A stretch of 63,051 nt of DNA, filler included, from Stramenopiles sp. TOSAG23-6 (taxonomy: Eukaryota): the NCBI GenBank assembly GCA_900128565.1. It is 9 parts of 9 records of this genome, joined end to end, with 100 filler letters (N's around TTAATTAATTAA, not from the genome) between each part and the next. Parts side by side here need not be neighbours in the genome. Positions count along the whole stretch, not along the records: positions 56,175 to 63,051 come from LT636634.1; 8 more parts are not named here. One strand, given 5' to 3'. Made by a program: the position numbers and the translations under genes. Positions 1-63,051 of this stretch are shown piece after piece. How positions within the stretch are numbered: the stretch's first letter is position 1; each line of letters begins with the position of its first letter. The notes below the pieces were generated by a model, which made no database searches, was not told the origin of the DNA, and saw nothing but the letters and a program-made list of their open reading frames with translations.

Positions 1-498
1 ACTATTACCAGCATTCGCAGATTTAGTATACCACTTGAAAGCTTCTAATTTGTCTTCAGCAACACCATGACCATGTTTATAGCAATAACCAAGATTATTT
101 TGTGCATTACCATAACCCGCATTTGCAGATTTAGTATACCACTTGAAAGCTTCTTTTTTGTCTTCAGCAACACCACCACCATAAAAATAACACTTGCCAA
201 GATTATATTGTGCAGTACTATTACCAGCATTCGCAGATTTAGTATACCACTTGAAAGCTTTTTTTTTGTCTAAAGCAACACCATGACCATTTTCATAGCA
301 ATAACCAAGTTCATTTTGTGCTAAACTATTACCTAAATTAGCCGATTTAGTATACCACTTGAAAGCTTCTTTTTTGTCTTCAGCAACACCATGACCAGTA
401 AAATAGCAACTACCAAGACTGCATTGTGCACTGCTATTCCCTGCCTTTGCAGATTTAGAACACCGCTTGAAAGCTCTTTTTTTGTCTTTCGCACCCAT
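1..498 (-). CDS. Sel1-like repeat protein (3' partial)
   Basis: ATG at 498, then 36-aa (108-bp) repeats AQxNLGxCYxxGHGVAEDKKEAFKWYTKSANAGN; absent from the ORF track because it runs off the window edge. Confidence 0.9.
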   Translation of the reverse strand, partial: MGAKDKKRAFKRCSKSAKAGNSSAQCSLGSCYFTGHGVAEDKKEAFKWYTKSANLGNSLAQNELGYCYENGHGVALDKKKAFKWYTKSANAGNSTAQYNLGKCYFYGGGVAEDKKEAFKWYTKSANAGYGNAQNNLGYCYKHGHGVAEDKLEAFKWYTKSANAGNS

Positions 499-1470
499 GT
501 TGAATCTCTGTCGAATATTTTCTGTCACACACTCTTTCTCTCTCTCCTTTCTCACTCTCGGCTACTGGCTGGCCAGTGAGTGGTCAGAAAATTTTCAGAA
601 CAAAAAAAAATTAAACCTCCGTCGACCGAAAATGCGGAGATTTTAAGAAGAATTTTTGTAACGTACAAAATATCTTCCACCACAGTCTAAGTATCGAGTC
701 CAACACAATAACAAATATCATATGTTGTACATATATAAAAACACTTGGTAAAGTACACTGAAAGAATTGCCTAAACTTTAAAAGAAATAATGTATTAAAT
801 AGTTAAATATAAAATCGGTGTAAAAGCGAAATTTCGAGGTCGTAAAAATGCCAATTCTCTTATCGAAAATAGACCTTCCGTTGCTGGGTTGGTTGATGTC
901 AACAATGACACTCCAGACCTTCGCCTTACTTTAACTATAACAAAAAAGCGTCGTATATCTAAGCATGATGGCACAAAGCTAGGGTTGCACCACAAGCTCA
1001 AAGGCACATGACGATTACATGAAAAAAAACTTCAAAAAGAATAACAAATAAATAAAAGATGAAAAGCTCAAACAAAATGACTCTGAATATAATAAAAAAA
1101 ATGTATCGGGTAACAACGACAACAAATACATCTGATTTGTCTTTGTTACTAAAGCAAACAACATCAAAAAGAATAAGAATTTTAACAACAACCATTGTAC
1201 ACACAAAAAGAGTGTTGCTACTCAAAAAGTATATAAACTGATAAAAATAAATTGAAGCAATTTGAATTGCTAAGTCTGTGCGTAGATGTAAAGTGGAAAG
1301 AAAAAAATCTCTGTACTATCTAGGTCAGAAAGTAAAGAAGATATCAAAAGAAGAATGGATGAAGAATTGAATAAAAATAATTTTTGATTTTAATTTTTGA
1401 TATTAATTTAATTTTTGATAAATAATGATATTTAAATCATCAAAATAAAACTTTTGAATAATTCTTTCAT

Positions 1471-4400
1471 TTAATCAATATCCCATCGAATATCACCAGT
1501 TTCTTCCCTATAATAATAAGGGTCACCACTGTCTCTATCTTCACAAACTTGCCAAACGGTAGATTCATCACCAAATCCAGCTTGAATATATACACCAATT
1601 GGGGGTTGCCATACACTCTCTTGTGTATTTCTATTGTAAAAATATTTTGTATTATTTTCTGTCCAACTAACATGCCATTCTGGAATTGGTGTATTCGATA
1701 CTACATTTGATGTTTGAGATGGTGAAGTATTGCTATTAACACCAAGATCACTTCTAGTAATATTGCGTCTGCGTCGAGGCTGGGATGTTACACGTGATGC
1801 TCGAATTGCTGCTTGTAGATTTAAATTATCTCGTGCTTCAGTGTGCCCCCCACTCCTAGCAAAAATATTACTTGTCGCGGGACCTATAAAATGTGAACTG
1901 TTAATTCTTTCAATTTGAGTCAGAGTAGAGTTATCCTGAACTTGGCTTGCATTGCTGCTACTTTCATTATTCCAAGCTTGAACAATATCATGTCTTGCAA
2001 ATGGATGTCTATCATCAACATCAATTTGATGTCCACCAGTCCAAGCATCAACAGATCCAGCATGTTTCGGGGAAGAAAGTATAGTCCGTTTATATTTTGC
2101 TATTCGTCGTAGTTGTACTGCATAATCAGGTCCATCTTTATAATTTACATTAAACCATTCAGGAACAACCCTTCTACATAAAGGACATTGATTAGAATAA
2201 TGTAATGCAACTCGTAAACATCGACGACAATACTTGTGCCCACATGGAGTTTCGGTAGGATCTCTGAAAGCACTACAACACAAGGAACACTCATTTTCAC
2301 GTTCTGCTTTATCCAAATCACTATGAGTTCGTCGTAATTTTGCAACTTGATCATTACCATTGGACTTGCTATTGCTTGGTTCATCATTCGTCTGACCTTC
2401 AGGGTGAACTTGAGCTCCATGGCGATTGCGTTTTCGGCGTTTTCGCTTTGGTGTTTCATTATTATCTGGTGTTTCTTTTTTACTTTCCTCTTGTTCGTTT
2501 GTTTTACCCTCAACTAATGGATAAATCCTTCTTCGTTTACGTCTCCTCTTTTTTTGACCACTTTTGTGTTTTAGATAGGAACCCACAATGATTATAAGTA
2601 AAGCGGTTCCCCCAGATATCCCCCCTATTAACATCATTTGCTTGTGGTTTTCCAATTCAGATTCTTCATCAATAATTGGGTCTTCTTTTTTTACTGATAG
2701 ATCTGGTTCGGGGTCTTTTACAGATTCTGTACACAATGACATATCAATAGTGCATACACGAGTCTCTTTTCGTTTTTCAATTGGCATTAAACAATCAGTT
2801 CCGCCATATTTGCCTTCACGAGCCACTATGAGATATCGAGTTTGCATCCCTCCATTACATTCTAAACTACCATTACATTCTGTCCAACCACTCCAACTTG
2901 AAACACATTCTATAGCCTCACAATTTCGAATCTCTTTTAATTCTCCGCAGATCTTGCCACCATTTTCTGGTTCCTGTGTTACCTCTAATGAACGCCACTG
3001 TTGCCAGTATGCACTAACATTTGAATCAAATGTACACTCAGACCATGCTCCAGAGGGGATTGTTTGACAGTCGCGGGGTAAGCATTCTACCCATTCATCT
3101 AAATCTGGACAAGGTCTGCCTCCAAATTTTGGAGGATTTTGTATAGACCGTGAGCGCTTTCGCGAGTACTTTGACCCAGATATGTTTTTACACTCTCCAA
3201 ATACACTCCAAGGGCCAACTACACATGCCTCGGGGACACATGCTACTGAATCATACTCTACATATGTTGTAGAAGACTGTGCAGGTGCAAGTACTGGGTC
3301 TACACAGGGTGTTCCGCCAAATGCACCAAGCTGAACAACAGGTCGCTGTCTTTTACGAACAAACGGAGCTTCAGTTGTACATGAAGAGAATTCGCCAAAT
3401 TTGCCTACAACGCATGGCATTGGAGGGCATATTGCTGGTTGTTGTGTTGGTTTGCAACCTTTGCCCCCGTGTTTTGGCTCGATGATTACTTCCCATTTCA
3501 AAACACTCCAAAATACTTCTCCAGAATCGGCAGATCTTTTACATTTACTCAAATCAAGAACACCTGGTTTATCAAAGTCTACAACACAATCTACGGGAGA
3601 TTTTATACCTTTACACTGGCCGTTTAAAGTGCATACATCGTTTATAGTATCACTGTAGCCATCATCACATGGGGTGCCTTTCTTTTTCAAGGTTGCCAAA
3701 CAAACTCCGAGGTGAGGTTCGCACCAACCACCTTTTGATTCGGTGCACCCAGCTAGAGTTAAGTCACTAGCACCTCTACCATTACTACAATTTAGACTCG
3801 CACACTTGTCTACAGCAATCTCAGACGAAATACTTTTCGTCACTGTAATATTCATGTCAATAGATTGATTTATTGAGGCCAGAGAGCGAGATAATTGACG
3901 ACGATTCTTTTTACCTGAACATGATTTGAGTTGTACCAAAAAGCTCTTCTCATTTTGATCATTTTTTGTCATCGATGTTGAAATACGATCTGCAATTTTC
4001 GATGGGGACGTATCTAAACCACCTGATGAGATTTTGCTAATATCACTCATTATTCGGAAGTCAACAGATATTGTTACACTGTTTGTATTATCATTACTTT
4101 CAAAGTCAAAGTTTAGAATAGAAGCTTCTATTGCTGCAACTCCAGGCTGAATCGAGACTTGAAAAGAACTTAGAAGACAATATTCCAACCATTCCTTATA
4201 ATCTTTACTGGTGAATGATCCGGGTGAATTCTGAGACAGGTCAATTTTGGTTGATCCAGTAGAAAAAGAATATCCGTAAGGAGGTTTGTCATTTGCATTA
4301 GGCATTTCCATAATAACTTTCACTATACTTGATTGCACTGTTGAAGATCCATTTTCTGCGCGGGCTTGAAATTCTAGATCAAACGGAGGTCCAATTGCAT

Positions 4401-6945
4401 AATCGATGACCCAATTACTACCTACTGTTTTGCCCAAATCCTTTTTATTCTGTACCCAAATGTATGTTATGTTGTCACCAACTATACTAAATCGTAAAAG
4501 CAGACTTGTACCAAATCGAACATGTAAAGGTTCAGATTCATTGCCGCATGCTAATCCTGTACCACCTTTAGCAGTACTTGTGAACTCGTATGATGTTCCA
4601 GATGTAACATCTGAAATTTTGGCGCAAACAACAAGCGGTGATGTAATTAACATTTCCTTCCAAACTCCCATACATCTCCAGACATTTTCGTAAATACCAC
4701 ATTTGTCATTAATTGTGCGATCCCCGTATTCATCACTACAAGGTGTTCCTACAGGTTTGCGAGATGCTGCACCACAAAGACCTGTTCTAATATCACAACT
4801 TCCAGCCACCATACAATCATTTTGCACACTTGGACAAAAAGAGCCGCTGCACAAATCTTTTCCTTCGCAAACACCAAAACTTGAACATTTATCATCAGTT
4901 GTAAAACTATTTTTATCGTCACACAATGCGCCTTCGGCTTTTAACGGATTTGTACATCTCGCAACTCCACTAAATACAACACATGTTCCAGTCTCCTGAC
5001 AGACATCTTTAGATGGACATTGCACATTTTCGCAAGGATTTTTACCTACACATGAAAAGTTTCCTTTATCATCAAAACTACATGTGTCGCCTGTGGTAGT
5101 TTCATCACCATCATCACAAATAGATCCTACACGTTTCCTATACACACATTCTGGTTCTTTGTTTACAATCACACAAGTTGGATTATCTAAACATGGGTCA
5201 GTAGGGTCAGGACATTTAAGATCAAGGCATGGATCAATTTCGCAACGCTTGCCAGAGAATCCAGGTCGACACTTACATGTAAAAGTAGAAGGGACTGATC
5301 CATCATCTTCACATATGCCGCCGTTCATACATGGTTGTTCCGCACAATCATCAATATCAATGCAAACATCGTCAAAACCAAAGTTCTCATAACCAGATTT
5401 ACAAACGCACATTTTAGGTCCTTCATTTTCACAAATTGCATTCACATCACATGGTTTCGGCAAAGTTGAACATCTTTTCAGAGCAATACACTGACCATCA
5501 TTCAAAACTTGACCTTCAGGGCACAAACAAACATTTGATCCCGTAGTCTTACCATCAGAAGACACTTTTACAACACAGAGAGCATTCATTGGACAGTCTT
5601 TCTGTGCATGAGCACAAGGATTATCTGAAATACAATTCAATCCATCACCAGTAAATTCATCTATACAACTACAAACGTATTCTCCTGGGCCACTATTTGT
5701 GCAGGAAGCAAATGCATGACAATTATGAGTTCCATTAGCACATGGATCAATTGGAATTTCACATGTGGGTCCTGTCCAACCAGTTGAGCAATTGCAAGAA
5801 AAAGATGATACACCGGTATCTGTACATATACCACCATTGTAACATTGGTTTTCTTCAACTTTACAATCATCTACATCGACACATTTTGATGTGCCAGACC
5901 ATTCACCGGTAGATGTACACACTGTTTGCGCATTGCCAACAAATTCAAATCCTTTATTGCATTGAAATATATAGCTTTGAATTGATCTGGTTCCGTCAGA
6001 AGTAAACTCAAACGAAGATATATACGCATTTGATGGGATCACAACTTCAGGACAAAGACACCGATACTTTGCTCCATTGCTAGATGCACCCAGTATACAA
6101 GTGGCATCTTTGTGGCAAGTATTTGTTCCAGTGCTACATGGATCAAAAGGTACACAAACACTTGCGACTCCGTCCCATACACCACCAATCATACAAGTTC
6201 GTGATGAGTTATGTTTATCTTTTAATTCAAATCCAACAGAACATCCAAATTTCACAGTGTCATTAAAATTATATTTAGATGCTGCGCCAGATACTACAAA
6301 ACCATTTAAAGGTGCATGTACTATATCTGGTGGACAAAACAGTTTCACGCAACTAGTCGAGGAATTAAAATCATGATCTAAAAACCCATTTTCCTTATCA
6401 CAAGGTTGAGGTGTTGAAACACCACCAGGGCAAAACACATTTGCATTGCTTTCACATCCCGTAGATACGCACGCTGTGGACGGATCAAAGTCATTGTCAT
6501 AGGTCCCAGGAATACACTTTATATTTGGTTTGTCACTTCCATCACAATAATAGCCTTCGTCACATTTAATACATTGTGTCTTTGCATCCAAATCATCGTC
6601 TATATAACCTTTGGGACACTGTATTTTTTTTTTACTTCCACCTTGACAATATGAACCCTTTTCACATACAATACAATTTGTTGCACTTGAAAGATCATGG
6701 TCCCACGTTCCGGGGTCACACACCACTTTTGCATTTGATTTGCCTTCGCAAAAATAGCCACTGGGACAATCAACACACTCCGTCTTTGGTGATAAATCAT
6801 TGTCCCATTGACCTGCTTTGCAATAAACGAAGTGAATACCTCCACTACAGAACGAACCAGATTCACACTGTTTACATGGTGTCAAAGATGATAAATCGTG
6901 ATCATATTCTCCCTTTTTACAAGTAATCATTTCAGCTGATAAACC
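1471..6945 (-). CDS. Large single-pass membrane protein (5' partial): Cys-rich repeats, Sushi/CCP, EGF, TSP1, TM helix, cytoplasmic C3HC4 RING, UIM-like motif, two WW domains
   Basis: 1819-aa ORF open to the contig end; EGF (CYNGGICTDTGVSSFSCNCSTGWTGPTCE), TSP1 (WSVFGEC..RKRSR), TM (IGGISGGTALLIIIVGSYL), RING (CSLCC..PCGHKYCRRC..CPLCR), WW (W..YFYNRNTQESVWQPP). Confidence 0.9.
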   Translation of the reverse strand, partial: GLSAEMITCKKGEYDHDLSSLTPCKQCESGSFCSGGIHFVYCKAGQWDNDLSPKTECVDCPSGYFCEGKSNAKVVCDPGTWDHDLSSATNCIVCEKGSYCQGGSKKKIQCPKGYIDDDLDAKTQCIKCDEGYYCDGSDKPNIKCIPGTYDNDFDPSTACVSTGCESNANVFCPGGVSTPQPCDKENGFLDHDFNSSTSCVKLFCPPDIVHAPLNGFVVSGAASKYNFNDTVKFGCSVGFELKDKHNSSRTCMIGGVWDGVASVCVPFDPCSTGTNTCHKDATCILGASSNGAKYRCLCPEVVIPSNAYISSFEFTSDGTRSIQSYIFQCNKGFEFVGNAQTVCTSTGEWSGTSKCVDVDDCKVEENQCYNGGICTDTGVSSFSCNCSTGWTGPTCEIPIDPCANGTHNCHAFASCTNSGPGEYVCSCIDEFTGDGLNCISDNPCAHAQKDCPMNALCVVKVSSDGKTTGSNVCLCPEGQVLNDGQCIALKRCSTLPKPCDVNAICENEGPKMCVCKSGYENFGFDDVCIDIDDCAEQPCMNGGICEDDGSVPSTFTCKCRPGFSGKRCEIDPCLDLKCPDPTDPCLDNPTCVIVNKEPECVYRKRVGSICDDGDETTTGDTCSFDDKGNFSCVGKNPCENVQCPSKDVCQETGTCVVFSGVARCTNPLKAEGALCDDKNSFTTDDKCSSFGVCEGKDLCSGSFCPSVQNDCMVAGSCDIRTGLCGAASRKPVGTPCSDEYGDRTINDKCGIYENVWRCMGVWKEMLITSPLVVCAKISDVTSGTSYEFTSTAKGGTGLACGNESEPLHVRFGTSLLLRFSIVGDNITYIWVQNKKDLGKTVGSNWVIDYAIGPPFDLEFQARAENGSSTVQSSIVKVIMEMPNANDKPPYGYSFSTGSTKIDLSQNSPGSFTSKDYKEWLEYCLLSSFQVSIQPGVAAIEASILNFDFESNDNTNSVTISVDFRIMSDISKISSGGLDTSPSKIADRISTSMTKNDQNEKSFLVQLKSCSGKKNRRQLSRSLASINQSIDMNITVTKSISSEIAVDKCASLNCSNGRGASDLTLAGCTESKGGWCEPHLGVCLATLKKKGTPCDDGYSDTINDVCTLNGQCKGIKSPVDCVVDFDKPGVLDLSKCKRSADSGEVFWSVLKWEVIIEPKHGGKGCKPTQQPAICPPMPCVVGKFGEFSSCTTEAPFVRKRQRPVVQLGAFGGTPCVDPVLAPAQSSTTYVEYDSVACVPEACVVGPWSVFGECKNISGSKYSRKRSRSIQNPPKFGGRPCPDLDEWVECLPRDCQTIPSGAWSECTFDSNVSAYWQQWRSLEVTQEPENGGKICGELKEIRNCEAIECVSSWSGWTECNGSLECNGGMQTRYLIVAREGKYGGTDCLMPIEKRKETRVCTIDMSLCTESVKDPEPDLSVKKEDPIIDEESELENHKQMMLIGGISGGTALLIIIVGSYLKHKSGQKKRRRKRRRIYPLVEGKTNEQEESKKETPDNNETPKRKRRKRNRHGAQVHPEGQTNDEPSNSKSNGNDQVAKLRRTHSDLDKAERENECSLCCSAFRDPTETPCGHKYCRRCLRVALHYSNQCPLCRRVVPEWFNVNYKDGPDYAVQLRRIAKYKRTILSSPKHAGSVDAWTGGHQIDVDDRHPFARHDIVQAWNNESSSNASQVQDNSTLTQIERINSSHFIGPATSNIFARSGGHTEARDNLNLQAAIRASRVTSQPRRRRNITRSDLGVNSNTSPSQTSNVVSNTPIPEWHVSWTENNTKYFYNRNTQESVWQPPIGVYIQAGFGDESTVWQVCEDRDSGDPYYYREETGDIRWDID

Positions 6946-6947
6946 TG

Positions 6948-7047
6948 NNNNNNNNNNNNNNNNNNNNNNNNNNNNNNNNNNNNNNNNNNNNTTAATTAAT
7001 TAANNNNNNNNNNNNNNNNNNNNNNNNNNNNNNNNNNNNNNNNNNNN
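6948..7047. other. Artificial contig spacer (N-TTAATTAATTAA-N); also at 13993-14092, 21027-21126, 28058-28157, 35077-35176, 42081-42180, 49083-49182, 56075-56174
   Basis: Identical 100-nt spacers with six-frame stops; contig lengths decrease monotonically from 6947 to 6877. Confidence 0.98.
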
Positions 7048-8044
7048 AAGGGGAAAGCCTTATAAAAGTTCGTTTTCATTATGAATTTCATTTTTTTTTT
7101 TTTTTTTTGGTTTCGTACGAAATTTTGTACCTAACAAATGTCGAATTTAATTTTTTTACAATACATGTATGCTCGAAGTAAAAAAAAAATTCCAAATGTT
7201 GATGCTCGGCCAATTGAAATTTATGAAATTAGTCTTTTGGAAAATCAAAAGAATCAAGATTTTTGTGAGGTTAATAATAATACCGACTCTGTTAGTATTA
7301 GTATACGTGTCACTTGTAGCAGAGGAACCTATGTGAGAACTCTTGCAGAAGATATTGCAGAAAAATTGTATATTTTCATCAATTCAATTTTTATTTTTTT
7401 GTTTTGTACCAAATTTTTTACCTAACAAAATATTTCAAATTTGTGATATTTTTTCACAAGCACATGGGGTCTGTTGGTCATTTGTCACAACTAAGAAGAA
7501 TTAGTTCAGGTAAATTTAATTTGTCTCAATCTATTACATTATCAGAATTATCTCTATATTTGAATAAAACTGAGGATTGGGAAAAAACATTTGGTCTTCA
7601 ACGAAAAATTACAAATATAGAAAATAATGTACAAGATAAAAAAAAAAAAAAAAAAAAAAGATTCAAGCAAAGCTAAATTTTAGTGATAAGTGGAAAAATG
7701 ATAACTTTTCGACTCGTATTTTGATAAATCCGTACAAAATGCTGAGTCATTTGCCACACTTTGAAATAACAAATTTGTCTGATATACATCAGCTGGAAAC
7801 TAAAAAAGAGCCTAAAAAAGAGCCTTTACTCCCACCCATTCCTCCCTTATCGCTTGACTTAAATGTGGGGGACTTTTTTTTGGTATGGTTTAGGTCACAG
7901 ATATCTGGATGCCCAGAAGTGGTCATGATAGTTGAAGTTATTAAATCTTTACATGATTATAAAAACACGAAAAAGATAAAAATAGGACATTCTAAAAGTC
8001 CTGTAAAGGCTGTAGTGCGACTTGACGTTCCTCGATTTATTTGA
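7048..8044 (+). CDS. truB: TruB-family pseudouridine synthase, C-terminal part (introns 7068-7166, 7368-7465; probable homopolymer frameshift near 7640-7660)
   Basis: Spliced: GKAL*K|YAR...VTCSRGTYVRTLAEDIAEKL|GSVGHLSQLRRISSGKF. Confidence 0.85.
7368..7465 (+). other. Family intron, GT-AT
   Basis: TT|GTATAT...GCACAT|G restores EKLG; the AAG 5 nt upstream would frameshift. Confidence 0.8.
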
Positions 8045-8066
8045 TTTATTAGTAAATAAAATATTT

Positions 8067-9361
8067 TTATCTTTCAAGGCCTTGACTAACATATTTGATC
8101 ATTACATCGAGCTGCTTTTCTGGTACTTTTAATCCATCTGCAGTGGCAGTTTTTATTGCTGGCAAAATTTTACTTGCTCCTGTTTGACTTAAAGCTGTCG
8201 ACTCGTCATTTTTAATTATAAATTTTCTATATACGTTGAATAATTTATGTTCATCTTCATCCTCCCCTTGATCCTCCCGTATTGGACGTATCATTCCATT
8301 CTTTGAAAGTGAATCTTCTTCTAAAACATTCTTTATTGCTTTAGTAATAAAATCCTTTTCAATACCATTTGGTTCTGGCTTCCCTGTCTTTGAATCAATT
8401 TCGTATTTTGTATGACTTTTACTATCAAAATTAATGTATTTTGGAAAAATATTTCAAAAAAAAAAAACTAAAATTTGTTAGGTACAAAATGTCGTACGAA
8501 AAAAAAAACTCGAAATTGAAAAAAAAATAAAACATACATTCTTTCTTTGAAATGATTCTCCAAAATTCTCTTAAAACTTGCTCTTAATTGATCGTTATTT
8601 AGAATTAATTGAAGTTTATCTCTGTCCACTGGAAAGAGTTTTCCTGTGGTCTGTTTTATTGTTAAAAGTGCATTTTCAATCTTTTGCTGTAGCATTTTTT
8701 TTGTCAATTTATCAATTTTGGGTTGAATGTTTTGAGAAATTCCTTTTTCGAGCATATCACTAAAGAACTGAACAATTTGATAATTTTGTTTCTTTTTACG
8801 TATTTGCTCTTGGGCATTAGGGTTAGGGTCTGAACCATTCCTTGTTTCTGATTTTGCTCTGTTCCCTTCCACTGCTTCCTTGGTATATTTTTTTGCAAAT
8901 TCAACAATTTTTTCTATGGGAATAATTGGGAAGTCTTCACAATAACACGCTGGGTAAACACCTTGACATGGCATGCATTTATCGTATGTATCAAACTTTG
9001 TACTCATATTATCTCCTTTGATTCTAGTACTGCTACTACTTTCGATAGGCGCCACCTCTCCAACGTTTGCTTTTTTGTTGATTGACTTCACGTTTGTAAC
9101 ATTGACTTCTTCTTTGTTATTGTCGTGTGGTAGTGGCACTGTCATCTTTTTTAGTTTTTTTGGACGGCTAGGACGATCAGCAGTACTGTCTATGCTCGTT
9201 TCAGTTAGTATTGTAGAGAGCTTGTTTAAAAGGGGGCTGTTATTTTTAGAGACAAGACCGTGTGTTTTTGAAAATAATCGTACGGAACGAATCNTTTCAA
9301 ATCTTTCAAATATGAATAGAAACAAAAACATAGTGAATTTGAAGCAACGTCGATGAATCAT
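8067..9361 (-). CDS. Hypothetical protein, two exons (GT-AT intron 8434-8537)
   Basis: Removing the intron joins ORF 8468-9361 in frame to ORF 8067-8294. Confidence 0.7.
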
Positions 9362-9769
9362 TTTATGTTTAAATCCAATTTAATGTCGTTCAGTTTATTT
9401 TGCACCACTAGATAGAAAATTGGAGAAGCAGCAGGGCAACTCTTGTTCTCTGTTATTTAACCTGAAATTTCAGACGATGTATTCGAGGATCGATGGATCG
9501 AGAGAAATTTGAAATTTTTGAATTTTTGAAAACTTGGAAGCTAATTTTAATCTCCGAAAACACCGACAGTTTTTACGTAAGAATAAACGTATATTTATAT
9601 TTTTTACATGAGCCATCATTATTATTTATGGCCATCAATCAATCAAAAATTAGGCTAGCATTTTTTTTAACTTTGTAAAACTACTTAGGTACTGGTATAC
9701 CAAACACATAATCAAGCTAATATCTATATACAGAGAGGTAGAGGGAGTAAAATAACTTATTAAATTAGA

Positions 9770-11580
9770 ATGCTTAGTGCATTTTGTATGAGCCTTCTGG
9801 TATCACTTCTTTCTCATGAAGTGTGTTCACACATTATTCTCACGCCAATATCTATTGGAGCAAAAGTCATGAATGGCAGGTTTCACGTTGTGGAGAAGCT
9901 TGCGAGCAGTAAAGTCAGAAGCATTTCTCAAAGACACACTCGACAACTTATTCAGAAGGAACCCGGTGATGTTACGCTTAGATCAATACAAACTTTTAGA
10001 CAGATCCAACTCCTTGCCGCCGGTGGATTTGGAGAAGTTTGGAAAGCTTTTGACACCGAGAAAAAGAAATATGTTGTCATTAAAACAATCTTGTATACGA
10101 AAAATGAAACGACCCAAGATATTTTCAATTTGAAGAAAGAAAGGCTACAAGAAATTGCTTTAACGAGGAAGGCTCAAGAATGTCCAAATGTAGCTCGTAT
10201 GGCACTTGAAGAACAAGATGACTACAAATATTATGATGAACATGGTGGTAACTTACTCATTATGGATTACTATGCTGGAAGTCACTTGAAGCAATACTCG
10301 AAAGGAAAAACACAACACGGTGTGACTGGTCCATGGAACCGTCGGCTAAATATGGTGACAAATTTAATTCCACAAATTGGAGTTGCAGTGAGCTGTCTTC
10401 ATAAAATTGGAATAATTCATCGTGATGTAAGTTTACTTTATTACAAAAATATGGTACGAATCCAATCAACAAAATACCTTAACTTGGACACACTAGTATA
10501 TTTTACGATTAATTATAATATTCAAATTTTTCAACTAAATGTTATCGCTCTATTTATAGCATTATTATACTCTTATCTAATACTTTACCTAATAAAAAAC
10601 AGCTTATATATAACTCTTATCGAATACTTTACCCAACAACACAGATTAAATTTAATGTAAGTCGAGAAGATCTAAAATGAATAGTTGAACCTTATGATTT
10701 CATTAAATTTTCAAATATACTCAAAATTAACATACTTGATATATTTCGCTTCATCTAGAATATTGTATTGAGTGCTGATCAGACAAAAGCATATTTGATT
10801 GATTTTGGCTTGTCTCAACTAACGAGAGAGTGGGACAAAAAGGATAATTCTGGGACATATCTATTAATGCCACCAGAAATATTTTCAAAGAAAGAGGCTA
10901 GTATCCCTGAAGGATGGGATTGGTGGAGTTTGGGGTGTATCTTATTGAAAGGTACGGGCTTTTTCGATTCTACGCAGTCGAAATACTACAAAAAATTACC
11001 TAAAATATATGGAAGCAAGGCCAAGGCACTTCCCCGATTCCCTCGAGATGCATATCAAACTTGGGTTAAAGAGCAACGCTCCGAAATGGAAACCGCTTCT
11101 CGCAAATTTCAACAAATTCCAAAATTCTTGGATAACATTGAAACTCCAGAATTTATTGCGGTTTTAGACCAATTACTAAACCTGGACAATACTAAAAGAA
11201 GTGCAAAACCTCTTTTTAAATGGGCTATAGAAACAACGCCGGGAAGAGCAAAGTGGGAAACAAAAAAGCTTTTCTTTGTTGGTTATCATAATCTCAAGCA
11301 AACAAATAAAAAAATACGTATCATAAAAGAATCAGAAGAAGCATTGCATACTACAGATCGTACCATGATTTTCCCCGGAGTTTGCACGACATGTGAAGAA
11401 GTTGCTTTTGACTGTCAAGGTTTGGTAAACGGAAATATTTGTTTCCCCAATTTACAAGTCCAGCTGGAAATGATTGATGGTATGGGATATTCTGATGTAG
11501 AACTCTTACAAGTTGTGCAATCTGGCTGTAAAGGACAAGCAGTGGGAGAAGTCTGTGTGTTTACTGTGAAATCCAGATAA
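9770..11580 (+). CDS. Ser/Thr protein kinase with N-terminal hydrophobic signal-like peptide; exons 9770-10426, 10645-10656, 10759-11580 (canonical GT-AG introns)
   Basis: AGGFGEVW, VVIK, HRD|IKFN|NIVL, DFG, GTYLLMPPE, DWWSLG. Confidence 0.88.
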
Positions 11581-11768
11581 TTCAAAACTACCCAACATTC
11601 AAATTTACCTCGTACAATATGATTTTACAATGGAGTGGTGTCATGCTTTCATCTGCTTATCAAAGTATATTGTCGGAATGTCAGAACGAGAATATTTTTA
11701 AAAAACATAAAATTTCCTGTTTTGAACATTTCACACTTCAAATTTTTGATAACATTTTATTTCATTCA

Positions 11769-12416
11769 CTAACGAATACACGAAAACATAGATAGTTCTA
11801 CCGTTTTGAATTCCGGGAGATGTTTTGTTTTAGTCACACTCAATCTAGGACCAAACACTTTCATTTGGCGTATATGTGTATCTCTTCCATTTTGATGCAT
11901 AGCCTGAACTGCTACTTGAAGTAAGTGTGTCCTTAAATTTTCTTGTGAAAGGTCTACAGTAATCCAACCATTTGGTTCTTCTAGTTCTAATAGATGAATC
12001 TCTTCTAAATCATGGAAAGTGTTACCGGCTTTTACTGATATGCGCTTTGGAGTATAACTTTCGTCCATTTTATGATCTAAATAGAACGAAATTTCGTGAA
12101 TCGACATTTTCTTCTGGAATTGTATATTAACTAGATGCGGCTGTGTTCCATCAGATTGCCAATATGTATCTACATTATCATCACGTAACTGGTCTACACC
12201 ATTGCCTGGTTTTGCAGTTGACAATGACCAAACAGCTTCCACGCCCACCTCACGGCGTATCGAGCTTGCAGAACCACCGTTGCCAGATTTCTCCAGTGCC
12301 TTGACGGCAGAGTCATGATGTGTAGGTGAAGATATTGAAGCAGCAGTTGGTGATTGAGCGCCTGTAGCTGGTGTATCTCTATCAGGAGATACTAATTGGG
12401 GTGGTGGTGTCATCAT
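11769..12416 (-). CDS. ANAPC10: Anaphase-promoting complex subunit 10 (DOC1)
   Basis: WSLSTAKPGNGVDQLRDD..TYWQSDGTQPH..DESYTP..HQNGRDTHIRQ, C-terminal IR tail. Confidence 0.97.
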   Translation of the reverse strand: MMTPPPQLVSPDRDTPATGAQSPTAASISSPTHHDSAVKALEKSGNGGSASSIRREVGVEAVWSLSTAKPGNGVDQLRDDNVDTYWQSDGTQPHLVNIQFQKKMSIHEISFYLDHKMDESYTPKRISVKAGNTFHDLEEIHLLELEEPNGWITVDLSQENLRTHLLQVAVQAMHQNGRDTHIRQMKVFGPRLSVTKTKHLPEFKTVELSMFSCIR

Positions 12417-12532
12417 ATTGAAGATGACACAATGATATGTAATTCAAACTTTAGATGAAGAAGAAATTTAGCAATTTTATTCACTTTTTCGAATTTAATT
12501 CGAAGACCAAAATTTAATTGACCTCAATTTGA

Positions 12533-12575
12533 AAAACCCTAACCCTAACTAANCATTAGTTAGGGTTAGGGTTTT
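12533..12575. promoter_or_regulatory. 20-bp perfect inverted repeat of telomere-like (CCCTAA) units in the divergent APC10/RPN13 promoter
   Basis: AAAACCCTAACCCTAACTAA-NCA-TTAGTTAGGGTTAGGGTTTT. Confidence 0.5.
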
Positions 12576-12670
12576 GCTCCAATTAAAAAATATTTCGAAG
12601 TTTCGACTTCGAGCTCCGACTCTTCTTAATAGTAAAATATTTGCTAAAATTGGAGGAAGGATCATTTGAG

Positions 12671-13603
12671 ATGGATTCTACTGCGACGACATTATTTCCC
12701 GCATCAGCTACCGCTGGTGCTGACAATTCTTTAGTGAAATTTAAAGCGGGAAAGATGAGCCACACTAAAGTCGCTGGTGAGAATAAATATAAAGTTGTAT
12801 CAGATCACACCAAAGGTTTCGTCTTTATGGAGCGAGATGTATCTGGGTTAATGCACCTGAAGTGGTGTGAAAGAGATAGCCTTACTGTTGCTCCAGGGGA
12901 TGATCAAGTTGTTATAGCTGGTGACCAGACTTTTAAGAAAGTTGAGACAGGTGTGGCCTCTGATCGTGTTTATCTTTTACAGTACAAAAACAGTTCACGT
13001 CGGTTCTTCTATTGGATGCAAGAACCCGATTCCACTAAGGACGAAGCAAATGTCAAGAAGCTTTGTGAATTAATTGGTCAGACTGAAGCTGCTGCTCCGA
13101 CATCAAGTTTACAGTCTATTCTAGCTGGTATGACTTCTACTGCAAGTAACGACAGTACGTCAACAACCGATTCTGTAGCCAGCCTTAATAACGATGCTTT
13201 GGCGCTCGCCATGGCTGAAGCCATGGGTCAAATGCAAGTGCAACACGAAGAACCCGTCCCATTGCAAGATATATTAAGACATCCTGATGTCACTACATCC
13301 TTACAAACACCAGAAATGCAAAATGAACTTGTGTCCTTGCTTCCTGAAGGCTTGCAAACAACAGAAGAGTTAGAAAATTCTCTGCGAACTCCGCAATTAC
13401 AACAAGCTGTTGGGCGTCTCTCTGGAGCTCTTCAGTCTTCTAATATAAATACCGTAATGGTTAATTTTAACCTTGATCCTGCTGCTGGCGCTGATCATCT
13501 TGCTCGTGGTGATGGTGTTGGGGCATTCATAGCGGCTGTTCAGCAACAGGCTGACGCTGAGAAGGAAGATTCTGAAGAAGAAGCGATGGACGAAAAAGAA
13601 TAG
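12671..13603 (+). CDS. RPN13: Proteasome ubiquitin receptor RPN13/ADRM1
   Basis: Pru domain (FKAGKM..RVYLLQY..RFFYWMQE) and DEUBAD (LRTPQLQQAVGRLSGALQS). Confidence 0.95.
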   Translation: MDSTATTLFPASATAGADNSLVKFKAGKMSHTKVAGENKYKVVSDHTKGFVFMERDVSGLMHLKWCERDSLTVAPGDDQVVIAGDQTFKKVETGVASDRVYLLQYKNSSRRFFYWMQEPDSTKDEANVKKLCELIGQTEAAAPTSSLQSILAGMTSTASNDSTSTTDSVASLNNDALALAMAEAMGQMQVQHEEPVPLQDILRHPDVTTSLQTPEMQNELVSLLPEGLQTTEELENSLRTPQLQQAVGRLSGALQSSNINTVMVNFNLDPAAGADHLARGDGVGAFIAAVQQQADAEKEDSEEEAMDEKE

Positions 13604-13857
13604 TCTGAATAAAAAGAAATTATTCGTGTAATCATGTATTATCTACATTTTTCATTTCATAATCTGAACTTTTTCTTAACATATTATAAAATAAAAGTGA
13701 AGAAACAAAAGTCTAAAATTCAATTAAAATTTACCACAATTTCGCAACTACAAATTGTAAAAAACAATTTGAAAATTTGAAAAATCAACGTCTATGTTTT
13801 ATAACATTGTTAAATTTTGGAATAATATATTAAATGTCTACATAGGTATTGTATAAT

Positions 13858-13940
13858 TAGTCAACAGCTTTGATAGATGCTCTTGCCTGTGCCAGATGAC
13901 GTAATAGTACACGTGTCTTCGAACCATTGTTATGCTTCAC
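13858..13940 (-). CDS. Terminal exon of an unidentified gene following a truncated family intron
   Basis: ...CCAAAAAACAT|GTG AAG CAT... reads VKHNNGSKTRVLLRHLAQARASIKAVD*. Confidence 0.45.
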
Positions 13941-14092
13941 ATGTTTTTTGGAAAAATATTTCAAAAAAAAATTGTTAGGTACAAAATTTCGTNNNNNNNN
14001 NNNNNNNNNNNNNNNNNNNNNNNNNNNNNNNNNNNNTTAATTAATTAANNNNNNNNNNNNNNNNNNNNNNNNNNNNNNNNNNNNNNNNNNNN

Positions 14093-14979
14093 AAAAATAT
14101 TTCAAAAAAAAAATCGTTAGGTACAAAATTTTTAAAAAAAAAAAAAAGAATTTGAAAAAAAATAAAACATACATATCACCACCTTCAGATGAAACGTCGC
14201 CAAATTTCATTAAAACATTATTTAAAGATGTTACAAGACAGATATTGTGAAAAAATATGTTACATTTGAAATTCGTTAGTAAAAAAAAAAAATCTTGGAA
14301 AATAAATAAATTTGAAAGTAATGATGAAAAAGTACAATCCTTTGATATACCATATGGATCATCAGGAGGAGGTGTAAATGTGATTGGAAAATAACATGCT
14401 GCAATGTCAAAAAGTTCCTCAACAGCACCTGAAGTTAATTTGCAATTTGTAGTCTGAGGTTCATTTCGATTCACTGAAATAGTTAAAACTGAAAAAATTA
14501 GGCGAAGACAAACAACAAGACACCGAGGATCTTTTTCACCTTCAATGGCTCGGCAAATACCGAATGCTAAAGTGTCTCCCATATCTGATAAAGACCATAT
14601 ATCGTTTGGTTCACTACAACTTTTCAAAATATTCTTTGAATCTCCACCAAACAAACTTAATAAAAAATCAAATACTTGCTGTCGTAATAACTGTTTTAAC
14701 TGAGGTACATGAACTTCATTAAATATTGTAGTCACAATTTCAATTACAGCAGTCCTTGGAAGGAGTACAACTCGATTTGGTAAAGACAATAACGACGATA
14801 AAGCCTCTAAAGATGGTCCCAAGGAGTCCAAGTATTTGCACAAGCGCTTCATACGTTACAGCACCGGATTTTAATTCTGATATTATCACAGTCAATGCAT
14901 CCTGTCGCTCAGTCTCTGTTTTAGGTGGTGTTGAAATGTAATCCTCTATCGCGGCATTGAATGTAACTTCAACGGCCAT
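14093..14979 (-). CDS. MMS19: MMS19 N-terminal region (3' partial; frame break near 14825; introns 14240-14335 and from 14172)
   Basis: IEGEKDPRCL..F and ELFDIAACYFPITFTPPPDDPYGI motifs. Confidence 0.88.
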
Positions 14980-15244
14980 ACTCTTTCAATTGATTACAAG
15001 AAAATGAACTTATTTATCAAAACTGAAACCCGAGATGTAGTTTATTGAAACAGCAACAAAGTGGTGCAGAAAGAATACAGTAGCTAGTAATAGCCTAATA
15101 TTGAGTCAGTTTGTTTGACCCAATCCCCATCGAACCAAAATTCAACACGTGTCGCGATGATTTCGATGTTTGTGTGGTCACCTAATATCCTAGCGAAGTA
15201 TTGAAGTTGGTCAATTGAAATATATTATTCATTGTCTACGCTAA

Positions 15245-16489
15245 ATGGATAAGCAATCCATCAACCTTCAATGCATAAGTGGAAGTACAACGTACGATAT
15301 TTCACAACATAATGAACGGTCAATTTCGAATAACCCCAGTGGCCGTAACACTAAAGCAAGTTATAAAATGACTGTAAATGCAATAGCTTCAGCTAACTCT
15401 AGACTAAACGTTGAGGACGATGAAGCACTTGTTTTTGCCTTATCATGCTTTGAAGGAAGTCGCTGGTCGGGCCAATTGCAATTGCGTGCATTTAAACATA
15501 ATGAGGGGAGTGCTACTTTTCCACTTTTGATTGATCCAATAGATATACACTGTGGTGTCGCGGATGTTGCGTGGCTCGAATCAAACACTTTGAACAAAGC
15601 CAGTCACAGCCTGGATAATAGACAGTTTGTTGCAGGGTGTGATGATGGATTGATTAGAGTATGGAAAATAACAGTGAATGATGCGGCAGATACGAATGAC
15701 ATTGAAGTGAATCTTCAAGTTGAGTTAAAAGCTCATCACCATATTATAAGCTGTGTGGAATCGTTAAAGCCTCCATCTGTTGGAAGTGTGCCTTATTTAT
15801 TGAGTGGCAGTGAAGACTGTCACATTAAACTATGGAATATGGAAACTCGGGAACTTATTGCTGATTGTAATACACATTGTGGAGCCATTACTGGATTGTC
15901 ATGGAATCCTTTTTATTCTACAAACGAACCAAACGAAAATATACTTCAGTTTATGTCAATTTCTCGTGATTCTTTTTTATATATTTGGGAATTTTCGTTG
16001 TGTGAGAATAAAACGTACCAAATAGGTAAAAAGTGTTTTGCTACTACACCCACTGCCATTTGTTGGGGCGAGGATAATAGATGTGCAGTAGGCACTGCAT
16101 CTGGTGACGTCATACAACTGAATGTAAACGTACAGAAAGAACAAAGCATTACAGAAATCAAAGTCATAACAGAAAACAAATTTCTTCATAAAGGCCAAAT
16201 ATGTAAAATAGCATATGGTCCAAGAAAACTACTCGCTGTAGCTTCTGACGACTCAACTGTATCTATTATATGTAGTAAAAAAATAGTATCAAATGATGGA
16301 ATGAATATTGAAGAAGAACAACAACAAAATGATAAATTTGATACTAAAATAGTACAAACTATAAAAAAGCATAAGGATTATGTACGAAGTGTACTTTGGT
16401 TAAATACGAGAAATAATACACATTTTGATGAATGTATGACGGCTAGTTGGGATAATACAGTTCAAGTTATACAAGTAGTGAATAAATAA
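15245..16489 (+). CDS. WDR77: WD40 protein, methylosome protein MEP50/WDR77-like
   Basis: LSCFEGSRWSGQL, GVADVAWL, HKDYVRSVLW..TASWDNTV resemble MEP50; start uncertain. Confidence 0.7.
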   Translation: MDKQSINLQCISGSTTYDISQHNERSISNNPSGRNTKASYKMTVNAIASANSRLNVEDDEALVFALSCFEGSRWSGQLQLRAFKHNEGSATFPLLIDPIDIHCGVADVAWLESNTLNKASHSLDNRQFVAGCDDGLIRVWKITVNDAADTNDIEVNLQVELKAHHHIISCVESLKPPSVGSVPYLLSGSEDCHIKLWNMETRELIADCNTHCGAITGLSWNPFYSTNEPNENILQFMSISRDSFLYIWEFSLCENKTYQIGKKCFATTPTAICWGEDNRCAVGTASGDVIQLNVNVQKEQSITEIKVITENKFLHKGQICKIAYGPRKLLAVASDDSTVSIICSKKIVSNDGMNIEEEQQQNDKFDTKIVQTIKKHKDYVRSVLWLNTRNNTHFDECMTASWDNTVQVIQVVNK

Positions 16490-16677
16490 TTACTTCTTTT
16501 ATTACAGTGTAATGTATAAAATAAATGAAGTTTGAAAATTTGAAATTACTTTTGATCGAATTAATTAGGGTTGTTGTAGTATAGTTAGCCAAGTTATTGG
16601 ATCTACCCACGTACAACACGAAATCAAAAGAAATCGCGAATAATAATTGAAAACGTCGGTTGAGTTTTGCTTTTTGC

Positions 16678-16714
16678 AAAATAGCCGTTAAAATTGAAGC
16701 AGAGCCTTCAATCG
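16678..16714 (+). promoter_or_regulatory. Shared upstream element; second copy at 17993-18027
   Basis: AAAATAGCCGTTAAAATTGAAG(C)AGAGCC(C)TTCAATCG near-identical upstream of two genes. Confidence 0.5.
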
Positions 16715-16902
16715 AGCTTCCGTACTAATTAGGTACGAAAAACACGTCGGTTACTTTTTCTGCTTGTTTTCCTTAAAAGTGTGTTTGTCTTTCTTGTTAT
16801 TTACAATATCTTGTACTTTACTATTGTTCTCTTTACGCTTGTTTCGTATTTCTATCCATTTACAACAAACCAAAACAAAACAAAGGCATAACAACAAGAA
16901 CA

Positions 16903-17508
16903 ATGTTTTCAAAAAAACTCTTCATCATTCTGCTTCTCTCTGCTTTGGCAACCTCTTCGGCGCTTTCGCGTACAGAAAAACAACAAGCGTCTCAACGGTC
17001 TCAACTCCGTCTGCGTAGCCGCACAACGGGATATTTCTCTGACAAAGTGAAGAGTGTCAAAGACAGGATGTCCAACTTTTTTGGAAGAGCTCACGGAAAA
17101 GTCAAAGAAAAAGCAGGAGAATTTGCTCAAGGAGCAAGAGCACTCTTTCAAACTCTTTCCGATGCAAAGAAAAAGATGTTGACTCAGATCAAAGAGAGTA
17201 TCAGACAGATGAGTGATAAAACTGTCAAAGAAGTGAGAGTCCAATTTTCCGGGTCTGACGAGGAAGTCAAGGAAGCAGTGGAAGCAATGTCTAACGAAAT
17301 TACGAAAAGAGTCACGGATTTTGCTCTTGAACAGGGATTTGCAGAAGGAATGAGAGGAGGAGGTTTTTCTTTTGGCAAATCACGCCGGCGCCAATCACCA
17401 ACCAAGAGGGGAGGACTTTTCAATCATTTCACAAGCAAGGTGAAGAACTTCGCAACTGAAGCTGGGGAAATGGCCGGGGAATATATGAACAATCGTCGCA
17501 GGCATTGA
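16903..17508 (+). CDS. Secreted hypothetical helical protein
   Basis: Signal-peptide-like MFSKKLFIILLLSALATSSA; intronless 201 aa. Confidence 0.75.
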   Translation: MFSKKLFIILLLSALATSSALSRTEKQQASQRSQLRLRSRTTGYFSDKVKSVKDRMSNFFGRAHGKVKEKAGEFAQGARALFQTLSDAKKKMLTQIKESIRQMSDKTVKEVRVQFSGSDEEVKEAVEAMSNEITKRVTDFALEQGFAEGMRGGGFSFGKSRRRQSPTKRGGLFNHFTSKVKNFATEAGEMAGEYMNNRRRH

Positions 17509-18147
17509 TCTCTGTTGCAAGAACAACACTCTCTCTCTGTGGCAACAATTTTTCATGACAATTATTTGATTTGCAATATTTTTTTTACAAAATCTTTGAA
17601 AAAAATTTGTAATTGAACTATTTCAAATTGGATAAAAGTCTAAAATGTTGATGCATTATAAACAGTTTTTAAAATATTTAGAATAATAACGGTTGAAATT
17701 GGTGAAGCCATTTTTAACGTTATAAGTTAGTATTCTTATTTTAATATAAAAAACGATGGAACAAAACTGTAATGAGTTTGTTATTCTTTTTCATCCTAAC
17801 CCTAACCCTAGGACTTTTTCATTGAGAAATGAAGAATAATATATAAACTATCGCTCCATCCATTCTTGCTAAGTTGAGATAGTAACATTGTTTTACTATT
17901 ATTAAATCATAAATTGTCTACAGACACTTTTAAAGCAATTTTAAACTCATTTTATAACCACCAAAAAAAAAACGTCCCAAAAAAAATCTCTTAAAATAGC
18001 CGTTAAAATTGAAGAGCCCTTCAATCGGTCATCGCGGTCATCCATCGCGATTCGCGAATGGTTGGCCAAGTTGGCCCCAAAGTCCGGGGCCAGAAGCACG
18101 TTTGATTGACGAACGTTGCCATAATTACACATTTTACAACAAAGACA

Positions 18148-21026
18148 ATGAGTAGTGTGAAAGCTTTAATGAGAGATGCTAAGAAGGCATTTATGAATGA
18201 AGAATGGGTTACTGCATTAGAGTTGAGTAGCCAAGCACTTACATTATTGGGTCCCATCGAAACATGCAGTAACTTTGTCGCCCTTTCTGTTGCAGGTACA
18301 TCAGCTCTAAAATCACGTCAGCAACTACCTCAAGCTGCTCTATACCTGTCTACCGCTGCAAAGTTACAACCAGACAAACTATCTATATGGCGACATATAA
18401 TTGAGCTTTATGAGATGGAGCCGTTAAAGAATGGAAACGAGGCCAAACTCTTAGCTGCTTTACAAGAAGCTGTTCACCTTACAGCATCTAAACCAAAATT
18501 CTTATTAGGATATACAAAACACATGACAAGAGTTATGGTACAAATGGGTGATAGAATAGGTGGAATACGTGTTCTTTCGGATTTTGTAGAGAAAGCTACA
18601 AATATTTCTCGTCCCTGTCTAAGTACAGAATATAGTATGAAAGAGCAGCTTGAAATGCCAGTTATTCCAGAAACAATAAATCTTAGAAAAGCGTCAAACT
18701 TACTTGGTGCGTGGCAATATTTAGTAAAGTTACTTGAGGAAGAGTTAAACTTGAAATTCAAAGATTGGAAATCTGTATGTACAGTTCCGAAAATTCCCCC
18801 TTCACATGATAGCCAAGATGAAACGAGTCCAAGTAATATATATACAACATTGATTTCAAACGCTTCAGAGAAAATCGCAAACGAAATTCCTAAATTAGAT
18901 GACCAAGTGAGAAATTTAGTCCTTCTTTTATTTCGAAGCTATCACATATCTCAAAATCTCATTTTTATGACACAAAATGGCAAAGAAAATAATAATGAAG
19001 AAAATAATGGTAACAAACAAGAATTTTGTCTTGAATATTTTTCGTGTGTTAAATCAAAACTAAAATTATTAGTAAAACTTTTATATTCTGTCAAAAGCAA
19101 ATCTGATAAATTGGAAATTCGTTCTACAATTCTGATGTATTGTACTAAATATATAGAAAATGACCAAAATGGAAATAAAACTTTGAAAGTTTTCTGTGCT
19201 CGTCTAAAATTGTTTTTATCAGCTGTTGAATTCATTCCGACAACGAGGACACGTATGTTTTCATGCTGAATTTCAAATTTATATTTTTTTTTTCATACGA
19301 AATTCCGTACCTAACGATTTTTTTACTAAAAAAGAACAAAAAAAACAAAAAAAATATTTTTTCACAATGCATATGAAATTGCTCAATATGTAACACGTGA
19401 ACAGAAATGTTTTGATATTGTTGGAGAGTCTATAATATGTGCATTCAAGTATTATAATAATAATTTGAATAATAATAATAATGAAAATAATAATTTTCTT
19501 TCAAATGAAATTCATGATATGATTATTTTGGGCTGTGATAAACATTTTCATAGTTGTGAAATAATGGATACAAAATCAGTTGGTTCTCAATTTGGAATTA
19601 ATTCTTTGGCATCAGTCTCATCATATCTATTAATAGTATGCAAACAAAAACTTGAATCTATTGACGATATGCAGCCTGCAATGGGATGGTGTAATAAGGA
19701 AAATATTTCTTTACAATCAAAATTGGCAGAAGAAGTTCTCAAAATATCTGGATTTGGTTTATATTACTTATCTTTACATTGTCATGTTTGTGGGATTGAT
19801 GAAGAACAAAATGAACTTTTTTTTTTATTAAAGCTACAAAATGCTCAAGCTACTTTGATTTTGGGTCGTGTAGAGGAAGCGAAACATGTATTTAATAGTG
19901 TATATGAGTCAATTCAAAAGAGACAACAAATATTAGAAAATAATACTTTTGTAAATGATATATTGTGTGCAGTGACACTATCTGGTATAGCATCAGTTTC
20001 TCTTGAAAGATTGATTATTCATCAATATAAACAGCATAAAAATAATGAAACAATTGACGCATATCAATATAATGAAACTATTGAAAGCTTTCAGAGAGCA
20101 ATTTCAAAATGGAAAGTAGTACAACAAAGTGAAAATATTCATATAAAAAAGGGAATATGTACAACATTAAGTAGAGATTGGTGTTTTGGAACTTTAGGAT
20201 GGATTAAAAGTGAATTTTGTGATTTATCTTTATGGAATGATATTAGGACTGAAACAGTTGACATATTCCATCAGGCAATTAATATTATGACTCAATCACA
20301 TCATGTAGTACATAAAATTAAGATTGCAAGATATCATTGTAGGCTTGGTATTGTACTATGGAGATCTGGTGGTGATTTTCGTTCAAAACGTAATCAATGT
20401 TATTCTTCTTTATTGCAAGCCGCAAAGTTAGGAGGTAATAGTCCAGTAGCTGCTGACGCGTGGGCATATTTAGGACTTTTTTATGAGCATATTTCTCAGC
20501 CACCTGACACGAAAAGAGCGTTATGTTGTTATCAGCGTTCCGTTTCAATGTATGTACGTTTACATGATTTATTTCAATTTCAATTTTTTTTTTTTTTTCG
20601 TAAAAATATTTCATATCTAACAAAAATATATGTATATATATATATTCCAATACTATATTCTTCTGCATTGAGAGGTGCAGCGGGACAAAATCTGTGCCGG
20701 TTATTACTTTGCCAATTGAAAAACAGAGAACAAGAGCAAACAATTTTATCTTTGTGTTCTTCTGCAATAGAAAGAAATCTTCAATGCTTGTGGGCTTGGG
20801 CATCGCAAGCACGAATACAAATGCGAAGAAAACATTGGAATGATGCGATTAAAAGTTTACAATATGCATTACGAATATCACATAGTTCAAGCATTGGACT
20901 ATGGTATAATTTAGGTTCAGTGTATCTTCAGTGTGGCCGATTTTCATCTGCTTTAAAATGTCTAGAGCGAGCATGTATGTTTTATTTTTTTTCAAATTCG
21001 AATTTTTTTTTCGTACGAAATTTTGT
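18148..21026 (+). CDS. SKI3: TPR protein SKI3/TTC37 (3' partial; family introns 19253-19372, 20554-20658, from 20975)
   Basis: N-terminus VKALMRDAKKAF..AAKLQPDKLSIW; LLQAAKL..AWAYLGLFYE..KRALCCYQRS. Confidence 0.75.
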
Positions 21027-21126
21027 NNNNNNNNNNNNNNNNNNNNNNNNNNNNNNNNNNNNNNNNNNNNTTAATTAATTAANNNNNNNNNNNNNNNNNN
21101 NNNNNNNNNNNNNNNNNNNNNNNNNN

Positions 21127-22632
21127 AAAATTTTGTATGAAAAAAAAAATTAAATTGAAATTTTTTTTTTTTTTTTTTTTGTTAGGTACAAAATTTCGTA
21201 TGAAAAAAAAAAAACTTCAATATAAGATTGAATCGTAGTGACAAGATACATGAATATGATCTTTTAGCTGTTTTAACGACAATACACGGACGGTGTCTTT
21301 CTCCTCTTTTTGGTTCTTTTGGTTGTGCCTTGAGAAACTAGGGTTAGGGTTAGGAGTAGTGGATTTATTTTCAGTATTTTGTGTATTTCGTGTAGAATTC
21401 TTATTCAATTCAAGATTGGTACAAAGCTGTTTTAAACGACGATTTTCGGATAATAGTTTTTTTTGACTTTGTTGAAATTTTTCAGCTAAGATTTCCTTTT
21501 GTTCGGCCTTTTTTTTTGCGAAAATATTTCGGAAAAAAAAAAATGTTAGGTACAAAATTTCGTATGAAAAAAATATTGAAAATTCACAAAAAAAAAAAAA
21601 AAAAGTACGTGTATCTCGGCTTCTTTTTCAAGCATTTCAGCAGCTTGGAGAAGTTGTGATGTTTCTCTTTCTGCCCGAACAACCTCCGCATGAACATCAG
21701 CAACTCTTTGAGTATAATGCATTCGCATTTCTTCGATAACCCTACAAAAATCATGGAACAAACCTGTATGAACGGAGCGAAGTGTATTCCTGTACGAATG
21801 GATTATATATATTTTTTTTTGTACAATTTGTTAGGTACGAAATTTCGTACGAAAAAAAAAACAAAAAAAATTTCGTCAAACATTGAAAAAAAAATCTAAC
21901 CTACATGGCTGCGCCATAGTTTCCATTTGTATGTATTGTGTTTTTGCATAATTGTTCAAAACACAAATCATATAACTTATGCTTTGCAGAGAGTATACTA
22001 CTTTGTCGAAGAAAAGGATTTTTCATTTTACTTAACGTATTTGAGAGACTATCCATTGTTGATTGAACGTGGTTATCAAAAGTTTGAGTAATTTCACCCG
22101 TTGTTTCGTTATTATGTTGATTTGATCCTATTCCCGTTAATGATCCGTATAAAATTGCTACATCTTTTAGATCTTCTTGTGTCATAGAGATCTCTCTTTT
22201 TTGAATAGGATTAGGACGTTCGTCGGATCCATTTGTAATAAGAGACGTTCCTTCGTGAAGGTCGATATCATTGAGGACGTCGAGGAGTGGTAATTCACGA
22301 AATATTATCTCCTCCTCTTCAACGCTACCTACATGAATAGATAAAGTACGTAATCGAGGCAATGACTTTAGAGCATTAATGATTGTATGTACTTTGAAAA
22401 AGTTAGAAGAAATATCAAGACTTTCTAGCGCAGCTAGCCCAGAGAGGTCCGACGGCAACTCGGAAAGACGATTCCGAGATAAGTTTAGCTCACGAAGTTG
22501 TTCAAATTTTTCAAGCTGTTTAAGAATGTTTGGTAAATCTTGATTAGTTAATGCAGAGTACTCTAGACTTATAGATTGTGCCTTTGGTTTTGTTCTTAGT
22601 AACGAGGAAAGCTTTGCGTCTAAGTTCATCAT
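21127..22632 (-). CDS. Leucine-rich repeat plus coiled-coil protein (3' partial; introns 21790-21904, 21508-21608, from 21249)
   Basis: LRELNLSRNRLSELP, LESLDISSN; frames join via family introns ending in AG. Confidence 0.8.
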
Positions 22633-22665
22633 AGTAATGCAATATACGAGTGAAAAATTCAAATC

Positions 22666-22698
<33 letters not shown>

Positions 22699-22834
22699 TG
22701 TGATTCTCTTGAAGAAAAAAAAAATCAAAAAAAACGAATTTAAATTCAAACGCAAACGGAAAAAACGAAGAAAAAAATGATAAAAATTCGAAATTCAAAA
22801 TAAATTTAAGAACAAATGAAATCGGAAATCGCCG

Positions 22835-22942
22835 ACCGGCATCAAAAAAAAAGAATACTTATTTTTTATTTCTTTTTTGTATAATATTACCGGCATCAAA
22901 AAAAAAGAATACTTATTTTTTATTTCTTTTTTGTATAATATT
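22835..22942. repeat. Tandem duplication of about 54 bp
   Basis: ACCGGCATCAAAAAAAAAGAATACTTATTTTTTATTTCTTTTTTGTATAATATT twice. Confidence 0.85.
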
Positions 22943-23248
22943 CTTTCATAAATAACATTTTTTTTTGTTATTTTTGTATTATTTATGTATGGACAACCAC
23001 CATACATTCATTTATTTTGTCACTAGGAACATTTGCTCCTCCCCCACCAACACTTTTTTTTTATTTTTTTTTATTTTTTCCTTTTTTTTATTTTTGTTAT
23101 TTTTTTTGAGTATGATTTTTTTTTTCCGTACAAGTTTTTCTTTCATTGTAATAATAAACAAAAGTAACTTACGGGCCTTAATATTTTGCATATTTGTCGT
23201 AACTTAACCTGTCCAGATAGCCATCGCGTCAAAGAAAGGCATTCGTTT

Positions 23249-23995
23249 TTAGGGTTGTGTTTGTTTTAGCCTTCCTTTTAGCTTCCTTTTGAGTTCACCA
23301 CTTAATCTATCGTGTTTTCTTTCTAGTTTTTCGATTGTCTCTTTCTGATCATCTTCATCAAGGCTTTGAAATTTATTGATATCTCCCAATATACGGTTAT
23401 ATGCATTTATCACAGCAGCTGATGGCCAGATTTTCGTCCCAACTGGTGGGTGTCGCTGTGCCTCGCCTAAATTAGACGCTTTAATCGTTACCTTCTCATT
23501 CCCCTGAGCATCTTCCAGCTTCTGAATTAGTTTCTCAATTAGAGGCATAGCTTTTTCGCTTTGTAGGAGTAAGGCCTGGACCTGGGGATAAAATGGATTC
23601 TGTTCCTTCATAGAAAGATGATTGTTTATTGTTTTTTCAAGAGCAAAATCTTCGTTTTTAGTCCCTGCAGCAAATGTAACCGTCCTCTTGGGCTTGGGTC
23701 TATCGAGAATCATAAGCGGTGGCTGGGCTGCCGGTTGCGCTGGCGCACGGTACAGTCGGAATGCCTGCTTGCTCATTATGTTTGAAAGATAGGATAAGAA
23801 ATCTGCGGAAGAAGCTTCTGTGGCCTTGCGTAAAGCAACGTTTAGGGCCTCGAAGGGATCTGTATCCGTCTGCGGTTTCCTATCTTCAATCAAAAGCACT
23901 GGTGTTTCTCCGTCACCGAATCGAGCGTCAACACATTGGAAAACATACAACGTAGCACTCACCACAACAACCCAAATTCTCATATTTCCTTTCAT
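23249..23995 (-). CDS. Secreted hypothetical protein
   Basis: Signal-peptide-like MRIWVVVVSATLYVFQCVDA; 248-aa ORF. Confidence 0.75.
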   Translation of the reverse strand: MKGNMRIWVVVVSATLYVFQCVDARFGDGETPVLLIEDRKPQTDTDPFEALNVALRKATEASSADFLSYLSNIMSKQAFRLYRAPAQPAAQPPLMILDRPKPKRTVTFAAGTKNEDFALEKTINNHLSMKEQNPFYPQVQALLLQSEKAMPLIEKLIQKLEDAQGNEKVTIKASNLGEAQRHPPVGTKIWPSAAVINAYNRILGDINKFQSLDEDDQKETIEKLERKHDRLSGELKRKLKGRLKQTQP

Positions 23996-24280
23996 GTGGT
24001 GTTAATTCAAACTTAGCGACGACTGGTATGCGGGTTTGACGTATCCGGATTCTAGCTAGATAAGATAACGTCTCTAAAGAAGAAGTGGAAAAAATCAAAA
24101 AAACGTATCCAAAATTAAAAATTGAAAAAAATATAATTCATTCAAAAGTGTTGCCATTCAAAAAGGGACCGATTTCCCCTAACCCTAATTAGTGGTCATT
24201 CATTCGTCTTGCTTGTCAAAGATTAAAGGTTACTGTCTTTGAAATTCTTTTTGTGATATAGAAAGCCAAATCCATTGTCA

Positions 24281-27200
24281 ATGTCACTACGTGATTGGTC
24301 GGATAGTTACCGACCTACAATGTCGAGAAGTGTATCATCATCTCTACCAAGTGATTGTGGGGCGGTCACAATGAAGTCACTTTCCTCAACGATAAAGTTA
24401 TTATCAACTGAATGGGATGACTTTCAGCGATCACACACGAATAAAGATTTAAAACACTTTATGGCGGCGGAAGAACTAAAGAAAACGAATAAGCAACTTA
24501 ATGATGAGGTCACATCTTTACAAGAGAGTCTTATAGAATCTAATTCAGTATCAGAAGCGCGACGACAGGCGTTAGAAACTTTACAAGTCAACCACGTAAA
24601 AGAAATACAAAAGTTAGAAACCACAGTAAAATTTCTTCAGTTTCATTATGCCGAATTAGTACAGCAAACAACAAACAACATTGTTTCAAACGCATCTCAA
24701 GTAGAATCAAAGAATAACTACAAACATGAAGATTTCCTTTACGATATAATGCCTACACTACCGCACACACTTCCAACGCAGAATTCGATTTCGATGAAAC
24801 AGAATGTGTCAACAAACCCTAACCCTAGAACAATGTTTCATAGTAATCAATTAAAGTCTATTCCATCATTATCAACACTTATGTCACCAGCTGAGTTTAT
24901 ACATGCTGCTGCAAATGGAGAGACATCCATTTTGGAAAAATGTTTGTCTCGATTTGCTCTTGATGAAAATGAAGCTTGTACGTTTCTTTAAAAAAAAAAA
25001 AAAAATTCATACAACTTTTTTTTTATACGGAATTTTGTACCTAACAATTTTTTTCTCAATTTTTTTCTTTACAATGCATCAAAATTGGCAAAAATATACG
25101 GTACCGCTTTAGTATATAGTCTTGCACATCAAAAACTCGACACTGCAGAGTTACTTATGTATGTTTTTTTTTTTTTTTTTTTTGTATGATTTTTTTTTTT
25201 CGTACGAAATTTTGTACCTAAAAATTTTTTTTTTTTTTTTTCAAAAACACATTCATTCCAATGCAGATTTACAAATGAGAACAGGTGATGGTCGAACAAT
25301 TCTTCATTGTGCTGTATCGGCCAATGTATGTTTTTTCAAGATGAATTTCAAATTTATGTTTTTTCAAGATGAATTTCAAATTTATGTTGCAAATTTAAGT
25401 TTAAAAAAAAAAAAAAAAAAAAAATTGGTTTTAGGATTTTAGGTTTTTCTTTCTGTATGGTCCTTTTTGTACCTAATCAATTTTTTTTGTGACATATTTT
25501 TTCTATATACATTGTTTAACATTGATAAATATAGTACTTCAAAACCTTGATCAAGGTAAAATTAGAACTTTACAAAAAAATCATAAAAATAATGCTGATG
25601 CTGATGTTGATGTAGATTGCAGGAATGTGATGCTTTCAAGAACAAAATTAAATTATGTATATTCTCAAAATTCACAGAATTCACAAAATTATCAAAATTT
25701 TCAAAATTGAATTTCAACAATAACATAAAAAAAAACATTAAAAAAAAAATCATAAAAAAAAATCTGTACCTAACATAAACATGAAAAAAAAAAATTGAAT
25801 ATTTTTGCACATTATATCTGAATGAAGTTGACAATGATGGGAATACTGCACTTCATATAGCTATTTTGTATGCCACATCTTTAGATATTATTAAAACATT
25901 ATTATATCATGGTATTAATATAGATATAAAAAATAATAATGGATGTTCTGCGATGAATCTGTACGTTTTATTTTTTTCAATTTCAAATTTATTTTTTTTT
26001 TCGTACGAAATTTTGTACTTAAGAAAAAAAAAATACAAAAAAAATATTTTTTCATAATACAGTATAGAGGAATTACAAATCGAATGTAATGAAAATTCAA
26101 AATCTAACCCTAACCCTAGTATGAACCCTAACCCTAATGGTGGTGGTGGGTCTCACATTTTTTTACATCATACAAAGATGAATCGTAGACATCGTTATTA
26201 TACTAACCCTAACCCTAATAAAGACATAGAAAATTCTTCAAGAAATGAAATAAAAAATGAAATAAAAGCAATTTCATCAAACCCTAACCCTAATGACGTC
26301 ACAAAACCTAAAAAAAATAAAATAAATAAAAACCCTAAAAACCCTAACCCTAGACAAATCACAACACCAACAACACAATCCATTTCTAACATGACACAAA
26401 TTCTACAATCAAAACATTTTCAATTTTGGAATAAATCACAATCTGGAACGTTACACTATAAAGCGACAGAATTCCAACAAGCGTTTGAAGATTTTAAATA
26501 TGCAATATATCTAGCCAATACTTTCACAACAGAACTAAATATTTCGCATACCGACAAAGCGAGACTTCATGTACGTTTCATTTTTTTAAACCCTAACCCT
26601 AGTAGCCCTAACCCTACTATTCAATATTTTCAATATTTTCAATATTTTCAAATGTAATCCAAATTCAATCATTTTTTAACTGTATACATCTTTGAATATG
26701 TGTAAACGCATCCCGAATGTCATTGAACATGTTAATACTCAAATGTGTTCAAATGTTTTAGGGTTAGGGTTAAAATCTCTTTTTTTTTTTTCATTTTTTT
26801 TTTTACAATTTTACATTTTTACATTTTGACGTTTCAATTTCAGTTTGAATATTTTTCACACTACATTACAACTGTGGTCGTGCTGCGTTTCAATGCATTC
26901 CGAAGAAAGTCGTACGTTCATTAAATCATGCAAACAATGCAATAGATTTTGCAGGTGAAAAAGGATACAGTGGAGCATTGCTCATGAGAGCAAATTGCCA
27001 CATGTATGTAACCCTAACCCTAATTTTTTTTTTCAATTTTTTTTCTACAACATTTTTTCGTACGAAACTTCGTACCTAACGATTTTTTTTGATTTCGTGT
27101 TTTTTTCACACCACATGTCCTTAATGGATTTTCCTAGAGCTGTTCGAGATTTTAAAGAACTTGTTACGGTTTACCCTAGCAGTAATAAAAAGGTACAAAA

Positions 27201-27897
27201 AACAAGAATTAAACAACTAATTCGTGCTAAAACGTACAACAAAGCAAGTTTTTATGACGTCATGTCATTATTCATTATTGAATATCGAGAAAAAATAATT
27301 TGTACGAAATTTTTGTACCTAACCTTTTTTTTTTAATTTTTTTTTTTTTTTCACAATGTAGTGGAGTTTCAAAACATGCTACAGTAAATGAAATACGCAA
27401 AGCCTATCGTAGAGCATGTACGTTGTCATCATCTTTTTTTTTTTTTTGTTTCTTGTACAATTTTTTTTTTCGTACAAAAAAATGTTAATTTTTGAAATTT
27501 TGAAATTTTTGACATTTTTGACATTTTTTACCTAACAAAAATAATATTTTTTGATATTATTCCACAATAAATCCATTATTTGGCATCCAGATAAAGCTTT
27601 ACTTAGAGCAAAACGTGAACAACAGTATCAGAATCAACTCAATATGCAAAAAAAAGTGTGTCAAAATTATGAAACAAATACAAAAAAAACAAATACAAAA
27701 AAAAATAATCAAAATACACAAAAAAATAATCAAAATACACGAAATAATGATGAAAATGCAAATAATGTACAACAAATTCCTTGTGATATTGAAACATCTT
27801 GTTATAGGGCAACATTACATTTCAAGCGTATAAATGAAGCAAAACAAATTTTATGTAATTCAAGCGAACGTTCGTTTTCATCATGAATTTCAAATTT

Positions 27898-27932
<35 letters not shown>

Positions 27933-28057
27933 GAAATTTTTTTCCTAACGATTTTTTTTTTTTTTTTTTTTTTAAACGAAATTTTTTACCCAACCATTTT
28001 TTTTTTTTTTTTTTCGGTAAAAAAAAATATATATATTTTTTCACAATACATGTGTCT
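24281..28057 (+). CDS. Coiled-coil / ankyrin / TPR / J-domain co-chaperone with 10 introns (24978-25079, 25159-25252, 25326-25512, 25657-25817, 25961-26062, 26571-26866, 27004-27116, 27264-27361, 27418-27572, 27870-28051); 3' partial
   Basis: Splicing gives a continuous frame: ELLI|HSNAD..DGRTILHCAV, DNDGNTALHIAI, ARLH|YNCGRAAF, YDVI|GVSKHATVNEIRKAYRRAS|IIWHPDK. Confidence 0.85.
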
Positions 28058-28157
28058 NNNNNNNNNNNNNNNNNNNNNNNNNNNNNNNNNNNNNNNNNNN
28101 NTTAATTAATTAANNNNNNNNNNNNNNNNNNNNNNNNNNNNNNNNNNNNNNNNNNNN

Positions 28158-28680
28158 GAAAAATATTTTTTTTTTTTTTTTTTTGATTTTTTTTTTTTAG
28201 GTACGAAATTTCGTACGAAAAAAAAAATTCAAAAATTCAAAATTGAAAAAAAATAAAAACATACATGAGACAAGGATCAAATAAGATTCCTTTTTCTTTG
28301 TTAGAATAGAGAGAATCAATTGTATTCAATACAATTAGCCCAATAGCACCATGTGATTGTGCATTTAATGCTTTCTTTTGGAATGTACATGTATCACCAC
28401 CACCGCGTTCAACAACTACAATTTTACCCAATAAAATAGAACTATTTGTGTTTGTTGTACATCCAAACTTTCCAATGATTGATGCGTCATACACCAACTT
28501 TGTTTCTACATTTATATCCGCTGGAGAGTCATTTTTAGAAGAACGAAATGCATATACAACCTTGTCTTGGCCATGTATACTAAGTTTTACATTTGGTATC
28601 AATGAATTGCTTACACCAACTACAGACACAATGAAGAAACACAAATATGGAATTAGAAAACGCATAACTGTAGACAACAT
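28158..28680 (-). CDS. Signal peptide plus PA (protease-associated) domain protein, 3' partial; family intron from 28264
   Basis: GKIVVVERGGGDTCTFQKKALNAQSHGAIGLIVLN. Confidence 0.85.
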
Positions 28681-29157
28681 TACCAGTCTTTGCGGATATT
28701 AACCAAAGACTACAATCAATCAAAATCAGTTGAATCACGTAGTATAGTGTAAATTATCAAAACTATACATGCAATACGTAATTGTCAAAGTCACTTGAAA
28801 AGAGTATACCAATTATTGAATATTATCTTTTCATTCAATTATATGTAAAAGAAAGTGGTTGAAAGAGAACTGTGTGTTTGAAGTGTACGTAGCAAAACTT
28901 GTGAGTCAAAAAAAAAAAAAAAAAAGAAAACACGAAATATTTTATGAACGAAGCAGGCCGCAGGAGCCGTTAAAAATCGTATCCTGTTTTAAAAAAAAAT
29001 TGTTGTTCTTTCCGCTTGCCCTTGCAATTTGAAATCCAACCGACGTAAAGAAAGAGCGTATTCGTATCCTTGAGACGTATCGTGAATTTGAAAACGTATT
29101 TCATTATACAAAAAGAAATCAGTTGTATAAGGCTATAACAGAAGAAAAGAAGAAACC

Positions 29158-30201
29158 ATGAACAAAGTAATCGTTGTCGTCGTACTATTTTTACAACTTG
29201 TTGTAATAATTGAAGGAGCGTCTACATTTATGCGAAATTTAGCTGGAAGGCTGGCTGTAACTCAAGCTGCACATGTAGGGCAAAAACTTACACGGGCAAA
29301 CGGACATCCTTCAGGACAATTCGTTGCAATGCCACAACAAAATCAAGAACAACCTGCTAGAGGAATATCCGAAGTAGTAACAGCATCAAACGCAAGAGCA
29401 CTCGAAGTAGCAGAAGCATCAAACGCAAGAGCATCAACTGGTTTTCATACTATTGGACAACTGGGTCAGCAAGATGGATCCGTGGTTTTGAATCCAGATT
29501 ACAAAACATTGGCAAGCAAAGAACAACAACAACAACGAAAAGAAAAACTTTTGGAAATTCTTGGTTTGCCTCCAACCGCAACGCGTGATCAATGGAGACG
29601 CAGGATGCATGAATTCTGGCGACAATTCCATCCTGATAGGAATCGATTGTCAGACGAAGAACAAAAAAGAAAGAGCGAGGAATATACACGATTGATTAAT
29701 GAGATAAAAGATGGATTAGAACAAATTCAACAACAGACAGATGCTCTTCCTATAACAGATAGAGAAGCAAACGCAGCAGCAGTCGCACAAGCAGCAGCAG
29801 ACGCACAAACAGAAAAAGAAACAGCTGAAAAAGCAAAAGCAGCAAAAGAAGCAGAAGCAAACGCAGCAGAAGCAGCACGGGAAGCGGCCGCGCTAAAGCT
29901 CCAAGAGGCCACAGCAGAACAAGCAGAAGCAAAAGCAAAAGCTGCAGCAGAAGAACAAGCAAAAGCAGCAAAAGCAAAAGCAGCAGAAGAACAAGCAAAA
30001 GCCGCAGAAGAACAAGCAAAAGCTGCCGAAGAGAAAGCTGCCGAAGAAGCTGCCGAAGAGAAAGCTGCCGAAGAGAAAGCTGTCGAAGAAGCTGCTGCAT
30101 TGAAAGCTGCCGAAGCAGCAAGAGACGCGGCAGCAGCAGCAGCTGCATACCCATCATCATTTGATGTTGACGAGTGTAAGCGGTACTGTAAGGCTGGTTG
30201 A
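29158..30201 (+). CDS. Secretory protein with J domain and Ala/Glu/Lys-rich helical tail
   Basis: Signal peptide; LEILGLPPTAT..FHPDRN; AEEKAAEE repeats. Confidence 0.8.
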   Translation: MNKVIVVVVLFLQLVVIIEGASTFMRNLAGRLAVTQAAHVGQKLTRANGHPSGQFVAMPQQNQEQPARGISEVVTASNARALEVAEASNARASTGFHTIGQLGQQDGSVVLNPDYKTLASKEQQQQRKEKLLEILGLPPTATRDQWRRRMHEFWRQFHPDRNRLSDEEQKRKSEEYTRLINEIKDGLEQIQQQTDALPITDREANAAAVAQAAADAQTEKETAEKAKAAKEAEANAAEAAREAAALKLQEATAEQAEAKAKAAAEEQAKAAKAKAAEEQAKAAEEQAKAAEEKAAEEAAEEKAAEEKAVEEAAALKAAEAARDAAAAAAAYPSSFDVDECKRYCKAG

Positions 30202-30262
30202 GGTGATTATTGTTGGATAATTATCAACTACAATGAAATCTAAAGTGAAACCATACTAAGCT

Positions 30263-30318
30263 AAACGATACAAAGCAATCATTTTGTTTTAAACGATACA
30301 AAGCAATCATTTTGTTTT
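30263..30318. repeat. 28-bp tandem duplication
   Basis: AAACGATACAAAGCAATCATTTTGTTTT twice. Confidence 0.8.
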
Positions 30319-30432
30319 AGATTTACGGAGTAGAATCAAGAGAGAAGGACAAGGAAAACATTTATCGATAACATCAATATTTATAAATGCTATCTTTGTT
30401 ACATCCAATTTTATCTGTATTTATATCTATTC

Positions 30433-30639
30433 TTAATCTTTGGTACCAAAAGTATCAGGGAAAATCTTTGGCAACGCTGGGTACACAACCCAACCGCCCA
30501 ACAATGCGGCACCGAAACCCCATGGAGCAACTTTTGTTCCTTGTCTGATTAAATAGTTTGGATTTGGCATTGTAAATTTTGTACGATATCCAGTGTGTTT
30601 TACAGCTCTTGCAACATTGTGTCTAAAAATAGGGTTCAT
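30433..30639 (-). CDS. Small mitochondrial single-TM protein, possibly cytochrome bc1 subunit QCR10-like
   Basis: Basic presequence-like N-terminus; PWGFGAALLGGWVVYPAL TM segment. Confidence 0.5.
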   Translation of the reverse strand: MNPIFRHNVARAVKHTGYRTKFTMPNPNYLIRQGTKVAPWGFGAALLGGWVVYPALPKIFPDTFGTKD

Positions 30640-31117
30640 CCTGACAAAATGTATATTCTATTTCCTGTGTAATACAATACAGTATATTATTTCTTGCGGT
30701 CGCGGGATTGAAAAGAGAGAGCGAAGAAGAAGAATCAGCGAATCGCGCTTTGATGAGTTGTCGACTGACACGCGTGATAATTTATGATACCCGGTACTAT
30801 TATATTTTTGACTCGAGTGCGATAAAGAATTCTTGTTTTGTTGTTGTTCGTTGTTGTTGTTTTTCTACAAAATCTAAAAAAATACAACATAAATAATATT
30901 ATTATTATCTCGTGTGCACATACAACCTATTATTAGTATTATTAAAGATACTACCAATGCAATTATCCCATATATAATTATGCATGTGTAAAAGGTTGTA
31001 GTGGTACTTAATTTATTCATTGTTTTGTGCTTAGATATTCTAAAGCACATGATTCGGTACATTTGATTGTACTTACTGGACAAAGTACCTGTCGTCGTAT
31101 TGACTGACCTTGAAACA

Positions 31118-32453
31118 ATGTCAAGCTCAGATATTTTCCCTCTAAAGAAGCAGTTATCTAGCCTGATTCAGTGTGATATTCAAGACAACAATGCAATATT
31201 GAATGTATTAGATTTAGTAGACAAGGAATCAGTCACAACAAAGTTATTAAAAAGTTCTTCTATTGGAACAGTTGTAGGTCGATTACGTCGACATGACAAC
31301 CCAGACATAAAAAAGAGGGCAACCACGTTAGTTAAAAAGTGGAAGCAAATAGTCACTGACGAAATGTCAACCAAGTCTAAAGACAAACCTCAAAAGGAAA
31401 AGCGTATCCTTCGAATGGTATCCTCTTCATCAACAAAAACAACAAAAACAACAAAATTGACAAAAACAACAAAATTGACAAAAAATAAAGGTCTAAAGAA
31501 AATCCCACGAATTTCTTTAGTTGGCCAAACACATTCATCTCTCTCTCCAAATAGGTTAAAAGTAGTTGAGATATTTGCAAATATTATATATGATCACGTC
31601 TCGCCGAATACGTTACATTCTGATATAAGGACAACACCAATGTTTTCATTTATTAAAAAAAACGTTGCAATTTCACAATTGTGTGAAATCATTGCAAAAA
31701 ATGTTGAGATTGCAATGTTTCATTATTCAAATAATAATTTCAGATCATCAGAATATAAGGAGAAATTTCGTGCTTTGCGTTTTAATCTGTGTGAAAATGT
31801 TGATTTAGTTCGTAGATTATTTGTCTTTTATCAAATGACACAATCAATGTCATCGAACCCTAACCCTAATCATACAGAATCAATGTCATCGAACCCTAAA
31901 AACCCTAACCCTAACCAAAGGACAAGACTTTCTCCTGAGTCTACCAGTGAAATTTCAAAGACTAACCCTAACCCTAACCCTACTCATTCAAATTCAAATT
32001 CAAACGATATAATGAATGATGGTGCATTATCATATGATGCATTAATACGACTAAGACCTGAGCAATTAGCTACAAAAAAACGTAAGAAATTGTTAGAAGA
32101 GCAAAGAGAAGCAAAATTTCAGGAACGTCGAGTAGACTGTAAATTTTTTTTTTTTCAATTTTTTTTTTCAAATTTTTTTTTTCAATTTTTTTTTTCGTAC
32201 GAAATTTCATACCTAACAAATATTTGAAAATTTGAAAAAAAAATTCAAAAATATTTTTTCAAACACATGGGACCAAAAAAATGAAGATAAAATAAACAAA
32301 CAAGCTGGTATTCAGGGTAATAAAGGATTATTTAAATGTCGTAGATGTCATAAATGGAAAACAACAAATTATCAGAAACAAACGCGATGTGCTGATGAGC
32401 CAATGACTGTTTTTGTACAGTGTTTAAATTGTGGAAATCGATGGAGATGCTAA
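31118..32453 (+). CDS. TFIIS: Transcription elongation factor TFIIS (GT-AT intron 32139-32268)
   Basis: N-terminal [29 protein letters not shown]; Zn ribbon [27 protein letters not shown]. Confidence 0.93.
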
Positions 32454-32626
32454 TGTATAAGGGTTTTTGTTTTTTGTTTTTTATAAAAGAAATATTTTCA
32501 TGTTCAATTTTTATTATATATATATATATATACAGTATACATAATGAAAAATAAGACTAGCTATCTAAAACTTATACCATATTTTCTACCAAAATTTAAA
32601 AGCGAAGGTAGGACATTACATTTTTT

Positions 32627-35032
32627 TTATTTGACAGGTGGATCGACAGCGTTACAAAAATGTTTGTACTGAACACAAGTTGGATCTTTTACAGACCTGA
32701 ACTCCTCTATCAACGCATTCATATTTGGTCCAATAGATTGCGTGAGACGCAATTGATCCAGGACAGCAACAAATACTCTTGCAGGAACAGTCCCTTGCCT
32801 GTTTCGATCACGTGGTGTAAAATATGTCTTTGGAGACATACGCTTCTGTGACACAACTTTTCGTACCGCTGCAATTGCATCTGCCGCCGCATTTCCTCCT
32901 ATCCCAGAATTTGTTGCTTCCTCAACAAAATTACCTTCATGGATGGTTTCCTGAATATTACTAACCCAATCTTGATAATCAATCATTTCACCTAGCGTAT
33001 TATCGTAATGCTTATATCTGTCAGATAAAACTGCCAATTCAGCGGGAGTGATTTGGCCTGATCCAACAGCTGCATTTATAGCCGTGGCAAATTTTGCTTT
33101 TGAAATGTAACCTTTTCGTAATTTATCGTAGTCGTACATGAAATCACTCATATCCACGCGAGCTTGAGACACCAATGCAGCTACTTTTTTGTTGACGGAG
33201 GCAACTGAGATGAGCACACGTGAGTCGTTAGTCGATCCAATCTTTGTTTCATCATTGCTCAAATTCTTTTGAAGATTTTTTTTCTCAAGTGCCAAAAGTC
33301 TTTCTTCTACTTTTTCAATGGCAGAAATAAAATCTTTGTAATTCACTAAATTTGGACCTGCTTCGTATGCATATGATACAAGTTTTGCATCTGTTTGTGA
33401 CAAGGAACCCATAATCATTGTCATGGCACGACGAAATTGACTCTTTGTGATCGTNCCCCGCCGTATTCGATCAAAGTCTTTAAACACTGGGTGAATAAGA
33501 ATTCTGTCCTTCTTTACTCGTGCTGATGTCCGTTCCAATAAATCGCGTAATTGGTCTTCTTCTGCTTCATTTAATCGGTCAAAAGGATCAATCTCCATAT
33601 CATTTTGTTTTAACCGTATAGCTTTGGCAACGTCGTTTTCGGGATCTTGTTCCAATCCTCTAATAATATCATCCATGTAATCAACAAATGATCGATATGC
33701 ACAAAACGAACGTCCTTGTCCGTCTGTTAGTTGTGGAGCAGGATACTTATCCGCAATGGATTCCACTTCCTTTACACTTAATTCAAATCCAGCAGTACTC
33801 AGCGCTCTCATTAATTGGGTTCTTTTAATGACACCGCGTTTTAGTGGATCAAAATCCATGAAAAAATCAGAACATTTAATGTTAAGTTTTTTTGCTCGTA
33901 ATTTCATCCTTCGCAGAACTGCATCTACAGATACATGTAGAGGTTTTCGTGATGCTCTTGTTTTAGATAAAACTGACATCTTATACCCTTTGTTTGGTTG
34001 TGAAGCACGAAATTTACGCTCAATTTCTTTAGGATCCAAATCGTTAATGTCCTTCATGAAACGAAGATACGCTACACCACGATCTTTATCAGTATATTTC
34101 TCAATAATTGCTCTCAACTCTGCAGGCGAACAGACACCTAGAGCAAGTTTATTATTCGATAAACTTCTTGTAAACATATTTTCTGTGAGATGTTTAGAAT
34201 TTCGTCGGTCAAAATCTTGAAAATTTGGTTTTAATGCAATATTATATTCTCGGATTCGTCTTGCTAATTTTTGAACACCTGACTGAGCCAAATCAAAACC
34301 AACAGATGATTTGCCTTCCTTGTCATCATTTTGATTATCTGACTTTCCTCCAAGAAGTATTGTAAAAAATATTTCAAAATTTTTTTGATTGTAAACATCA
34401 TTAGGTACAAAATGAACTACAAAAACAATTTAAAAACAATTTAAAAAAAATTAAAAAAAAAAAAAAACATACCCGCTCACGTCGACATTCATAAATATCA
34501 TCCAACAAAGCATTATATCCAATTTTATCATTCGCTTTTTCATGATATATCAAAGATGCACATTGTATCTCAGGGCCCATGTATTGTAGAAAAATATTCA
34601 AAAAAAAATTAAAAATTGTTAGGTACAAAAATTTTTTACCAAAAAAAAAAAATTCAATTTCAATTTCAAATTAAAAAAAAAAATAAAACATATATCATCG
34701 TCGTCCCACCCGAGTTATTCACTGCACGAATAAATTGTGATTTTGAGACATATCCTGAACGTAAATTATCGAAATCGACTAAGCAGCCTTTTACATCAGA
34801 ATTAGATGCAGCAAGATCAGTAATGAGTTGCTTTGCATATTTTCGAGATTTTGATTTTGGATGAATTCGAGCTGTTGGACTCTTTCGTCCACTGGTATTT
34901 TTTGGTTTGGTCGAATCACCATATTTGTCCTCAACAATGTCAATCATTTCCAACATGTATTGTTTAGAAATATTTCAAAATTTGAAATTTTTGTTTGTAC
35001 ACATGTAAAAATCATTAAAATCATTAAAATCA

Positions 35033-35076
<44 letters not shown>
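32627..35076 (-). CDS. Multi-EF-hand protein (5' partial; introns 34355-34472, 34579-34693, and one ending at 34955)
   Basis: Repeated FxDFDxLRxGxIxxxQFxRAL units. Confidence 0.85.
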
Positions 35077-35272
35077 NNNNNNNNNNNNNNNNNNNNNNNN
35101 NNNNNNNNNNNNNNNNNNNNTTAATTAATTAANNNNNNNNNNNNNNNNNNNNNNNNNNNNNNNNNNNNNNNNNNNNGTTTTTGTCAATTTTTTTTTTTTT
35201 TTTTGTTTTTTCATAGAAAATTTCATACCTAACAAAAAAATAAAAAATAAAAAATATTGTACAAAAATATAT

Positions 35273-35646
35273 GGGTATTCCCCAGTATAATATTGCCGCT
35301 TATAAACAATCAGCCGTTACGTCGCACATAGGAAAACTTCGTGGTCGTTTGATGATTATCCATGTACGCTTTCATCATGAATTTTAATTTTGTACCAAAT
35401 TGCGTACCTAACGATTTTTTTTACCAATTTAGAATTTCTTAATTTTTTTCACAATTTATGGACTTCTGGACGAAAATGTTCATTTTCAACATTCGGCACA
35501 GTTAGTGAGTGCTCTAACAGCTGCACACAAACTGTACGATTTATTGATTTTTCCAGATGAGCGGCATTCTCCTCGTTTGAGTAAAAACAAATCGTATTTG
35601 TTGAATCGCGTGGTAGATTTTTTTCAAAAAACATTTGAATAAATAA
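35273..35646 (+). CDS. Dipeptidyl-peptidase IV family (S9B) C-terminus; GT-AT intron 35364-35459
   Basis: LMIIH|GLLDENVHFQHS..LLIFPDERHSPR (catalytic Asp and His); not in the ORF track. Confidence 0.9.
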
Positions 35647-36009
35647 AGTCAAAAATTCAATTTTTTTATTAGGTACAAAATTTGCTACAAAAAAAATAAC
35701 TAAGTAATTCAAATATATAAAAGTTATAAATACAAATGAGAGTAATTTTATTAACAATCTATCGTAAAAATGACCCGAGACAAAATGAACCTAAACGTGG
35801 AATCAAATAAGTGTTTTTGGTACAAATTTTGCTACCTAAATTCAACTTTGTCAACCTAGAACAACAGAATCCAATATGAACATTTTTCCAAATACATCAT
35901 ATCTCTGAATAAACAACATATATTCTATATATATCATTACAACAAATATTGAAAATGTATTCAAAGTATTGTATCATATGTAAGACACCTAAGAATTTTC
36001 TTGATACAA

Positions 36010-36939
36010 TTATTCGTCATCAGAATCTTCTTGGTCATCTTTCCATGCTTTCCAAGCTTTTTTCTGTGAGACGTAGTTCTTGCGACCCATGAGTCCACGT
36101 TTCTTCTGCTTCTTGCACTTGCTGGTTTTCGTGAATTCTTTTCCAGAGACGAAAGAAGGATCCTTGCGGATAGAGTTGTGCACAGCTTCGTAGAGGTCTT
36201 CCAAATCATCAGCTTCAACTCCAGCAGCAATGAACTTGGAGAATTGACGTTGGTATGAACCATCTTCTTTTTCTTCGAGCTCACGCATGTATTCGGAAAC
36301 GTGTTCACCAAAAATACGTGCACGGTGATCTTCAGCAGAGTAATCCTTAGCTTCAGCATCGTATCCAGGGAAACGTTTGCAGGAGTGAGGAATATCAAGA
36401 CCAGCATCAGAAGCTCCCTTGAGAGCACCAAAAACACGAGCACCGTTAGTAGTTGCACGGGTACCGACATCAAGATTGCAACGGAATGGGCGACGTTCGG
36501 TTTCCCAGTCAAGATCTTCGACGTAGAGAGTACGGCGACCGTACTTGGAAGTGACAACTTCACCGTCACAGACGTTTCCAGCGTACATCTCATCCATACC
36601 GAGGGTGGTAAGGAGACGACGTCCGAGGAGGAGTCCAGTACAGTAAGCAGCGCAATAGTTCTTGAGACCTACAGTGAGGCCATGACGCTTGAGCTCATTG
36701 GAGTAAGCAGAGCAGAGAACCTTGTCACCAGTAAGTTCGGCGTAGATAACCTGGCAGATGACTGTCTTGTTGGTAAAGCGGACAACAAAACGGTAACGTG
36801 GGGATGCATACTTGTTCTTGGACTGAGCGACAAGACGTTTGCGAGCACGGTAGTCAGTTTTCCCTTCACGACGACGACGGTATTTCGTCTGGAAACGCTT
36901 GAAGTAAGCTTTGTTTTTGATTTCTTTTACAAAAGGCAT
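36010..36939 (-). CDS. RPL5: 60S ribosomal protein L5 (uL18)
   Basis: [30 protein letters not shown]; intronless, strong codon bias. Confidence 0.98.
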
Positions 36940-37221
36940 TGTTATTAAATTTGTTATAGGTTGGGTTAACACAAAGAAGCGGGACACGCACGAAGAAGCG
37001 GCCAAAGGTAAAATGAAATAAATCGAACGCGAACTGGCTAGAACGAGTAAAGCAGGTTTGTTCCTCCATTTTTTTTTTTGGAGTGATGTAACCGACAGCC
37101 CAGTTCATTACGCTAGATATATATATTATACAGAGTGACTTCTGGACATTTCTGCGAGAATTTCTCAATGTTATTCTGTGCATCCTAGCAATGTGCTCCC
37201 CGTTGACTCAGTGTTAATACA

Positions 37222-40124
37222 ATGAAGACATCACAGGCTACAATGCCAAATTTTGAAACAAAACAGATGTCAGCACAAGACGTTGTAGAAAAACAGCCAC
37301 CAACACAAATAGCAATCGAAAATGTTGTACAGAAACAACCAAAAGAATTAACACACAACTCTGTAGAGGCTACATGTGAAGCTTATTTTTCCCCGTGGGA
37401 TCCAACGGATTGGGTTCATATTGCTTGGGATATTCTAGTTGCGGTTGCTATTACGTATAATTTAGTTTTTTTTCCTCTGCGATTAGGATTCAATTTTGGG
37501 TCAGATAGCGTTTTTTTAAACGCTATAGACACAATCGCAGACCTGCTATTTATAATAGATATAATGGTAGGGTTTAATACTGCCGTAGAAATCACAGTGC
37601 GTGGCAAATCACGACTCATATTTGATAAGGAGGTTGTCATAAAGAAATATTTAGAAGGTTGGTTTTTTATTGACCTAGTATCGATAGGAATTCCATTTAA
37701 CTTGGTGCATTCTCCAGAACTGCAATTTTTGAGTTTGCTAAAAGTTCTTCGTCTTTTCAAACTGAACAAATTAGTGTCCGGTTTATGGTCTCCTTCACCG
37801 GAGGGTAAGAAAATGTTTACTCTAGGGAAATTAATGACAATTATTATTTTTGCAGGTCATTTAATTGGTTGCATTTATTGGTTAATAGGTTGCGAAGATT
37901 TTTACCCCCAGCCAGACTCCTGGATCGAAGCTGCAGGTTTAATTCAAAACTCATACACAACATTAATAGATAATTACATGCCTGGGTTTTATTTTGCTAC
38001 TATGACTCTGACATCTGTAGGATATGGAGACATTAGTGCAAGTACTACAAGTGAAATGGTTTTTGTATCAGTCATTATGCTTCTTGGAGCAGTTTTGTAT
38101 GCTCTAGTTTTAGGTATGACCACTTCTGTTCTTGGTGCACTTTTCGCAAGAGATCAAGCTTTAGTGGATAAATTAGAAGTTTTTACTCAATTTACGAATA
38201 CGTTTGCATTGGACTCTAAATTGCACAATGAAATCCAAGGAACTATGAAATTTCAATGGAAATTATCTCGAAGTTTCAATATGGAGAGAACCCTCGACGT
38301 TTTACCTCATTCTTTGAGAAATGTATGTTTTATGTTTTTTCAAATTCGAATTTTTTTTCGTACGAAATTTTGTACCTAACGATTTTTCTTTCAAATATTT
38401 TTCCAAAATACATAAAACATTATCCGAGTTACATACACCGCTGATGTGTAGAGTTCCATTCTTTGCTGCTTGTGATTCATCTTTCTTAACCGAAGTAGTA
38501 TCAAGACTAAAACAACATGTTTGTCTTAAAGGTAGTAAAATAATGGAAGCAGGAGAAATCGGTACTGATATGTATATACTTGGCGAAGGTGTGGCTAGCT
38601 TACAAGCATCAAAAAATTTTGAATTGCGTCGATTAATTACGGGTAGTTTATTTGGCGAAATTGAACTATTAGTTGAAAATTCTGAATCTAGACGTTTGTT
38701 TAATGCTGTTGCTCAGACACCATCAGAATTTTATTCAATTTCTCAACGGCATTTTGTGTATATTTTAAGCAATTTCCCAGACATTAACAAATCAATCAAG
38801 GATTTAGCTCTACAACGAGTTCGAAGTTTCACACGAAAACTTTCAATGTATTTTTATCGACAATCTGGTTCAATAAATAAACCAAATATACAAGAAAGAA
38901 AACGATATCCATGGGGTGATACGTTACTTATTCGATTAATTTGTGCACGATCATTGAAGGCGATGGATTCAGGTGGTGCAAGTGACCCTTATGCAACCGT
39001 CACAATAGGAGAAGCGAAAAGTATCACTGGAACGAGGTTAGGTGTCACTGAGTCTACACAAGTGCAATTTGATACTCTAAACCCAACCTGGAATGCAACT
39101 TTTGGTATAGAAATTACTAAGGAACATTTTCCTGCATCTTTATTTGATAACCCTAGTAGTGAAGGATTGACCATTACAGTGTATGATAAAGATCAATTTG
39201 ACTCAGATGATGCCATTGGTGTTTGTGTTATTCCTTGGGATCGAATTTTACCTAATGGTAAAAAGAAAAGGTCATCTCTCAGAGTCAAGAAATGGGAGAA
39301 ACTGAGACGTCCTAATGTAACTTCAATAACAGAAGATTTGATGCATCCTTTGGGTTCAATATTTAGAAAAATTACACATAATAGTAATACTAGCAATACA
39401 GCAAAGATAGTACCTGAACAATTAATTACACAAAGTAATAACTCGTCAGCAATAATACCTGAACAAACGAAAACTATAGAAAATAAAGAATGTAATGATT
39501 CAAATAGAAATAAAGAAGAAAAAGATTTGAATTATCAAAATACGTATCCTAAGCACCAACTAGTTCATGAAGATACTCATAACATGTGTGAACACCTTGA
39601 AGATTCATCTAGCGACGACGATTCGACTGAAAGTTTAGGAAGTATTTGTTACTCCGTAAGTTGGAAACAAAATGAAATATCAATGGGACATGTATGTTTA
39701 ATTTTTTTTCAAATTCGAATGTTTTTTTCGTACGAAATTCTGTACCTAACGATTTTTTTTCAAATAATTTTTCAAAATACATTTACTAGCTAGAACACGA
39801 GAGAAAGAACGACAATTATGTATGAGTATTCCAAGTGAACGTGTTAAGCAGCAATTTAAGTCTGCCTGTCAAATTCAGTATAGTTGGCGAAAAATGTGGG
39901 CAATAAAAAAGAAAGGTAAAATTCAAGAAGAATTAAAAACAAACTCTTTACCAGAAAACAAACTCTCACAAGTAAATGAATTTGGGCGAAGATCGAGACT
40001 TTTATTAGAAATGCGGCGAGTAAATAAAACAGAGCAGAATGTTTCATTGCTACTTGAAAGAATTAGACAATTGAAACAAAATATAAGAAAACATAAGGTA
40101 CTTACATCCTTTGACGCACATTAG
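37222..40124 (+). CDS. Cyclic-nucleotide-binding voltage-gated K+ channel (EAG/CNG-like) with C2 domain and IQ motif; GT-AT introns 38323-38413, 39692-39782
   Basis: S4 LLKVLRLFKL, filter TSVGYGD, CNBD FGEIELL, C2 DSGGASDPY..YDKDQFDSDD, IQYSWR. Confidence 0.9.
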
Positions 40125-40241
40125 ATTAATATAATAAATGAAAAAATAATTTTACAAAAAATCGTGTCGCTTTATAATAGATATGCAACTACATAAAATA
40201 TTGTTTTTTCTTCATTCAAAACAAATGTATAGAAAGAAACA

Positions 40242-42080
40242 TCAATTGATACCATGCTTTTCTTGTTGTTCTTGTTGATGTATTTCCAAAATAAACTTTG
40301 CACATTCTTCTTGAGTAAGTCTGTGCAAATCACTGACCTTGTGCTGATGAGCAACACCATAATGTTGATCAGCTACATATATTGTAAGAAATATTTTTTT
40401 GGAAAAATTGTTAGGTACGAAAAGTAGTATGAAAAAATAAATTCGAAATTCAAAAAAAAGAACGCACCTCAACTTGCTCTTGCCAAAATGTAGACGTAAT
40501 AAATTGTACAGCACTATCTTCAGAATGAGCTTGACGTTGAATAAGAGCAGCAACAGAAGCTCGATGAGTTGAATCAAGTGCTTGGTCAATTTCATCAAAC
40601 AAGTAGAATGGTGCAGGATCACATCTCTGAATAGCAAATATAAGTGTCAAAGCAACAAGAGCTTTTTGACCACCAGAAAGTTGCTCCATTAGCACGGGCT
40701 CCCCAGCACCAGTAAAAGACACTTTCACACTGATCCCATTTATTCTTTTAACTTTTCCTGTAGCATCTTTATCGTCTTCGTCTGAATCACTTTCCTCGTC
40801 TGAATCGACTTCAGTGTTGCCTATATCTGAAGCATTTTCCTTAGATTTGCCTTTGCCTTTGCCTTTATCCTTCTTACTCTTCTTTTTCTTTTCTTTTGTT
40901 AAAACGATGCAACCATTTCCAGCTGGAACCAGCTCCTTAAAAACATTTGAAAAATGTTTTGCAACATCAGTAAATGTACGCATAATTGCCTCATCTTTTC
41001 GTGCATCTAATACTTTAAGAAGATCTTCAATAGAACGATGACCTTCGTCTAATTCAGTTTTTCGAGCCAACAATTGTTCACGTTGCTCTGAAAAGTTTAC
41101 ATACTGGTCAAGTGCTTTTTTGTTAACATGAGAATACTTTTTAAGAGCTTTACCTTTTTGTGCGAGTAATTTCATTAATTTTTTTCGATTAAAAGTACGA
41201 TATGACTGCAATTCACTTTCAGGAAGAGAACCCAATTCACTGATTTTCGCCTTTGAAGAATCTCTTTTTTCAATTAAAAGACTTCTTTTATTTGTTCTTT
41301 TTTCCATTTGTTTAGCTTGCTCTGCCAAAGACGCTTCCCGTTCTTGCTTCGTTGCAGTAACTTCCTCTTGGATGCCTTGTAGCGTTGAAATACGCTTACT
41401 TAATACTCTTTTTTCTTCTTTCAATTTATTAAGTTGCTCATTACAATCACTAGAAGACTTTTGTAAGACTTTTAGTTGCCTTCGTTTAGATGACAATACA
41501 CGAACTCTTTCTTCCATATCCATCGTTGAAGAACCTCCAATACCAGCTGTTAATTGTTGTGAAATCTCAAGATGTCGACGTTCAAGATTCGTCGATAATG
41601 ACATTTCTAATGCCGATTTTTGACTTCTGCATCGATCTAACTCAGCTTCGGCATCACTCGCTTTTCGTCCAACTTTTTTTAATTCTGCTGTCAAAAGACG
41701 TAACTTAGATTGCTCAGCTTTAGATAATTGTTTTAGTAGAGGAGTACCAATCTCTGCGCTTAGACTATCACATTTATCGGATAAGACTTTCGCAGACGAT
41801 TCTAAATCTAAAGCTTGGTTTTCTTTTAAAGTTCGCGATGCCGACCAATTTTTTATATTCTTATCAGAATGATCCCTTTCAGTTTCACATTGTTGTAATT
41901 CAGCACGCATGTGTTGCCGTTTCATTGCAGCCTGTTGCATTTGGCCCATAAGGACAGTCACTCTTTGATCTGCTTTACGTGATAGTTCTGAAACTTTTCG
42001 TAATTCTTCTCGAATTTCATTTAATTCAATCGAAGCAGCAGCAACTTGAGCCTTTGCAGCCATCTTTGAAAAGCGCGAAT
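40242..42080 (-). CDS. SMC3: Cohesin subunit SMC3, C-terminal part; GT-AT intron 40377-40467
   Basis: YSHVNKKALDQY, LSGGQKALVAL, DPAPFYLFDEIDQALD, QVE|VADQHYGV. Confidence 0.96.
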
Positions 42081-45000
42081 NNNNNNNNNNNNNNNNNNNN
42101 NNNNNNNNNNNNNNNNNNNNNNNNTTAATTAATTAANNNNNNNNNNNNNNNNNNNNNNNNNNNNNNNNNNNNNNNNNNNNTTTCATCGACTTATCTGTTA
42201 TGATGTTAGTGTCTGAAGAAACATTTTCTTTTTCTGTGGACTTTGTTTGAGTTTTTAAAGAGTCTGTTGAATGAATGTTGGATGATTCTAATGCTTCATC
42301 CACTTTCATTAGGGTTAGGGTTTCATCCACTTTCATGTCGTTACCATTCATTTTATGGGGCACTTTATCTTTGGCTTTTGTTTCTTTTTCATTTTGTAAT
42401 GACCCATCTTTATCTTCATCGTTTGTAACTTCCATCGTTCCTATCTCATTTTTGTTATTTACATTATTTGTAGATGAAACAGAAGCCAGACGTTCTTCAG
42501 AGTTTAACGTTGCATTCGATTCTATGGTAATGATACTAGCTTTACCTCCTTTAGCTGCCTTCTTTGCTTTTGAACGATTTGCAATTACTTTGATTCTATT
42601 TCGATATTCTTTTGCCTTCGAGTGCCACTTTCGCATTTCGTGTTTTGCTTCTTCCAGTGCCGTTTTTAATGAAAGAATTTGTTGTTTTTGTACAATTAAA
42701 TCATTTTTTAGAGATATTACTGTACTACTACAAGTTTCACTAGAACTAGATGATTGAACACTTTTGACACGTTTCATTTTCAGAGTCAAACTGACTACCT
42801 TTTGGTCTGATATTTGAAGTTTTTGTTCGAGCTTTGCAACAGTACTCTCTGCTTCATGCCTTTCCTTCATAGCATGGGCTTTAAATAATAACAAAGTTTG
42901 CTTTTCTTCTCTTAGTTGATCGACTTCATCTTCCATGTATTTTGGAAAAATATTTCAAAAAAAAATTAAAATTTGTTAGGTACAAAATTTTTATAAAAAA
43001 ATAAATTCGATTTTTTTGTTAAAAAAAAAAATAAAACATACATCATTCTCATACTATCTGCATAACCTTGAGACGTTACTCCACCTAATCCAGCTTGACT
43101 CCCCCCACCAGAGATACCACCACCAAGACGTTGTTGCATTTGAAGTTTTTTCAAACGACGTAAAGTTTTTTTATGATTATTCGTCTCTATGTATTGTGGA
43201 AAAATATATTTTGTTTAGTAAAAAAAAACGTTAGGTACAAAATTTTGTATGCAAAATAAAAAAAATGAAATTGGTAAAAAATTCATGATGAAAACATTCA
43301 ATTCTAATGCTGCATCGAGTTCAACTTCACGCATGGATGGACCTGTTGATACAACGGTGTTTGCAATTTGCTTACGAACTCGAGCATTTTCACGTTGTAA
43401 TTTTCTATTTTGTTGGTGTTTCGCAGCTGATTTAAGAGTCAACTCTTGAATATCCTTAATTTTCATCACTAGCTTTTTATTCTGTTTCACACTTTTTTCT
43501 TCCAGTTGTTTGATTTGTGCTTTCCGTAACTCATTTTGTTCCTTTTCAGCAGCTAAAGAGTCAGATAATTTTTGGCATGTAGAATTTGCATTTTGTAATT
43601 TTTCATTCTTTTCTTTTGTTGCTAGTGTCCATTTTGCTTTGGCAGCATTGAAAGTTTCAAATGCAGTAGTAGCTTCATGTTTAGCTTCATCACGACAGCG
43701 TTTTAATTCAGCAGAAGCAATAGCGGATGCTTCTGAACTTTCTATATCATGATCTATCTGAGTCCTGATGACATGATCACGATAATCTGAAAGGAACATC
43801 GAGTTGCGTTCATTTAAAAGATCTCTTTCTGCATACATTTTGGCGATTTGATTTTTGCTGCTTTCTTTCTCTTCAAATAATTCCTTCTCAAGTCGATCAT
43901 TGTCAGCCTGTCGTCCAGATTTCTCACATTTTAACATATAAGTAGTTTTTGTCAAAGATTCTTGAAGACTCTCAGCTCGTTCATACTCTGTATGATATTT
44001 GGTTTCAAACATATTCTTCAACCGCGAAGCGTCATCTAATTGACCTTCTAATTCTTCTGCTCGCTCTGCGGATTCTGCACTTAATTGAGTCCGCAAATTT
44101 TCATTTTCATTTGTCAGTCTTTGGAGCCTTTCAGACACCTCAGGGTTTAATTCAGTACATCCTTCCCCTATTCCATTTGAATGAGAAAGAAGTGAAGCAT
44201 CTGCCTGAATTCCCAATTGTTGAACTGCATTTTCTAGACCTTTTTGAACATCTACAGCAACTAATCGATCTTTATGTAAAGCATCACACACTGTTGTGAG
44301 TTTTGCTGCTTTATGCTTATTTCGTAAAGCTTCTGCTCTTACTTCGCTTAATTCAACTTCTTGAGAAGTGACTCTTTGCTTATATTCAGATAGTCTTGTT
44401 TTCAATGAAGGAATCGTTTTTACTTGAGCTTCAAGTGCAATATTTTCAGAAACTAGAGATTGAATTTGTTCTTCTAACTTCTTAGTATGTCTTTTGAGAT
44501 CCATTGCATGTATTTTGGAAAAATATTTCAAAAAAAAAAATAAAATTTGTTAGGTACAAAATTTCGTACGAAAAAAAAATTCATACAAAAAAAAAAAAAA
44601 ACACATACATTAAGCCAGTAGGAGGAGATGATCGTTTTTTACTCTTTGATTTTTTCTTTTTCACTTTTCTCAATTTCATATTTTGCATTTCCATCATAAA
44701 TTGATCACAAATATCATTAGGTATGAAATTTCGTAAGAAAACAAATTACACACAAACTTCAAAAATTACAAAAATTACAAAAAAAAAAAAAAAAAAAAAA
44801 AAATTGGGCCTTTTGTTAAAAAAAAAATGTGGGTTTTTTTTTTTTTTTTTTTTTTTNNNNNNNNNNNNNNNNNNNNNNNNNNNNNNNNNNNNNNNNNNNN
44901 NNNNNNNNNNNNNNNNNNNNNNNNNNNNNNNNNNNNNNNNNNNNNNNNNNNNNNNNNNNNNNNNNNNNNNNNNNNNNTTTTTTCAATTTCATTTTCTGCA

Positions 45001-45554
45001 TTTCGGCCCTTGAATTTAAAAAAAAAAAAAATAAACAATTGTTAGTTAGTAACACATTAAAAAAAAAAAAAATGAAAAAAAAAAAAAATTGAAATTATTT
45101 TGAAAAAAAAAAAAAAATTGAAAAAAAAAAAATTTTTTGAAAAAAAAAAAAAATTGAAATTATTTTGAGATGAATAATAAAATTGTACATCATCGATGAC
45201 ATTCCTCCACCACCACTTTTTTGACCACGTGTATTTTTTTTATTTTTTTTCTTTCTTTGTTTTGTCTTTTTCAGTGTAACGCCATTTTGAATTGAACCCA
45301 GTAAATTTTGTGGCATGCCAAAAGATTTTTTTTGGATTTTTTTTTGTGTATTTTTTTTTGTGTTTTTCGTGTTTTTATTAAAACTTTGTAACGAAGTGTT
45401 TAAAACACATTCAATATCTTTTGTACTAAACCCTTCCCCTTTCATTCTCATTTTAATAACAACACCAGGAGCACCTGTATTTTTCATATCAAACCATTTT
45501 TGTAATTTTGGGTCATGAGGATCTATTGCTTTAGAGAATATGTTTTTTAGGAAA

Positions 45555-45585
<31 letters not shown>

Positions 45586-45677
45586 GGGAAAAATTTTTCT
45601 ATTAAAAAAAAAATAAAAAAAAAAAAAAAAATTTTTTTTTTTTTTTTTATTTTTTTTTTAATAGAAAAATTTTTCCC

Positions 45678-45708
<31 letters not shown>

Positions 45709-45723
45709 TTTCCTAAAAAACAT

Positions 45724-46654
45724 ATTCTCTAAAGCAATAGATCCTCATGACCCAAAATTACAAAAATGGTTTGATATGAAAAATACAGGTGCTCCTGGTG
45801 TTGTTATTAAAATGAGAATGAAAGGGGAAGGGTTTAGTACAAAAGATATTGAATGTGTTTTAAACACTTCGTTACAAAGTTTTAATAAAAACACGAAAAA
45901 CACAAAAAAAAATACACAAAAAAAAATCCAAAAAAAATCTTTTGGCATGCCACAAAATTTACTGGGTTCAATTCAAAATGGCGTTACACTGAAAAAGACA
46001 AAACAAAGAAAGAAAAAAAATAAAAAAAATACACGTGGTCAAAAAAGTGGTGGTGGAGGAATGTCATCGATGATGTACAATTTTATTATTCATCTCAAAA
46101 TAATTTCAATTTTTTTTTTTTTTCAAAAAATTTTTTTTTTTTCAATTTTTTTTTTTTTTTCAAAATAATTTCAATTTTTTTTTTTTTTCATTTTTTTTTT
46201 TTTTAATGTGTTACTAACTAACAATTGTTTATTTTTTTTTTTTTTAAATTCAAGGGCCGAAATGCAGAAAATGAAATTGAAAAAANNNNNNNNNNNNNNN
46301 NNNNNNNNNNNNNNNNNNNNNNNNNNNNNNNNNNNNNNNNNNNNNNNNNNNNNNNNNNNNNNNNNNNNNNNNNNNNNNNNNNNNNNNNNNNNNNNNNNNN
46401 NNNNNNAAAAAAAAAAAAAAAAAAAAAAACCCACATTTTTTTTTTAACAAAAGGCCCAATTTTTTTTTTTTTTTTTTTTTTTTTGTAATTTTTGTAATTT
46501 TTGAAGTTTGTGTGTAATTTGTTTTCTTACGAAATTTCATACCTAATGATATTTGTGATCAATTTATGATGGAAATGCAAAATATGAAATTGAGAAAAGT
46601 GAAAAAGAAAAAATCAAAGAGTAAAAAACGATCATCTCCTCCTACTGGCTTAAT
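45724..46654 (+). CDS. Fragment of an actin regulator with WH2-like motifs (mirror copy on - strand at 44609-45539)
   Basis: DPKLQKWFDMKNTGAP..KMRMKGEG, LLGSIQNGVTLKKT, MMAEMQKMKLKK, MMEMQNMKLRKV. Confidence 0.55.
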
Positions 46655-46755
46655 GTATGTGTTTTTTTTTTTTTTTGTATGAATTTTTTTTTCGTACGAA
46701 ATTTTGTACCTAACAAATTTTATTTTTTTTTTTGAAATATTTTTCCAAAATACAT

Positions 46756-49082
46756 GCAATGGATCTCAAAAGACATACTAAGAAGTTAGAAGAACAAATT
46801 CAATCTCTAGTTTCTGAAAATATTGCACTTGAAGCTCAAGTAAAAACGATTCCTTCATTGAAAACAAGACTATCTGAATATAAGCAAAGAGTCACTTCTC
46901 AAGAAGTTGAATTAAGCGAAGTAAGAGCAGAAGCTTTACGAAATAAGCATAAAGCAGCAAAACTCACAACAGTGTGTGATGCTTTACATAAAGATCGATT
47001 AGTTGCTGTAGATGTTCAAAAAGGTCTAGAAAATGCAGTTCAACAATTGGGAATTCAGGCAGATGCTTCACTTCTTTCTCATTCAAATGGAATAGGGGAA
47101 GGATGTACTGAATTAAACCCTGAGGTGTCTGAAAGGCTCCAAAGACTGACAAATGAAAATGAAAATTTGCGGACTCAATTAAGTGCAGAATCCGCAGAGC
47201 GAGCAGAAGAATTAGAAGGTCAATTAGATGACGCTTCGCGGTTGAAGAATATGTTTGAAACCAAATATCATACAGAGTATGAACGAGCTGAGAGTCTTCA
47301 AGAATCTTTGACAAAAACTACTTATATGTTAAAATGTGAGAAATCTGGACGACAGGCTGACAATGATCGACTTGAGAAGGAATTATTTGAAGAGAAAGAA
47401 AGCAGCAAAAATCAAATCGCCAAAATGTATGCAGAAAGAGATCTTTTAAATGAACGCAACTCGATGTTCCTTTCAGATTATCGTGATCATGTCATCAGGA
47501 CTCAGATAGATCATGATATAGAAAGTTCAGAAGCATCCGCTATTGCTTCTGCTGAATTAAAACGCTGTCGTGATGAAGCTAAACATGAAGCTACTACTGC
47601 ATTTGAAACTTTCAATGCTGCCAAAGCAAAATGGACACTAGCAACAAAAGAAAAGAATGAAAAATTACAAAATGCAAATTCTACATGCCAAAAATTATCT
47701 GACTCTTTAGCTGCTGAAAAGGAACAAAATGAGTTACGGAAAGCACAAATCAAACAACTGGAAGAAAAAAGTGTGAAACAGAATAAAAAGCTAGTGATGA
47801 AAATTAAGGATATTCAAGAGTTGACTCTTAAATCAGCTGCGAAACACCAACAAAATAGAAAATTACAACGTGAAAATGCTCGAGTTCGTAAGCAAATTGC
47901 AAACACCGTTGTATCAACAGGTCCATCCATGCGTGAAGTTGAACTCGATGCAGCATTAGAATTGAATGTTTTCATCATGAATTTTTTACCAATTTCATTT
48001 TTTTTATTTTGCATACAAAATTTTGTACCTAACGTTTTTTTTTACTAAACAAAATATATTTTTCCACAATACATAGAGACGAATAATCATAAAAAAACTT
48101 TACGTCGTTTGAAAAAACTTCAAATGCAACAACGTCTTGGTGGTGGTATCTCTGGTGGGGGGAGTCAAGCTGGATTAGGTGGAGTAACGTCTCAAGGTTA
48201 TGCAGATAGTATGAGAATGATGTATGTTTTATTTTTTTTTTTAACAAAAAAATCGAATTTATTTTTTTATAAAAATTTTGTACCTAACAAATTTTAATTT
48301 TTTTTTGAAATATTTTTCCAAAATACATGGAAGATGAAGTCGATCAACTAAGAGAAGAAAAGCAAACTTTGTTATTATTTAAAGCCCATGCTATGAAGGA
48401 AAGGCATGAAGCAGAGAGTACTGTTGCAAAGCTCGAACAAAAACTTCAAATATCAGACCAAAAGGTAGTCAGTTTGACTCTGAAAATGAAACGTGTCAAA
48501 AGTGTTCAATCATCTAGTTCTAGTGAAACTTGTAGTAGTACAGTAATATCTCTAAAAAATGATTTAATTGTACAAAAACAACAAATTCTTTCATTAAAAA
48601 CGGCACTGGAAGAAGCAAAACACGAAATGCGAAAGTGGCACTCGAAGGCAAAAGAATATCGAAATAGAATCAAAGTAATTGCAAATCGTTCAAAAGCAAA
48701 GAAGGCAGCTAAAGGAGGTAAAGCTAGTATCATTACCATAGAATCGAATGCAACGTTAAACTCTGAAGAACGTCTGGCTTCTGTTTCATCTACAAATAAT
48801 GTAAATAACAAAAATGAGATAGGAACGATGGAAGTTACAAACGATGAAGATAAAGATGGGTCATTACAAAATGAAAAAGAAACAAAAGCCAAAGATAAAG
48901 TGCCCCATAAAATGAATGGTAACGACATGAAAGTGGATGAAACCCTAACCCTAATGAAAGTGGATGAAGCATTAGAATCATCCAACATTCATTCAACAGA
49001 CTCTTTAAAAACTCAAACAAAGTCCACAGAAAAAGAAAATGTTTCTTCAGACACTAACATCATAACAGATAAGTCGATGAAA
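46756..49082 (+). CDS. HOOK-like long coiled-coil protein fragment; introns 47964-48074 (GA-AT), 48222-48328 (GT-AT); mirror copy on - strand at 42181-44507
   Basis: ELNPEVSERLQRLTNENENLR resembles the HOOK motif; exons join in frame. Confidence 0.65.
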
Positions 49083-49259
49083 NNNNNNNNNNNNNNNNNN
49101 NNNNNNNNNNNNNNNNNNNNNNNNNNTTAATTAATTAANNNNNNNNNNNNNNNNNNNNNNNNNNNNNNNNNNNNNNNNNNNNGAATTTATTTTTTCGTAC
49201 GAAATTTTGTACCTAACATTTTTTTTAGATTTTTTTTGAAATATTTTTCTAAAATACAT

Positions 49260-49635
49260 AATATTCAAGGTGCAAAACAACCTAGATTTATGCATATTGG
49301 TTCAAAAAAAACAATTCGTTATAAAAATCGTATTATTCTACCGAATTCAGGTTCTGGCAAAATTATTGGACAAATATGTTTTATTTTTTTTTTTAACAAA
49401 AAAATCGAATTTATTTTTTTCATACGAAATTTTGTACCTAACAAAAAATTTTAAAATTTTTTTGAAATATTTTTCCAAAATACAAGATGATAATGCTTTG
49501 TGTTTCAAATTGATCATTGAAGGAGTTTGTATGAATTTAGGTATATGGTGGTTTTCTGCAGCATTAAGAGGTGGACCTAAAATATTACCTGTGGTCAATG
49601 TTGATACAAAAGAAAGAAATCAGTCAAAACAATGA
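49260..49635 (+). CDS. Last two exons of an unidentified gene; AT-AA intron 49374-49485
   Basis: KIIGQ|DDNALCF joins ORFs 49236 and 49270 in frame. Confidence 0.6.
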
Positions 49636-49745
49636 TTAGGTATGAAAAAATGGTACGGAATCCACTGAATATCTATCGAACCAAAACAAAAAGATCTAAA
49701 ATATATAATATTGTATAGTAATAAATGATAAGGATTCATACTTTT

Positions 49746-50216
49746 TTAATTGTGTACGACAAGTTGTAATTGACCTTTCTTCACTCGGAATCTTGAACCA
49801 GAAGAAAAATTGGACGATTTCAATTTGATAAGCTGTTGACAATCGTCCAAGGCTCGCGAAGGTCGTGTACAGTGATCAACACAGATTTGTGGCATACTAT
49901 TTGCTATACATTTTTCACATTCTTTAATTACATCTTCCTGATCTGGTTGTTGAGGATTTAGATTAAACATACCGAGATCATACAATTCAATTGAGCGACA
50001 AATGTGAAAGCATACATTATCATCCTGGTTTATAAATGGTTTCCCAGGCCTCCAGTCGCTTGGGGCAATGTGAGCCCCTTCTCTAGGTTGAACACAATAA
50101 AATTTCTTTTGTAACTTGCAATCTTCACATCCCTGTACTATACTTCCCATTTGGCTATATACATAAGATGGACAGAATATAAATACAATGAATATAGCCA
50201 AACTTATCGTATACAT
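49746..50216 (-). CDS. Small secreted Cys-rich protein
   Basis: Signal-peptide-like N-terminus; CEDC, CFHIC, CEKC, CVDHC. Confidence 0.7.
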   Translation of the reverse strand: MYTISLAIFIVFIFCPSYVYSQMGSIVQGCEDCKLQKKFYCVQPREGAHIAPSDWRPGKPFINQDDNVCFHICRSIELYDLGMFNLNPQQPDQEDVIKECEKCIANSMPQICVDHCTRPSRALDDCQQLIKLKSSNFSSGSRFRVKKGQLQLVVHN

Positions 50217-50476
50217 TCTAATACATTATTTTAACTAATAAATACAGTAGAGTAGATGAAACTTTTTTTCAGTCAATTTTTTTTCAAAAGCGAAAGAAGA
50301 AAAAAAAAGAGAGAAGGAAAAAAAAGAAAAAACTTCTGCACAAACATGTCTCTCTTCGTCTTTGTCTTTGCGCTTCGTAAAAAAAAGTTTCTTTGGAGTT
50401 TCTTTCTCTTTGTGTTCGCTTCGAAATTCGAAAATTAAATCTCTCACTCAAAACACGACAACATTCATTCTTCAAC

Positions 50477-51346
50477 ATGGTAGATTCAGCATCCGATATG
50501 TTTTCCAACATTCCTGTTGTAACACGCACTTTATTATGTGTTTCTCTACTTACAACGACATTATGTACTCTAGGTTTGGTACAGCCTATAGATCTATATC
50601 TGGATTGGAATCTCGTCTGGTATCGTTTTCAGTTATGGCGTTTGTTTACCTGCTTTATTTTCTTTGGGAAATTCAGTTTCCCATTTGTATTTCAAATGTA
50701 TATGCTGTATTCATATTCCAATAGATATGAGCAAGCTCCATATTCCACTACACCGGGGCAGATTCAGGGCAGAACTGCTGACTATGCGTACATGTTGTTA
50801 TGGGGAATGCTCATTAGTGCCATGGTTGCTTTTTTTCTTGGCGAACCTTTTCTTGGTCCAAGTTTAGTTTTTATGATTATGTATGTATGGAGTCGTAAAA
50901 ACGCGAATCAACCAGTTTCGTTGTTTGGTATTAATTTTATGGGTATGCACCTTCCGTGGGTGATGCTTGTGTTCTCTATACTCATTGGAAACTCTCCCGT
51001 AATGAATATTCTTGGTATGTATGTTTTATTTTTTTCAAATTTGAAGTTTTTTTTTTTTTTGGTTTTCATACGAAAATTTGTACCTAACAAATTTTTTTTA
51101 GATTTTTTTTGAAATATTTTTCCAAAATACATCATTGCTGGTCATGTTTATTTCTTTCTAATGACAGTGATTCCTGCAAAATATGGATATAATTTAATAA
51201 AGACACCAGAACTATTATGTAATTTCTTTGAAGCTGGTCAATATACATATGCAACGACACCATCAGGAAATATAGTTCGTGGTCAAAGACCTCAGACGAG
51301 ACATCAATGGGGAGGTGGTCGAGCTCTTGGAGGAGGTGCTGATTGA
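50477..51346 (+). CDS. DERL: Derlin (ERAD); GT-AT intron 51019-51132
   Basis: IPVVTR, QLWRLFT, YVWSRKN, LPWV, ILGI|IAGHVYFFL, SHP-like WGGGRALGG. Confidence 0.95.
51019..51132 (+). other. Family intron, GT-AT (prototype)
   Basis: GGT AT|GTATGTTTT..CATACGAAAATTTGTACCTAAC..GAAATATTTTTCCAAAATACAT|C ATT GCT GGT CAT. Confidence 0.88.
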
Positions 51347-51536
51347 TTGACTAGTTAGCCCTAGGTAGCGTTTCAATAAAAAAAAAAAGGAAAAAAAAAA
51401 TAAGAGGTGATAAGAAACCATAGTAAAAGTAGTAAGAAGATTTACATTTAAAATTTTCCTTAAAGAAAGATATGGTAAAAGTAAAATAAGTAAAAAAAAA
51501 AAAAGAATTTATATTTTTTTACAACTTTTACATTTT

Positions 51537-51971
51537 TTACATGAGTTTTTTAACACGGATATCCAGAGGTCCAAAGATCCCTTTGTGTACATTAATATTT
51601 GCATCAAACCATTCCTTTACTTCTGAATGGCCGCTGTTGATAAATACACTAGCAAGTCTTGGGCTCAACTTTAGTTTATTGAGAATCCGACCGAGTAGTG
51701 CAACTACAAGTCGTAGGGGAAGATTGCGAACATCTTGAAGATCGTCACAGTGATTAGCAAGACAATCAAGACAAATTTCAGACAATGAAGGTATTGAAAC
51801 TATTTGTGGAGTCAACTGTATAGATGTCGAACTAATTCCTCTCCCTATTTGAGTAGTATCTTCTGTTGATAGTAAATTTAGTCGTTCTTTTGTCGTTTTT
51901 TCTGGATTTTTTCTTTCCAATGATAAATTTTCTAGTGAAGCATCTATTATAATACCTTTTCGGCTATGCAT
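51537..51971 (-). CDS. Hypothetical protein with IPSLSEICL (BC-box-like) motif
   Basis: 144-aa ORF. Confidence 0.55.
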   Translation of the reverse strand: MHSRKGIIIDASLENLSLERKNPEKTTKERLNLLSTEDTTQIGRGISSTSIQLTPQIVSIPSLSEICLDCLANHCDDLQDVRNLPLRLVVALLGRILNKLKLSPRLASVFINSGHSEVKEWFDANINVHKGIFGPLDIRVKKLM

Positions 51972-52386
51972 TTACTCGTATAAAAAGCTACACAATCTGT
52001 GATATGTATGCACCTGGTATATCCATTTATCGTTAGTATTTACACTTTTAAAAGTTTCCACTGTGCAAAAATATACGTATTGCAAAATTATTATTTGTTT
52101 GTTGTTTACTGAATAAATAGCCTCTGGAAAATTGTATAAAATTGATCCATCATCATCATCATCAAAATCTAAGAAAAAAAAACACGAAATATGAGATTCC
52201 AGGATGAAAGCAAAAGTCGTTTTGAAAACCGAAACGACACGTACAAAACGTTACAGTCATCCCCCGTACCAACAACACCCGACAAGTTGCTGAGCAACCA
52301 GATCTTTTGTTCTTGACAGAAACATTCAAATTCAAATTCAAAACATAGAGCTTCAGTGACAAAAAATAGACAGTTCTTGATACACG

Positions 52387-54012
52387 ATGGTTTTGAACTA
52401 TTGTTTTAACTATGATGACGATGAGAATATTCATCGAGGCTGTGACCAGGAGAGTTCAACACCGGAAGGCGACAACTCCAATAATGTTAGAAATGTCTCA
52501 ACACATGAAAGACAAATTAGAAGAATTCCGCGACTGAAATGTAATATTATCAAGTGGTTAAAACTTCTCCTACCACTGATAATTTTGACACTTGCTGGTA
52601 TACTTGCTGTAAAACTTAGTGGTGATTCAATACTTGTCGTTGGAGAATATATGGAAGATAACAAACCTGTTTCATGTATGATATATGTTGTAGTATTTAC
52701 ATTAGCTGTGTCCTGCTGTTTATCTAGTTCAGTATTTACGATACTGGGCGGATATATCTTTGGATTTTTTCAAGGCTTTTTATTATCTCTTATCTCGATG
52801 GTATGTTCGATGTTTTTAGCCTTTTTTATCATTCGGGTATGTATTGGACGTCGTCAGGGAGGCTGCTGTAAAAAAACAAAAAAAACAAAAAAAACAAAAA
52901 AAACAAAAAAAACAAAAAACAACNATCATAGAGAATTAGTCTTATGTGATTCACCATCAAACGTTTTATGCGATTCGGCTTCAAAAGTATCTCCAGAGAA
53001 AATAAGTGAGTATATTTTTGATACTACTACATTACGTGGACGAATGAGAAATTGGTTAATCAAAGAATATTTTAGTTTGAAAGTTTTAGAAGATTTAATG
53101 AAAACACGACCGATTTATGCCATTGTCATGATTCGTTTAACATATATTCCAACATTTGCAAAAAATTATGGTGTAGCAATTCTAGATGCACCTGTTAAAG
53201 AGGCAATGTATGCAACAATCATATCTAGTATTTACTCATCAGTCATTTGGGCATATATGTAAGTTATCAATGGTATCAATGTAGAATTTAAATTTTTTTT
53301 TTTAGAATTTTTTTAGAATTTTTTTTTTTTTAGACTTTTAATTTTTAAATTTGTACCTAAACAATTTTACATTTTTTTTTTAAATATTGTCTCAAAACAC
53401 AGGGGAAGCGCTACGGAGTCAATGGTGGATACTCTCAACGAATCAAGTCCAAATGAAGATGACAGCATTGCTCAACAGATTCTTGAGTTTTCACCGATAC
53501 TTTGCTCTTGTTTTTTTACACTAGCAATGATTTTTGTATGTAACCCTAATCAATGTGCAATGTATTTTTTACAATGAAAATTTTGTATCCACTAACATTT
53601 TTTTTTTGTTTAAAAAATAAAAATATTTTTTCACAATATATATAGTGCGACGTAAAGTTAAGCAAGCCATCGATAGAGCTAGACTTCAGGTTCAAGAGGA
53701 GAGTCAAAGTCAAATTCCAAATAATATGTACGTTTTATTTTTTTTCAACAAAAAAATCGATTTTTTTTTTCGTACGAAATTTTGTACCTAACGATTTTTT
53801 TTTTGAATATTTTTCCAAATAATATTGCTCAAAGCCCTGTAAATATCACTGAAAATCTTCTTATTACTCCGATGCAGAATACTGCCATAAAATCCATCAA
53901 ACCACCGAGTCTAACAAAACCACCCAGTGAACAATCACATTGTGAAACTGTAGAGATACAACCAAAAAGTCAAAATCGTGTTGTAATTCCGCCACCGAAT
54001 TGTCCTGTGTAA
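52387..54012 (+). CDS. VTT/DedA (TMEM64/TVP38-like) membrane protein; introns 53259-53402 (GT-AG), 53536-53641, 53728-53825 (GT-AT)
   Basis: GGYIFGFFQG, IRLTYIPTFAKNYG, WAYM|GS. Confidence 0.85.
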
Positions 54013-54197
54013 AAATACAATATTATTCATATAAGTAGTAGGAAAAGTAAAACATATTTCAAATAGCTATTAGGTATAGATTTTTCAACGGAAAAAAACA
54101 ACTTTATACAATTATTCAATTGTTTAATAAAATTGAAGTATATTTATTATTATATATTATATATTGAGTGGTGTTTTAAACAATTTTTTAAATGGTT

Positions 54198-54737
54198 TTA
54201 ATGGTTTACTGGTTTTAAATTGTCTCCATTTTTATCAACTAGTTGAATAGACCCAGTTTTATCGTCAAAATCTACCGTAGCTCCAAGAACTTGAAGTTCA
54301 GCTCGCCGAGTAATGTATACTGTTAATCCATCTATAATATCTACTTTAAAATCTTTGGTATCCACATCAGGTTCTCTTACAAAATCAAACGAAAATGCCA
54401 TTTCTAAGCCTTTTGGTATGTAATCTAAGCGGATTCCTGCGACTGGAGGCATTCCTTCTACAGAGCGCAATTTTATAGCTTCCTTGAAGAATAAAGAAGC
54501 TCTATCGGACACAAATATTGGAGAGGGTAATGGTCGTCGTGTACGTGTTGACGTAGTAGAATTTTTCTTTTTATCATCAGTAATTGTAGTGAAATGATGT
54601 CGTCGTGGAGAGAAGCTTCTAGATAAAGTTTTCAAATATTGCACTGAAAACGGTACATAAGTACGGCATTGATATGTTTTTTGTACATTGTTACGTAGTA
54701 TTTCACATACAAGTTTAGAGCATTTGAAATGAAGCAT
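54198..54737 (-). CDS. Mitochondrial HesB/IscA-like fold protein lacking the conserved cysteines
   Basis: Presequence; PIFVSDRA..GIRL..FSFDFV..GLTVYI..A..VLGATVDF. Confidence 0.55.
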   Translation of the reverse strand: MLHFKCSKLVCEILRNNVQKTYQCRTYVPFSVQYLKTLSRSFSPRRHHFTTITDDKKKNSTTSTRTRRPLPSPIFVSDRASLFFKEAIKLRSVEGMPPVAGIRLDYIPKGLEMAFSFDFVREPDVDTKDFKVDIIDGLTVYITRRAELQVLGATVDFDDKTGSIQLVDKNGDNLKPVNH

Positions 54738-54877
54738 CTATTCTTGAAAGAAAGAGTTCTCTCCGTTCCGCAAGAATAAAATTATAACTCACACGCACTT
54801 CGTGTCTGTGAGTGTGACGCATAAATATTATTAGGGTTAGGGTTTGCAATTGGCAGTCAAAATTACATTAAAAAAAT

Positions 54878-56074
54878 TCAAATTTGTTTTTTTATCATTC
54901 GAATACTTCTTATAAATAACGTCTTTAAATTGGTTTGTTGCATAGTTATAAAATCTATAGAGTATCTAGAAGAATTGTTGTCGATATAAACAATATTAGG
55001 ACAATCAGGAGCATTTTTTTTATCTTTTTTATATTTTTTATCTTTTTCATCTTTTTCATCTTTTTTATATTTTTTATCTTTTTCATCTTTTTTATCTTTT
55101 TTATCTTTTTCATCTTTTTTATCTTTTTCATCTTTTATATATGAGATAAACTTTTGATCTATTTGAAACATCACTTTTGTATTATATTGACACCACCCCT
55201 TTTCACCCCGATTTATTTTGGAATAATATTTGTTTTTTGTTTTTTGTTTTTTGTTAGGTACAGAAATAAAAAAAACAATGAAAATATGTTTTTGTTAGGT
55301 ACAAAATTTCGTATGAAAAAAAATCAAAATTTGAATAGGGAAAACATACATCAAACTCCCAAATTCTCTTATACCATTTATCATTATCTATATTAGTTAC
55401 AACTGCATCATCCAATTGTAGATATTTTGACTTCTTTTGTATTGTTGATGGACTATTTGACTCTAACCCTAACCCTAATCCTACAGGTTTATACACTTTA
55501 TATACATATTTCGTACCTAATGAACCTTTAATGTTCTGATCCGTAAAAGTACTACTACTACTAGGGTTAGGGCTATACTGAAAATGAAATTTATTTTTTT
55601 TATCAAACTGTATCAAAATATTCATTTTGTTTATATCAATATTTGGTTTTGTATCAATGACACAATTTGTCAAAGAAACAAAAACATTTCTATCAACATG
55701 AATTTTGACACTTTCACCAAAATTTTCCACAATTTGACAATTTTCAATCATTGCACTTGAATGACCAGTTACTTCTATTGCAGCATTAGTTATAGATTTC
55801 GTGTTTGTAAATGTACTTGTTGTAGCTACTACTTTTGAATTAGCGTATATATACAAACAACGAACAACACAGGAAGAAAAAATATATTTCGTGATAATAT
55901 TCCATTTTTTTTAACTTTGTTAGGAATAACATAGTATGAAACGTAATAAGAAGGAAAAAAACAGTAACATTCATGATGAAAACTAAAATGAAAAAAAAAA
56001 AAATTGTAAAAAAATTGTAAAAAAAATTGTAAAAAATTGTAAAAAATTGTAAAAAATTGTAAAACATACAAAAG
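54878..56074 (-). CDS. Partial gene with beta-helix-like repeat and DKK/DEK low-complexity tail; family introns starting at 56069 and 55349
   Basis: AAIEVTGHSSAMIENCQIVEN; exact acceptors unresolved. Confidence 0.5.
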
Positions 56075-56174
56075 NNNNNNNNNNNNNNNNNNNNNNNNNN
56101 NNNNNNNNNNNNNNNNNNTTAATTAATTAANNNNNNNNNNNNNNNNNNNNNNNNNNNNNNNNNNNNNNNNNNNN

Positions 56175-57396
56175 ATGTATTTTGGAAAAATATTTCAAAA
56201 AAAAACTAAAAAAAATTGTTAGGTACAAAATTTTTATAAAAAACCAAAAAAAAAAAAATCGATTTTTTGTAAAAAATAAAATAAAACATACAAACCCTTT
56301 GTAGTAAAATATCTGAATTATCAATGACAACATTTTTTTTTTTCATACCTAATTTTGTACTATTTTTTGTATTTTCTGTATTTTTTGTATTTTTTGTATT
56401 TTTTGTATTTTTTTTTTCTGTAGGTGTTGTAGGTTCTCGCCAATGAGAACCTGCACAACGATTTAACTGAAAAGCACCAATTTTTTTTGTATGAGGAATA
56501 TGAGGTCCTCTACATAAATCAATAAATCGACCATTTCGATACGCTGTTATGACATCACCTTTAGGAATAGCATTGATTAATTGTATTTTAAATGGATTAT
56601 CAGAAAATAATAATAGAGCTTCCTCTCTTGTTATTTCTAACCGAAAAAAATTTTGTTTTTCACTTGTAATTGATTTTACAATTTTTTCAATTTCTTCAAA
56701 ATTTTCATCACTAACTGTTGAACCATTTTTTGTATTAAATTCATAAAAAAAACCACCTGTACCATCTACTTCATATGTAGACGAGTCAACTAAAGGTGGT
56801 CCATGGGTTAGGTGAACACTTCCATCAGGAAAAAGTGTCTCAATGGCTTGTCCTAAACAATGCGAAGCCGAATGCCAAAATGTAGCTTGGCCTTCTTTTG
56901 AATCAAAGTTCAATAATTCAACTTGGAGAGGTTTCGAGTCACCGTCACCATCATCATTGTCTATTGATATTGGTACTGATAGATCCTGTAATTTTCCATT
57001 CACTCTAGCAACTAAAGCACTGCCAATTTTATTACCTAATAATGAAGAAACAGAGTCGAAACCAGCGACACCTTTGTATATCTTTTCTGAGTTATTTAAC
57101 TGTATTGACACTGTCCTATCTTTATTAGTATTATTACAAGATATATCATGAACATTACGCGATTTCATGATATCATCCCATACTGAAATACGAGTGTCAA
57201 TAACTGACCTTGAAGAAGAAGAAGAAGAAGAAGTGTCTGTGCTCATGGAACACTTACCCCCGGGTTGAATGGAGGGCGACGACGTACGTGAAATATATAC
57301 GGACGAAGAGCCATGGAACAACTTCTTTCCACGAATAGAAGGTGATGCTATCCAATGAGATATCATTGGTGTGCGTAATCTACAAAGGCATGACAT
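56175..57396 (-). CDS. TARS: Threonyl-tRNA synthetase N-terminal half with organellar presequence; GT-AT intron 56175-56291
   Basis: TGS (ALVARVNGKLQDL), FWHSASHCLGQA, FIDLCRGPHIP, LLQRV|Y. Confidence 0.93.
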
Positions 57397-57712
57397 GTTT
57401 CGGTACGAAGTTTTCAAAAAATGTAATACATTCGTAATGTACTTTACTGACTGAAAGCTCGAGGTTTGTCCTGGCACCACGTGTTGAACTTGATGATGAT
57501 GTTTTCGTGTTTTTCGTTTGACCTCGACGACCTCTTGTGTGATTTTCGTTTTTCGTGTAGTAAGGTCAGATGATATATCATATATGATATAGGCCAGATT
57601 GTATTGGATAGCAAATTTCTTCAATTTATTTAAGCTAATATTATTTTCATATTAGCGAGATTTCTATTCAAATGAATCGAATTTTTTAGTTCCTTATTAT
57701 TCCATTGTTCCC

Positions 57713-58123
57713 ATGCCTTCTCATGGTAAAGTGTATGCAATTTCAGAAATAGTTGGTTCCTCATCAACGGGTGCTCCGGTAGTTGAGTGCGGTGCATCCG
57801 TACGTACATCTGGTAAAGTCACTAAATATGATGCACGTCTAGATGAAGTAACTATTGAGAGTGACGTCTATCTTACAGATAAAACCCATAGTGTAGATAA
57901 GGTATTTTGTCTAGTCGTGGATACGTCACTAGTGAGTGGTGGAACAATACCTTTTGCGATTGGGTCAAAGTTAGAATTTATTGGGGAAATTCAGACGAAA
58001 AAGAACTCGAAAGAACGTATTTTAGTATCAAGGACAGTCCAAAATATCGACCAGCGAGATGATGATCTCTTTTACAAAGCTCTAAAAATCAAACGCAGAT
58101 ATTTGAAAACACTGGGACTGTAG
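57713..58123 (+). CDS. TEN1: CST complex subunit TEN1-like OB-fold protein
   Basis: GASVRTSGKVTKYD..VDTSLV..GSKLEFIGEI..SRTVQNID..LFYKAL. Confidence 0.7.
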   Translation: MPSHGKVYAISEIVGSSSTGAPVVECGASVRTSGKVTKYDARLDEVTIESDVYLTDKTHSVDKVFCLVVDTSLVSGGTIPFAIGSKLEFIGEIQTKKNSKERILVSRTVQNIDQRDDDLFYKALKIKRRYLKTLGL

Positions 58124-58435
58124 CAGTATAGCTACGTATTATTTGTTAAATATAAAATATTTTGAAAAAGTAACTCTGTTGAAAATCGTCGAAAATAGAA
58201 ACAAAAAACAAAAAACAAATTGTGATCATTATTTTATTCTCAAACGTTTTCTTTGCTTAGTCAATTCTTTATTCTTTTTCCATCAAAATTTTGATGATTG
58301 TATCAAGTTTTTAATGTATATAAACATCACTAAAACACCTTGGAGTATTTCCATACAAAATATAACTTTCGGTAAGTCAAACACGTACACCCAAGTGCTA
58401 AGGTCTGTACAACATTATTTAGCGTTATGGGTTCA

Positions 58436-59749
58436 TTATAAGTTCAGCCGCAGATTACAATGATTAAGATTTTGACATAACTTTTGAAGATTATGGAATA
58501 ATAACCTTTTTGCTAATTTGTCATAATGGCATGAATACTTTTCATGTGTGACTATATTTAGATCAACTAACAATAAAACACGCATTTCTCCATCATCATC
58601 AAGATTTTGAAGTAATTGCTTCACTGCTTCGCCGTTAAGCATCCTCGTATCCTGTTTATTCACAGACAGTAAATATAGTCCGTGTAAACGTGAACCAATA
58701 TTGTTGTCATCAATGTATAATCGAACAATGTTTCCGCCCGTGCACCTAGATGTTATTCCCAACAAGTGTATTCCATCTGGAAGAGGTTCTAACGAAAACT
58801 TCATACCACTAATTCGCCCTTGAGGAAGCATCACACGTATGAAGCCACTATCCTTTATGTTTGCTTTAAGCTCCATTAATGCAAGATCAGTATCTACATG
58901 AAGTTCAATTTTAATACTATCATCAAAATTGAATTTTTTACTTTGTTTCATTGAGTTGGAATATCGCTCATGTTTACTAACTTTTTTGGAACATTCACTT
59001 GGTAGGATTTTGGTTGCAATTCCAGTTTTCGTTAGTCTTCTCCCCAACGATTGTGTAATCCTGTTACAATTATTTTCTTTTACTTCAAAAATATCGTTTC
59101 TATTTTTTTTTTTAGGAATAATTGGGTTATAATCCGAAGCTAGTTGGGTAAGGGCGTCAGTTAGAATACTTATGCATTTTGTATTTGTTTGAAAAATCGG
59201 GGATTCCACATGTGACACATGTGTATTTTTTGGCTTTAGTGTTGGAGTTGCTACTGAAGCTTGGACAATTTTTTTATCAGTAGTTTCTGAAGAATGAAAA
59301 CTCGATGTTTTATCTTTTGTTTCTTCGTCGATACTTTTGCACATCTTTTGTAAATCAACTTCAACCTTTGGGCTGTTTGAATCGGATGGCGATTTTTCTA
59401 CTAATGGAGGTAATGGTGGAGGAGGTGGTGGGATATCATCTAACCAGGAATCGTCCTCATCACTTTGTGAAATCTTAATTTCTTCTGGAGCATGGCCGTC
59501 CATAATTGCAAAAAGACAACTCATTCCGCGCAATTCAAAAAACGAATCATTTTTTTTACTTTCCGCGTTTTTCATATGCCTATCAGTGTCTATTTGACTT
59601 GATTTTATCACTTGTTTACTCATGTGGACGGGTTTATTTTCCGCACTTATTTTAATATTTGTGAGTGTTTTACGAGCTGAAACTACTGACTTTGCTATAC
59701 TTTCTATCTGAGACCGTTTTTTTTTTTTTTTCTGTTGATGTATCTTCAT
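58436..59749 (-). CDS. Hypothetical protein, Pro-rich with PDZ-like C-terminal segment
   Basis: 437-aa ORF; LYLLSVNKQDTRML..AVKQLL. Confidence 0.6.
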   Translation of the reverse strand: MKIHQQKKKKKRSQIESIAKSVVSARKTLTNIKISAENKPVHMSKQVIKSSQIDTDRHMKNAESKKNDSFFELRGMSCLFAIMDGHAPEEIKISQSDEDDSWLDDIPPPPPPLPPLVEKSPSDSNSPKVEVDLQKMCKSIDEETKDKTSSFHSSETTDKKIVQASVATPTLKPKNTHVSHVESPIFQTNTKCISILTDALTQLASDYNPIIPKKKNRNDIFEVKENNCNRITQSLGRRLTKTGIATKILPSECSKKVSKHERYSNSMKQSKKFNFDDSIKIELHVDTDLALMELKANIKDSGFIRVMLPQGRISGMKFSLEPLPDGIHLLGITSRCTGGNIVRLYIDDNNIGSRLHGLYLLSVNKQDTRMLNGEAVKQLLQNLDDDGEMRVLLLVDLNIVTHEKYSCHYDKLAKRLLFHNLQKLCQNLNHCNLRLNL

Positions 59750-60155
59750 ATTAAAATTCTTTTCTTCTCAAGAGTTTCGCATAAGTGATTTTCAGCTATC
59801 TTTTGAATTTTATTTGCAGAAGCAGTTATGCTTATCCTTCTTTGGTGTCAATGTTTTACTTTATTACCTTTCAATGTAAATATCATCATAATACCAATAG
59901 AATGTGTAGTCACTGTATACGGTATCACTCTCTCGATCTCTCCGTAACTGAACCGCTTTGATGTGATATAAAAAATGCCGACAAACCTGCTATATCATAC
60001 CACTTCAGTTTCATGAATCATGAAAAACGTCATGAAAAATGACATCAAACCAATTTGAACATTTGAACCACACTTCCCCCCCTCCTTTTACATAAAATAA
60101 ATTTTACTTTGGAAGAAAGGACGAGCCATTGTCCATCAGTGAAATTTGAATTTAA

Positions 60156-61578
60156 ATGGCCGAAGAAATAGAGAAACACGTACTTCGGAAATATGAAATT
60201 TGCCAGAAACTTGGAAAAGGTGTACGTTGCATTTTTTATACGAGTCTTCGTGTAGTCACATTCTACGTAATAGTTTTGTATGTTGGACACTAGAATTTAT
60301 ATTTTACAACTTCTAATTATACCATTATTTATCATATCATTTAGTAACAGGCATATGGCATAGTTTGGAAAGGTATCGAAAAAAAATCACGAACTACAGT
60401 TGCTTTAAAGAAGTGCTTTGATGCCTTTCGTAACGCCACTGATGCACAGAGGACATATCGAGAGGTCATGTACTTACAAGAGTTGGGACATCACGATAAT
60501 ATAATCAAGTTACTTAATATAATCAAATCTGAAAATGATAGAGACATATACCTTGTATTTAACTACATGGAAACTGATTTACATGCTGTAGTCAGAGCTT
60601 CGATTCTTGAAGACATCCACAAGCAATACATCATCTACCAATTATTAAAAGCATTAAAATATATGCATTCTGCAGAACTTTTACATCGAGATATTAAACC
60701 CTCAAATCTTCTATTGAACTCAGACTGTCATATACGAGTATGTGATTTTGGATTATGCCGATCGGTGAAAGAAATACAATCAGGACCTAATCCTGTACTG
60801 ACTGATTACGTTGCTACGCGTTGGTACCGGGCACCTGAAATTCTTCTTGGTTCAACTCATTATACCAAAGGTGTTGATATGTGGTCTTTAGGTTGTATTC
60901 TAGGTGAAATGCTTCTAGGAAGACCGGTTTCTCCAGGGACATCCACCATGAATCAATTAGATCGAATCATGTATGTTTTCATTTTATTTTTTTTTGAAAC
61001 TTTTTTTTCATACGAAATTTTGTACCTAACAAAATTTTTTAGATTTTTTTGAAATATTTTCTGAAATTTCATGGAAGTCACCGGACGGCCCACAAAGGAA
61101 GACATTTCTGCTATACGTTCACCATTTGCTGCTACAATGCTTGAAAATTTGCCTCCAACAAAACCCAGGCCATTAGCCGAAATTTTTTCAACTGCCTCTG
61201 CCGAGGCTCTCGATATGATGAGGTGCTGTCTAAGGTTCAATCCTGAAAAAAGAATATCATGTACGTTTTCATTTAATTTTTTTTTGAAACTTTTTTTTTT
61301 TTTTTTTTCATACGAAATTTTGTACCTAACAATTTTTTTTAGATTTTTTTGAAATATTTTCACAAAATACATGTGAGGAAGCATTACGACATCCATATGT
61401 TGCTAAATTTCACAACACGGAAGATGAACCAGTTACCGATGCACCAGTAACACTAAAAGTCGATGATAACAAAAAGTACTCCGCAGCCAGTTACAGAGAA
61501 AGACTCTATAAAGAAGTGAAGCGACGTAAACAAGAAGCTCGAAGAAGACGTCATCGACGAGAAAATGCGAGCCAGTGA
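60156..61578 (+). CDS. MAPK15: MAP kinase ERK7/MAPK15; canonical intron 60222-60350, GT-AT introns 60971-61072 and 61261-61372
   Basis: [61 protein letters not shown]. Confidence 0.95.
60971..61072 (+). other. Family intron, GT-AT
   Basis: ATC AT|GTATGT...TTTCAT|G GAA GTC; the TAG at 61040-61042 would give a stop. Confidence 0.88.
61261..61372 (+). other. Family intron, GT-AT
   Basis: TCA T|GTACGT...AAATACAT|GT GAG GAA GCA. Confidence 0.85.
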
Positions 61579-61825
61579 ACTAACAGCTACATTTTTTTGT
61601 TAGGTACAAAATTTACTACGAAACAAAAATAGTATATAGAATTATTCAACGTTTTATTCATAAAAAAGCAAATAATCAAAAATTTAAAATGATGAAAATA
61701 TTTAAATTTTATTATTTTGTTTTTTTCATGCACAATAATAAAATTTTTCAAGAGATGTTGAATAAAATCAAATTAATTAATGAGGTGATGTTTCAGCACC
61801 TTTTTGAACGTCTACTTAAATTAAT

Positions 61826-63051
61826 TTAATGAGGTGATGTTTCAGCACCTTTTTGAACGTCTACGGGTTGGCCAGTCGCACTTTCAGCTGTTTCCGTAAA
61901 TGGTGAATATTTAGCCAATTGTCTTACTGGTAACTTCATTGCATCTCTTCGAAAAGGATCACCCAATTCACGAGTTACCATTACCTCAATAATTGTTGTT
62001 TTTCCGTGTTTCATTTGATTTTCTTCGGCTTGTTGTAAAGCAGGTCCGACCTCTTCAATTGTATTTACAAGAATACCCTCAGCGCCCATTGATTTTGCAA
62101 TTTCTGCAAAGGATCCAACACGTGGTAAGTTAGTTCCAACATAACGATCACCAAACCATAATACTTGATTTTTTTTCTCAGCACCCCATTGACCGTTGTT
62201 AAAGACAACATGGATTATAAAAAATATTTCAAAAAAAAATCTAAAAAAATTTGTTAGGTACAAATTTTCAAAAAAAAAAAAAAAACATAAATTCAAAATT
62301 GAAATGAAAACGTACCTGTGTCATTGGAATATCTTCACGTACACAGGTGAGAACTTCACATAATTGCATACCCCATGCACCATCACCAGAATACCCCATG
62401 TATTATCAAAATATATTTTTTTTTTTTACAAAAATGAATTGTGTTAGATATGAAATGTTCATACAAAAAAATATTTTGAAAAAAACATTTTGGAGGGGAA
62501 AAAAAAACTTACATTGCAAAACGATCAGGATTCGCAATTTTTGCACCCATTGCTGCTGGAAAAGAATATCCGCAATTACCAAACGTCATTGCTCCAAGAA
62601 AGGATTTAGGTTCTTCAAATCTTAAATATGAGTTGGATACGGAACAAATATTTCCAATATCAGTCGCAACAATTGCACGTTTTGGCATAGCTTTTTCCAA
62701 TTCGCGCAAAACTGTTCGAGGTTTTAAAAACCCATCAGGGGCGTTTCCTTGTGACATTGACGTGAGTTCAGCTTCCCATTCTTCTTTAAATGCTGTCGCT
62801 GTCGCTAAACGTTCCGATTTCGTGTTTGTTGAGACAACATCAAGAGACAAAAGACGTTCAAAAATATCTTTTGTAGCTGGTTTTACATCTCCATTCACTC
62901 CTACATGAACATCCATGAATTTTGGAAAAATATTTCAAAATTTTCTAAAAAAAAAATTGTTAGGTACAAAATTTACTATAAAAAAAAAATCGATTTTTCT
63001 GTAAAAAAAAAAATAAAACATACATGGCAGGATTGTTTCCAACTCGTTTTG
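61826..63051 (-). CDS. xsc: Sulfoacetaldehyde acetyltransferase (ThDP-dependent), C-terminal part; GT-AT introns 62210-62315, 62398-62512, 62915-63023
   Basis: TDIGNICSVSNSYLRFE, FGNCGY, GDGAWGM, QWGAEKKNQ, TRELGDPFRRDAMK. Confidence 0.88.

What the first reader, a model, noticed from the sequence alone, without database searches (positions are those of the whole stretch)
7068..63023. Dominant family of non-canonical GT-AT introns: the 3' splice site is YAT, not YAG
Seen: all contigs except the first carry one repeated element inside genes, in sense orientation: GTAYGTTTT..T-run..TTTCGTACGAAATTTTGTACCTAAC..T-run..GAAATATTTTTCCAAAATACAT. Removing it from GT through AT restores conserved motifs exactly in MAPK15 (DRIM|EVTG, RISC|EEAL), Derlin (LGI|IAGH), DPP4 (IIH|GLLDENVHF), SMC3 (VE|VAD), Xsc (three introns), TFIIS, TruB and ankyrin/TPR/J domains. 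Of 40 complete introns I delimited, 31 end AT, 6 AG and 3 AA/CT/TT. Established: spliceosomal introns almost invariably end AG (or AC in AT-AC introns); GTATGT/GTAAGT donors and CTAAC branch sites are U2-type; mass non-canonical introns are known in a few lineages (Fritillaria, Amoebophrya, euglenids). Inference: this organism's U2 spliceosome routinely uses an AU acceptor. I do not know of a described genome dominated by GT-AT introns.
Basis: partly seen in the sequence, partly recalled or inferred. Interest (0 to 1): 0.95.

Follow-up and report, generated by a model that had tools for sequence, protein, structure and literature searches.

The report
Mobile introns that end in AT
Genes of an uncultured marine protist are interrupted by dozens of copies of one small mobile intron that must be cut out from GT to AT rather than the near-universal GT to AG, a rule that ordinary gene prediction misses.

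Summary
The window is nine ~6.9-kb contigs of an AT-rich stramenopile. A database protein named as a MAST-3 assembly CDS is identical to the window's MAPK15 exons.

Outside a duplicated half of one palindromic contig I delimited 34 complete copies of one ~90-180-nt intron family:
- 5' ends: 31 of 34 start GT.
- Branch motif: 31 of 34 carry CTAAY.
- 3' ends: 28 AT, 4 AG, 1 TT, 1 AA. The 3' consensus is Y-A-T.

Removing each copy at boundaries set mostly by family alignment restores the reading frame in 29 of 29 testable cases. It also gives ungapped matches to homologues in MAPK15, Derlin and Xsc. All 41 copies that interrupt coding sequence lie in sense orientation. Two relatives' MAPK15 genes have these sites empty.

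The best reading is an introner-like mobile family removed by a U2-type spliceosome at a YAU acceptor.

- It is a property of this family. One unrelated intron here ends AG.
- Exon-end AT makes boundaries ambiguous by 1-2 nt in 20 of 34 copies.
- Three introns were counted twice.

No RNA evidence could be obtained, so splicing itself remains inferred. I found no paper describing this.

The parts
7068..7166 (+). Family intron in the TruB gene. GTTCGT...ACAT, 99 nt. The upstream exon is only 20 nt, at the contig start.
   Evidence: matrix score 16.2; frame not testable.
7368..7465 (+). Family intron in the TruB gene. GTATAT...ACAT, 98 nt. Exon ends TT.
   Evidence: in frame, AEKL|GSVGHLSQLRR. 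TruB_N ends at 149/149 and TruB_C_2 resumes at position 12. Acceptor set by eye.
8434..8537 (-). Family intron. GTATGT...ACAT, 104 nt.
   Evidence: in frame, 251 and 121 open codons on the two sides.
19253..19372 (+). Family intron. GTATGT...GCAT, 120 nt. Exon ends AC and no flanking repeat exists, so the boundaries are unambiguous for this length.
   Evidence: in frame, 382 and 550 open codons.
21508..21608 (-). Family copy ending AG. GTACTT...AAAG, 101 nt.
   Evidence: Acceptor chosen by reading frame.
21798..21904 (-). Family intron after a 15-codon first exon. GTAGGT...CCAT, 107 nt.
   Evidence: in frame by hand from the ATG.
24978..25079 (+). Family intron in the ankyrin-repeat gene. GTACGT...GCAT, 102 nt. 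Exon ends TT.
   Evidence: in frame.
25159..25252 (+). Family intron in the ankyrin-repeat gene. GTATGT...ACAT, 94 nt.
   Evidence: in frame.
25961..26062 (+). Family copy ending AG. GTACGT...ACAG, 102 nt. G stands at the position of the family's final T.
   Evidence: in frame.
27004..27116 (+). Family intron. GTATGT...ACAT, 113 nt. It carries a CCCTAACCCTA insert and an 8-nt flanking direct repeat.
27264..27361 (+). Family-like copy ending AG, in the DnaJ gene. GTCATT...GTAG, 98 nt.
   Evidence: the next exon starts at DnaJ profile position 7.
27418..27572 (+). Family intron. GTACGT...AAAT, 155 nt.
   Evidence: in frame.
27870..28051 (+). Family intron at a contig end. GTTCGT...ACAT, 182 nt.
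   Evidence: frame not testable.
32139..32268 (+). Family intron in the TFIIS gene. GTAAAT...ACAT, 130 nt. Exon ends CT.
   Evidence: in frame. TFIIS_M lies before it and the zinc ribbon after.
34355..34472 (-). Family copy ending TT, in the EF-hand gene. GTATGT...ACTT, 118 nt.
   Evidence: in frame.
34579..34693 (-). Family copy with A at +1. ATATGT...ACAT, 115 nt.
   Evidence: in frame at the family-aligned boundary.
35364..35459 (+). Family intron in the peptidase S9 (DPP4-like) gene. GTACGC...TTAT, 96 nt.
   Evidence: the exon after it starts at Peptidase_S9 profile position 152.
38323..38413 (+). Family intron in the ion-channel / cNMP-binding gene. GTATGT...ACAT, 91 nt.
   Evidence: 372 and 459 open codons.
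39692..39782 (+). Family intron in the same gene. 91 nt, 93% identical to the copy at 38323.
40377..40467 (-). Family-like intron in the SMC gene. GTGCGT...ATAT, 91 nt. Exon ends AG.
   Evidence: acceptor set by eye. SMC_N reaches profile position 202/220 at the exon end.
46655..46755 (+). Family intron 3 nt upstream of the likely ATG of the HOOK-like gene. 101 nt. Its mirror copy lies at 44508-44608 (-).
47964..48074 (+). Family copy with a GAATGT donor, ending ACAT. 111 nt.
   Evidence: in frame only at the family-aligned boundary.
48222..48328 (+). Family intron. GTATGT...ACAT, 107 nt.
49374..49485 (+). Family copy ATATGT...ACAA, 112 nt. The exon also ends ACAA.
   Evidence: in frame.
51019..51132 (+). 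Family intron in the Derlin gene. GTATGT...ACAT, 114 nt.
   Evidence: a profile of 18 homologues scores removal of exactly 114 nt best, with an ungapped join.
53259..53402 (+). Family-like copy ending AG. GTAAGT...ACAG, 144 nt.
53536..53641 (+). Family intron. GTATGT...ATAT, 106 nt. An AG four bases further on gives a frame that fails at the next intron.
53728..53825 (+). Family intron. GTACGT...ATAT, 98 nt. It has a 13-nt flanking direct repeat.
55211..55349 (-). Family intron. GTATGT...AAAT, 139 nt.
60971..61072 (+). Family intron in MAPK15. GTATGT...TCAT, 102 nt.
   Evidence: P0121 and P0122 read LDRIM|EVTG / LDRIM|EITG.
61261..61372 (+). Family intron in MAPK15. GTACGT...ACAT, 112 nt. An in-frame internal AG is not used.
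62210..62315 (-). Family intron in Xsc. GTACGT...CCAT, 106 nt. Exon ends AG.
   Evidence: ungapped IPMTQ|VVFNNGQWG.
62398..62512 (-). Family-like intron in Xsc. GTAAGT...ACAT, 115 nt.
62915..63023 (-). Family intron in Xsc. GTATGT...TCAT, 109 nt. The upstream exon is 28 nt, at the contig end.
56175..56291 (-). Complete copy, GTATGT...ACAT, 117 nt. Its downstream exon lies beyond the contig end.
13941..13992 (-). 3' part of a copy cut by the contig end. Ends ACAT.
14093..14172 (-). 5' part of a copy (GTATGT) cut by the contig end.
20975..21026 (+). 5' part of a copy (GTATGT) cut by the contig end.
21127..21249 (-). 5' part of a copy (GTATCT) running into the contig end.
28158..28264 (-). 5' part of a copy (GTATGT) cut by the contig end.
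35177..35272 (+). 3' part of a copy at the contig start, in the peptidase S9 gene. Ends ATAT.
49183..49259 (+). 3' part of a copy at the contig start. Ends ACAT.
60222..60350 (+). Unrelated canonical intron 1 of MAPK15. GTACGT...AACAG, 129 nt. Included for contrast.
   Evidence: P0122 reads QKLGKG|AYGIVW. No family hit here.

Best explanation
These are copies of one introner-like mobile element, 91-182 nt long (median about 106). It has spread, in sense orientation, into many unrelated genes of an AT-rich MAST-3-like marine stramenopile.

Proposed mechanism:
1. Each copy brings its own U2-type signals: a GUAYGU donor, a U-run, and a UACCUAAC branch site about 42 nt from its end.
2. It is removed from pre-mRNA by the major spliceosome.
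3. Exon ligation takes place after a Y-A-U acceptor instead of Y-A-G.
4. AGs that lie 10-35 nt downstream of the branch A are passed over.

The terminal AU probably stems from insertion at an AT. That would be either a 2-bp target duplication or insertion of a TG...CA-ended element between A and T. Precise restoration of the mRNA then requires cutting after that AT.

Status of each step:
- Shown: the family, its boundaries to within 0-2 nt, the frame restoration, the strand bias, and the empty sites in relatives.
- Inferred: removal at the RNA level, use of the spliceosome, the exact phosphodiester cut, and the mode of transposition.
For: 1. Exact removal is required. It is in frame in 29 of 29 testable copies, at boundaries set mostly by family alignment.
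2. Homologues agree.
   - Xsc gives an ungapped profile alignment across three joins.
   - Derlin scores best with exactly 114 nt removed.
   - MAPK15 joins match proteins that are 99%, 91% and 84% identical over exon 1.
3. Strand. All 41 of 41 hits that interrupt coding sequence are in sense orientation (and gene identities). This is expected if strand-specific RNA signals are needed, and not for excision from DNA.
4. The signals are U2-type. 31 of 34 copies start GT, 31 of 34 have CTAAY, and U-runs are present.
5. The acceptor differs from the canonical YAG only in its last base. Position -3 is Y in 31 of 34, -2 is A in 33 of 34, and -1 is T in 29 of 34. This holds although the copies have diverged to a median 67% pairwise identity, so the AT looks constrained.
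6. Four copies have G at that very position, as expected if AG and AT are interchangeable acceptors.
7. Mobility.
   - Copies in different contigs are up to 89-93% identical.
   - The MAPK15 ORF P0123, on a 14,087-nt contig, starts in the tail of the shared canonical intron 1 and runs straight through both family sites. P0121 does the same.
8. Precedent. Yeast spliceosomes lacking Prp18 use CAU and UAU as their most efficient non-G acceptors, helped by poly(U) and by contact with the first intron base (PMC10711555, passages read).
Against: - No transcript of this organism was seen. No near-identical cDNA-derived protein was found for Xsc or Derlin. P0121 is more likely a genomic ORF than a cDNA.
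- In 20 of 34 copies the exon also ends AT, so the cut could lie 1-2 nt upstream.
- Only 19253-19372 has no flanking repeat on either side. Its length rests on frame and family alignment, not on a homologue.
- Nine of 34 copies hold an AG 10-35 nt after the branch A. A standard spliceosome would be expected to use it.
- Three acceptors were set by eye or by frame.
- No snRNA or second-step factor of the organism could be inspected: Rfam finds nothing in the window and no genome is held.
- No transposase partner was found, and flanking repeats range from 0 to 13 nt, unlike a fixed target duplication.
Confidence: 0.62

Rival explanations
1. The introns are removed from RNA by the unknown, probably non-spliceosomal route used for euglenid and diplonemid nonconventional or 'intermediate' introns. 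In that route the paired intron ends and short flanking direct repeats define the cut.
For: - Short direct repeats flank the unit in 19 of 34 copies (2 nt or more).
- The ends AUGUAU/AUACAU are self-complementary and pair in 4 of 8 minimum-energy folds.
- Such introns are described as flanked by short direct repeats with paired ends, possibly of MITE origin (PMC12621601, sections 3 and 11 passages).
- 'Intermediate' introns mix conventional and nonconventional features (PMC3935182, abstract start only).
Against: - Folds are no more stable than shuffles: z from -2.2 to +0.3, and only 1 of 8 below -2.
- Terminal pairing shows no covariation: 2.85 pairs within a copy against 2.93 between copies.
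- The donor, branch site and Y-A at -3/-2 are conserved as in spliceosomal introns. Nonconventional introns lack conserved borders.
- No such introns are reported for stramenopiles in what I read.
Confidence: 0.12
2. The introns are spliceosomal, but the true cut sites are shifted. Where the exon ends AT they would be AU...AC (or UG...CA) introns, so the 'AT acceptor' is an artefact of placing the boundary.
For: - 20 of 34 exons end AT.
- In 11 of 34 copies a shift of 2 nt gives AT...AC with the same mRNA.
- AT-AC is an established terminal pair (established knowledge; PMC12621601 section 3).
Against: - The shift is impossible in 14 of 34 copies whose exon does not end AT. Eight of these are frame-tested copies ending AT: 7368, 19253, 24978, 32139, 40467, 47964, 53536, 62315.
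- A shifted cut would ignore the aligned GTAYGT donor.
- No copy has the U12-type ATATCC or GTATCC donor.
- The branch is 32-103 nt from the end, too far for U12-type introns.
Confidence: 0.08
3. The spliceosome mainly uses ordinary AGs in or near these elements. GU...AU joins would then be a minor or inefficient product. Many host transcripts would be aberrant and degraded, the elements being mildly harmful recent insertions.
For: - Nine of 34 copies carry an AG 10-35 nt after the branch A.
- Four copies have changed the final T to G.
- A database gene model for this MAPK15 gene (P0241) could be built with GT-AG only.
Against: - Only 2 of the 9 internal AGs would keep an open frame.
- For one of those two (61261-61372) the 10 extra residues are absent from P0121, P0122 and P0123.
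- 25 of 34 copies have no AG between branch and end.
- The final AT is kept in 28 of 34 diverged copies, in essential genes such as SMC, Derlin and TFIIS.
Confidence: 0.08
4. The elements are cut out of DNA, like ciliate internal eliminated sequences. The window would then show a germline-like form.
For: Excision would be precise and short direct repeats lie at the ends.
Against: - The orientation is strictly sense: 41 of 41.
- The signals are spliceosomal.
- The repeats are mostly AT, with none at all in 10 of 34 copies, rather than obligatory TA.
- Programmed DNA elimination is not known in stramenopiles (my own knowledge).
- The ORFs without these introns come from other species, 84-99% identical in protein and with a different intron 1 sequence.
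Confidence: 0.03
5. The elements are not removed at all. The genes would be dead, or the pattern an artefact of single-cell amplification and assembly.
For: Contig 7 is a chimeric palindrome, and single Ns occur in the assembly.
Against: - 29 of 29 testable copies preserve the frame on exact removal, and the flanking exons are intact and conserved.
- Random artefacts would be neither sense-only nor carry splice signals.
- 28 independent copies share the final T.
Confidence: 0.02

Closest known systems
Introners: transposon-derived intron families, for example in Micromonas and Aureococcus (Huff et al. 2016, recalled) and in the surveys of PMC12130899
   Same: - Many similar copies sit in unrelated genes, in sense orientation.
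- Each copy carries its own splice signals.
- Short flanking repeats are present.
- Presence or absence differs between close relatives.
   Different: - Described introner families are GT-AG or other accepted pairs.
- The survey I read accepts only AG and AC acceptors. It discards families with unfamiliar splice sites unless transcripts support them (PMC12130899, methods passage).
- Here the acceptor is AT and no autonomous partner is known.
Non-canonical introner-like introns of Amoebophrya (PMC7789003) and of the tunicate Fritillaria (Henriet 2019; PMC13326754)
   Same: [quoted passage not shown] Removal by a U2-type spliceosome is proposed for Fritillaria.
   Different: - I saw only the search listing and the abstract starts, plus a passage citing Henriet 2019.
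- There both ends are highly diverse.
- Here the donor and branch stay canonical, and only the last base of the acceptor changes, to one fixed letter.
Nonconventional and 'intermediate' introns of euglenids and hemistasiid diplonemids (PMC12621601, PMC6221363, PMC3935182)
   Same: Short direct repeats lie at the borders, the ends are complementary, and a MITE origin has been suggested.
   Different: - Those lack conserved borders and a U1-complementary donor, and they rely on strong end pairing.
- Here the borders are conserved and pairing is weak and does not covary.
- The lineage is different: a stramenopile.
CAU and UAU acceptors used by yeast spliceosomes lacking Prp18 (PMC10711555)
   Same: The acceptor has the same sequence class (H-A-U), lies after poly(U), and comes with a GUAUGU donor. 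Docking against the first intron base is the proposed mechanism.
   Different: In yeast this is a low-level error of a mutant. Here it would be the normal, constrained acceptor of most introns seen.
U12-type AT-AC introns
   Same: The termini are not GT-AG. An AT...AC reading is formally possible in 11 of 34 copies.
   Different: There is no ATATCC or GTATCC donor. The branch is 32-103 nt from the end, not 10-20 nt. The reading fails in 23 of 34 copies.

Membership tests
U2-type spliceosomal intron | 5' splice site GT with a GTRNGT-like hexamer | tested here: met
   31 of 34 copies start GT: GTATGT 14, GTACGT 6, other GT 11. Three variants start ATATGT (2) or GAATGT (1).
U2-type spliceosomal intron | Branch site of CTRAY type upstream of a pyrimidine tract | tested here: met
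   CTAAY is present in 31 of 34 copies, mostly as GTACCTAAC, followed by T-runs. The branch A lies a median of 42 nt from the end.
U2-type spliceosomal intron | 3' splice site YAG | tested here: not met
   Only 4 of 34 copies end AG, and 28 of 34 end AT. Y at -3 (31 of 34) and A at -2 (33 of 34) are kept.
U2-type spliceosomal intron | Removal from pre-mRNA through a lariat by U1/U2/U4/U5/U6 | not testable with these tools
   No reads could be laid. No snRNA is in the window and no genome is held.
U12-type (AT-AC) intron | Donor [AG]TATCCTT and branch TCCTTAAC 10-20 nt from the 3' end | tested here: not met
   0 of 34 donors have ATCC at +3 to +6. Branch-to-end distance is 32-103 nt. The consensus motifs are recalled, not taken from a call.
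Introner (transposon-derived intron family) | Many similar copies serving as introns of unrelated genes | tested here: met
   There are 48 profile hits, 34 of them complete copies, in genes for TruB, TFIIS, SMC, Derlin, MAPK15, Xsc, peptidase S9, DnaJ and others. Best pairs are 89-93% identical across contigs.
Introner (transposon-derived intron family) | Insertion polymorphism or recent gain | tested here: met
   Both MAPK15 family sites are uninterrupted in P0123 (84% identical, on a 14,087-nt contig) and in P0121 (99% over exon 1). The canonical intron 1 is shared. This rests on one gene only.
Introner (transposon-derived intron family) | Transposon hallmarks: terminal inverted repeats, fixed target duplication, autonomous partner | tested here: inconclusive
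   The ends (AT)GTAT...ATAC(AT) are inverted-repeat-like. The exon-end AT matches the intron-end AT in 19 copies, and the AA-ending copy has an AA exon end. Repeat length nevertheless varies from 0 to 13 nt. No transposase was seen in the ORFs scanned (not all ORFs were scanned).
Euglenid-type nonconventional intron | No conserved borders; stable pairing of the intron ends | tested here: not met
   The borders are conserved. Fold z-scores range from -2.2 to +0.3. There is no covariation.
Ciliate-type internal eliminated sequence | TA-bounded, removed from DNA, with no strand preference relative to the gene | tested here: not met
   41 of 41 copies are in sense orientation, and the borders are GT...AT. 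DNA-level removal itself is not testable here.

The most novel reading that the evidence does not exclude
The major spliceosome of this MAST-3-like lineage natively ligates exons after Y-A-U for most of its introns and passes over nearer AGs. GU-AU would then be a third natural terminal class beside GU-AG and AU-AC. It would have been created and spread by an AT-targeting introner and maintained by a re-tuned second-step proofreading system (Prp18, Slu7, Prp8, Prp22, or the U2AF small subunit).
Probability: 0.6. Interest if true: 0.9.

Novelty: new variant of a known kind. Interest (0 to 1): 0.8.

Why it matters
1. Splicing mechanism. The AG at intron ends is among the most constant signals in eukaryotic biology. 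A natural lineage that uses AU for most introns would give a ready-made system for asking how the second catalytic step chooses and proofreads the acceptor. So far that question is approached mainly with yeast mutants (PMC10711555).

2. Intron origins. It would show that an invading element need not bring a canonical acceptor to become an intron. That widens the range of transposons that can create introns. Surveys that accept only AG and AC acceptors would miss such families (PMC12130899, methods passage).

3. Practical consequence. A database gene model for this very MAPK15 gene (P0241) uses only GT-AG and carries three local errors:
   - 11 intron-derived residues are kept.
   - 8 conserved residues are lost and one added.
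   - 10 further intron-derived residues are kept.
   Proteomes and gene counts predicted for this ecologically common, uncultured group may therefore be corrupted throughout.

Tried and rejected
RNA evidence
- The look-up of sequencing runs listed 11 RNA runs holding only 0.05-0.09 of the sampled words of contig 9. They were never laid, so they are no evidence of expression or habitat.
- It was then capped. No read-level result exists.

Tools not available
- No whole genome is held for the window.

Diplonemid lead
- Papers on noncanonical introns in marine diplonemids looked promising.
- The top protein hits are stramenopiles and the identical database entry is named as a MAST-3 assembly CDS, so I dropped the lead.
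- Gawryluk et al. 2016 is not held. I know it only through citing passages.

Searches for transcript-derived proteins and related DNA
- For Xsc (longer proteins only) the best hit was 61% identical.
- For Derlin the best full-length hit was 62%.
- The metagenome scan with P0121 returned 80 loci. The best was 87% identical, all were GC-rich where checked (51-55%), and none holds the family. The contig of P0121 itself was not among them.
- A 19-nt core motif found one chance hit in a Bacteroidales MAG and nothing in viral contigs.

Analyses that did not discriminate
- Rfam and tRNA scans of the window found nothing.
- A loose frame test (any 20-codon open frame) did not separate the models and was replaced.
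- A crude orientation test by ORF length called 5 of 44 hits 'antisense'. Two of these are sense by gene identity and three are core-only fragments in non-coding DNA.
- My first ORF-based acceptor guesses were wrong for 24978 and 53536 and were corrected.

Candidate canonical introns I withdrew
- At 10657 the frame needs GT...TA or TA...AG.
- At 30176 the intron is not verified.

Closed material
Those of the MAST single-cell genome papers may hold remarks on splice sites that I could not see.

Full report
WHAT THE WINDOW IS

The 63,051 bases are nine contigs of 6,877-6,947 nt joined by N44-TTAATTAATTAA-N44 linkers. GC content is 24-42% in 2-kb windows.

The MAPK15 exon 1 has its best named hits in stramenopiles: raphidophytes, oomycetes, a pelagophyte and Bolidomonas. 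A EukProt entry named 'GSMAST32.ASY1.ANO1.1981.1 assembled CDS' (P0241) is 100% identical to the window over the exons it uses. From this I take only the lineage, a MAST-3-like marine stramenopile.

Contig 7 equals its own reverse complement at 6660 of 6660 bases. This is an amplification or assembly chimera. No whole genome is held.

THE ELEMENT

A CCTAAC scan and then profile searches find one repeated unit only in contigs 2-9. Its layout is:

(AT)|GTAYGTTTT - T-run - YRTACGAAATTTTGTACCTAAC - T-run (often with an AG) - GAAATATTTTTCCAAAATACAT|

I catalogued 34 complete copies outside the duplicate half of contig 7, plus eight more cut by or abutting contig ends.
- Lengths are 91-182 nt, median 106.5.
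- Median pairwise identity is 0.67, against 0.58 for shuffled controls. The best pairs reach 0.89-0.93 between different contigs and genes.

BOUNDARIES AND THE FRAME TEST

Donors were placed on the aligned GT of the family. Acceptors came from three sources:
- the end of the profile alignment (21 copies, which also trained a matrix);
- that position weight matrix (10 copies);
- my own placement (3 copies): 7465 and 40377 by eye on the family alignment, 21508 by frame.

With the longest open frame on each side, excision is in frame in 29 of 34 copies. The remaining five cannot be tested:
- 7068, 27870 and 63023 have a flank of 28 nt or less at a contig end.
- 21904 follows a 15-codon first exon and is in frame from its ATG.
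- 46655 lies 3 nt before the likely start codon.

So 29 of 29 testable copies fit, where one in three is expected by chance.

Two copies fit only at the family-aligned boundary and not at the nearest GT: 47964 (GAATGT) and 34693 (ATATGT). This shows that homology rather than my choice of GT sets the frame.

End composition:
- Last two bases: AT 28, AG 4, TT 1, AA 1.
- Position -3: C 26, T 5, A 3.
- Position -2: A in 33 of 34.

The acceptor is therefore Y-A-T, one letter away from Y-A-G.

HOMOLOGY AT THE JOINS

MAPK15. P0121 (99% identical over exon 1), P0122 (91%) and P0123 (84%) read LDRIM|EVTG, LDRIM|EITG and LDKIM|EITG. At the next join they read RIS|CEEAL, RIT|AEEAL and RIT|AEEAL. These require removal of exactly 60971-61072 and 61261-61372.

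Xsc. A profile of 89 full-length homologues scores removal of exactly 115 and 106 nt best. The product spliced by the GT-AT rule aligns to profile positions 310-571 without a gap at any of the three joins. One of them is the conserved IPMTQ|VVFNNGQWG, where the exon ends AG.

Derlin. A profile of 18 homologues scores removal of exactly 114 nt best. The join NILG|IIAGHVYFF is ungapped against three relatives.

Pfam. TruB_N ends at 149/149 ten residues before the join, and TruB_C_2 resumes at position 12.

HOW SURE ARE THE EXACT TERMINI?

The upstream exon ends AT in 20 of 34 copies; about 0.11 is expected from base composition. In those copies the same mRNA results from boundaries moved 1-2 nt upstream.

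An AT...AC reading is possible in 11 of 34 copies. It is impossible in the 14 whose exon does not end AT. Eight of those 14 are frame-tested and end AT: 7368, 19253, 24978, 32139, 40467, 47964, 53536 and 62315.

Only 19253-19372 has no repeat on either side. The common rule that fits all copies is GT (family position 1) to AT.

WHY RNA SPLICING IS THE BEST READING

1. All 41 hits that interrupt coding sequence are in sense orientation. Three further core-only fragments lie in non-coding DNA.
2. The donor, the branch site and the U-runs are U2-type. U12-type signals are absent.
3. The final AT is kept in copies that have otherwise diverged. Four copies have G at that position, as if AT and AG were interchangeable acceptors.
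4. Yeast lacking Prp18 uses CAU and UAU as its best non-G acceptors, aided by poly(U) and by contact with the first intron base (PMC10711555, passages).

One open point remains. Nine of 34 copies contain an AG 10-35 nt after the branch A that is evidently not the productive acceptor. Only two of the nine would keep an open frame. For one of those two (61261-61372), the 10 extra residues are absent from P0121, P0122 and P0123.

I could not obtain transcript evidence. Removal from RNA and the exact cut therefore remain inferred.

MOBILITY

P0123 lies on a 14,087-nt contig. Its ORF begins in the tail of the shared, canonical intron 1 and runs through both family sites. P0121 does the same, on contigs of at most 2,826 nt, so it is more likely genomic than cDNA. 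The two family introns of MAPK15 are thus absent in close relatives while the GT-AG intron 1 (60222-60350) is shared.

On the mode of insertion:
- The ends (AT)GTAT...ATAC(AT) are inverted-repeat-like.
- The one copy ending AA also follows an exon ending AA. That points to a duplicated or shared target rather than an inverted repeat.
- Flanking repeats vary from 0 to 13 nt.
- The layout equally fits an element with TG...CA ends inserted between A and T.
- No transposase was seen among the ORFs I scanned.

RIVALS

- End-pairing (euglenid-type) removal. Folds are not more stable than shuffles (z from -2.2 to +0.3) and terminal pairs do not covary.
- Removal from DNA. This is contradicted by the strand bias.
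- Dead genes or an artefact. This is contradicted by the frame test and by conserved exons.

WHAT IS KNOWN

Introners and large-scale non-canonical introns are known:
- Amoebophrya, Fritillaria and other tunicates (listing and abstract starts only);
- diplonemids and euglenids (sections and passages).

A recent introner survey accepts only AG and AC acceptors and drops families with unfamiliar sites that lack transcript support (PMC12130899).

I found no paper on genome-scale GT-AT introns. Four MAST genome papers carry no remark on splice sites in their main texts:
- PMC5778133;
- PMC12614181;
- PMC8163842;
- bioRxiv 10.64898/2026.04.17.719054.

Supplements were closed.

The database model P0241 uses GT-AG only, and by comparison with P0121-P0124 it is wrong at all three introns of this gene.

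VERDICT

It is a new variant of a known kind (introners and non-canonical introns) with an unusually clean and testable rule.

Noticed in passing
25 sites, e.g. 26108-26616, 31858-31982, 27012-27022, 8818-8828: The telomere-like motif CCCTAACCCTA occurs 25 times against 0 expected. It often lies inside open reading frames, where it reads N-P-N-P with always the same codons. It occurs once inside a family intron, and once as an inverted pair around an N (12537-12571).
   Followed up: partly
42181-49082: Contig 7 is a perfect palindrome, 6660 of 6660 bases equal to its reverse complement, with internal N runs. This is probably a chimera of single-cell amplification or assembly. Features in it are seen twice.
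   Followed up: yes
2758-6945 (-): Contig 1 carries one open frame of at least 1,396 codons, with no family intron. It has TSP1-spondin, EGF and Sushi domains and a somewhat higher GC (34-41%). Whether it belongs to the same organism is open.
   Followed up: partly
60156-61575 (+): The database gene model P0241 for this MAPK15 gene is built with GT-AG introns only. Against close homologues it keeps [11 protein letters not shown], loses EVTGRPTK (and adds Y), and keeps [10 protein letters not shown].
   Followed up: yes
10657-10758 (+): An unrelated intron in a kinase-like gene cannot be both GT and AG. The frames require GT...TA or TA...AG, one base off. This could be another non-AG acceptor or an assembly error; the contig has single Ns.
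   Followed up: partly
e.g. 51070-51100, 61010-61040: Within the element, AAATTTTGT and ACAAAATTT form a 9-10-bp stem around the branch motif in 2 of 8 folds. The conserved YRTACGAAA box is complementary to the element's own donor GTAYG. I found no strict covariation by eye.
   Followed up: partly
53715-53825 (+): The last 13 nt of the upstream exon are repeated as the last 13 nt of the intron (TTCCAAATAATAT). This is much longer than the usual 2-nt repeat.
   Followed up: no
20554-20640 (+): An intron-like stretch (GTACGT, T18, CTAAC) lies inside a frame that stays open across it. It was not hit by the family profile. Whether it is spliced, and where it ends, is open.
   Followed up: no
36013-36939 (-): The ribosomal protein L5 (uL18) gene appears intron-free in its coding region, unlike most genes of the window.
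   Followed up: no

Follow-up and report, generated by a model that had tools for sequence, protein, structure and literature searches.

The feature under study is a 107-nt GT...AT intron at positions 48222–48328 (+ strand) of the analysed window, i.e., a stretch of 63,051 nt joined from nine parts of the Stramenopiles sp. TOSAG23-6 genome. The intron is a member of a repeat family (nhmmer family-profile score of 41.1 bits), and its boundaries were set by family homology. It starts with GTATGTTTT and ends with CAAAATACAT (in short form, GTATGT...TTTGTACCTAAC...AAAATACAT), exon 2 beginning at 48329. Along its length lie the 5′ splice site GTATGT (48222–48227), a branch-site-like box TTTGTACCTAAC (48277–48288), and the 3′ box CAAAATACAT (48319–48328) harboring the intron-terminal AT (48327–48328), all on the + strand. 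Directly before the intron, the exon also ends in AT (48220–48221, +; ...tgagaatgAT/GTATGT, slashes marking the cuts here and below), a putative upstream copy of a target-site duplication (TSD). The coordinates of this exonic AT and of the intron were given correctly in the initial annotation. An identical copy of the intron on the other arm of the palindromic contig 42181–49082 (42935–43041, −) is a duplicate and was not counted.

In the frame test, the focal intron showed offset 0 and a margin of 51, the open codons numbering 57 on one side and 251 on the other. The neighbouring family intron (47964–48074, +), which starts with GAATGT (hence GA...AT) and has no exonic AT upstream, gave offset 0 and a margin of 62. 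The downstream exon (48330–49082) retrieved no protein at E ≤ 1e-20 within the length range searched, so for the focal intron itself the support comes from the frame test alone.

Across the window, the cut after NAT was the sole in-frame option in 23 of the 24 informative introns among the 34 tested (p = 1.7e-10); one intron (46655–46755) loses the frame when cut at the standard position. In a MAPK gene (ERK7/MAPK15-like), the exons around the intron 60971–61072 (+; CAT/GTATGT...TTTCAT/) align gap-free with residues 22–232 and 235–295 of chain 6v6a_A, and those around the second intron (61261–61372, +; CAT/GTACGT...ATACAT/) run to residue 295 and resume at 297, the codon of residue 296 spanning the junction. 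The environmental proteins P0121 (323/336, 96% identical) and P0122 (285/331, 86%) match both MAPK junctions in one ungapped block; both may derive from RNA or intron-less DNA, e.g., the contig encoding P0121, which is without both introns, may be RNA. The SMC3 intron (40377–40467, −; GAG/GTGCGT...ATATAT/) is unambiguously GT-AT and lacks the exonic AT. Cutting at the AG found 4 nt downstream would break the frame. On the solved chain 6yuf_C, exon A reaches one residue beyond 1162 and exon B sets in at 1164, gap-free. Conceptual splicing of another unambiguous GT-AT intron (62210–62315, −; CAG/GTACGT...ATCCAT/), located in a gene for a thiamine-diphosphate enzyme, gives a single open frame through GDG...NN, the motif of such enzymes.

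The same kind of boundary was encountered beyond the reach of the family profile, which missed the intron 62398–62512 (−; AAT/GTAAGT...ATACAT/). In a non-family intron of a kinase gene (10657–10763, +; AAT/GTAAGT...GAATAT/), an AG 5 nt upstream of the intron end is out of frame. In all, conceptual splicing gave open frames for three introns besides those of MAPK and SMC3, and in a J-domain gene the spliced reading over the intron 27418–27572 (+; CAT/GTACGT...ATAAAT/) keeps the AYR...HPDK spacing of the J-domain consensus. Judging from the frame test, the alignments with solved chains, and the environmental proteins, the predicted AT boundary is real. In the contigs from four seawater runs, the listed joints were cross-matches between copies, with no spliced or empty-site joint among those listed. 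The RNA-library contigs X7 records 31 and 32 extend from intron into exon and thus represent unspliced RNA or DNA.

The intron census, curated by hand, comprises 37 complete, non-duplicate introns from this single 63-kb window of unlinked 7-kb contigs; three duplicates (left arm of the palindromic contig), eight copies cut by contig ends, and three unresolved weak matches were left out. Thirty of the 37 introns end in AT (28 of these are GT-AT), five in AG, one in TT, and one in AA. At the 5′ end, the matrix reads G in 35, T in 36, A in 33, T in 19 or C in 12, G in 32, and T in 36 introns, yielding the consensus GTAYGTTTT; at the 3′ end, A occupies position −2 in 36 introns, position −1 is T in 31, G in five, and A in one, and C is found at −3 in 27.

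The box TTTGTACCTAAC, with one mismatch at most, occurs 40 times in the window vs. 0.43 times expected, and its end lies 30–57 nt (median 41) from the intron 3′ end family-wide. The branch-site box of yeast is UACUAAC, and by likeness to it the box is considered a putative branch site. In RNA letters, the signals of the family are AU/GUAUGU, UACCUAAC, and YAU; in seven of 34 introns, the stretch from the box to the 3′ end contains a YAG that is left unused. A search of the whole window against Rfam returned no match, hence there was no snRNA gene in it to inspect.

The initial annotation reported an exon-terminal AT before 20 of 31 AT-ending introns. In the curated census, an exonic AT precedes 21 of the 30 introns with an AT end, against background frequencies of AT of 8.7% (long ORFs) and 11.4% (in front of exonic GT; binomial p = 8e-14). 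The remaining nine AT-ending introns are readable only as GT, GA, or AT...AT. Irrespective of the 3′ end, the exonic AT precedes 24 of the 37 introns: it is found before three of five AG-ending vs. 21 of 30 AT-ending introns (Fisher p = 0.64). Three diverged or non-family GT-AT introns are preceded by it as well.

The family profile found 46 matches in the window, and the density of the family is ~0.6 introns per kb; the introns are about 91–187 nt long (median 109). Their likeness extends to blocks lying outside the splice signals, e.g., AAAAATCGA, present in five unique introns of different genes, TTAGATTTTTT, present in six unique introns and absent elsewhere, and TTTCATACGAAA, present in eight and likewise absent elsewhere; such blocks combine in a mosaic fashion among the introns. 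The earlier description of the copies as nearly identical is too strong, the nearest-neighbour identity of the inner parts being 0.59–0.92. Contig ends fall within 25 nt of a family copy in seven of 16 cases vs. 9.6% expected (p = 4e-4). Contig depth summed over the conserved core was very high in the four seawater runs (1,590–17,992 in X3), exons being at ~4. At the copy 25961–26062 (+), which ends in ATACAG (GT-AG) and has no exonic AT, the match with seawater contigs of other copies starts at 25960 and stops at 26061, and loose ends pile up at both intron ends. A metagenome pattern search (TATGTTT-gap-TTTGTACCTAAC) returned 116 loci, none of which was a family copy by nhmmer, so all are regarded as chance matches. 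Overall, the introns resemble each other beyond their splice signals and their predicted removal would restore the reading frame, as is expected of introners.

As to the host, RPL5 has its nearest named counterpart in a EukProt CDS labelled GSMAST32 (85%), and stramenopiles make up most of the further named relatives of RPL5 and MAPK. By this protein likeness, the DNA most likely belongs to a MAST-3-like marine stramenopile and not to an animal. A larvacean host had been considered because of TSP1/EGF/Sushi domains, the literature on introns with a 3′ AT, and the PDB ranking of RPL5; the stramenopile relatives of RPL5 and MAPK overturned this assignment.

The duplication of the AT gave a less uniform picture. 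The ratio of own to cross matches between exon end and intron end is ~1.0 at every position. Long repeats shared by exon end and intron end occur in excess (5 vs. 1.67 expected; p = 0.009), and a flank duplication was found in 13 of 14 copies with a nearest-neighbour identity of at least 0.84 vs. six of the 20 others (p = 3e-4). In the copy 49374–49485 (+; CAA/ATATGT...ATACAA/), exon and intron both end in AA, with a common suffix of 4. By eye, the copy 53728–53825 (+) and the exon upstream of it end in the same 13 nt (TTCCAAATAATAT), the computed suffix being at least 12, the longest length measurable. The copy 27004–27116 (+) displays the 6-nt exon-end/intron-end repeat CCACAT, with AACCCTAACCCTAA near its 5′ end. 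A match of exon and intron ends across introns is itself ambiguous, reflecting either TSD or an insertion preference, as pointed out in the consulted part of Gozashti et al. 2022 (PMC9860276).

The complementarity of the GTAT and ATAC ends, put forward in the initial annotation, exists in the focal intron and in the consensus, but both ends occur together in eight of the 37 copies, and perfect terminal complementarity is 4 nt at most in every copy. It is not maintained copy by copy (own vs. cross, permutation p = 0.89), and terminal inverted repeats (TIRs) of at least 6 nt, the rule of Gozashti 2022, were found in none of the 37 copies. No antisense copy was detected among the 37 and no clearly intergenic one in the window, which is weak evidence since the window is gene-dense (~92% ORF or family, leaving ~8% that belongs neither to an ORF of at least 70 codons nor to a family match). 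The element is T-rich along one strand throughout.

In view of these results, the interpretation offered by the initial annotation stands in part. True introns with an AT 3′ end, forming one introner-like family spread over unrelated genes, are retained. The results do not establish the identity with a MITE, given the short inverted repeat, its lack of copy specificity, and the failure to find antisense or clearly intergenic copies; nor do they establish an acceptor supplied by a 2-bp AT TSD, in view of the own/cross ratio and of the AG-ending copies that follow AT as well.

It appears probable that the focal intron is a member of an introner-like GT-AT family carrying its own splice signals and cut after YAT, in a probable MAST-3-like host. 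The element would have spread by copying through many unrelated genes of a compact genome rich in AT, each copy bringing the 5′ site GTAYGT, the box TTTGTACCTAAC, U-rich tracts, and, just before the terminal AT, the 3′ box CAAAATAC. Such a copy would be spliced out as a spliceosomal intron, cut after YAT instead of YAG, so that the reading frame is exactly restored. Since AT acceptors occur outside the family too, the splicing machinery of the organism seemingly accepts YAT generally. A recent burst of intron gain is plausible. As to how the copies reached their sites, the leading, though tentative, suggestion is a DNA-level insertion that duplicates an AT, the downstream copy of which would close the intron as its final two bases. 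Spread at the RNA level into AT/ sites comes close to it in likelihood.

In the latter scenario, somewhat doubtful as it is, the excised intron would be reverse-spliced at AT/, copied to DNA, and recombined into the genome with no TSD; the moving unit would be the entire intron, terminal AT included, with the exonic AT as a preferred landing or splicing context. This would account for the exact coincidence of the repeat unit with the intron (as seen from the loose ends and the census), for the one-strand T-richness with no inverted repeat beyond 4 nt, for the AT/AT match that is not locus-specific, and for the exonic AT occurring equally often in AG-ending copies. All of the 37 curated copies are in sense orientation and inside genes, a weak support considering the small portion (~8%) of the window outside ORFs and the family. 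Introner families without TSD and TIR, along with a reverse-splicing proposal for fungi, are mentioned in the part of Gozashti et al. 2022 (PMC9860276) that was consulted. The AA/AA copy and the exon-end/intron-end repeats of 6 nt and at least 12 nt are, however, unexpected under RNA-borne spread.

It is rather unlikely that the exonic AT is simply part of the host's 5′ exon consensus, like AG/GT elsewhere, and neither a TSD nor a landing mark; in such a case, AU/GUAU could, for example, pair with an altered U1 or with AUAC-AU where the intron ends. Its presence before introns whatever their 3′ end, including non-family GTAAGT introns, is in line with this possibility, and AT is self-complementary, making any direct repeat of it an inverted repeat too. 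The RNA folds of six copies are equivocal: the ends pair in the minimum-energy folds of two of the six, but the fold energies of four are no better than those of shuffles (z from +0.38 to −1.17; z = −2.3 and −4.0 in the other two), and C at +4 occurs with A at −6 in ten copies, i.e., there is no compensatory change. Moreover, an exon consensus does not predict that the similarity of copies should be tied to flank duplication.

Still less credit can be given to the absence of any mobile family, the likeness of the introns being due solely to very strict splice signals. Much of the similarity does reside in the 5′ site, the box, the U tracts, and the 3′ box, but the mosaic blocks common to introns lie outside any plausible signal, contigs break inside the copies, and the summed depth is very high in independent runs; in addition, non-family introns of other sequence appear to be spliced in the same genes or genome. 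It is similarly improbable that these are AT-AC or U12-type introns with the cut placed two bases further left. In the 21 copies preceded by an exonic AT, an AT...AC reading would leave the product unchanged, and the box resembles the U12 branch box TCCTTAAC; yet the nine AT-ending introns devoid of exonic AT, including the SMC3 case on the solved chain, cannot be read so. The U12-type introns have RTATCCTT as their 5′ site and carry the branch box near the 3′ end, whereas here the 5′ site is GTAYGT and the box is farther from the 3′ end (30–57 nt). The least credible of all is DNA elimination instead of RNA splicing, resembling that of the TA-flanked eliminated sequences of ciliates: the elements are short, AT-rich, and flanked by 2-bp repeats, their exact removal restores the frame, and P0121 and P0122 could stem from element-free DNA, but the elements possess the full set of spliceosomal signals and are joined to exons in RNA-library contigs, and nuclear dimorphism is not known in stramenopiles.

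The AG at the 3′ end of introns is an almost universal signal, among the most constant ones of eukaryotes. A genome in which around four in five introns (30/37) end in AT while nearby AG is ignored therefore represents a natural system for studying the choice of the 3′ site, and the density of the family, of the order noted above, has a bearing on intron gain on the genomic scale. Gene finders assuming GT-AG would break most genes of such a host. Few predicted genes are reported in the published MAST-3 single-cell assemblies, whose main texts, so far as consulted, do not discuss splice sites; this scarcity may be linked to GT-AT introns. It is conceivable, although doubtful, that the main 3′ signal changed from YAG to YAU in a lineage of heterotrophic marine stramenopiles, and that this change was tied to an introner burst with the acceptor derived from the AT duplicated on landing. 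If true, this shift would be the second independent transposon-driven rewriting of the splice code after that in Fritillaria, here with the 5′ GU kept, and would account for the few genes predicted in these single-cell genomes.

Our literature search (the supplementary species lists of Gozashti 2022 being outside its scope) retrieved no paper for introners in marine stramenopiles and, for stramenopiles at large, none on MAST. According to the consulted parts of the sources, the closest parallels are as follows. In Chrysochromulina sp., the introner carries the 5′ site and takes its 3′ site, with an AG acceptor, from a 4-bp TSD (PMC9860276). The present family is similar in being a short non-coding repeat that forms introns in unrelated genes of an aquatic protist, with the 5′ site in the element, no clear TIR, and an acceptor possibly coming from duplicated target bases; unlike in Chrysochromulina, the repeat is 2 bp (AT) and not locus-specific, and the acceptor is AT. 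The introners of Micromonas and Aureococcus (Huff, Zilberman, Roy 2016) feature 3-bp or 8-bp TSDs and GT-AG ends, with TIRs in Micromonas (PMC11282704, PMC9860276). They share with the present family the genome-scale intron gain by a short element, and Aureococcus is a stramenopile too, whereas the TIRs of Micromonas have no counterpart here and both differ by GT-AG in place of the AT acceptor.

Intron ends in AT are documented in Fritillaria borealis and F. pellucida, amounting to 34% and 44% of introns, respectively (Soo et al. 2026, PMC13326754, as far as consulted); there, a YAY triplet before the 5′ site equals the last three bases of the intron, and a MITE-like origin was proposed. These are larvacean animals whose introns mostly start with AG; the present family retains GT at the 5′ end, in a host that is a stramenopile by protein likeness. 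In the marine protist Amoebophrya (Farhat 2021), repeated elements also form non-canonical introns, with direct repeats at their borders (PMC11282704, seen in part); differing from the family described here, those elements show variable TSDs of 3–5 nt and strain-specific TIRs and reside in an alveolate host. Finally, the U12-type AT-AC introns resemble the present ones in the possible AT...AC reading and in the box, and differ from them in the 5′ site and in the distance from the box to the 3′ end.

The stretch at 48220–48330, reading AT/GTATGTTTTATTTT...TTTGTACCTAAC...GAAATATTTTTCCAAAATACAT/GG, harbors an intron of 107 nt (48222–48328, plus strand) belonging to a single repeat family. Its conserved 12-mer TTTGTACCTAAC (hereafter, the box) was counted 40 times along the window with up to one mismatch allowed (0.43 expected); alignment around these matches revealed units of ca. 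105 nt similar from end to end, and 20 curated copies served to build a profile that gave 46 matches within the window. The census retained 34 complete non-duplicate copies with boundaries set by family homology and three introns missed by the profile (n = 37), leaving out three twins in a palindrome arm, eight copies truncated where a contig ends (near 13985−, 14127−, 20975+, 21192−, 28264−, 35202+, 49206+, and 56229−), and three weak matches (35679−, 61610−, and 46516+ with its twin). The introns are 91–187 nt long (median 109), occur at 0.62 per kb, and make up 7% of the unique sequence; by their termini, they comprise 28 GT–AT, five GT–AG, and one each of AT–AT, GA–AT, GT–TT, and AT–AA. 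The length of 187 nt in 25326–25512 comes with a tandem duplication of ca. 28 nt near the 5′ end (ATGTTTTTTCAAGATGAATTTCAAATTT twice).

Introns from different genes share blocks without a plausible signal role, combined in mosaic fashion. Of the 16 contig ends, seven are no more than 25 nt away from a copy (9.6% expected). High-copy repeats cause assemblies to break in this way, and the pattern was hence read as evidence of a repeat family. Seawater runs of other studies, two of DNA and two of RNA, gave a summed contig depth three orders of magnitude greater over the conserved core than over the flanking exons; such a sum does not equal copy number. The contigs of other copies in these runs begin to match at 25960 and stop at 26061, i.e., at the ends of the intron 25961–26062, and their loose-end consensus shows 5′ and 3′ sequence of the family. 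Overall, the introner reading is well supported: the profile matches, the shared non-signal blocks, and the contig breaks agree with the initial annotation, which saw an introner-type family in these copies from unrelated genes. The family consensus also displays perfect short palindromes, AAATTCGAATTT and TTTCGTACGAAA (e.g., 38341–38352 and 38355–38367), and a TTTGT-ACCTA-ACAAA stretch possibly forming a hairpin with the box in the loop.

The window (GC ca. 26–40%) is interrupted every ~7 kb by N44-TTAATTAATTAA-N44 linkers (6948–7047, 13993–14092, 21027–21126, 28058–28157, 35077–35176, 42081–42180, 49083–49182, and 56075–56174) joining contigs in falling size order; it is thus a chain of unlinked contigs, and genes flanking a linker are not genomic neighbours. 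The contig 42181–49082 is an inverted duplication (arms 42181–44856 and 46407–49082; N121 gaps 44857–44977 and 46286–46406), probably a chimera of amplified DNA, because of which three introns are present twice; an identical twin of the 48222–48328 intron at 42935–43041 (minus strand) was left uncounted. Short telomere-like AACCCTAACCCT repeats were encountered on one contig (26104–26137, 26230–26300, 26590–26625, and 27010–27023) and also at ~17780. In exons, they are in frame and read NPNP; they are also found within the introns 26571–26685 and 27004–27116 and in one non-coding stretch, and telomere-like contigs of the seawater runs accumulate on them.

The reality of the AT acceptor was assessed by comparing the homologous cut with the two cuts shifted by a single base in either direction, and introns with a margin of 10 or more open codons were taken as informative. 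Of 34 introns tested, 24 were informative, and in 23 of these the cut falls right after NAT or NAG in frame (p = 1.7e-10); the exception is 46655–46755, whose A-rich upstream exon may be partly untranslated. In an ERK7/MAPK15-like kinase gene, the family introns 60971–61072 and 61261–61372 (both plus) separate three exons, which align with residues 22–232, 235–295, and 297–355 of the solved chain 6v6a_A; the residues absent from the alignment are the first one of exon 2 and two junction codons, so neither intron corresponds to a gap. Likewise, on the chain 6yuf_C, SMC3 exon A extends one residue past 1162, and the alignment of exon B begins at 1164. The intron between them (40377–40467, minus), GAG/GTGCGT...ATATAT/GTAG, lacks an exonic AT (AT as the last two bases of the upstream exon), so GT–AT is its sole possible reading; the AG four bases downstream is out of frame. 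The conceptual GT–AT MAPK product matches two environmental proteins in single ungapped blocks, P0121 (JGI source, contig of 2,826 nt; 323/336 identical) and P0122 (Logan source, contig of 1,263 nt; 285/331 identical), so nucleic acid (RNA or DNA) devoid of both introns and joined exactly as predicted occurs in nature. Conceptual splicing of three further introns yielded continuous frames. The matches listed for contigs (not raw reads) of the four seawater runs included no spliced joint, and two RNA-library contigs continue from intron into exon. By frame and homology, GT–AT splicing is a well-supported prediction, in line with the AT-ending introns reported initially at 48220–48330 and across the window. 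The first MAPK intron (~60202–60349; GTACGT...AACAG) is unrelated to the family; at its position, the N-terminus of P0121 (96% identical) carries seven residues resembling an unspliced family-type intron tail, hinting that relatives may differ at this site.

The 3′ matrix is TTTYCAMAATACAT/G, with A at −2 in 36 of 37 introns and T (31), G (5), or A (1) at −1. The AG-ending copies are family members in which ACAT became ACAG, e.g., 25961–26062. The intron 34355–34472 (minus) has an apparent TT end (ACAATACTT/), in frame there, i.e., a further non-AG, non-AT acceptor. The box resembles the yeast branch box and is hence a putative branch site. Of 34 introns, 7 have an unused YAG downstream of the box and before the 3′ end, and 27 an unused YAT, so the cut is not simply at the first YAT or YAG past the branch; it must depend on the longer 3′ box or on the spacing of 30–57 nt.

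How the family spread is less certain. The pattern noted initially is confirmed: exonic AT precedes 21 of the 30 AT-ending introns (p = 8e-14), essentially the 20 of 31 counted then and far above the background frequency of AT (8.7% in long ORFs; 11.4% ahead of exonic GT). The initial explanation, a MITE whose AT target-site duplication (TSD) supplies the acceptor, goes further than these data allow. In its favor, flank duplication was found in 13 of 14 copies whose nearest-neighbour identity is 0.84 or higher vs. 6 of 20 others (p = 3e-4), the copy 49374–49485 has AA at both exon end and intron end, and exon-end/intron-end repeats of at least 4 nt number five vs. 1.67 expected (p = 0.009). 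The longest of these, 6 nt at 27004–27116 and 13 nt at 53728–53825, belong to introns whose end deviates from the consensus exactly as the exon does; in the latter, 53715–53727 and 53813–53825 are identical (TTCCAAATAATAT), with three differences from the usual family 3′ end, and may reflect repair or homology-guided insertion. On the other hand, when exon ends were compared with their own and other introns' ends after Gozashti et al. 2022 (PMC9860276), the own/cross match ratio was ~1.0 at each position, which makes the TSD call ambiguous by the rule described there. AG-ending copies follow an exonic AT no less often (3/5; Fisher p = 0.64), and the three diverged or non-family GT–AT introns also follow one. 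The proposed terminal inverted repeats hold insofar as the ends are complementary as GTAT/ATAC; both motifs are present in only 8 of 37 copies, perfect complementarity stops at 4 nt, with pairs of ends from one copy matching no better than pairs from different copies (p = 0.89). T-richness along the whole sense strand also counts against genuine inverted repeats; AT being self-complementary, a direct repeat is indistinguishable from a two-base extension of end pairing. Spread by an AT-duplicating MITE is possible, though somewhat less likely than not.

A larvacean tunicate host, considered in view of animal-like adhesion domains and the Fritillaria literature, was ruled out by the stramenopile relatives of RPL5 and MAPK. 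The RPL5 has its closest named relative in EukProt, in a CDS with the label GSMAST32 (85% identity), and the other named relatives are mostly from oomycetes, diatoms, bolidophytes, and pelagophytes; named MAPK relatives are from raphidophytes and oomycetes. The host is, judging by these sequences, most likely a MAST-3-like marine stramenopile, in agreement with the seawater runs; the palindromic contig, a probable chimera of the kind characteristic of amplified single-cell DNA, would fit as well. An intron-free ORF of 1,842 codons (1471–6999, minus) encodes TSP1, EGF, Sushi, RING, and WW domains, i.e., animal-like adhesion modules within an apparent stramenopile.

The literature search returned no report of introners of this kind for MAST or other heterotrophic stramenopiles, a point on which supplementary species lists may bear, and the main texts of two MAST genome papers contain no discussion of splice sites. 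Earlier work already describes introners and splice sites derived from TSDs (PMC9860276, PMC11282704), as well as non-AG acceptors that occur genome-wide and are linked to repeat elements, in Fritillaria (PMC13326754) and Amoebophrya (PMC11282704); in Fritillaria, 34–44% of introns are reported to end in AT, with a YAY triplet flanking both ends (PMC13326754). Hence, with introners and repeat-linked non-AG acceptors known elsewhere, the GT–AT family in what is most likely a MAST-3-like stramenopile represents a new variant.

Follow-up and report, generated by a model that had tools for sequence, protein, structure and literature searches.

How is the 3' end of an intron chosen when a textbook T-run and TAG behind the branch site must be passed over? 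The question is raised by an ERK7/MAPK15-type kinase gene in a 63,051-nt stretch of DNA from Stramenopiles sp. TOSAG23-6 (GCA_900128565.1; nine records joined with filler, hereafter the window). In the intron that we call MAPK_a, the sequence TTTTTTAG begins 5 nt past CCTAAC, which ends at 61030, and the G of its TAG lies 13 nt past the presumed branch A and 30 nt ahead of the end that is used. A sequence-only reading of this DNA had held that splicing at TTTTTTAG (61035-61042) would truncate the kinase, and it does: joining 60970 to 61043 gives ...DRI-IFF-stop (ATA TTT TTT TGA). The TAG inside the next intron, MAPK_b (61340-61342), is in frame, and its use would add 10 residues.

We aligned kinase exons 2-4 singly to PDB chain 6v6a_A, a solved ERK7 structure. 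The exons match the chain end to end, with exactly one split-codon residue between neighbors: exon 2 ends at residue 232 (6v6a_A numbering), the split codon is 233 and exon 3 covers 234-295, and at the second junction the split codon is 296 and exon 4 starts at 297. A relative at 95% identity, P0121, has 323 of 341 residues equal and no gap at either of these two junctions. Given that the exons are contiguous on 6v6a_A and that P0121 aligns gapless, the MAPK_a junction lies after ...CAT and not after TAG, and the same two comparisons bear out the earlier proposal that the acceptor is not the first AG past the branch-like motif. Together they require the removal of exactly 102 + 112 nt, a length that these comparisons make exact at the protein level. 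The border of MAPK_a itself is ambiguous by a few nucleotides, because both junctions carry TCATG.

Both introns belong to a family with 35 unique copies in about 59 kb of the window, each about 90-155 nt long and spread over unrelated genes (kinase, Derlin, TruB, peptidase, channel, HOOK-like and others; Table 1). Within the window, a 12-mer containing the branch motif occurs 27 times against 0.01 expected, and a 20-nt box, allowing at most 2 mismatches, occurs 13 times against 0 expected, 11 of these being unique after setting aside a duplicated stretch. The layout is a GTAYGT start (5' splice-site consensus GTATGTTTT), an invariant TACCTAA branch-like motif, a T-rich tail (643 of 1321 bases are T) and an AT or AG end, with 21-58 nt (median 40) between the branch-like motif TACCTAAC and the 3' end. 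In an alignment of 24 copies, only TACCTAA and the A at -2 never vary. That A is present in 35 of 35 copies, followed at -1 by T in 30 and G in 5, such that 30 copies end in AT and 5 in AG; by triplet, 23 end in CAT, 4 in TAT (27/35 together), 3 in AAT and 5 in an AG-ending triplet. Common to all copies is a T-run that gives way to A-rich positions at -9, -7 and -6 and then the A at -2.

Table 1. Coordinates of the kinase gene, its introns and other family copies, counted along the window
Feature	Coordinates	Strand	Evidence or remark
ERK7/MAPK15-type kinase gene	60156-61578	+	Exons 60156-60221, 60351-60970, 61073-61260, 61373-61578; 360 codons
Kinase intron 1, unique (non-family), canonical GT-AG	60222-60350	+	Splice restores GKGAYG glycine loop as in relatives
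Family intron MAPK_a, 102 nt, GT...AT	60971-61072	+	Per-exon alignment, relatives, frame test
GTATGT, 5' splice-site consensus of element	60971-60976	+	MAPK_a sequence, family alignment
TACCTAAC, branch-site-like motif of MAPK_a	61023-61030	+	TACCTAA invariant in 24/24 aligned copies
TTTTTTAG, T-run and TAG to be skipped in MAPK_a	61035-61042	+	Frame test, distances
Family intron MAPK_b, 112 nt, GT...AT	61261-61372	+	Exon alignment, relatives
Family intron, Derlin (DER1) gene	51019-51132	+	Internal TAG at 51099-51101
Family intron TruB_b, TruB gene	7368-7465	+	AAG at 7458-7460
Family intron, DPP8/9-like S9 peptidase gene	35364-35459	+	TAG at 35430-35432
Family intron chan_a, Ion_trans / cNMP-binding / C2 gene	38323-38413	+	Family and frame tests
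Family intron chan_b, same gene as chan_a	39692-39782	+	Family and frame tests
Family intron HOOK_c, HOOK-like coiled-coil gene	42935-43041	-	Family and frame tests
Family intron g8537	8434-8537	-	Internal TAG 10 nt past branch A
Family intron g62315	62210-62315	-	Internal TAG; upstream exon ends in CAG, not AT
Family copy ending in AAG (1 of 5 AG-ending)	21508-21608	-	Family alignment
Family copy starting ATATGT (G1 to A), ending in CAT	34579-34687	-	Removal leaves 58 open codons on each side

When a complete copy is taken out from GT through AT, 29 or more open codons are left on each side in 21 of 23 cases. Shifting the 3' end by +1 or by +2 reduces this to 6/23 in either case, and reading the opposite strand to 1/23. 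Some copies fit poorly: HOOK_a calls for removal of 100, 103 or 106 nt, not 101, the copy at 34472 misses by one, TruB_a sits behind an assembly gap, and g49375 can be read as AT...AA or TA...AG. A survey of non-family introns by ORF adjacency proved too noisy for use. Of the last three upstream exon bases in 27 listed copies, a few of them with coordinate slips, position -3 is C or T in 17, -2 is A in 21 and -1 is T in 18. Copies 19253, 62315, 7368 and 24978 are among those whose upstream exon does not end in AT; where it does, as in most copies, an AT...AC or TG...CA register would yield the identical mRNA.

Could canonical GT-AG sites be used after all, as in the public gene model, with the proteins carrying small insertions and deletions at these places? 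We regard this as very improbable. The public coding sequence, P0244, is identical to the window exons at 351 of 352 aligned residues and resolves all three kinase introns with GT-AG sites, taking as acceptors the TAG at 61340-61342 and an exonic AAG ending at 61097. By frame alone such a solution is widely available: among 20 copies examined, 15 of the 18 non-AG copies can be rescued by an in-phase AG, mostly within the downstream exon, and just three (MAPK_a, Derlin and g19253) have no frame-keeping AG. The P0244 solution, however, changes the kinase by +11, -8/+1 and +10 residues, none of them shared with the close relative or with solved ERK7, and it deletes EVTGRPTK, which is in frame in the window and conserved in P0121, L001, P0122 and 6v6a. 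The internal TAG, if used, would give a stop in MAPK_a and a frameshift in Derlin. The same annotation also wrongly removes 8 + 35 residues from an uninterrupted RPL5 frame, and is therefore not reliable.

With exclusion by frame this weak (15/18), homology must carry the argument against AG use, and it was applied to the kinase (both introns), TruB and the peptidase. In TruB_b, ten exon residues past the TruB_N match and the split codon occupy profile positions 1-11, and downstream the TruB_C_2 match picks up at profile position 12; the AAG at 7458-7460 lies 5 nt ahead of the intron end, so its use shifts the frame. The Derlin TAG (51099-51101) lies 31 nt ahead of the frame-restoring end and likewise shifts the frame. 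Both frameshifts had been anticipated by the sequence-only reading, as had the effect of the peptidase TAG (35430-35432), which is in frame, 21 nt past the branch A and 27 nt ahead of the intron end, and would split the H from the G of the HG motif by 9 extra residues. The downstream peptidase exon begins at G830 of the DPP8 HGFLDENVHF stretch; the upstream exon, at 30 residues too short for the search, gave no match. Relatives of the HOOK-like exon, sought in order to read its junction residues, gave no matches either.

Internal AGs occur in 11 copies, and in 8 of these the G is 10-15 nt past the presumed branch A. AG is rarer in the tails than expected (11 versus 20.8 +/- 3.5, P about 0.004), which suggests that AG is probably still recognized as an acceptor in this organism. 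We hold it possible, though short of probable, that the bypass of the TAG is ordinary, the AG being too near the branch point for the second step, with tolerance of AU the only novelty needed. The spacing in those 8 of 11 copies fits this explanation, two of the remaining internal AGs are AAG, a weak acceptor context, and the depletion in tails suggests that AGs farther from the branch are selected against and hence recognized. Against it, budding and fission yeast can use an AG 10-15 nt from the branch, and the peptidase TAG, 21 nt past the branch A and behind a U-run, is by homology unused. Taken with the use of AG in 5 copies, the depletion and the spacing indicate that skipping may be partly ordinary. 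Two other candidates were rejected. Nested, stwintron-like splicing in two canonical steps fails, as no internal GT...AG removal brings an AG next to the downstream exon, and masking of the TAG by an RNA fold found no consistent structure in the six copies folded (z = -2.29, 0.42, -0.71, -1.75, -1.14 and -0.30).

What, then, marks the distal site? The sequence-only reading had looked to a conserved box, GAAATATTTTTCCAAAATAC, or to pairing of the intron ends. Neither is supported by the sequence. Only 11 of 35 unique copies carry the box (at most 2 mismatches), it is missing from 60971-61072, the very intron for which it was invoked, and where it is lacking the AT end is found at the aligned position all the same. 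The consensus ends do carry a 6-bp inverted repeat, ATGTAT/ATACAT, which U:A pairs can lengthen, and pairing is possible in 77.5% of cells. Substitutions, however, disrupt pairs instead of compensating: covariation is 0.048 versus 0.052 after shuffling, and 311 of 500 shuffles equal or exceed the observed value. The inverted repeat also bears on whether the elements are removed by non-spliceosomal excision guided by their ends, either on RNA, as has been proposed for Euglena nonconventional introns and Amoebophrya introners, or on DNA, which we judge very unlikely. Such excision would suit the pairable repeat and the copies with A for G at +1 (34687 and 49375), which still lie between intact open frames. 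Pairing, however, lacks covariation and comes with no consistent stable fold (z from -2.3 to +0.4 in 6 copies), and conservation is highest in a textbook 5' splice site and branch site, which end pairing does not need.

Removal by a minor (U12-type) or U12-like spliceosome, which would tolerate non-AG 3' ends and choose the site by distance, is to our mind very unlikely. Among U12-type introns GT-AT is a known rare subtype, and their 3' site is not found by AG scanning; the consensus is RTATCCTT at the 5' site and TCCTTAAC at the branch, which lies 10-26 nt ahead of the 3' end. The family shares the GT...AT ends, its T-rich GTATGTTTT is faintly reminiscent of RTATCCTT and its branch motif, which ends in TAAC, of TCCTTAAC, and some stramenopiles keep a minor spliceosome. 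But its 5' site GTATGTTTT is unlike RTATCCTT, with G and T rather than CC at +5/+6, and its sole conserved branch-like motif is too far from the 3' end, at 21-58 nt (median 40) instead of 10-26 nt. An Rfam search of the window returned no match, and thus no minor snRNA there. U12-type snRNAs complementary to GUAUGUUUU and UACCUAAC, were they present in the genome, would contradict a U2-type reading.

U2-type introns have a GURNGU 5' site, a YNYURAY-type branch site and a pyrimidine tract, and the family matches them with GTAYGT, TACCTAA and its T-rich tail; the AG expected at the 3' end is seen in 5 of 35 copies only. On this sequence evidence we consider it likely that the family is an introner-like mobile element, cut out by a U2-type spliceosome tolerant of A-U at the 3' site, convergently with Fritillaria tunicates. 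The interval 60971-61072 would then be a single copy of such an element, introner-like and resembling a miniature transposon, dispersed over the genes of a MAST-3-like heterotrophic stramenopile. Each copy would bring its own signals, namely a GUAYGU 5' splice site, a strong UACCUAAC branch site, a U-rich tail, and a 3' terminal motif composed of a U-run, an A-rich stretch, the invariant A at -2 and U at -1. The U2-type spliceosome would remove the element from the G of GU through the U of the final AU, restoring the reading frame, with A-U as the 3' site in most copies and A-G in a minority. The U-run and UAG in the tail would be a consensus feature of one subfamily that is passed over, one likely reason being that the UAG lies just 10-15 nt from the branch A, the other that the second-step machinery of this organism picks the distal terminal motif. 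Spliceosomal removal, the GU...AU register, the branch point (assigned from motif conservation alone) and the reason for the bypass are what we infer from these patterns. Cryo-EM work on post-catalytic spliceosomes of yeast and human shows A(-2) in contact with the branch adenosine, and an invariant A at -2 is what a spliceosomal second step would lead one to expect.

Non-canonical introns of Fritillariidae tunicates were reportedly described by Henriet et al. in 2019, and introners are said to have been described in Micromonas and Aureococcus by Huff et al. in 2016. The U2-type introns of Fritillariidae, as presented in excerpts from Soo et al. 2026 (PMC13326754), derive from mobile elements, end in AT or AC alongside coexisting canonical introns, and have a uridine-rich tract and pyrimidine-A-pyrimidine as their last three bases, often with the same triplet before the 5' site. 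The family is alike in its last triplet, which is pyrimidine-A-pyrimidine in 27/35 copies, and perhaps in an upstream exon that mostly ends in AT. Unlike Fritillaria, the host here is a stramenopile and not a chordate, the 5' end is GTAYGT and not AG, and one family with a yeast-like branch motif dominates. The Fritillaria type has a non-GT 5' end, most often AG, in a tunicate host with duplicated U2AF; of these, neither such a 5' end nor a tunicate host is found here.

Introners, which occur in many aquatic protists, are described, in the part of Gozashti et al. 2022 (PMC9860276) available to us, as short, near-identical introns in hundreds to thousands of copies in unrelated genes, with their own splice signals and inverted-repeat ends, absent from the same site in relatives and restoring the frame on removal. 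The family has the near-identical copies in unrelated genes, own splice signals and frame restoration, and perhaps the inverted-repeat ends; it differs in that described introners use GY-AG, whereas 30 of 35 copies here end in AT, and in that no locus-specific target-site duplication beyond AT could be made out. Flanking direct repeats averaged 3.1 for a copy's own ends against 2.4 for mismatched copies and reached at least 4 nt in 6/23 against 24.5%, a comparison of 23 copies that did not tell a locus-specific target-site duplication apart from the shared AT. The introner elements of Amoebophrya, in excerpts from PMC7789003, have inverted and direct repeats at their borders and non-GT-AG termini, with long hairpin-forming repeats and no consistent terminal dinucleotides; the family here, in contrast, has canonical 5' and branch sites, and only its last base deviates. 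In the portions available of PMC12501133 and PMC12621601, the nonconventional introns of Euglena and diplonemids have non-GT-AG borders and pairable ends but no conserved 5' site, branch site or pyrimidine tract. All three are present here, and the pairable ends, although shared, lack covariation.

At both kinase sites no intron is present in P0121, L001 and P0122 (95%, 86% and 74% protein identity) or in more distant genomic contigs (two at 73%). For these two introns the comparison points to lineage-specific positions, as expected of recent gain. Possibly P0121 is genomic sequence from a relative devoid of both introns, and if so it shows what the mRNA must encode, not that splicing happens. 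Its N-terminus resembles a retained intron 1. The P0121 contig was not found in metagenome contigs, where the best locus, L001, is a relative at 86-87%, and the family 12-mer was absent from all 80 loci matched there. As to the host, for RPL5 and MAPK the nearest named relatives are stramenopile (GSMAST32 names, next Bicosoecida sp. ms1), and these sequences place the organism with MAST-3-like heterotrophic stramenopiles and not with animals. A Fritillaria-like tunicate host, suggested by the terminal triplet rule and by animal ribosomes ranking top for RPL5 in PDB, was rejected on the stramenopile nearest relatives in a large protein collection; animal ribosomes rank top because PDB holds no stramenopile ribosome.

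The GT-AG rule is among the most constant features of eukaryotic genes, and the large-scale exceptions are, to our knowledge, few: Fritillaria, Amoebophrya and euglenozoans. The papers returned by a literature search (including PMC5778133 and PMC8163842) do not mention, in the portions available and supplements aside, non-canonical introns or introners for any MAST lineage. We put at about even the prospect that a MAST-3-like marine stramenopile lineage was invaded by thousands of ~100-nt introner copies with an AU 3' site (extrapolated from 35 copies in ~59 kb, about 0.6 per kb), and that 3' recognition by its major spliceosome was relaxed or re-aimed independently of Fritillaria, with textbook 5' and branch signals kept. 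Gene finders restricted to GT-AG give wrong proteins here, the public kinase model having three errors; if this scenario is true, the current proteomes of these organisms are systematically mis-predicted, which would affect every comparative study using such single-cell proteomes. A second independent lineage with mobile introns removed at A-U, the 5' and branch sites being otherwise perfect, would be a clean natural experiment: it would bear on what determines the 3' splice site at the second catalytic step, and on how a spliceosome adjusts when transposons invade.

Both family introns of the kinase gene (see table), MAPK_a and MAPK_b, are 84% identical to each other, and related proteins fix the junctions that they interrupt. 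Aligned with chain 6v6a_A, Toxoplasma ERK7 according to its source name, exon 2 corresponds to residues 22-232 and exon 3 to residues 235-295 (its first residue falling at 234), and exon 4 is aligned from 297, leaving exactly one residue, the split codon, for each junction. The kinase relative P0121 is identical to the exons at 323 of 341 aligned residues and crosses both junctions without gaps, as do L001, an 86% relative, and P0122, a bicosoecid protein. At TruB_b, a family intron of the TruB gene, positions 1-11 of the TruB_C_2 profile are covered by ten residues of the exon together with the split codon, and the next exon resumes at position 12; downstream of the peptidase intron, the first exon residue corresponds to the glycine of the HG motif, G830 in the DPP8 chain. 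At the protein level, these comparisons show the exact length that excision would remove.

Coordinates of the kinase gene, its introns and the gaps between records
Feature	Position	Strand	Remarks
Kinase gene	start 60156	+	holds 60971-61072
Kinase intron 1	60222-60350	+	unique, GT-AG
Kinase family intron MAPK_a	60971-61072	+	102 nt; GTAYGT, TACCTAAC, T-rich tail, ...CAT end
Kinase family intron MAPK_b	61261-61372	+	112 nt; GTAYGT, TACCTAAC, T-rich tail, ...CAT end
Gaps with TTAATTAATTAA linker	6948-7047, 13993-14092, 21027-21126, 28058-28157, 35077-35176, 42081-42180, 49083-49182, 56075-56174		

For 21 of 23 complete copies, excising everything from the initial GT (AT in the one copy with G1 changed to A) through the last base, T or G, left each side with 29 or more open codons; this held for 6 copies with the 3' end shifted by +1, 6 with +2, and 1 on the opposite strand. 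The two failures were HOOK_a, in the HOOK-like gene, and a copy truncated where the window ends. Reading frames by themselves are insufficient against the real use of internal or exonic AGs, since an in-phase, frame-keeping AG, mostly within the downstream exon, is available in 15 of 18 non-AG copies (20 copies examined), but homology settles the matter against AG use in the tested cases.

The public kinase model, P0244, an assembled CDS in the same cluster as P0121 with a record name beginning GSMAST32, is a typical product of a gene finder limited to GT-AG. It matches the kinase exons at 351 of 352 aligned residues, and the differences are confined to three introns: exon 1 is extended to 60254, adding 11 residues within the glycine loop; at MAPK_a, a GT at 60975 is paired with an exonic AAG ending at 61097 and EVTGRPTK is lost; and at MAPK_b the internal TAG is used, adding 10 residues. 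None of these three changes is present in P0121 or solved ERK7, which speaks against AG use. P0244 shows that AG readings would yield aberrant proteins, and we consider real use of such AGs very improbable. The RPL5 model from the same annotation (P0005) cuts 8 and 35 residues from an uninterrupted 309-codon frame at 36013-36939 (-). The public models of both the kinase (60156-61578) and RPL5 are wrong, the former by three indels at three introns and the latter by two invented introns. A partial family copy at 61582-61629 (-), directly adjoining the kinase stop codon, is probably part of the neighbouring minus-strand gene, at its 3' end.

A blastn search of the window with the two kinase introns produced 181 alignment rows, covering both strands; the 12-mer TTTGTACCTAAC occurs 27 times versus 0.01 expected, and the 20-nt box (≤2 mismatches) 13 times versus 0 expected. 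We placed the 3' ends of 35 unique copies by reading frame or alignment to the family, counting those in an inverted duplication once. Thirty end in AT and five in AG, with the last triplet CAT in 23, TAT in 4, AAT in 3, AAG in 2, TAG in 2 and CAG in 1, and the presumed branch A lies 21-58 nt (median 40) from the intron end. In a 24-copy alignment, no variation is seen in TACCTAA, in the As at -9, -7 and -2, or at four T positions: three within T-rich stretches 5' of the branch motif and a fourth in the 3' T-run. Some copies are incomplete because several gaps, each composed of 44 N, the six-frame-stop linker TTAATTAATTAA and 44 N, cut family introns at T-runs. The inverted duplication, with arms at 42056-45631 and 45632-49207, is near-perfect (19 mismatches in 3575 positions, the N linkers mirrored too) and has the appearance of a chimera from assembly or amplification, not of a biological feature. 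Among the interrupted genes, 37207-39790, split by two family introns, combines ion-transport, cyclic-nucleotide-binding and C2 domains (Pfam).

A central palindrome, TTTCGTACGAAA, and inverted ends are common to the copies, which lie in sense orientation in unrelated genes; in the one gene compared, the kinase, relatives lack them. Flanking repeats have a mean length of 3.1 nt between the two junctions of one copy and 2.4 nt between mismatched junction pairs, so a locus-specific target duplication is not demonstrable. At the end of the upstream exon, 21 of 27 copies have A at -2 and 18 of 27 have T at -1, which fits either a duplication of 2 nt or a preference for AT targets. Since this exon mostly ends in AT, the splice register is ambiguous in most copies. 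We prefer GT...AT, because GTAYGT is kept even where the exon does not end in AT (19253, 62315, 21608, 7368, 24978) and because the five AG-ending copies carry AG where others have AT. In the copies at 53728-53825 and 27004-27116, the end of the upstream exon duplicates the last 13 nt and 8 nt of the intron, respectively, far more than in other copies; the latter intron also has two telomere-like CCCTAA units directly after its 5' site.

Several introns depart from this register. HOOK_a (44508-44608, -) calls for removal of 100, 103 or 106 nt versus 101, with borders GT...CA, TA...AT, or GT and an AAT that lies five bases further on. With GT...AT, the copy at 34357-34472 (-) is off frame by one base, and the frames of TruB_a (7068-7166) do not close either, an assembly gap having truncated the exon before it. 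Two copies between intact open frames start with ATATGT, G1 being changed to A: 49375-49486, ending ACAAG (AT...AA or TA...AG), and 34579-34687 (-), with a CAT end. A non-family intron, 10658-10758 (GTAAGT...TAG) in a second kinase-like gene, is off by one relative to the only open frames, which join only when one border is moved one base (TA...AG or GT...TA).

Of the 35 copies, 11 contain an AG past the branch-like motif but short of the used end. The sequence-only reading had held that such AGs are skipped, and the instances it named bear this out: at MAPK_a, TTTTTTAG is present at 61035-61042 and splicing there would give ...DRI-IFF-stop; the Derlin TAG (51099-51101) lies 31 nt, and the TruB AAG (7458-7460) 5 nt, 5' of the frame-restoring end. 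The peptidase TAG (35430-35432) is indeed in frame, 27 nt before that end, but the protein is nearer DPP8/9 than the DPP4 proposed. Eight of the 11 are the T-run and TAG of one subfamily, with common flanks, and so inherited from a master copy rather than of repeated origin. Their G lies 10-15 nt past the presumed branch A, with a further 30-34 nt to the end; five of the eight would go out of frame if this TAG were used, and of the three in-frame cases MAPK_a would run into a stop. The retention of such insertions by a conserved kinase and by Derlin is an argument for rare use of the TAG. In kinase intron 1 (60340-60350), a TTTAG six bases 5' of the used CAG is likewise bypassed, and its use would lead to a stop.

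Ordinary steric bypass, in which a TAG too near the branch is passed over, is compatible with GT...AT removal and a real possibility, though somewhat short of an even chance: the 10-15 nt spacing of those eight favors it, but the peptidase TAG, at 21 nt, does not, and shows that proximity would not be the whole explanation. The other two skipped AGs are AAGs at 20 nt and 35 nt. AGs are under-represented in the tails, with 11 observed versus 20.8 ± 3.5 expected from 2000 base-composition shuffles (run on a set of 36 tails with a few misplaced coordinates; the amended set of 35 gives the same 11). In our reading, AG is probably still a recognised acceptor in this host, as the five AG-ending copies indicate; AGs at usable distances are selected against, and the subfamily TAG is tolerated mainly through its closeness to the branch.

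Neither determinant proposed from sequence only, the 20-nt box or pairing of the intron ends, found support. The box is family consensus, found (≤2 mismatches) in only 11 of the 35 unique copies and absent from MAPK_a itself, and divergent copies without it still finish in AT at the aligned place. The ends do form an inverted repeat, ATGTAT with ATACAT followed by U:A pairs past a bulged G, and 77.5% of cells are pairable, but for nine proposed pairs in 24 copies covariation was 0.048 versus 0.052 in shuffles, with 311 of 500 shuffles at or above the observed value. Variants such as GTAC disrupt the end pair, and single-sequence folds of family introns gave no consistent stable structure. The most plausible interpretation of the inverted repeat is a transposon remnant, and non-spliceosomal excision, for which end pairing would be the basis, appears quite improbable when covariation is no better than in shuffles.

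Judged from its proteins, the host is a heterotrophic stramenopile. RPL5 relatives in a large protein collection are marine, at 83-87% identity, the public RPL5 model coming from a GSMAST32 record (a name that we take to denote a single-cell assembly of MAST-3 type), followed by oomycetes, diatoms, bolidophytes and pelagophytes at ~60%; the nearest named kinase relatives are Bicosoecida sp. ms1, Heterosigma, oomycetes and a pelagophyte relative. A Fritillaria-type tunicate host, prompted by that animal's last-three-bases rule and by animal ribosomes ranking first for RPL5 in the PDB, was overturned by the large collection.

Non-canonical, transposon-derived introns are known in euglenozoans. 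They are also described in Fritillaria (PMC13326754; review PMC11282704), whose last-three-bases rule fits the family introns, and in Amoebophrya (PMC7789003), and introners with canonical sites are described in many aquatic protists (PMC9860276). For MAST lineages, our literature search, supplements aside, found no report of non-canonical introns or introners, and in the passages covered, two MAST genome papers (PMC5778133, PMC8163842) either refer to introns in their methods alone or do not refer to them.

From motif conservation, we infer the 5' site and branch site of the family introns. The invariant A at -2 is consistent with second-step recognition of the 3' site. A U12-like system seems improbable, and these introns would probably be removed by the U2-type spliceosome at GU...AU.
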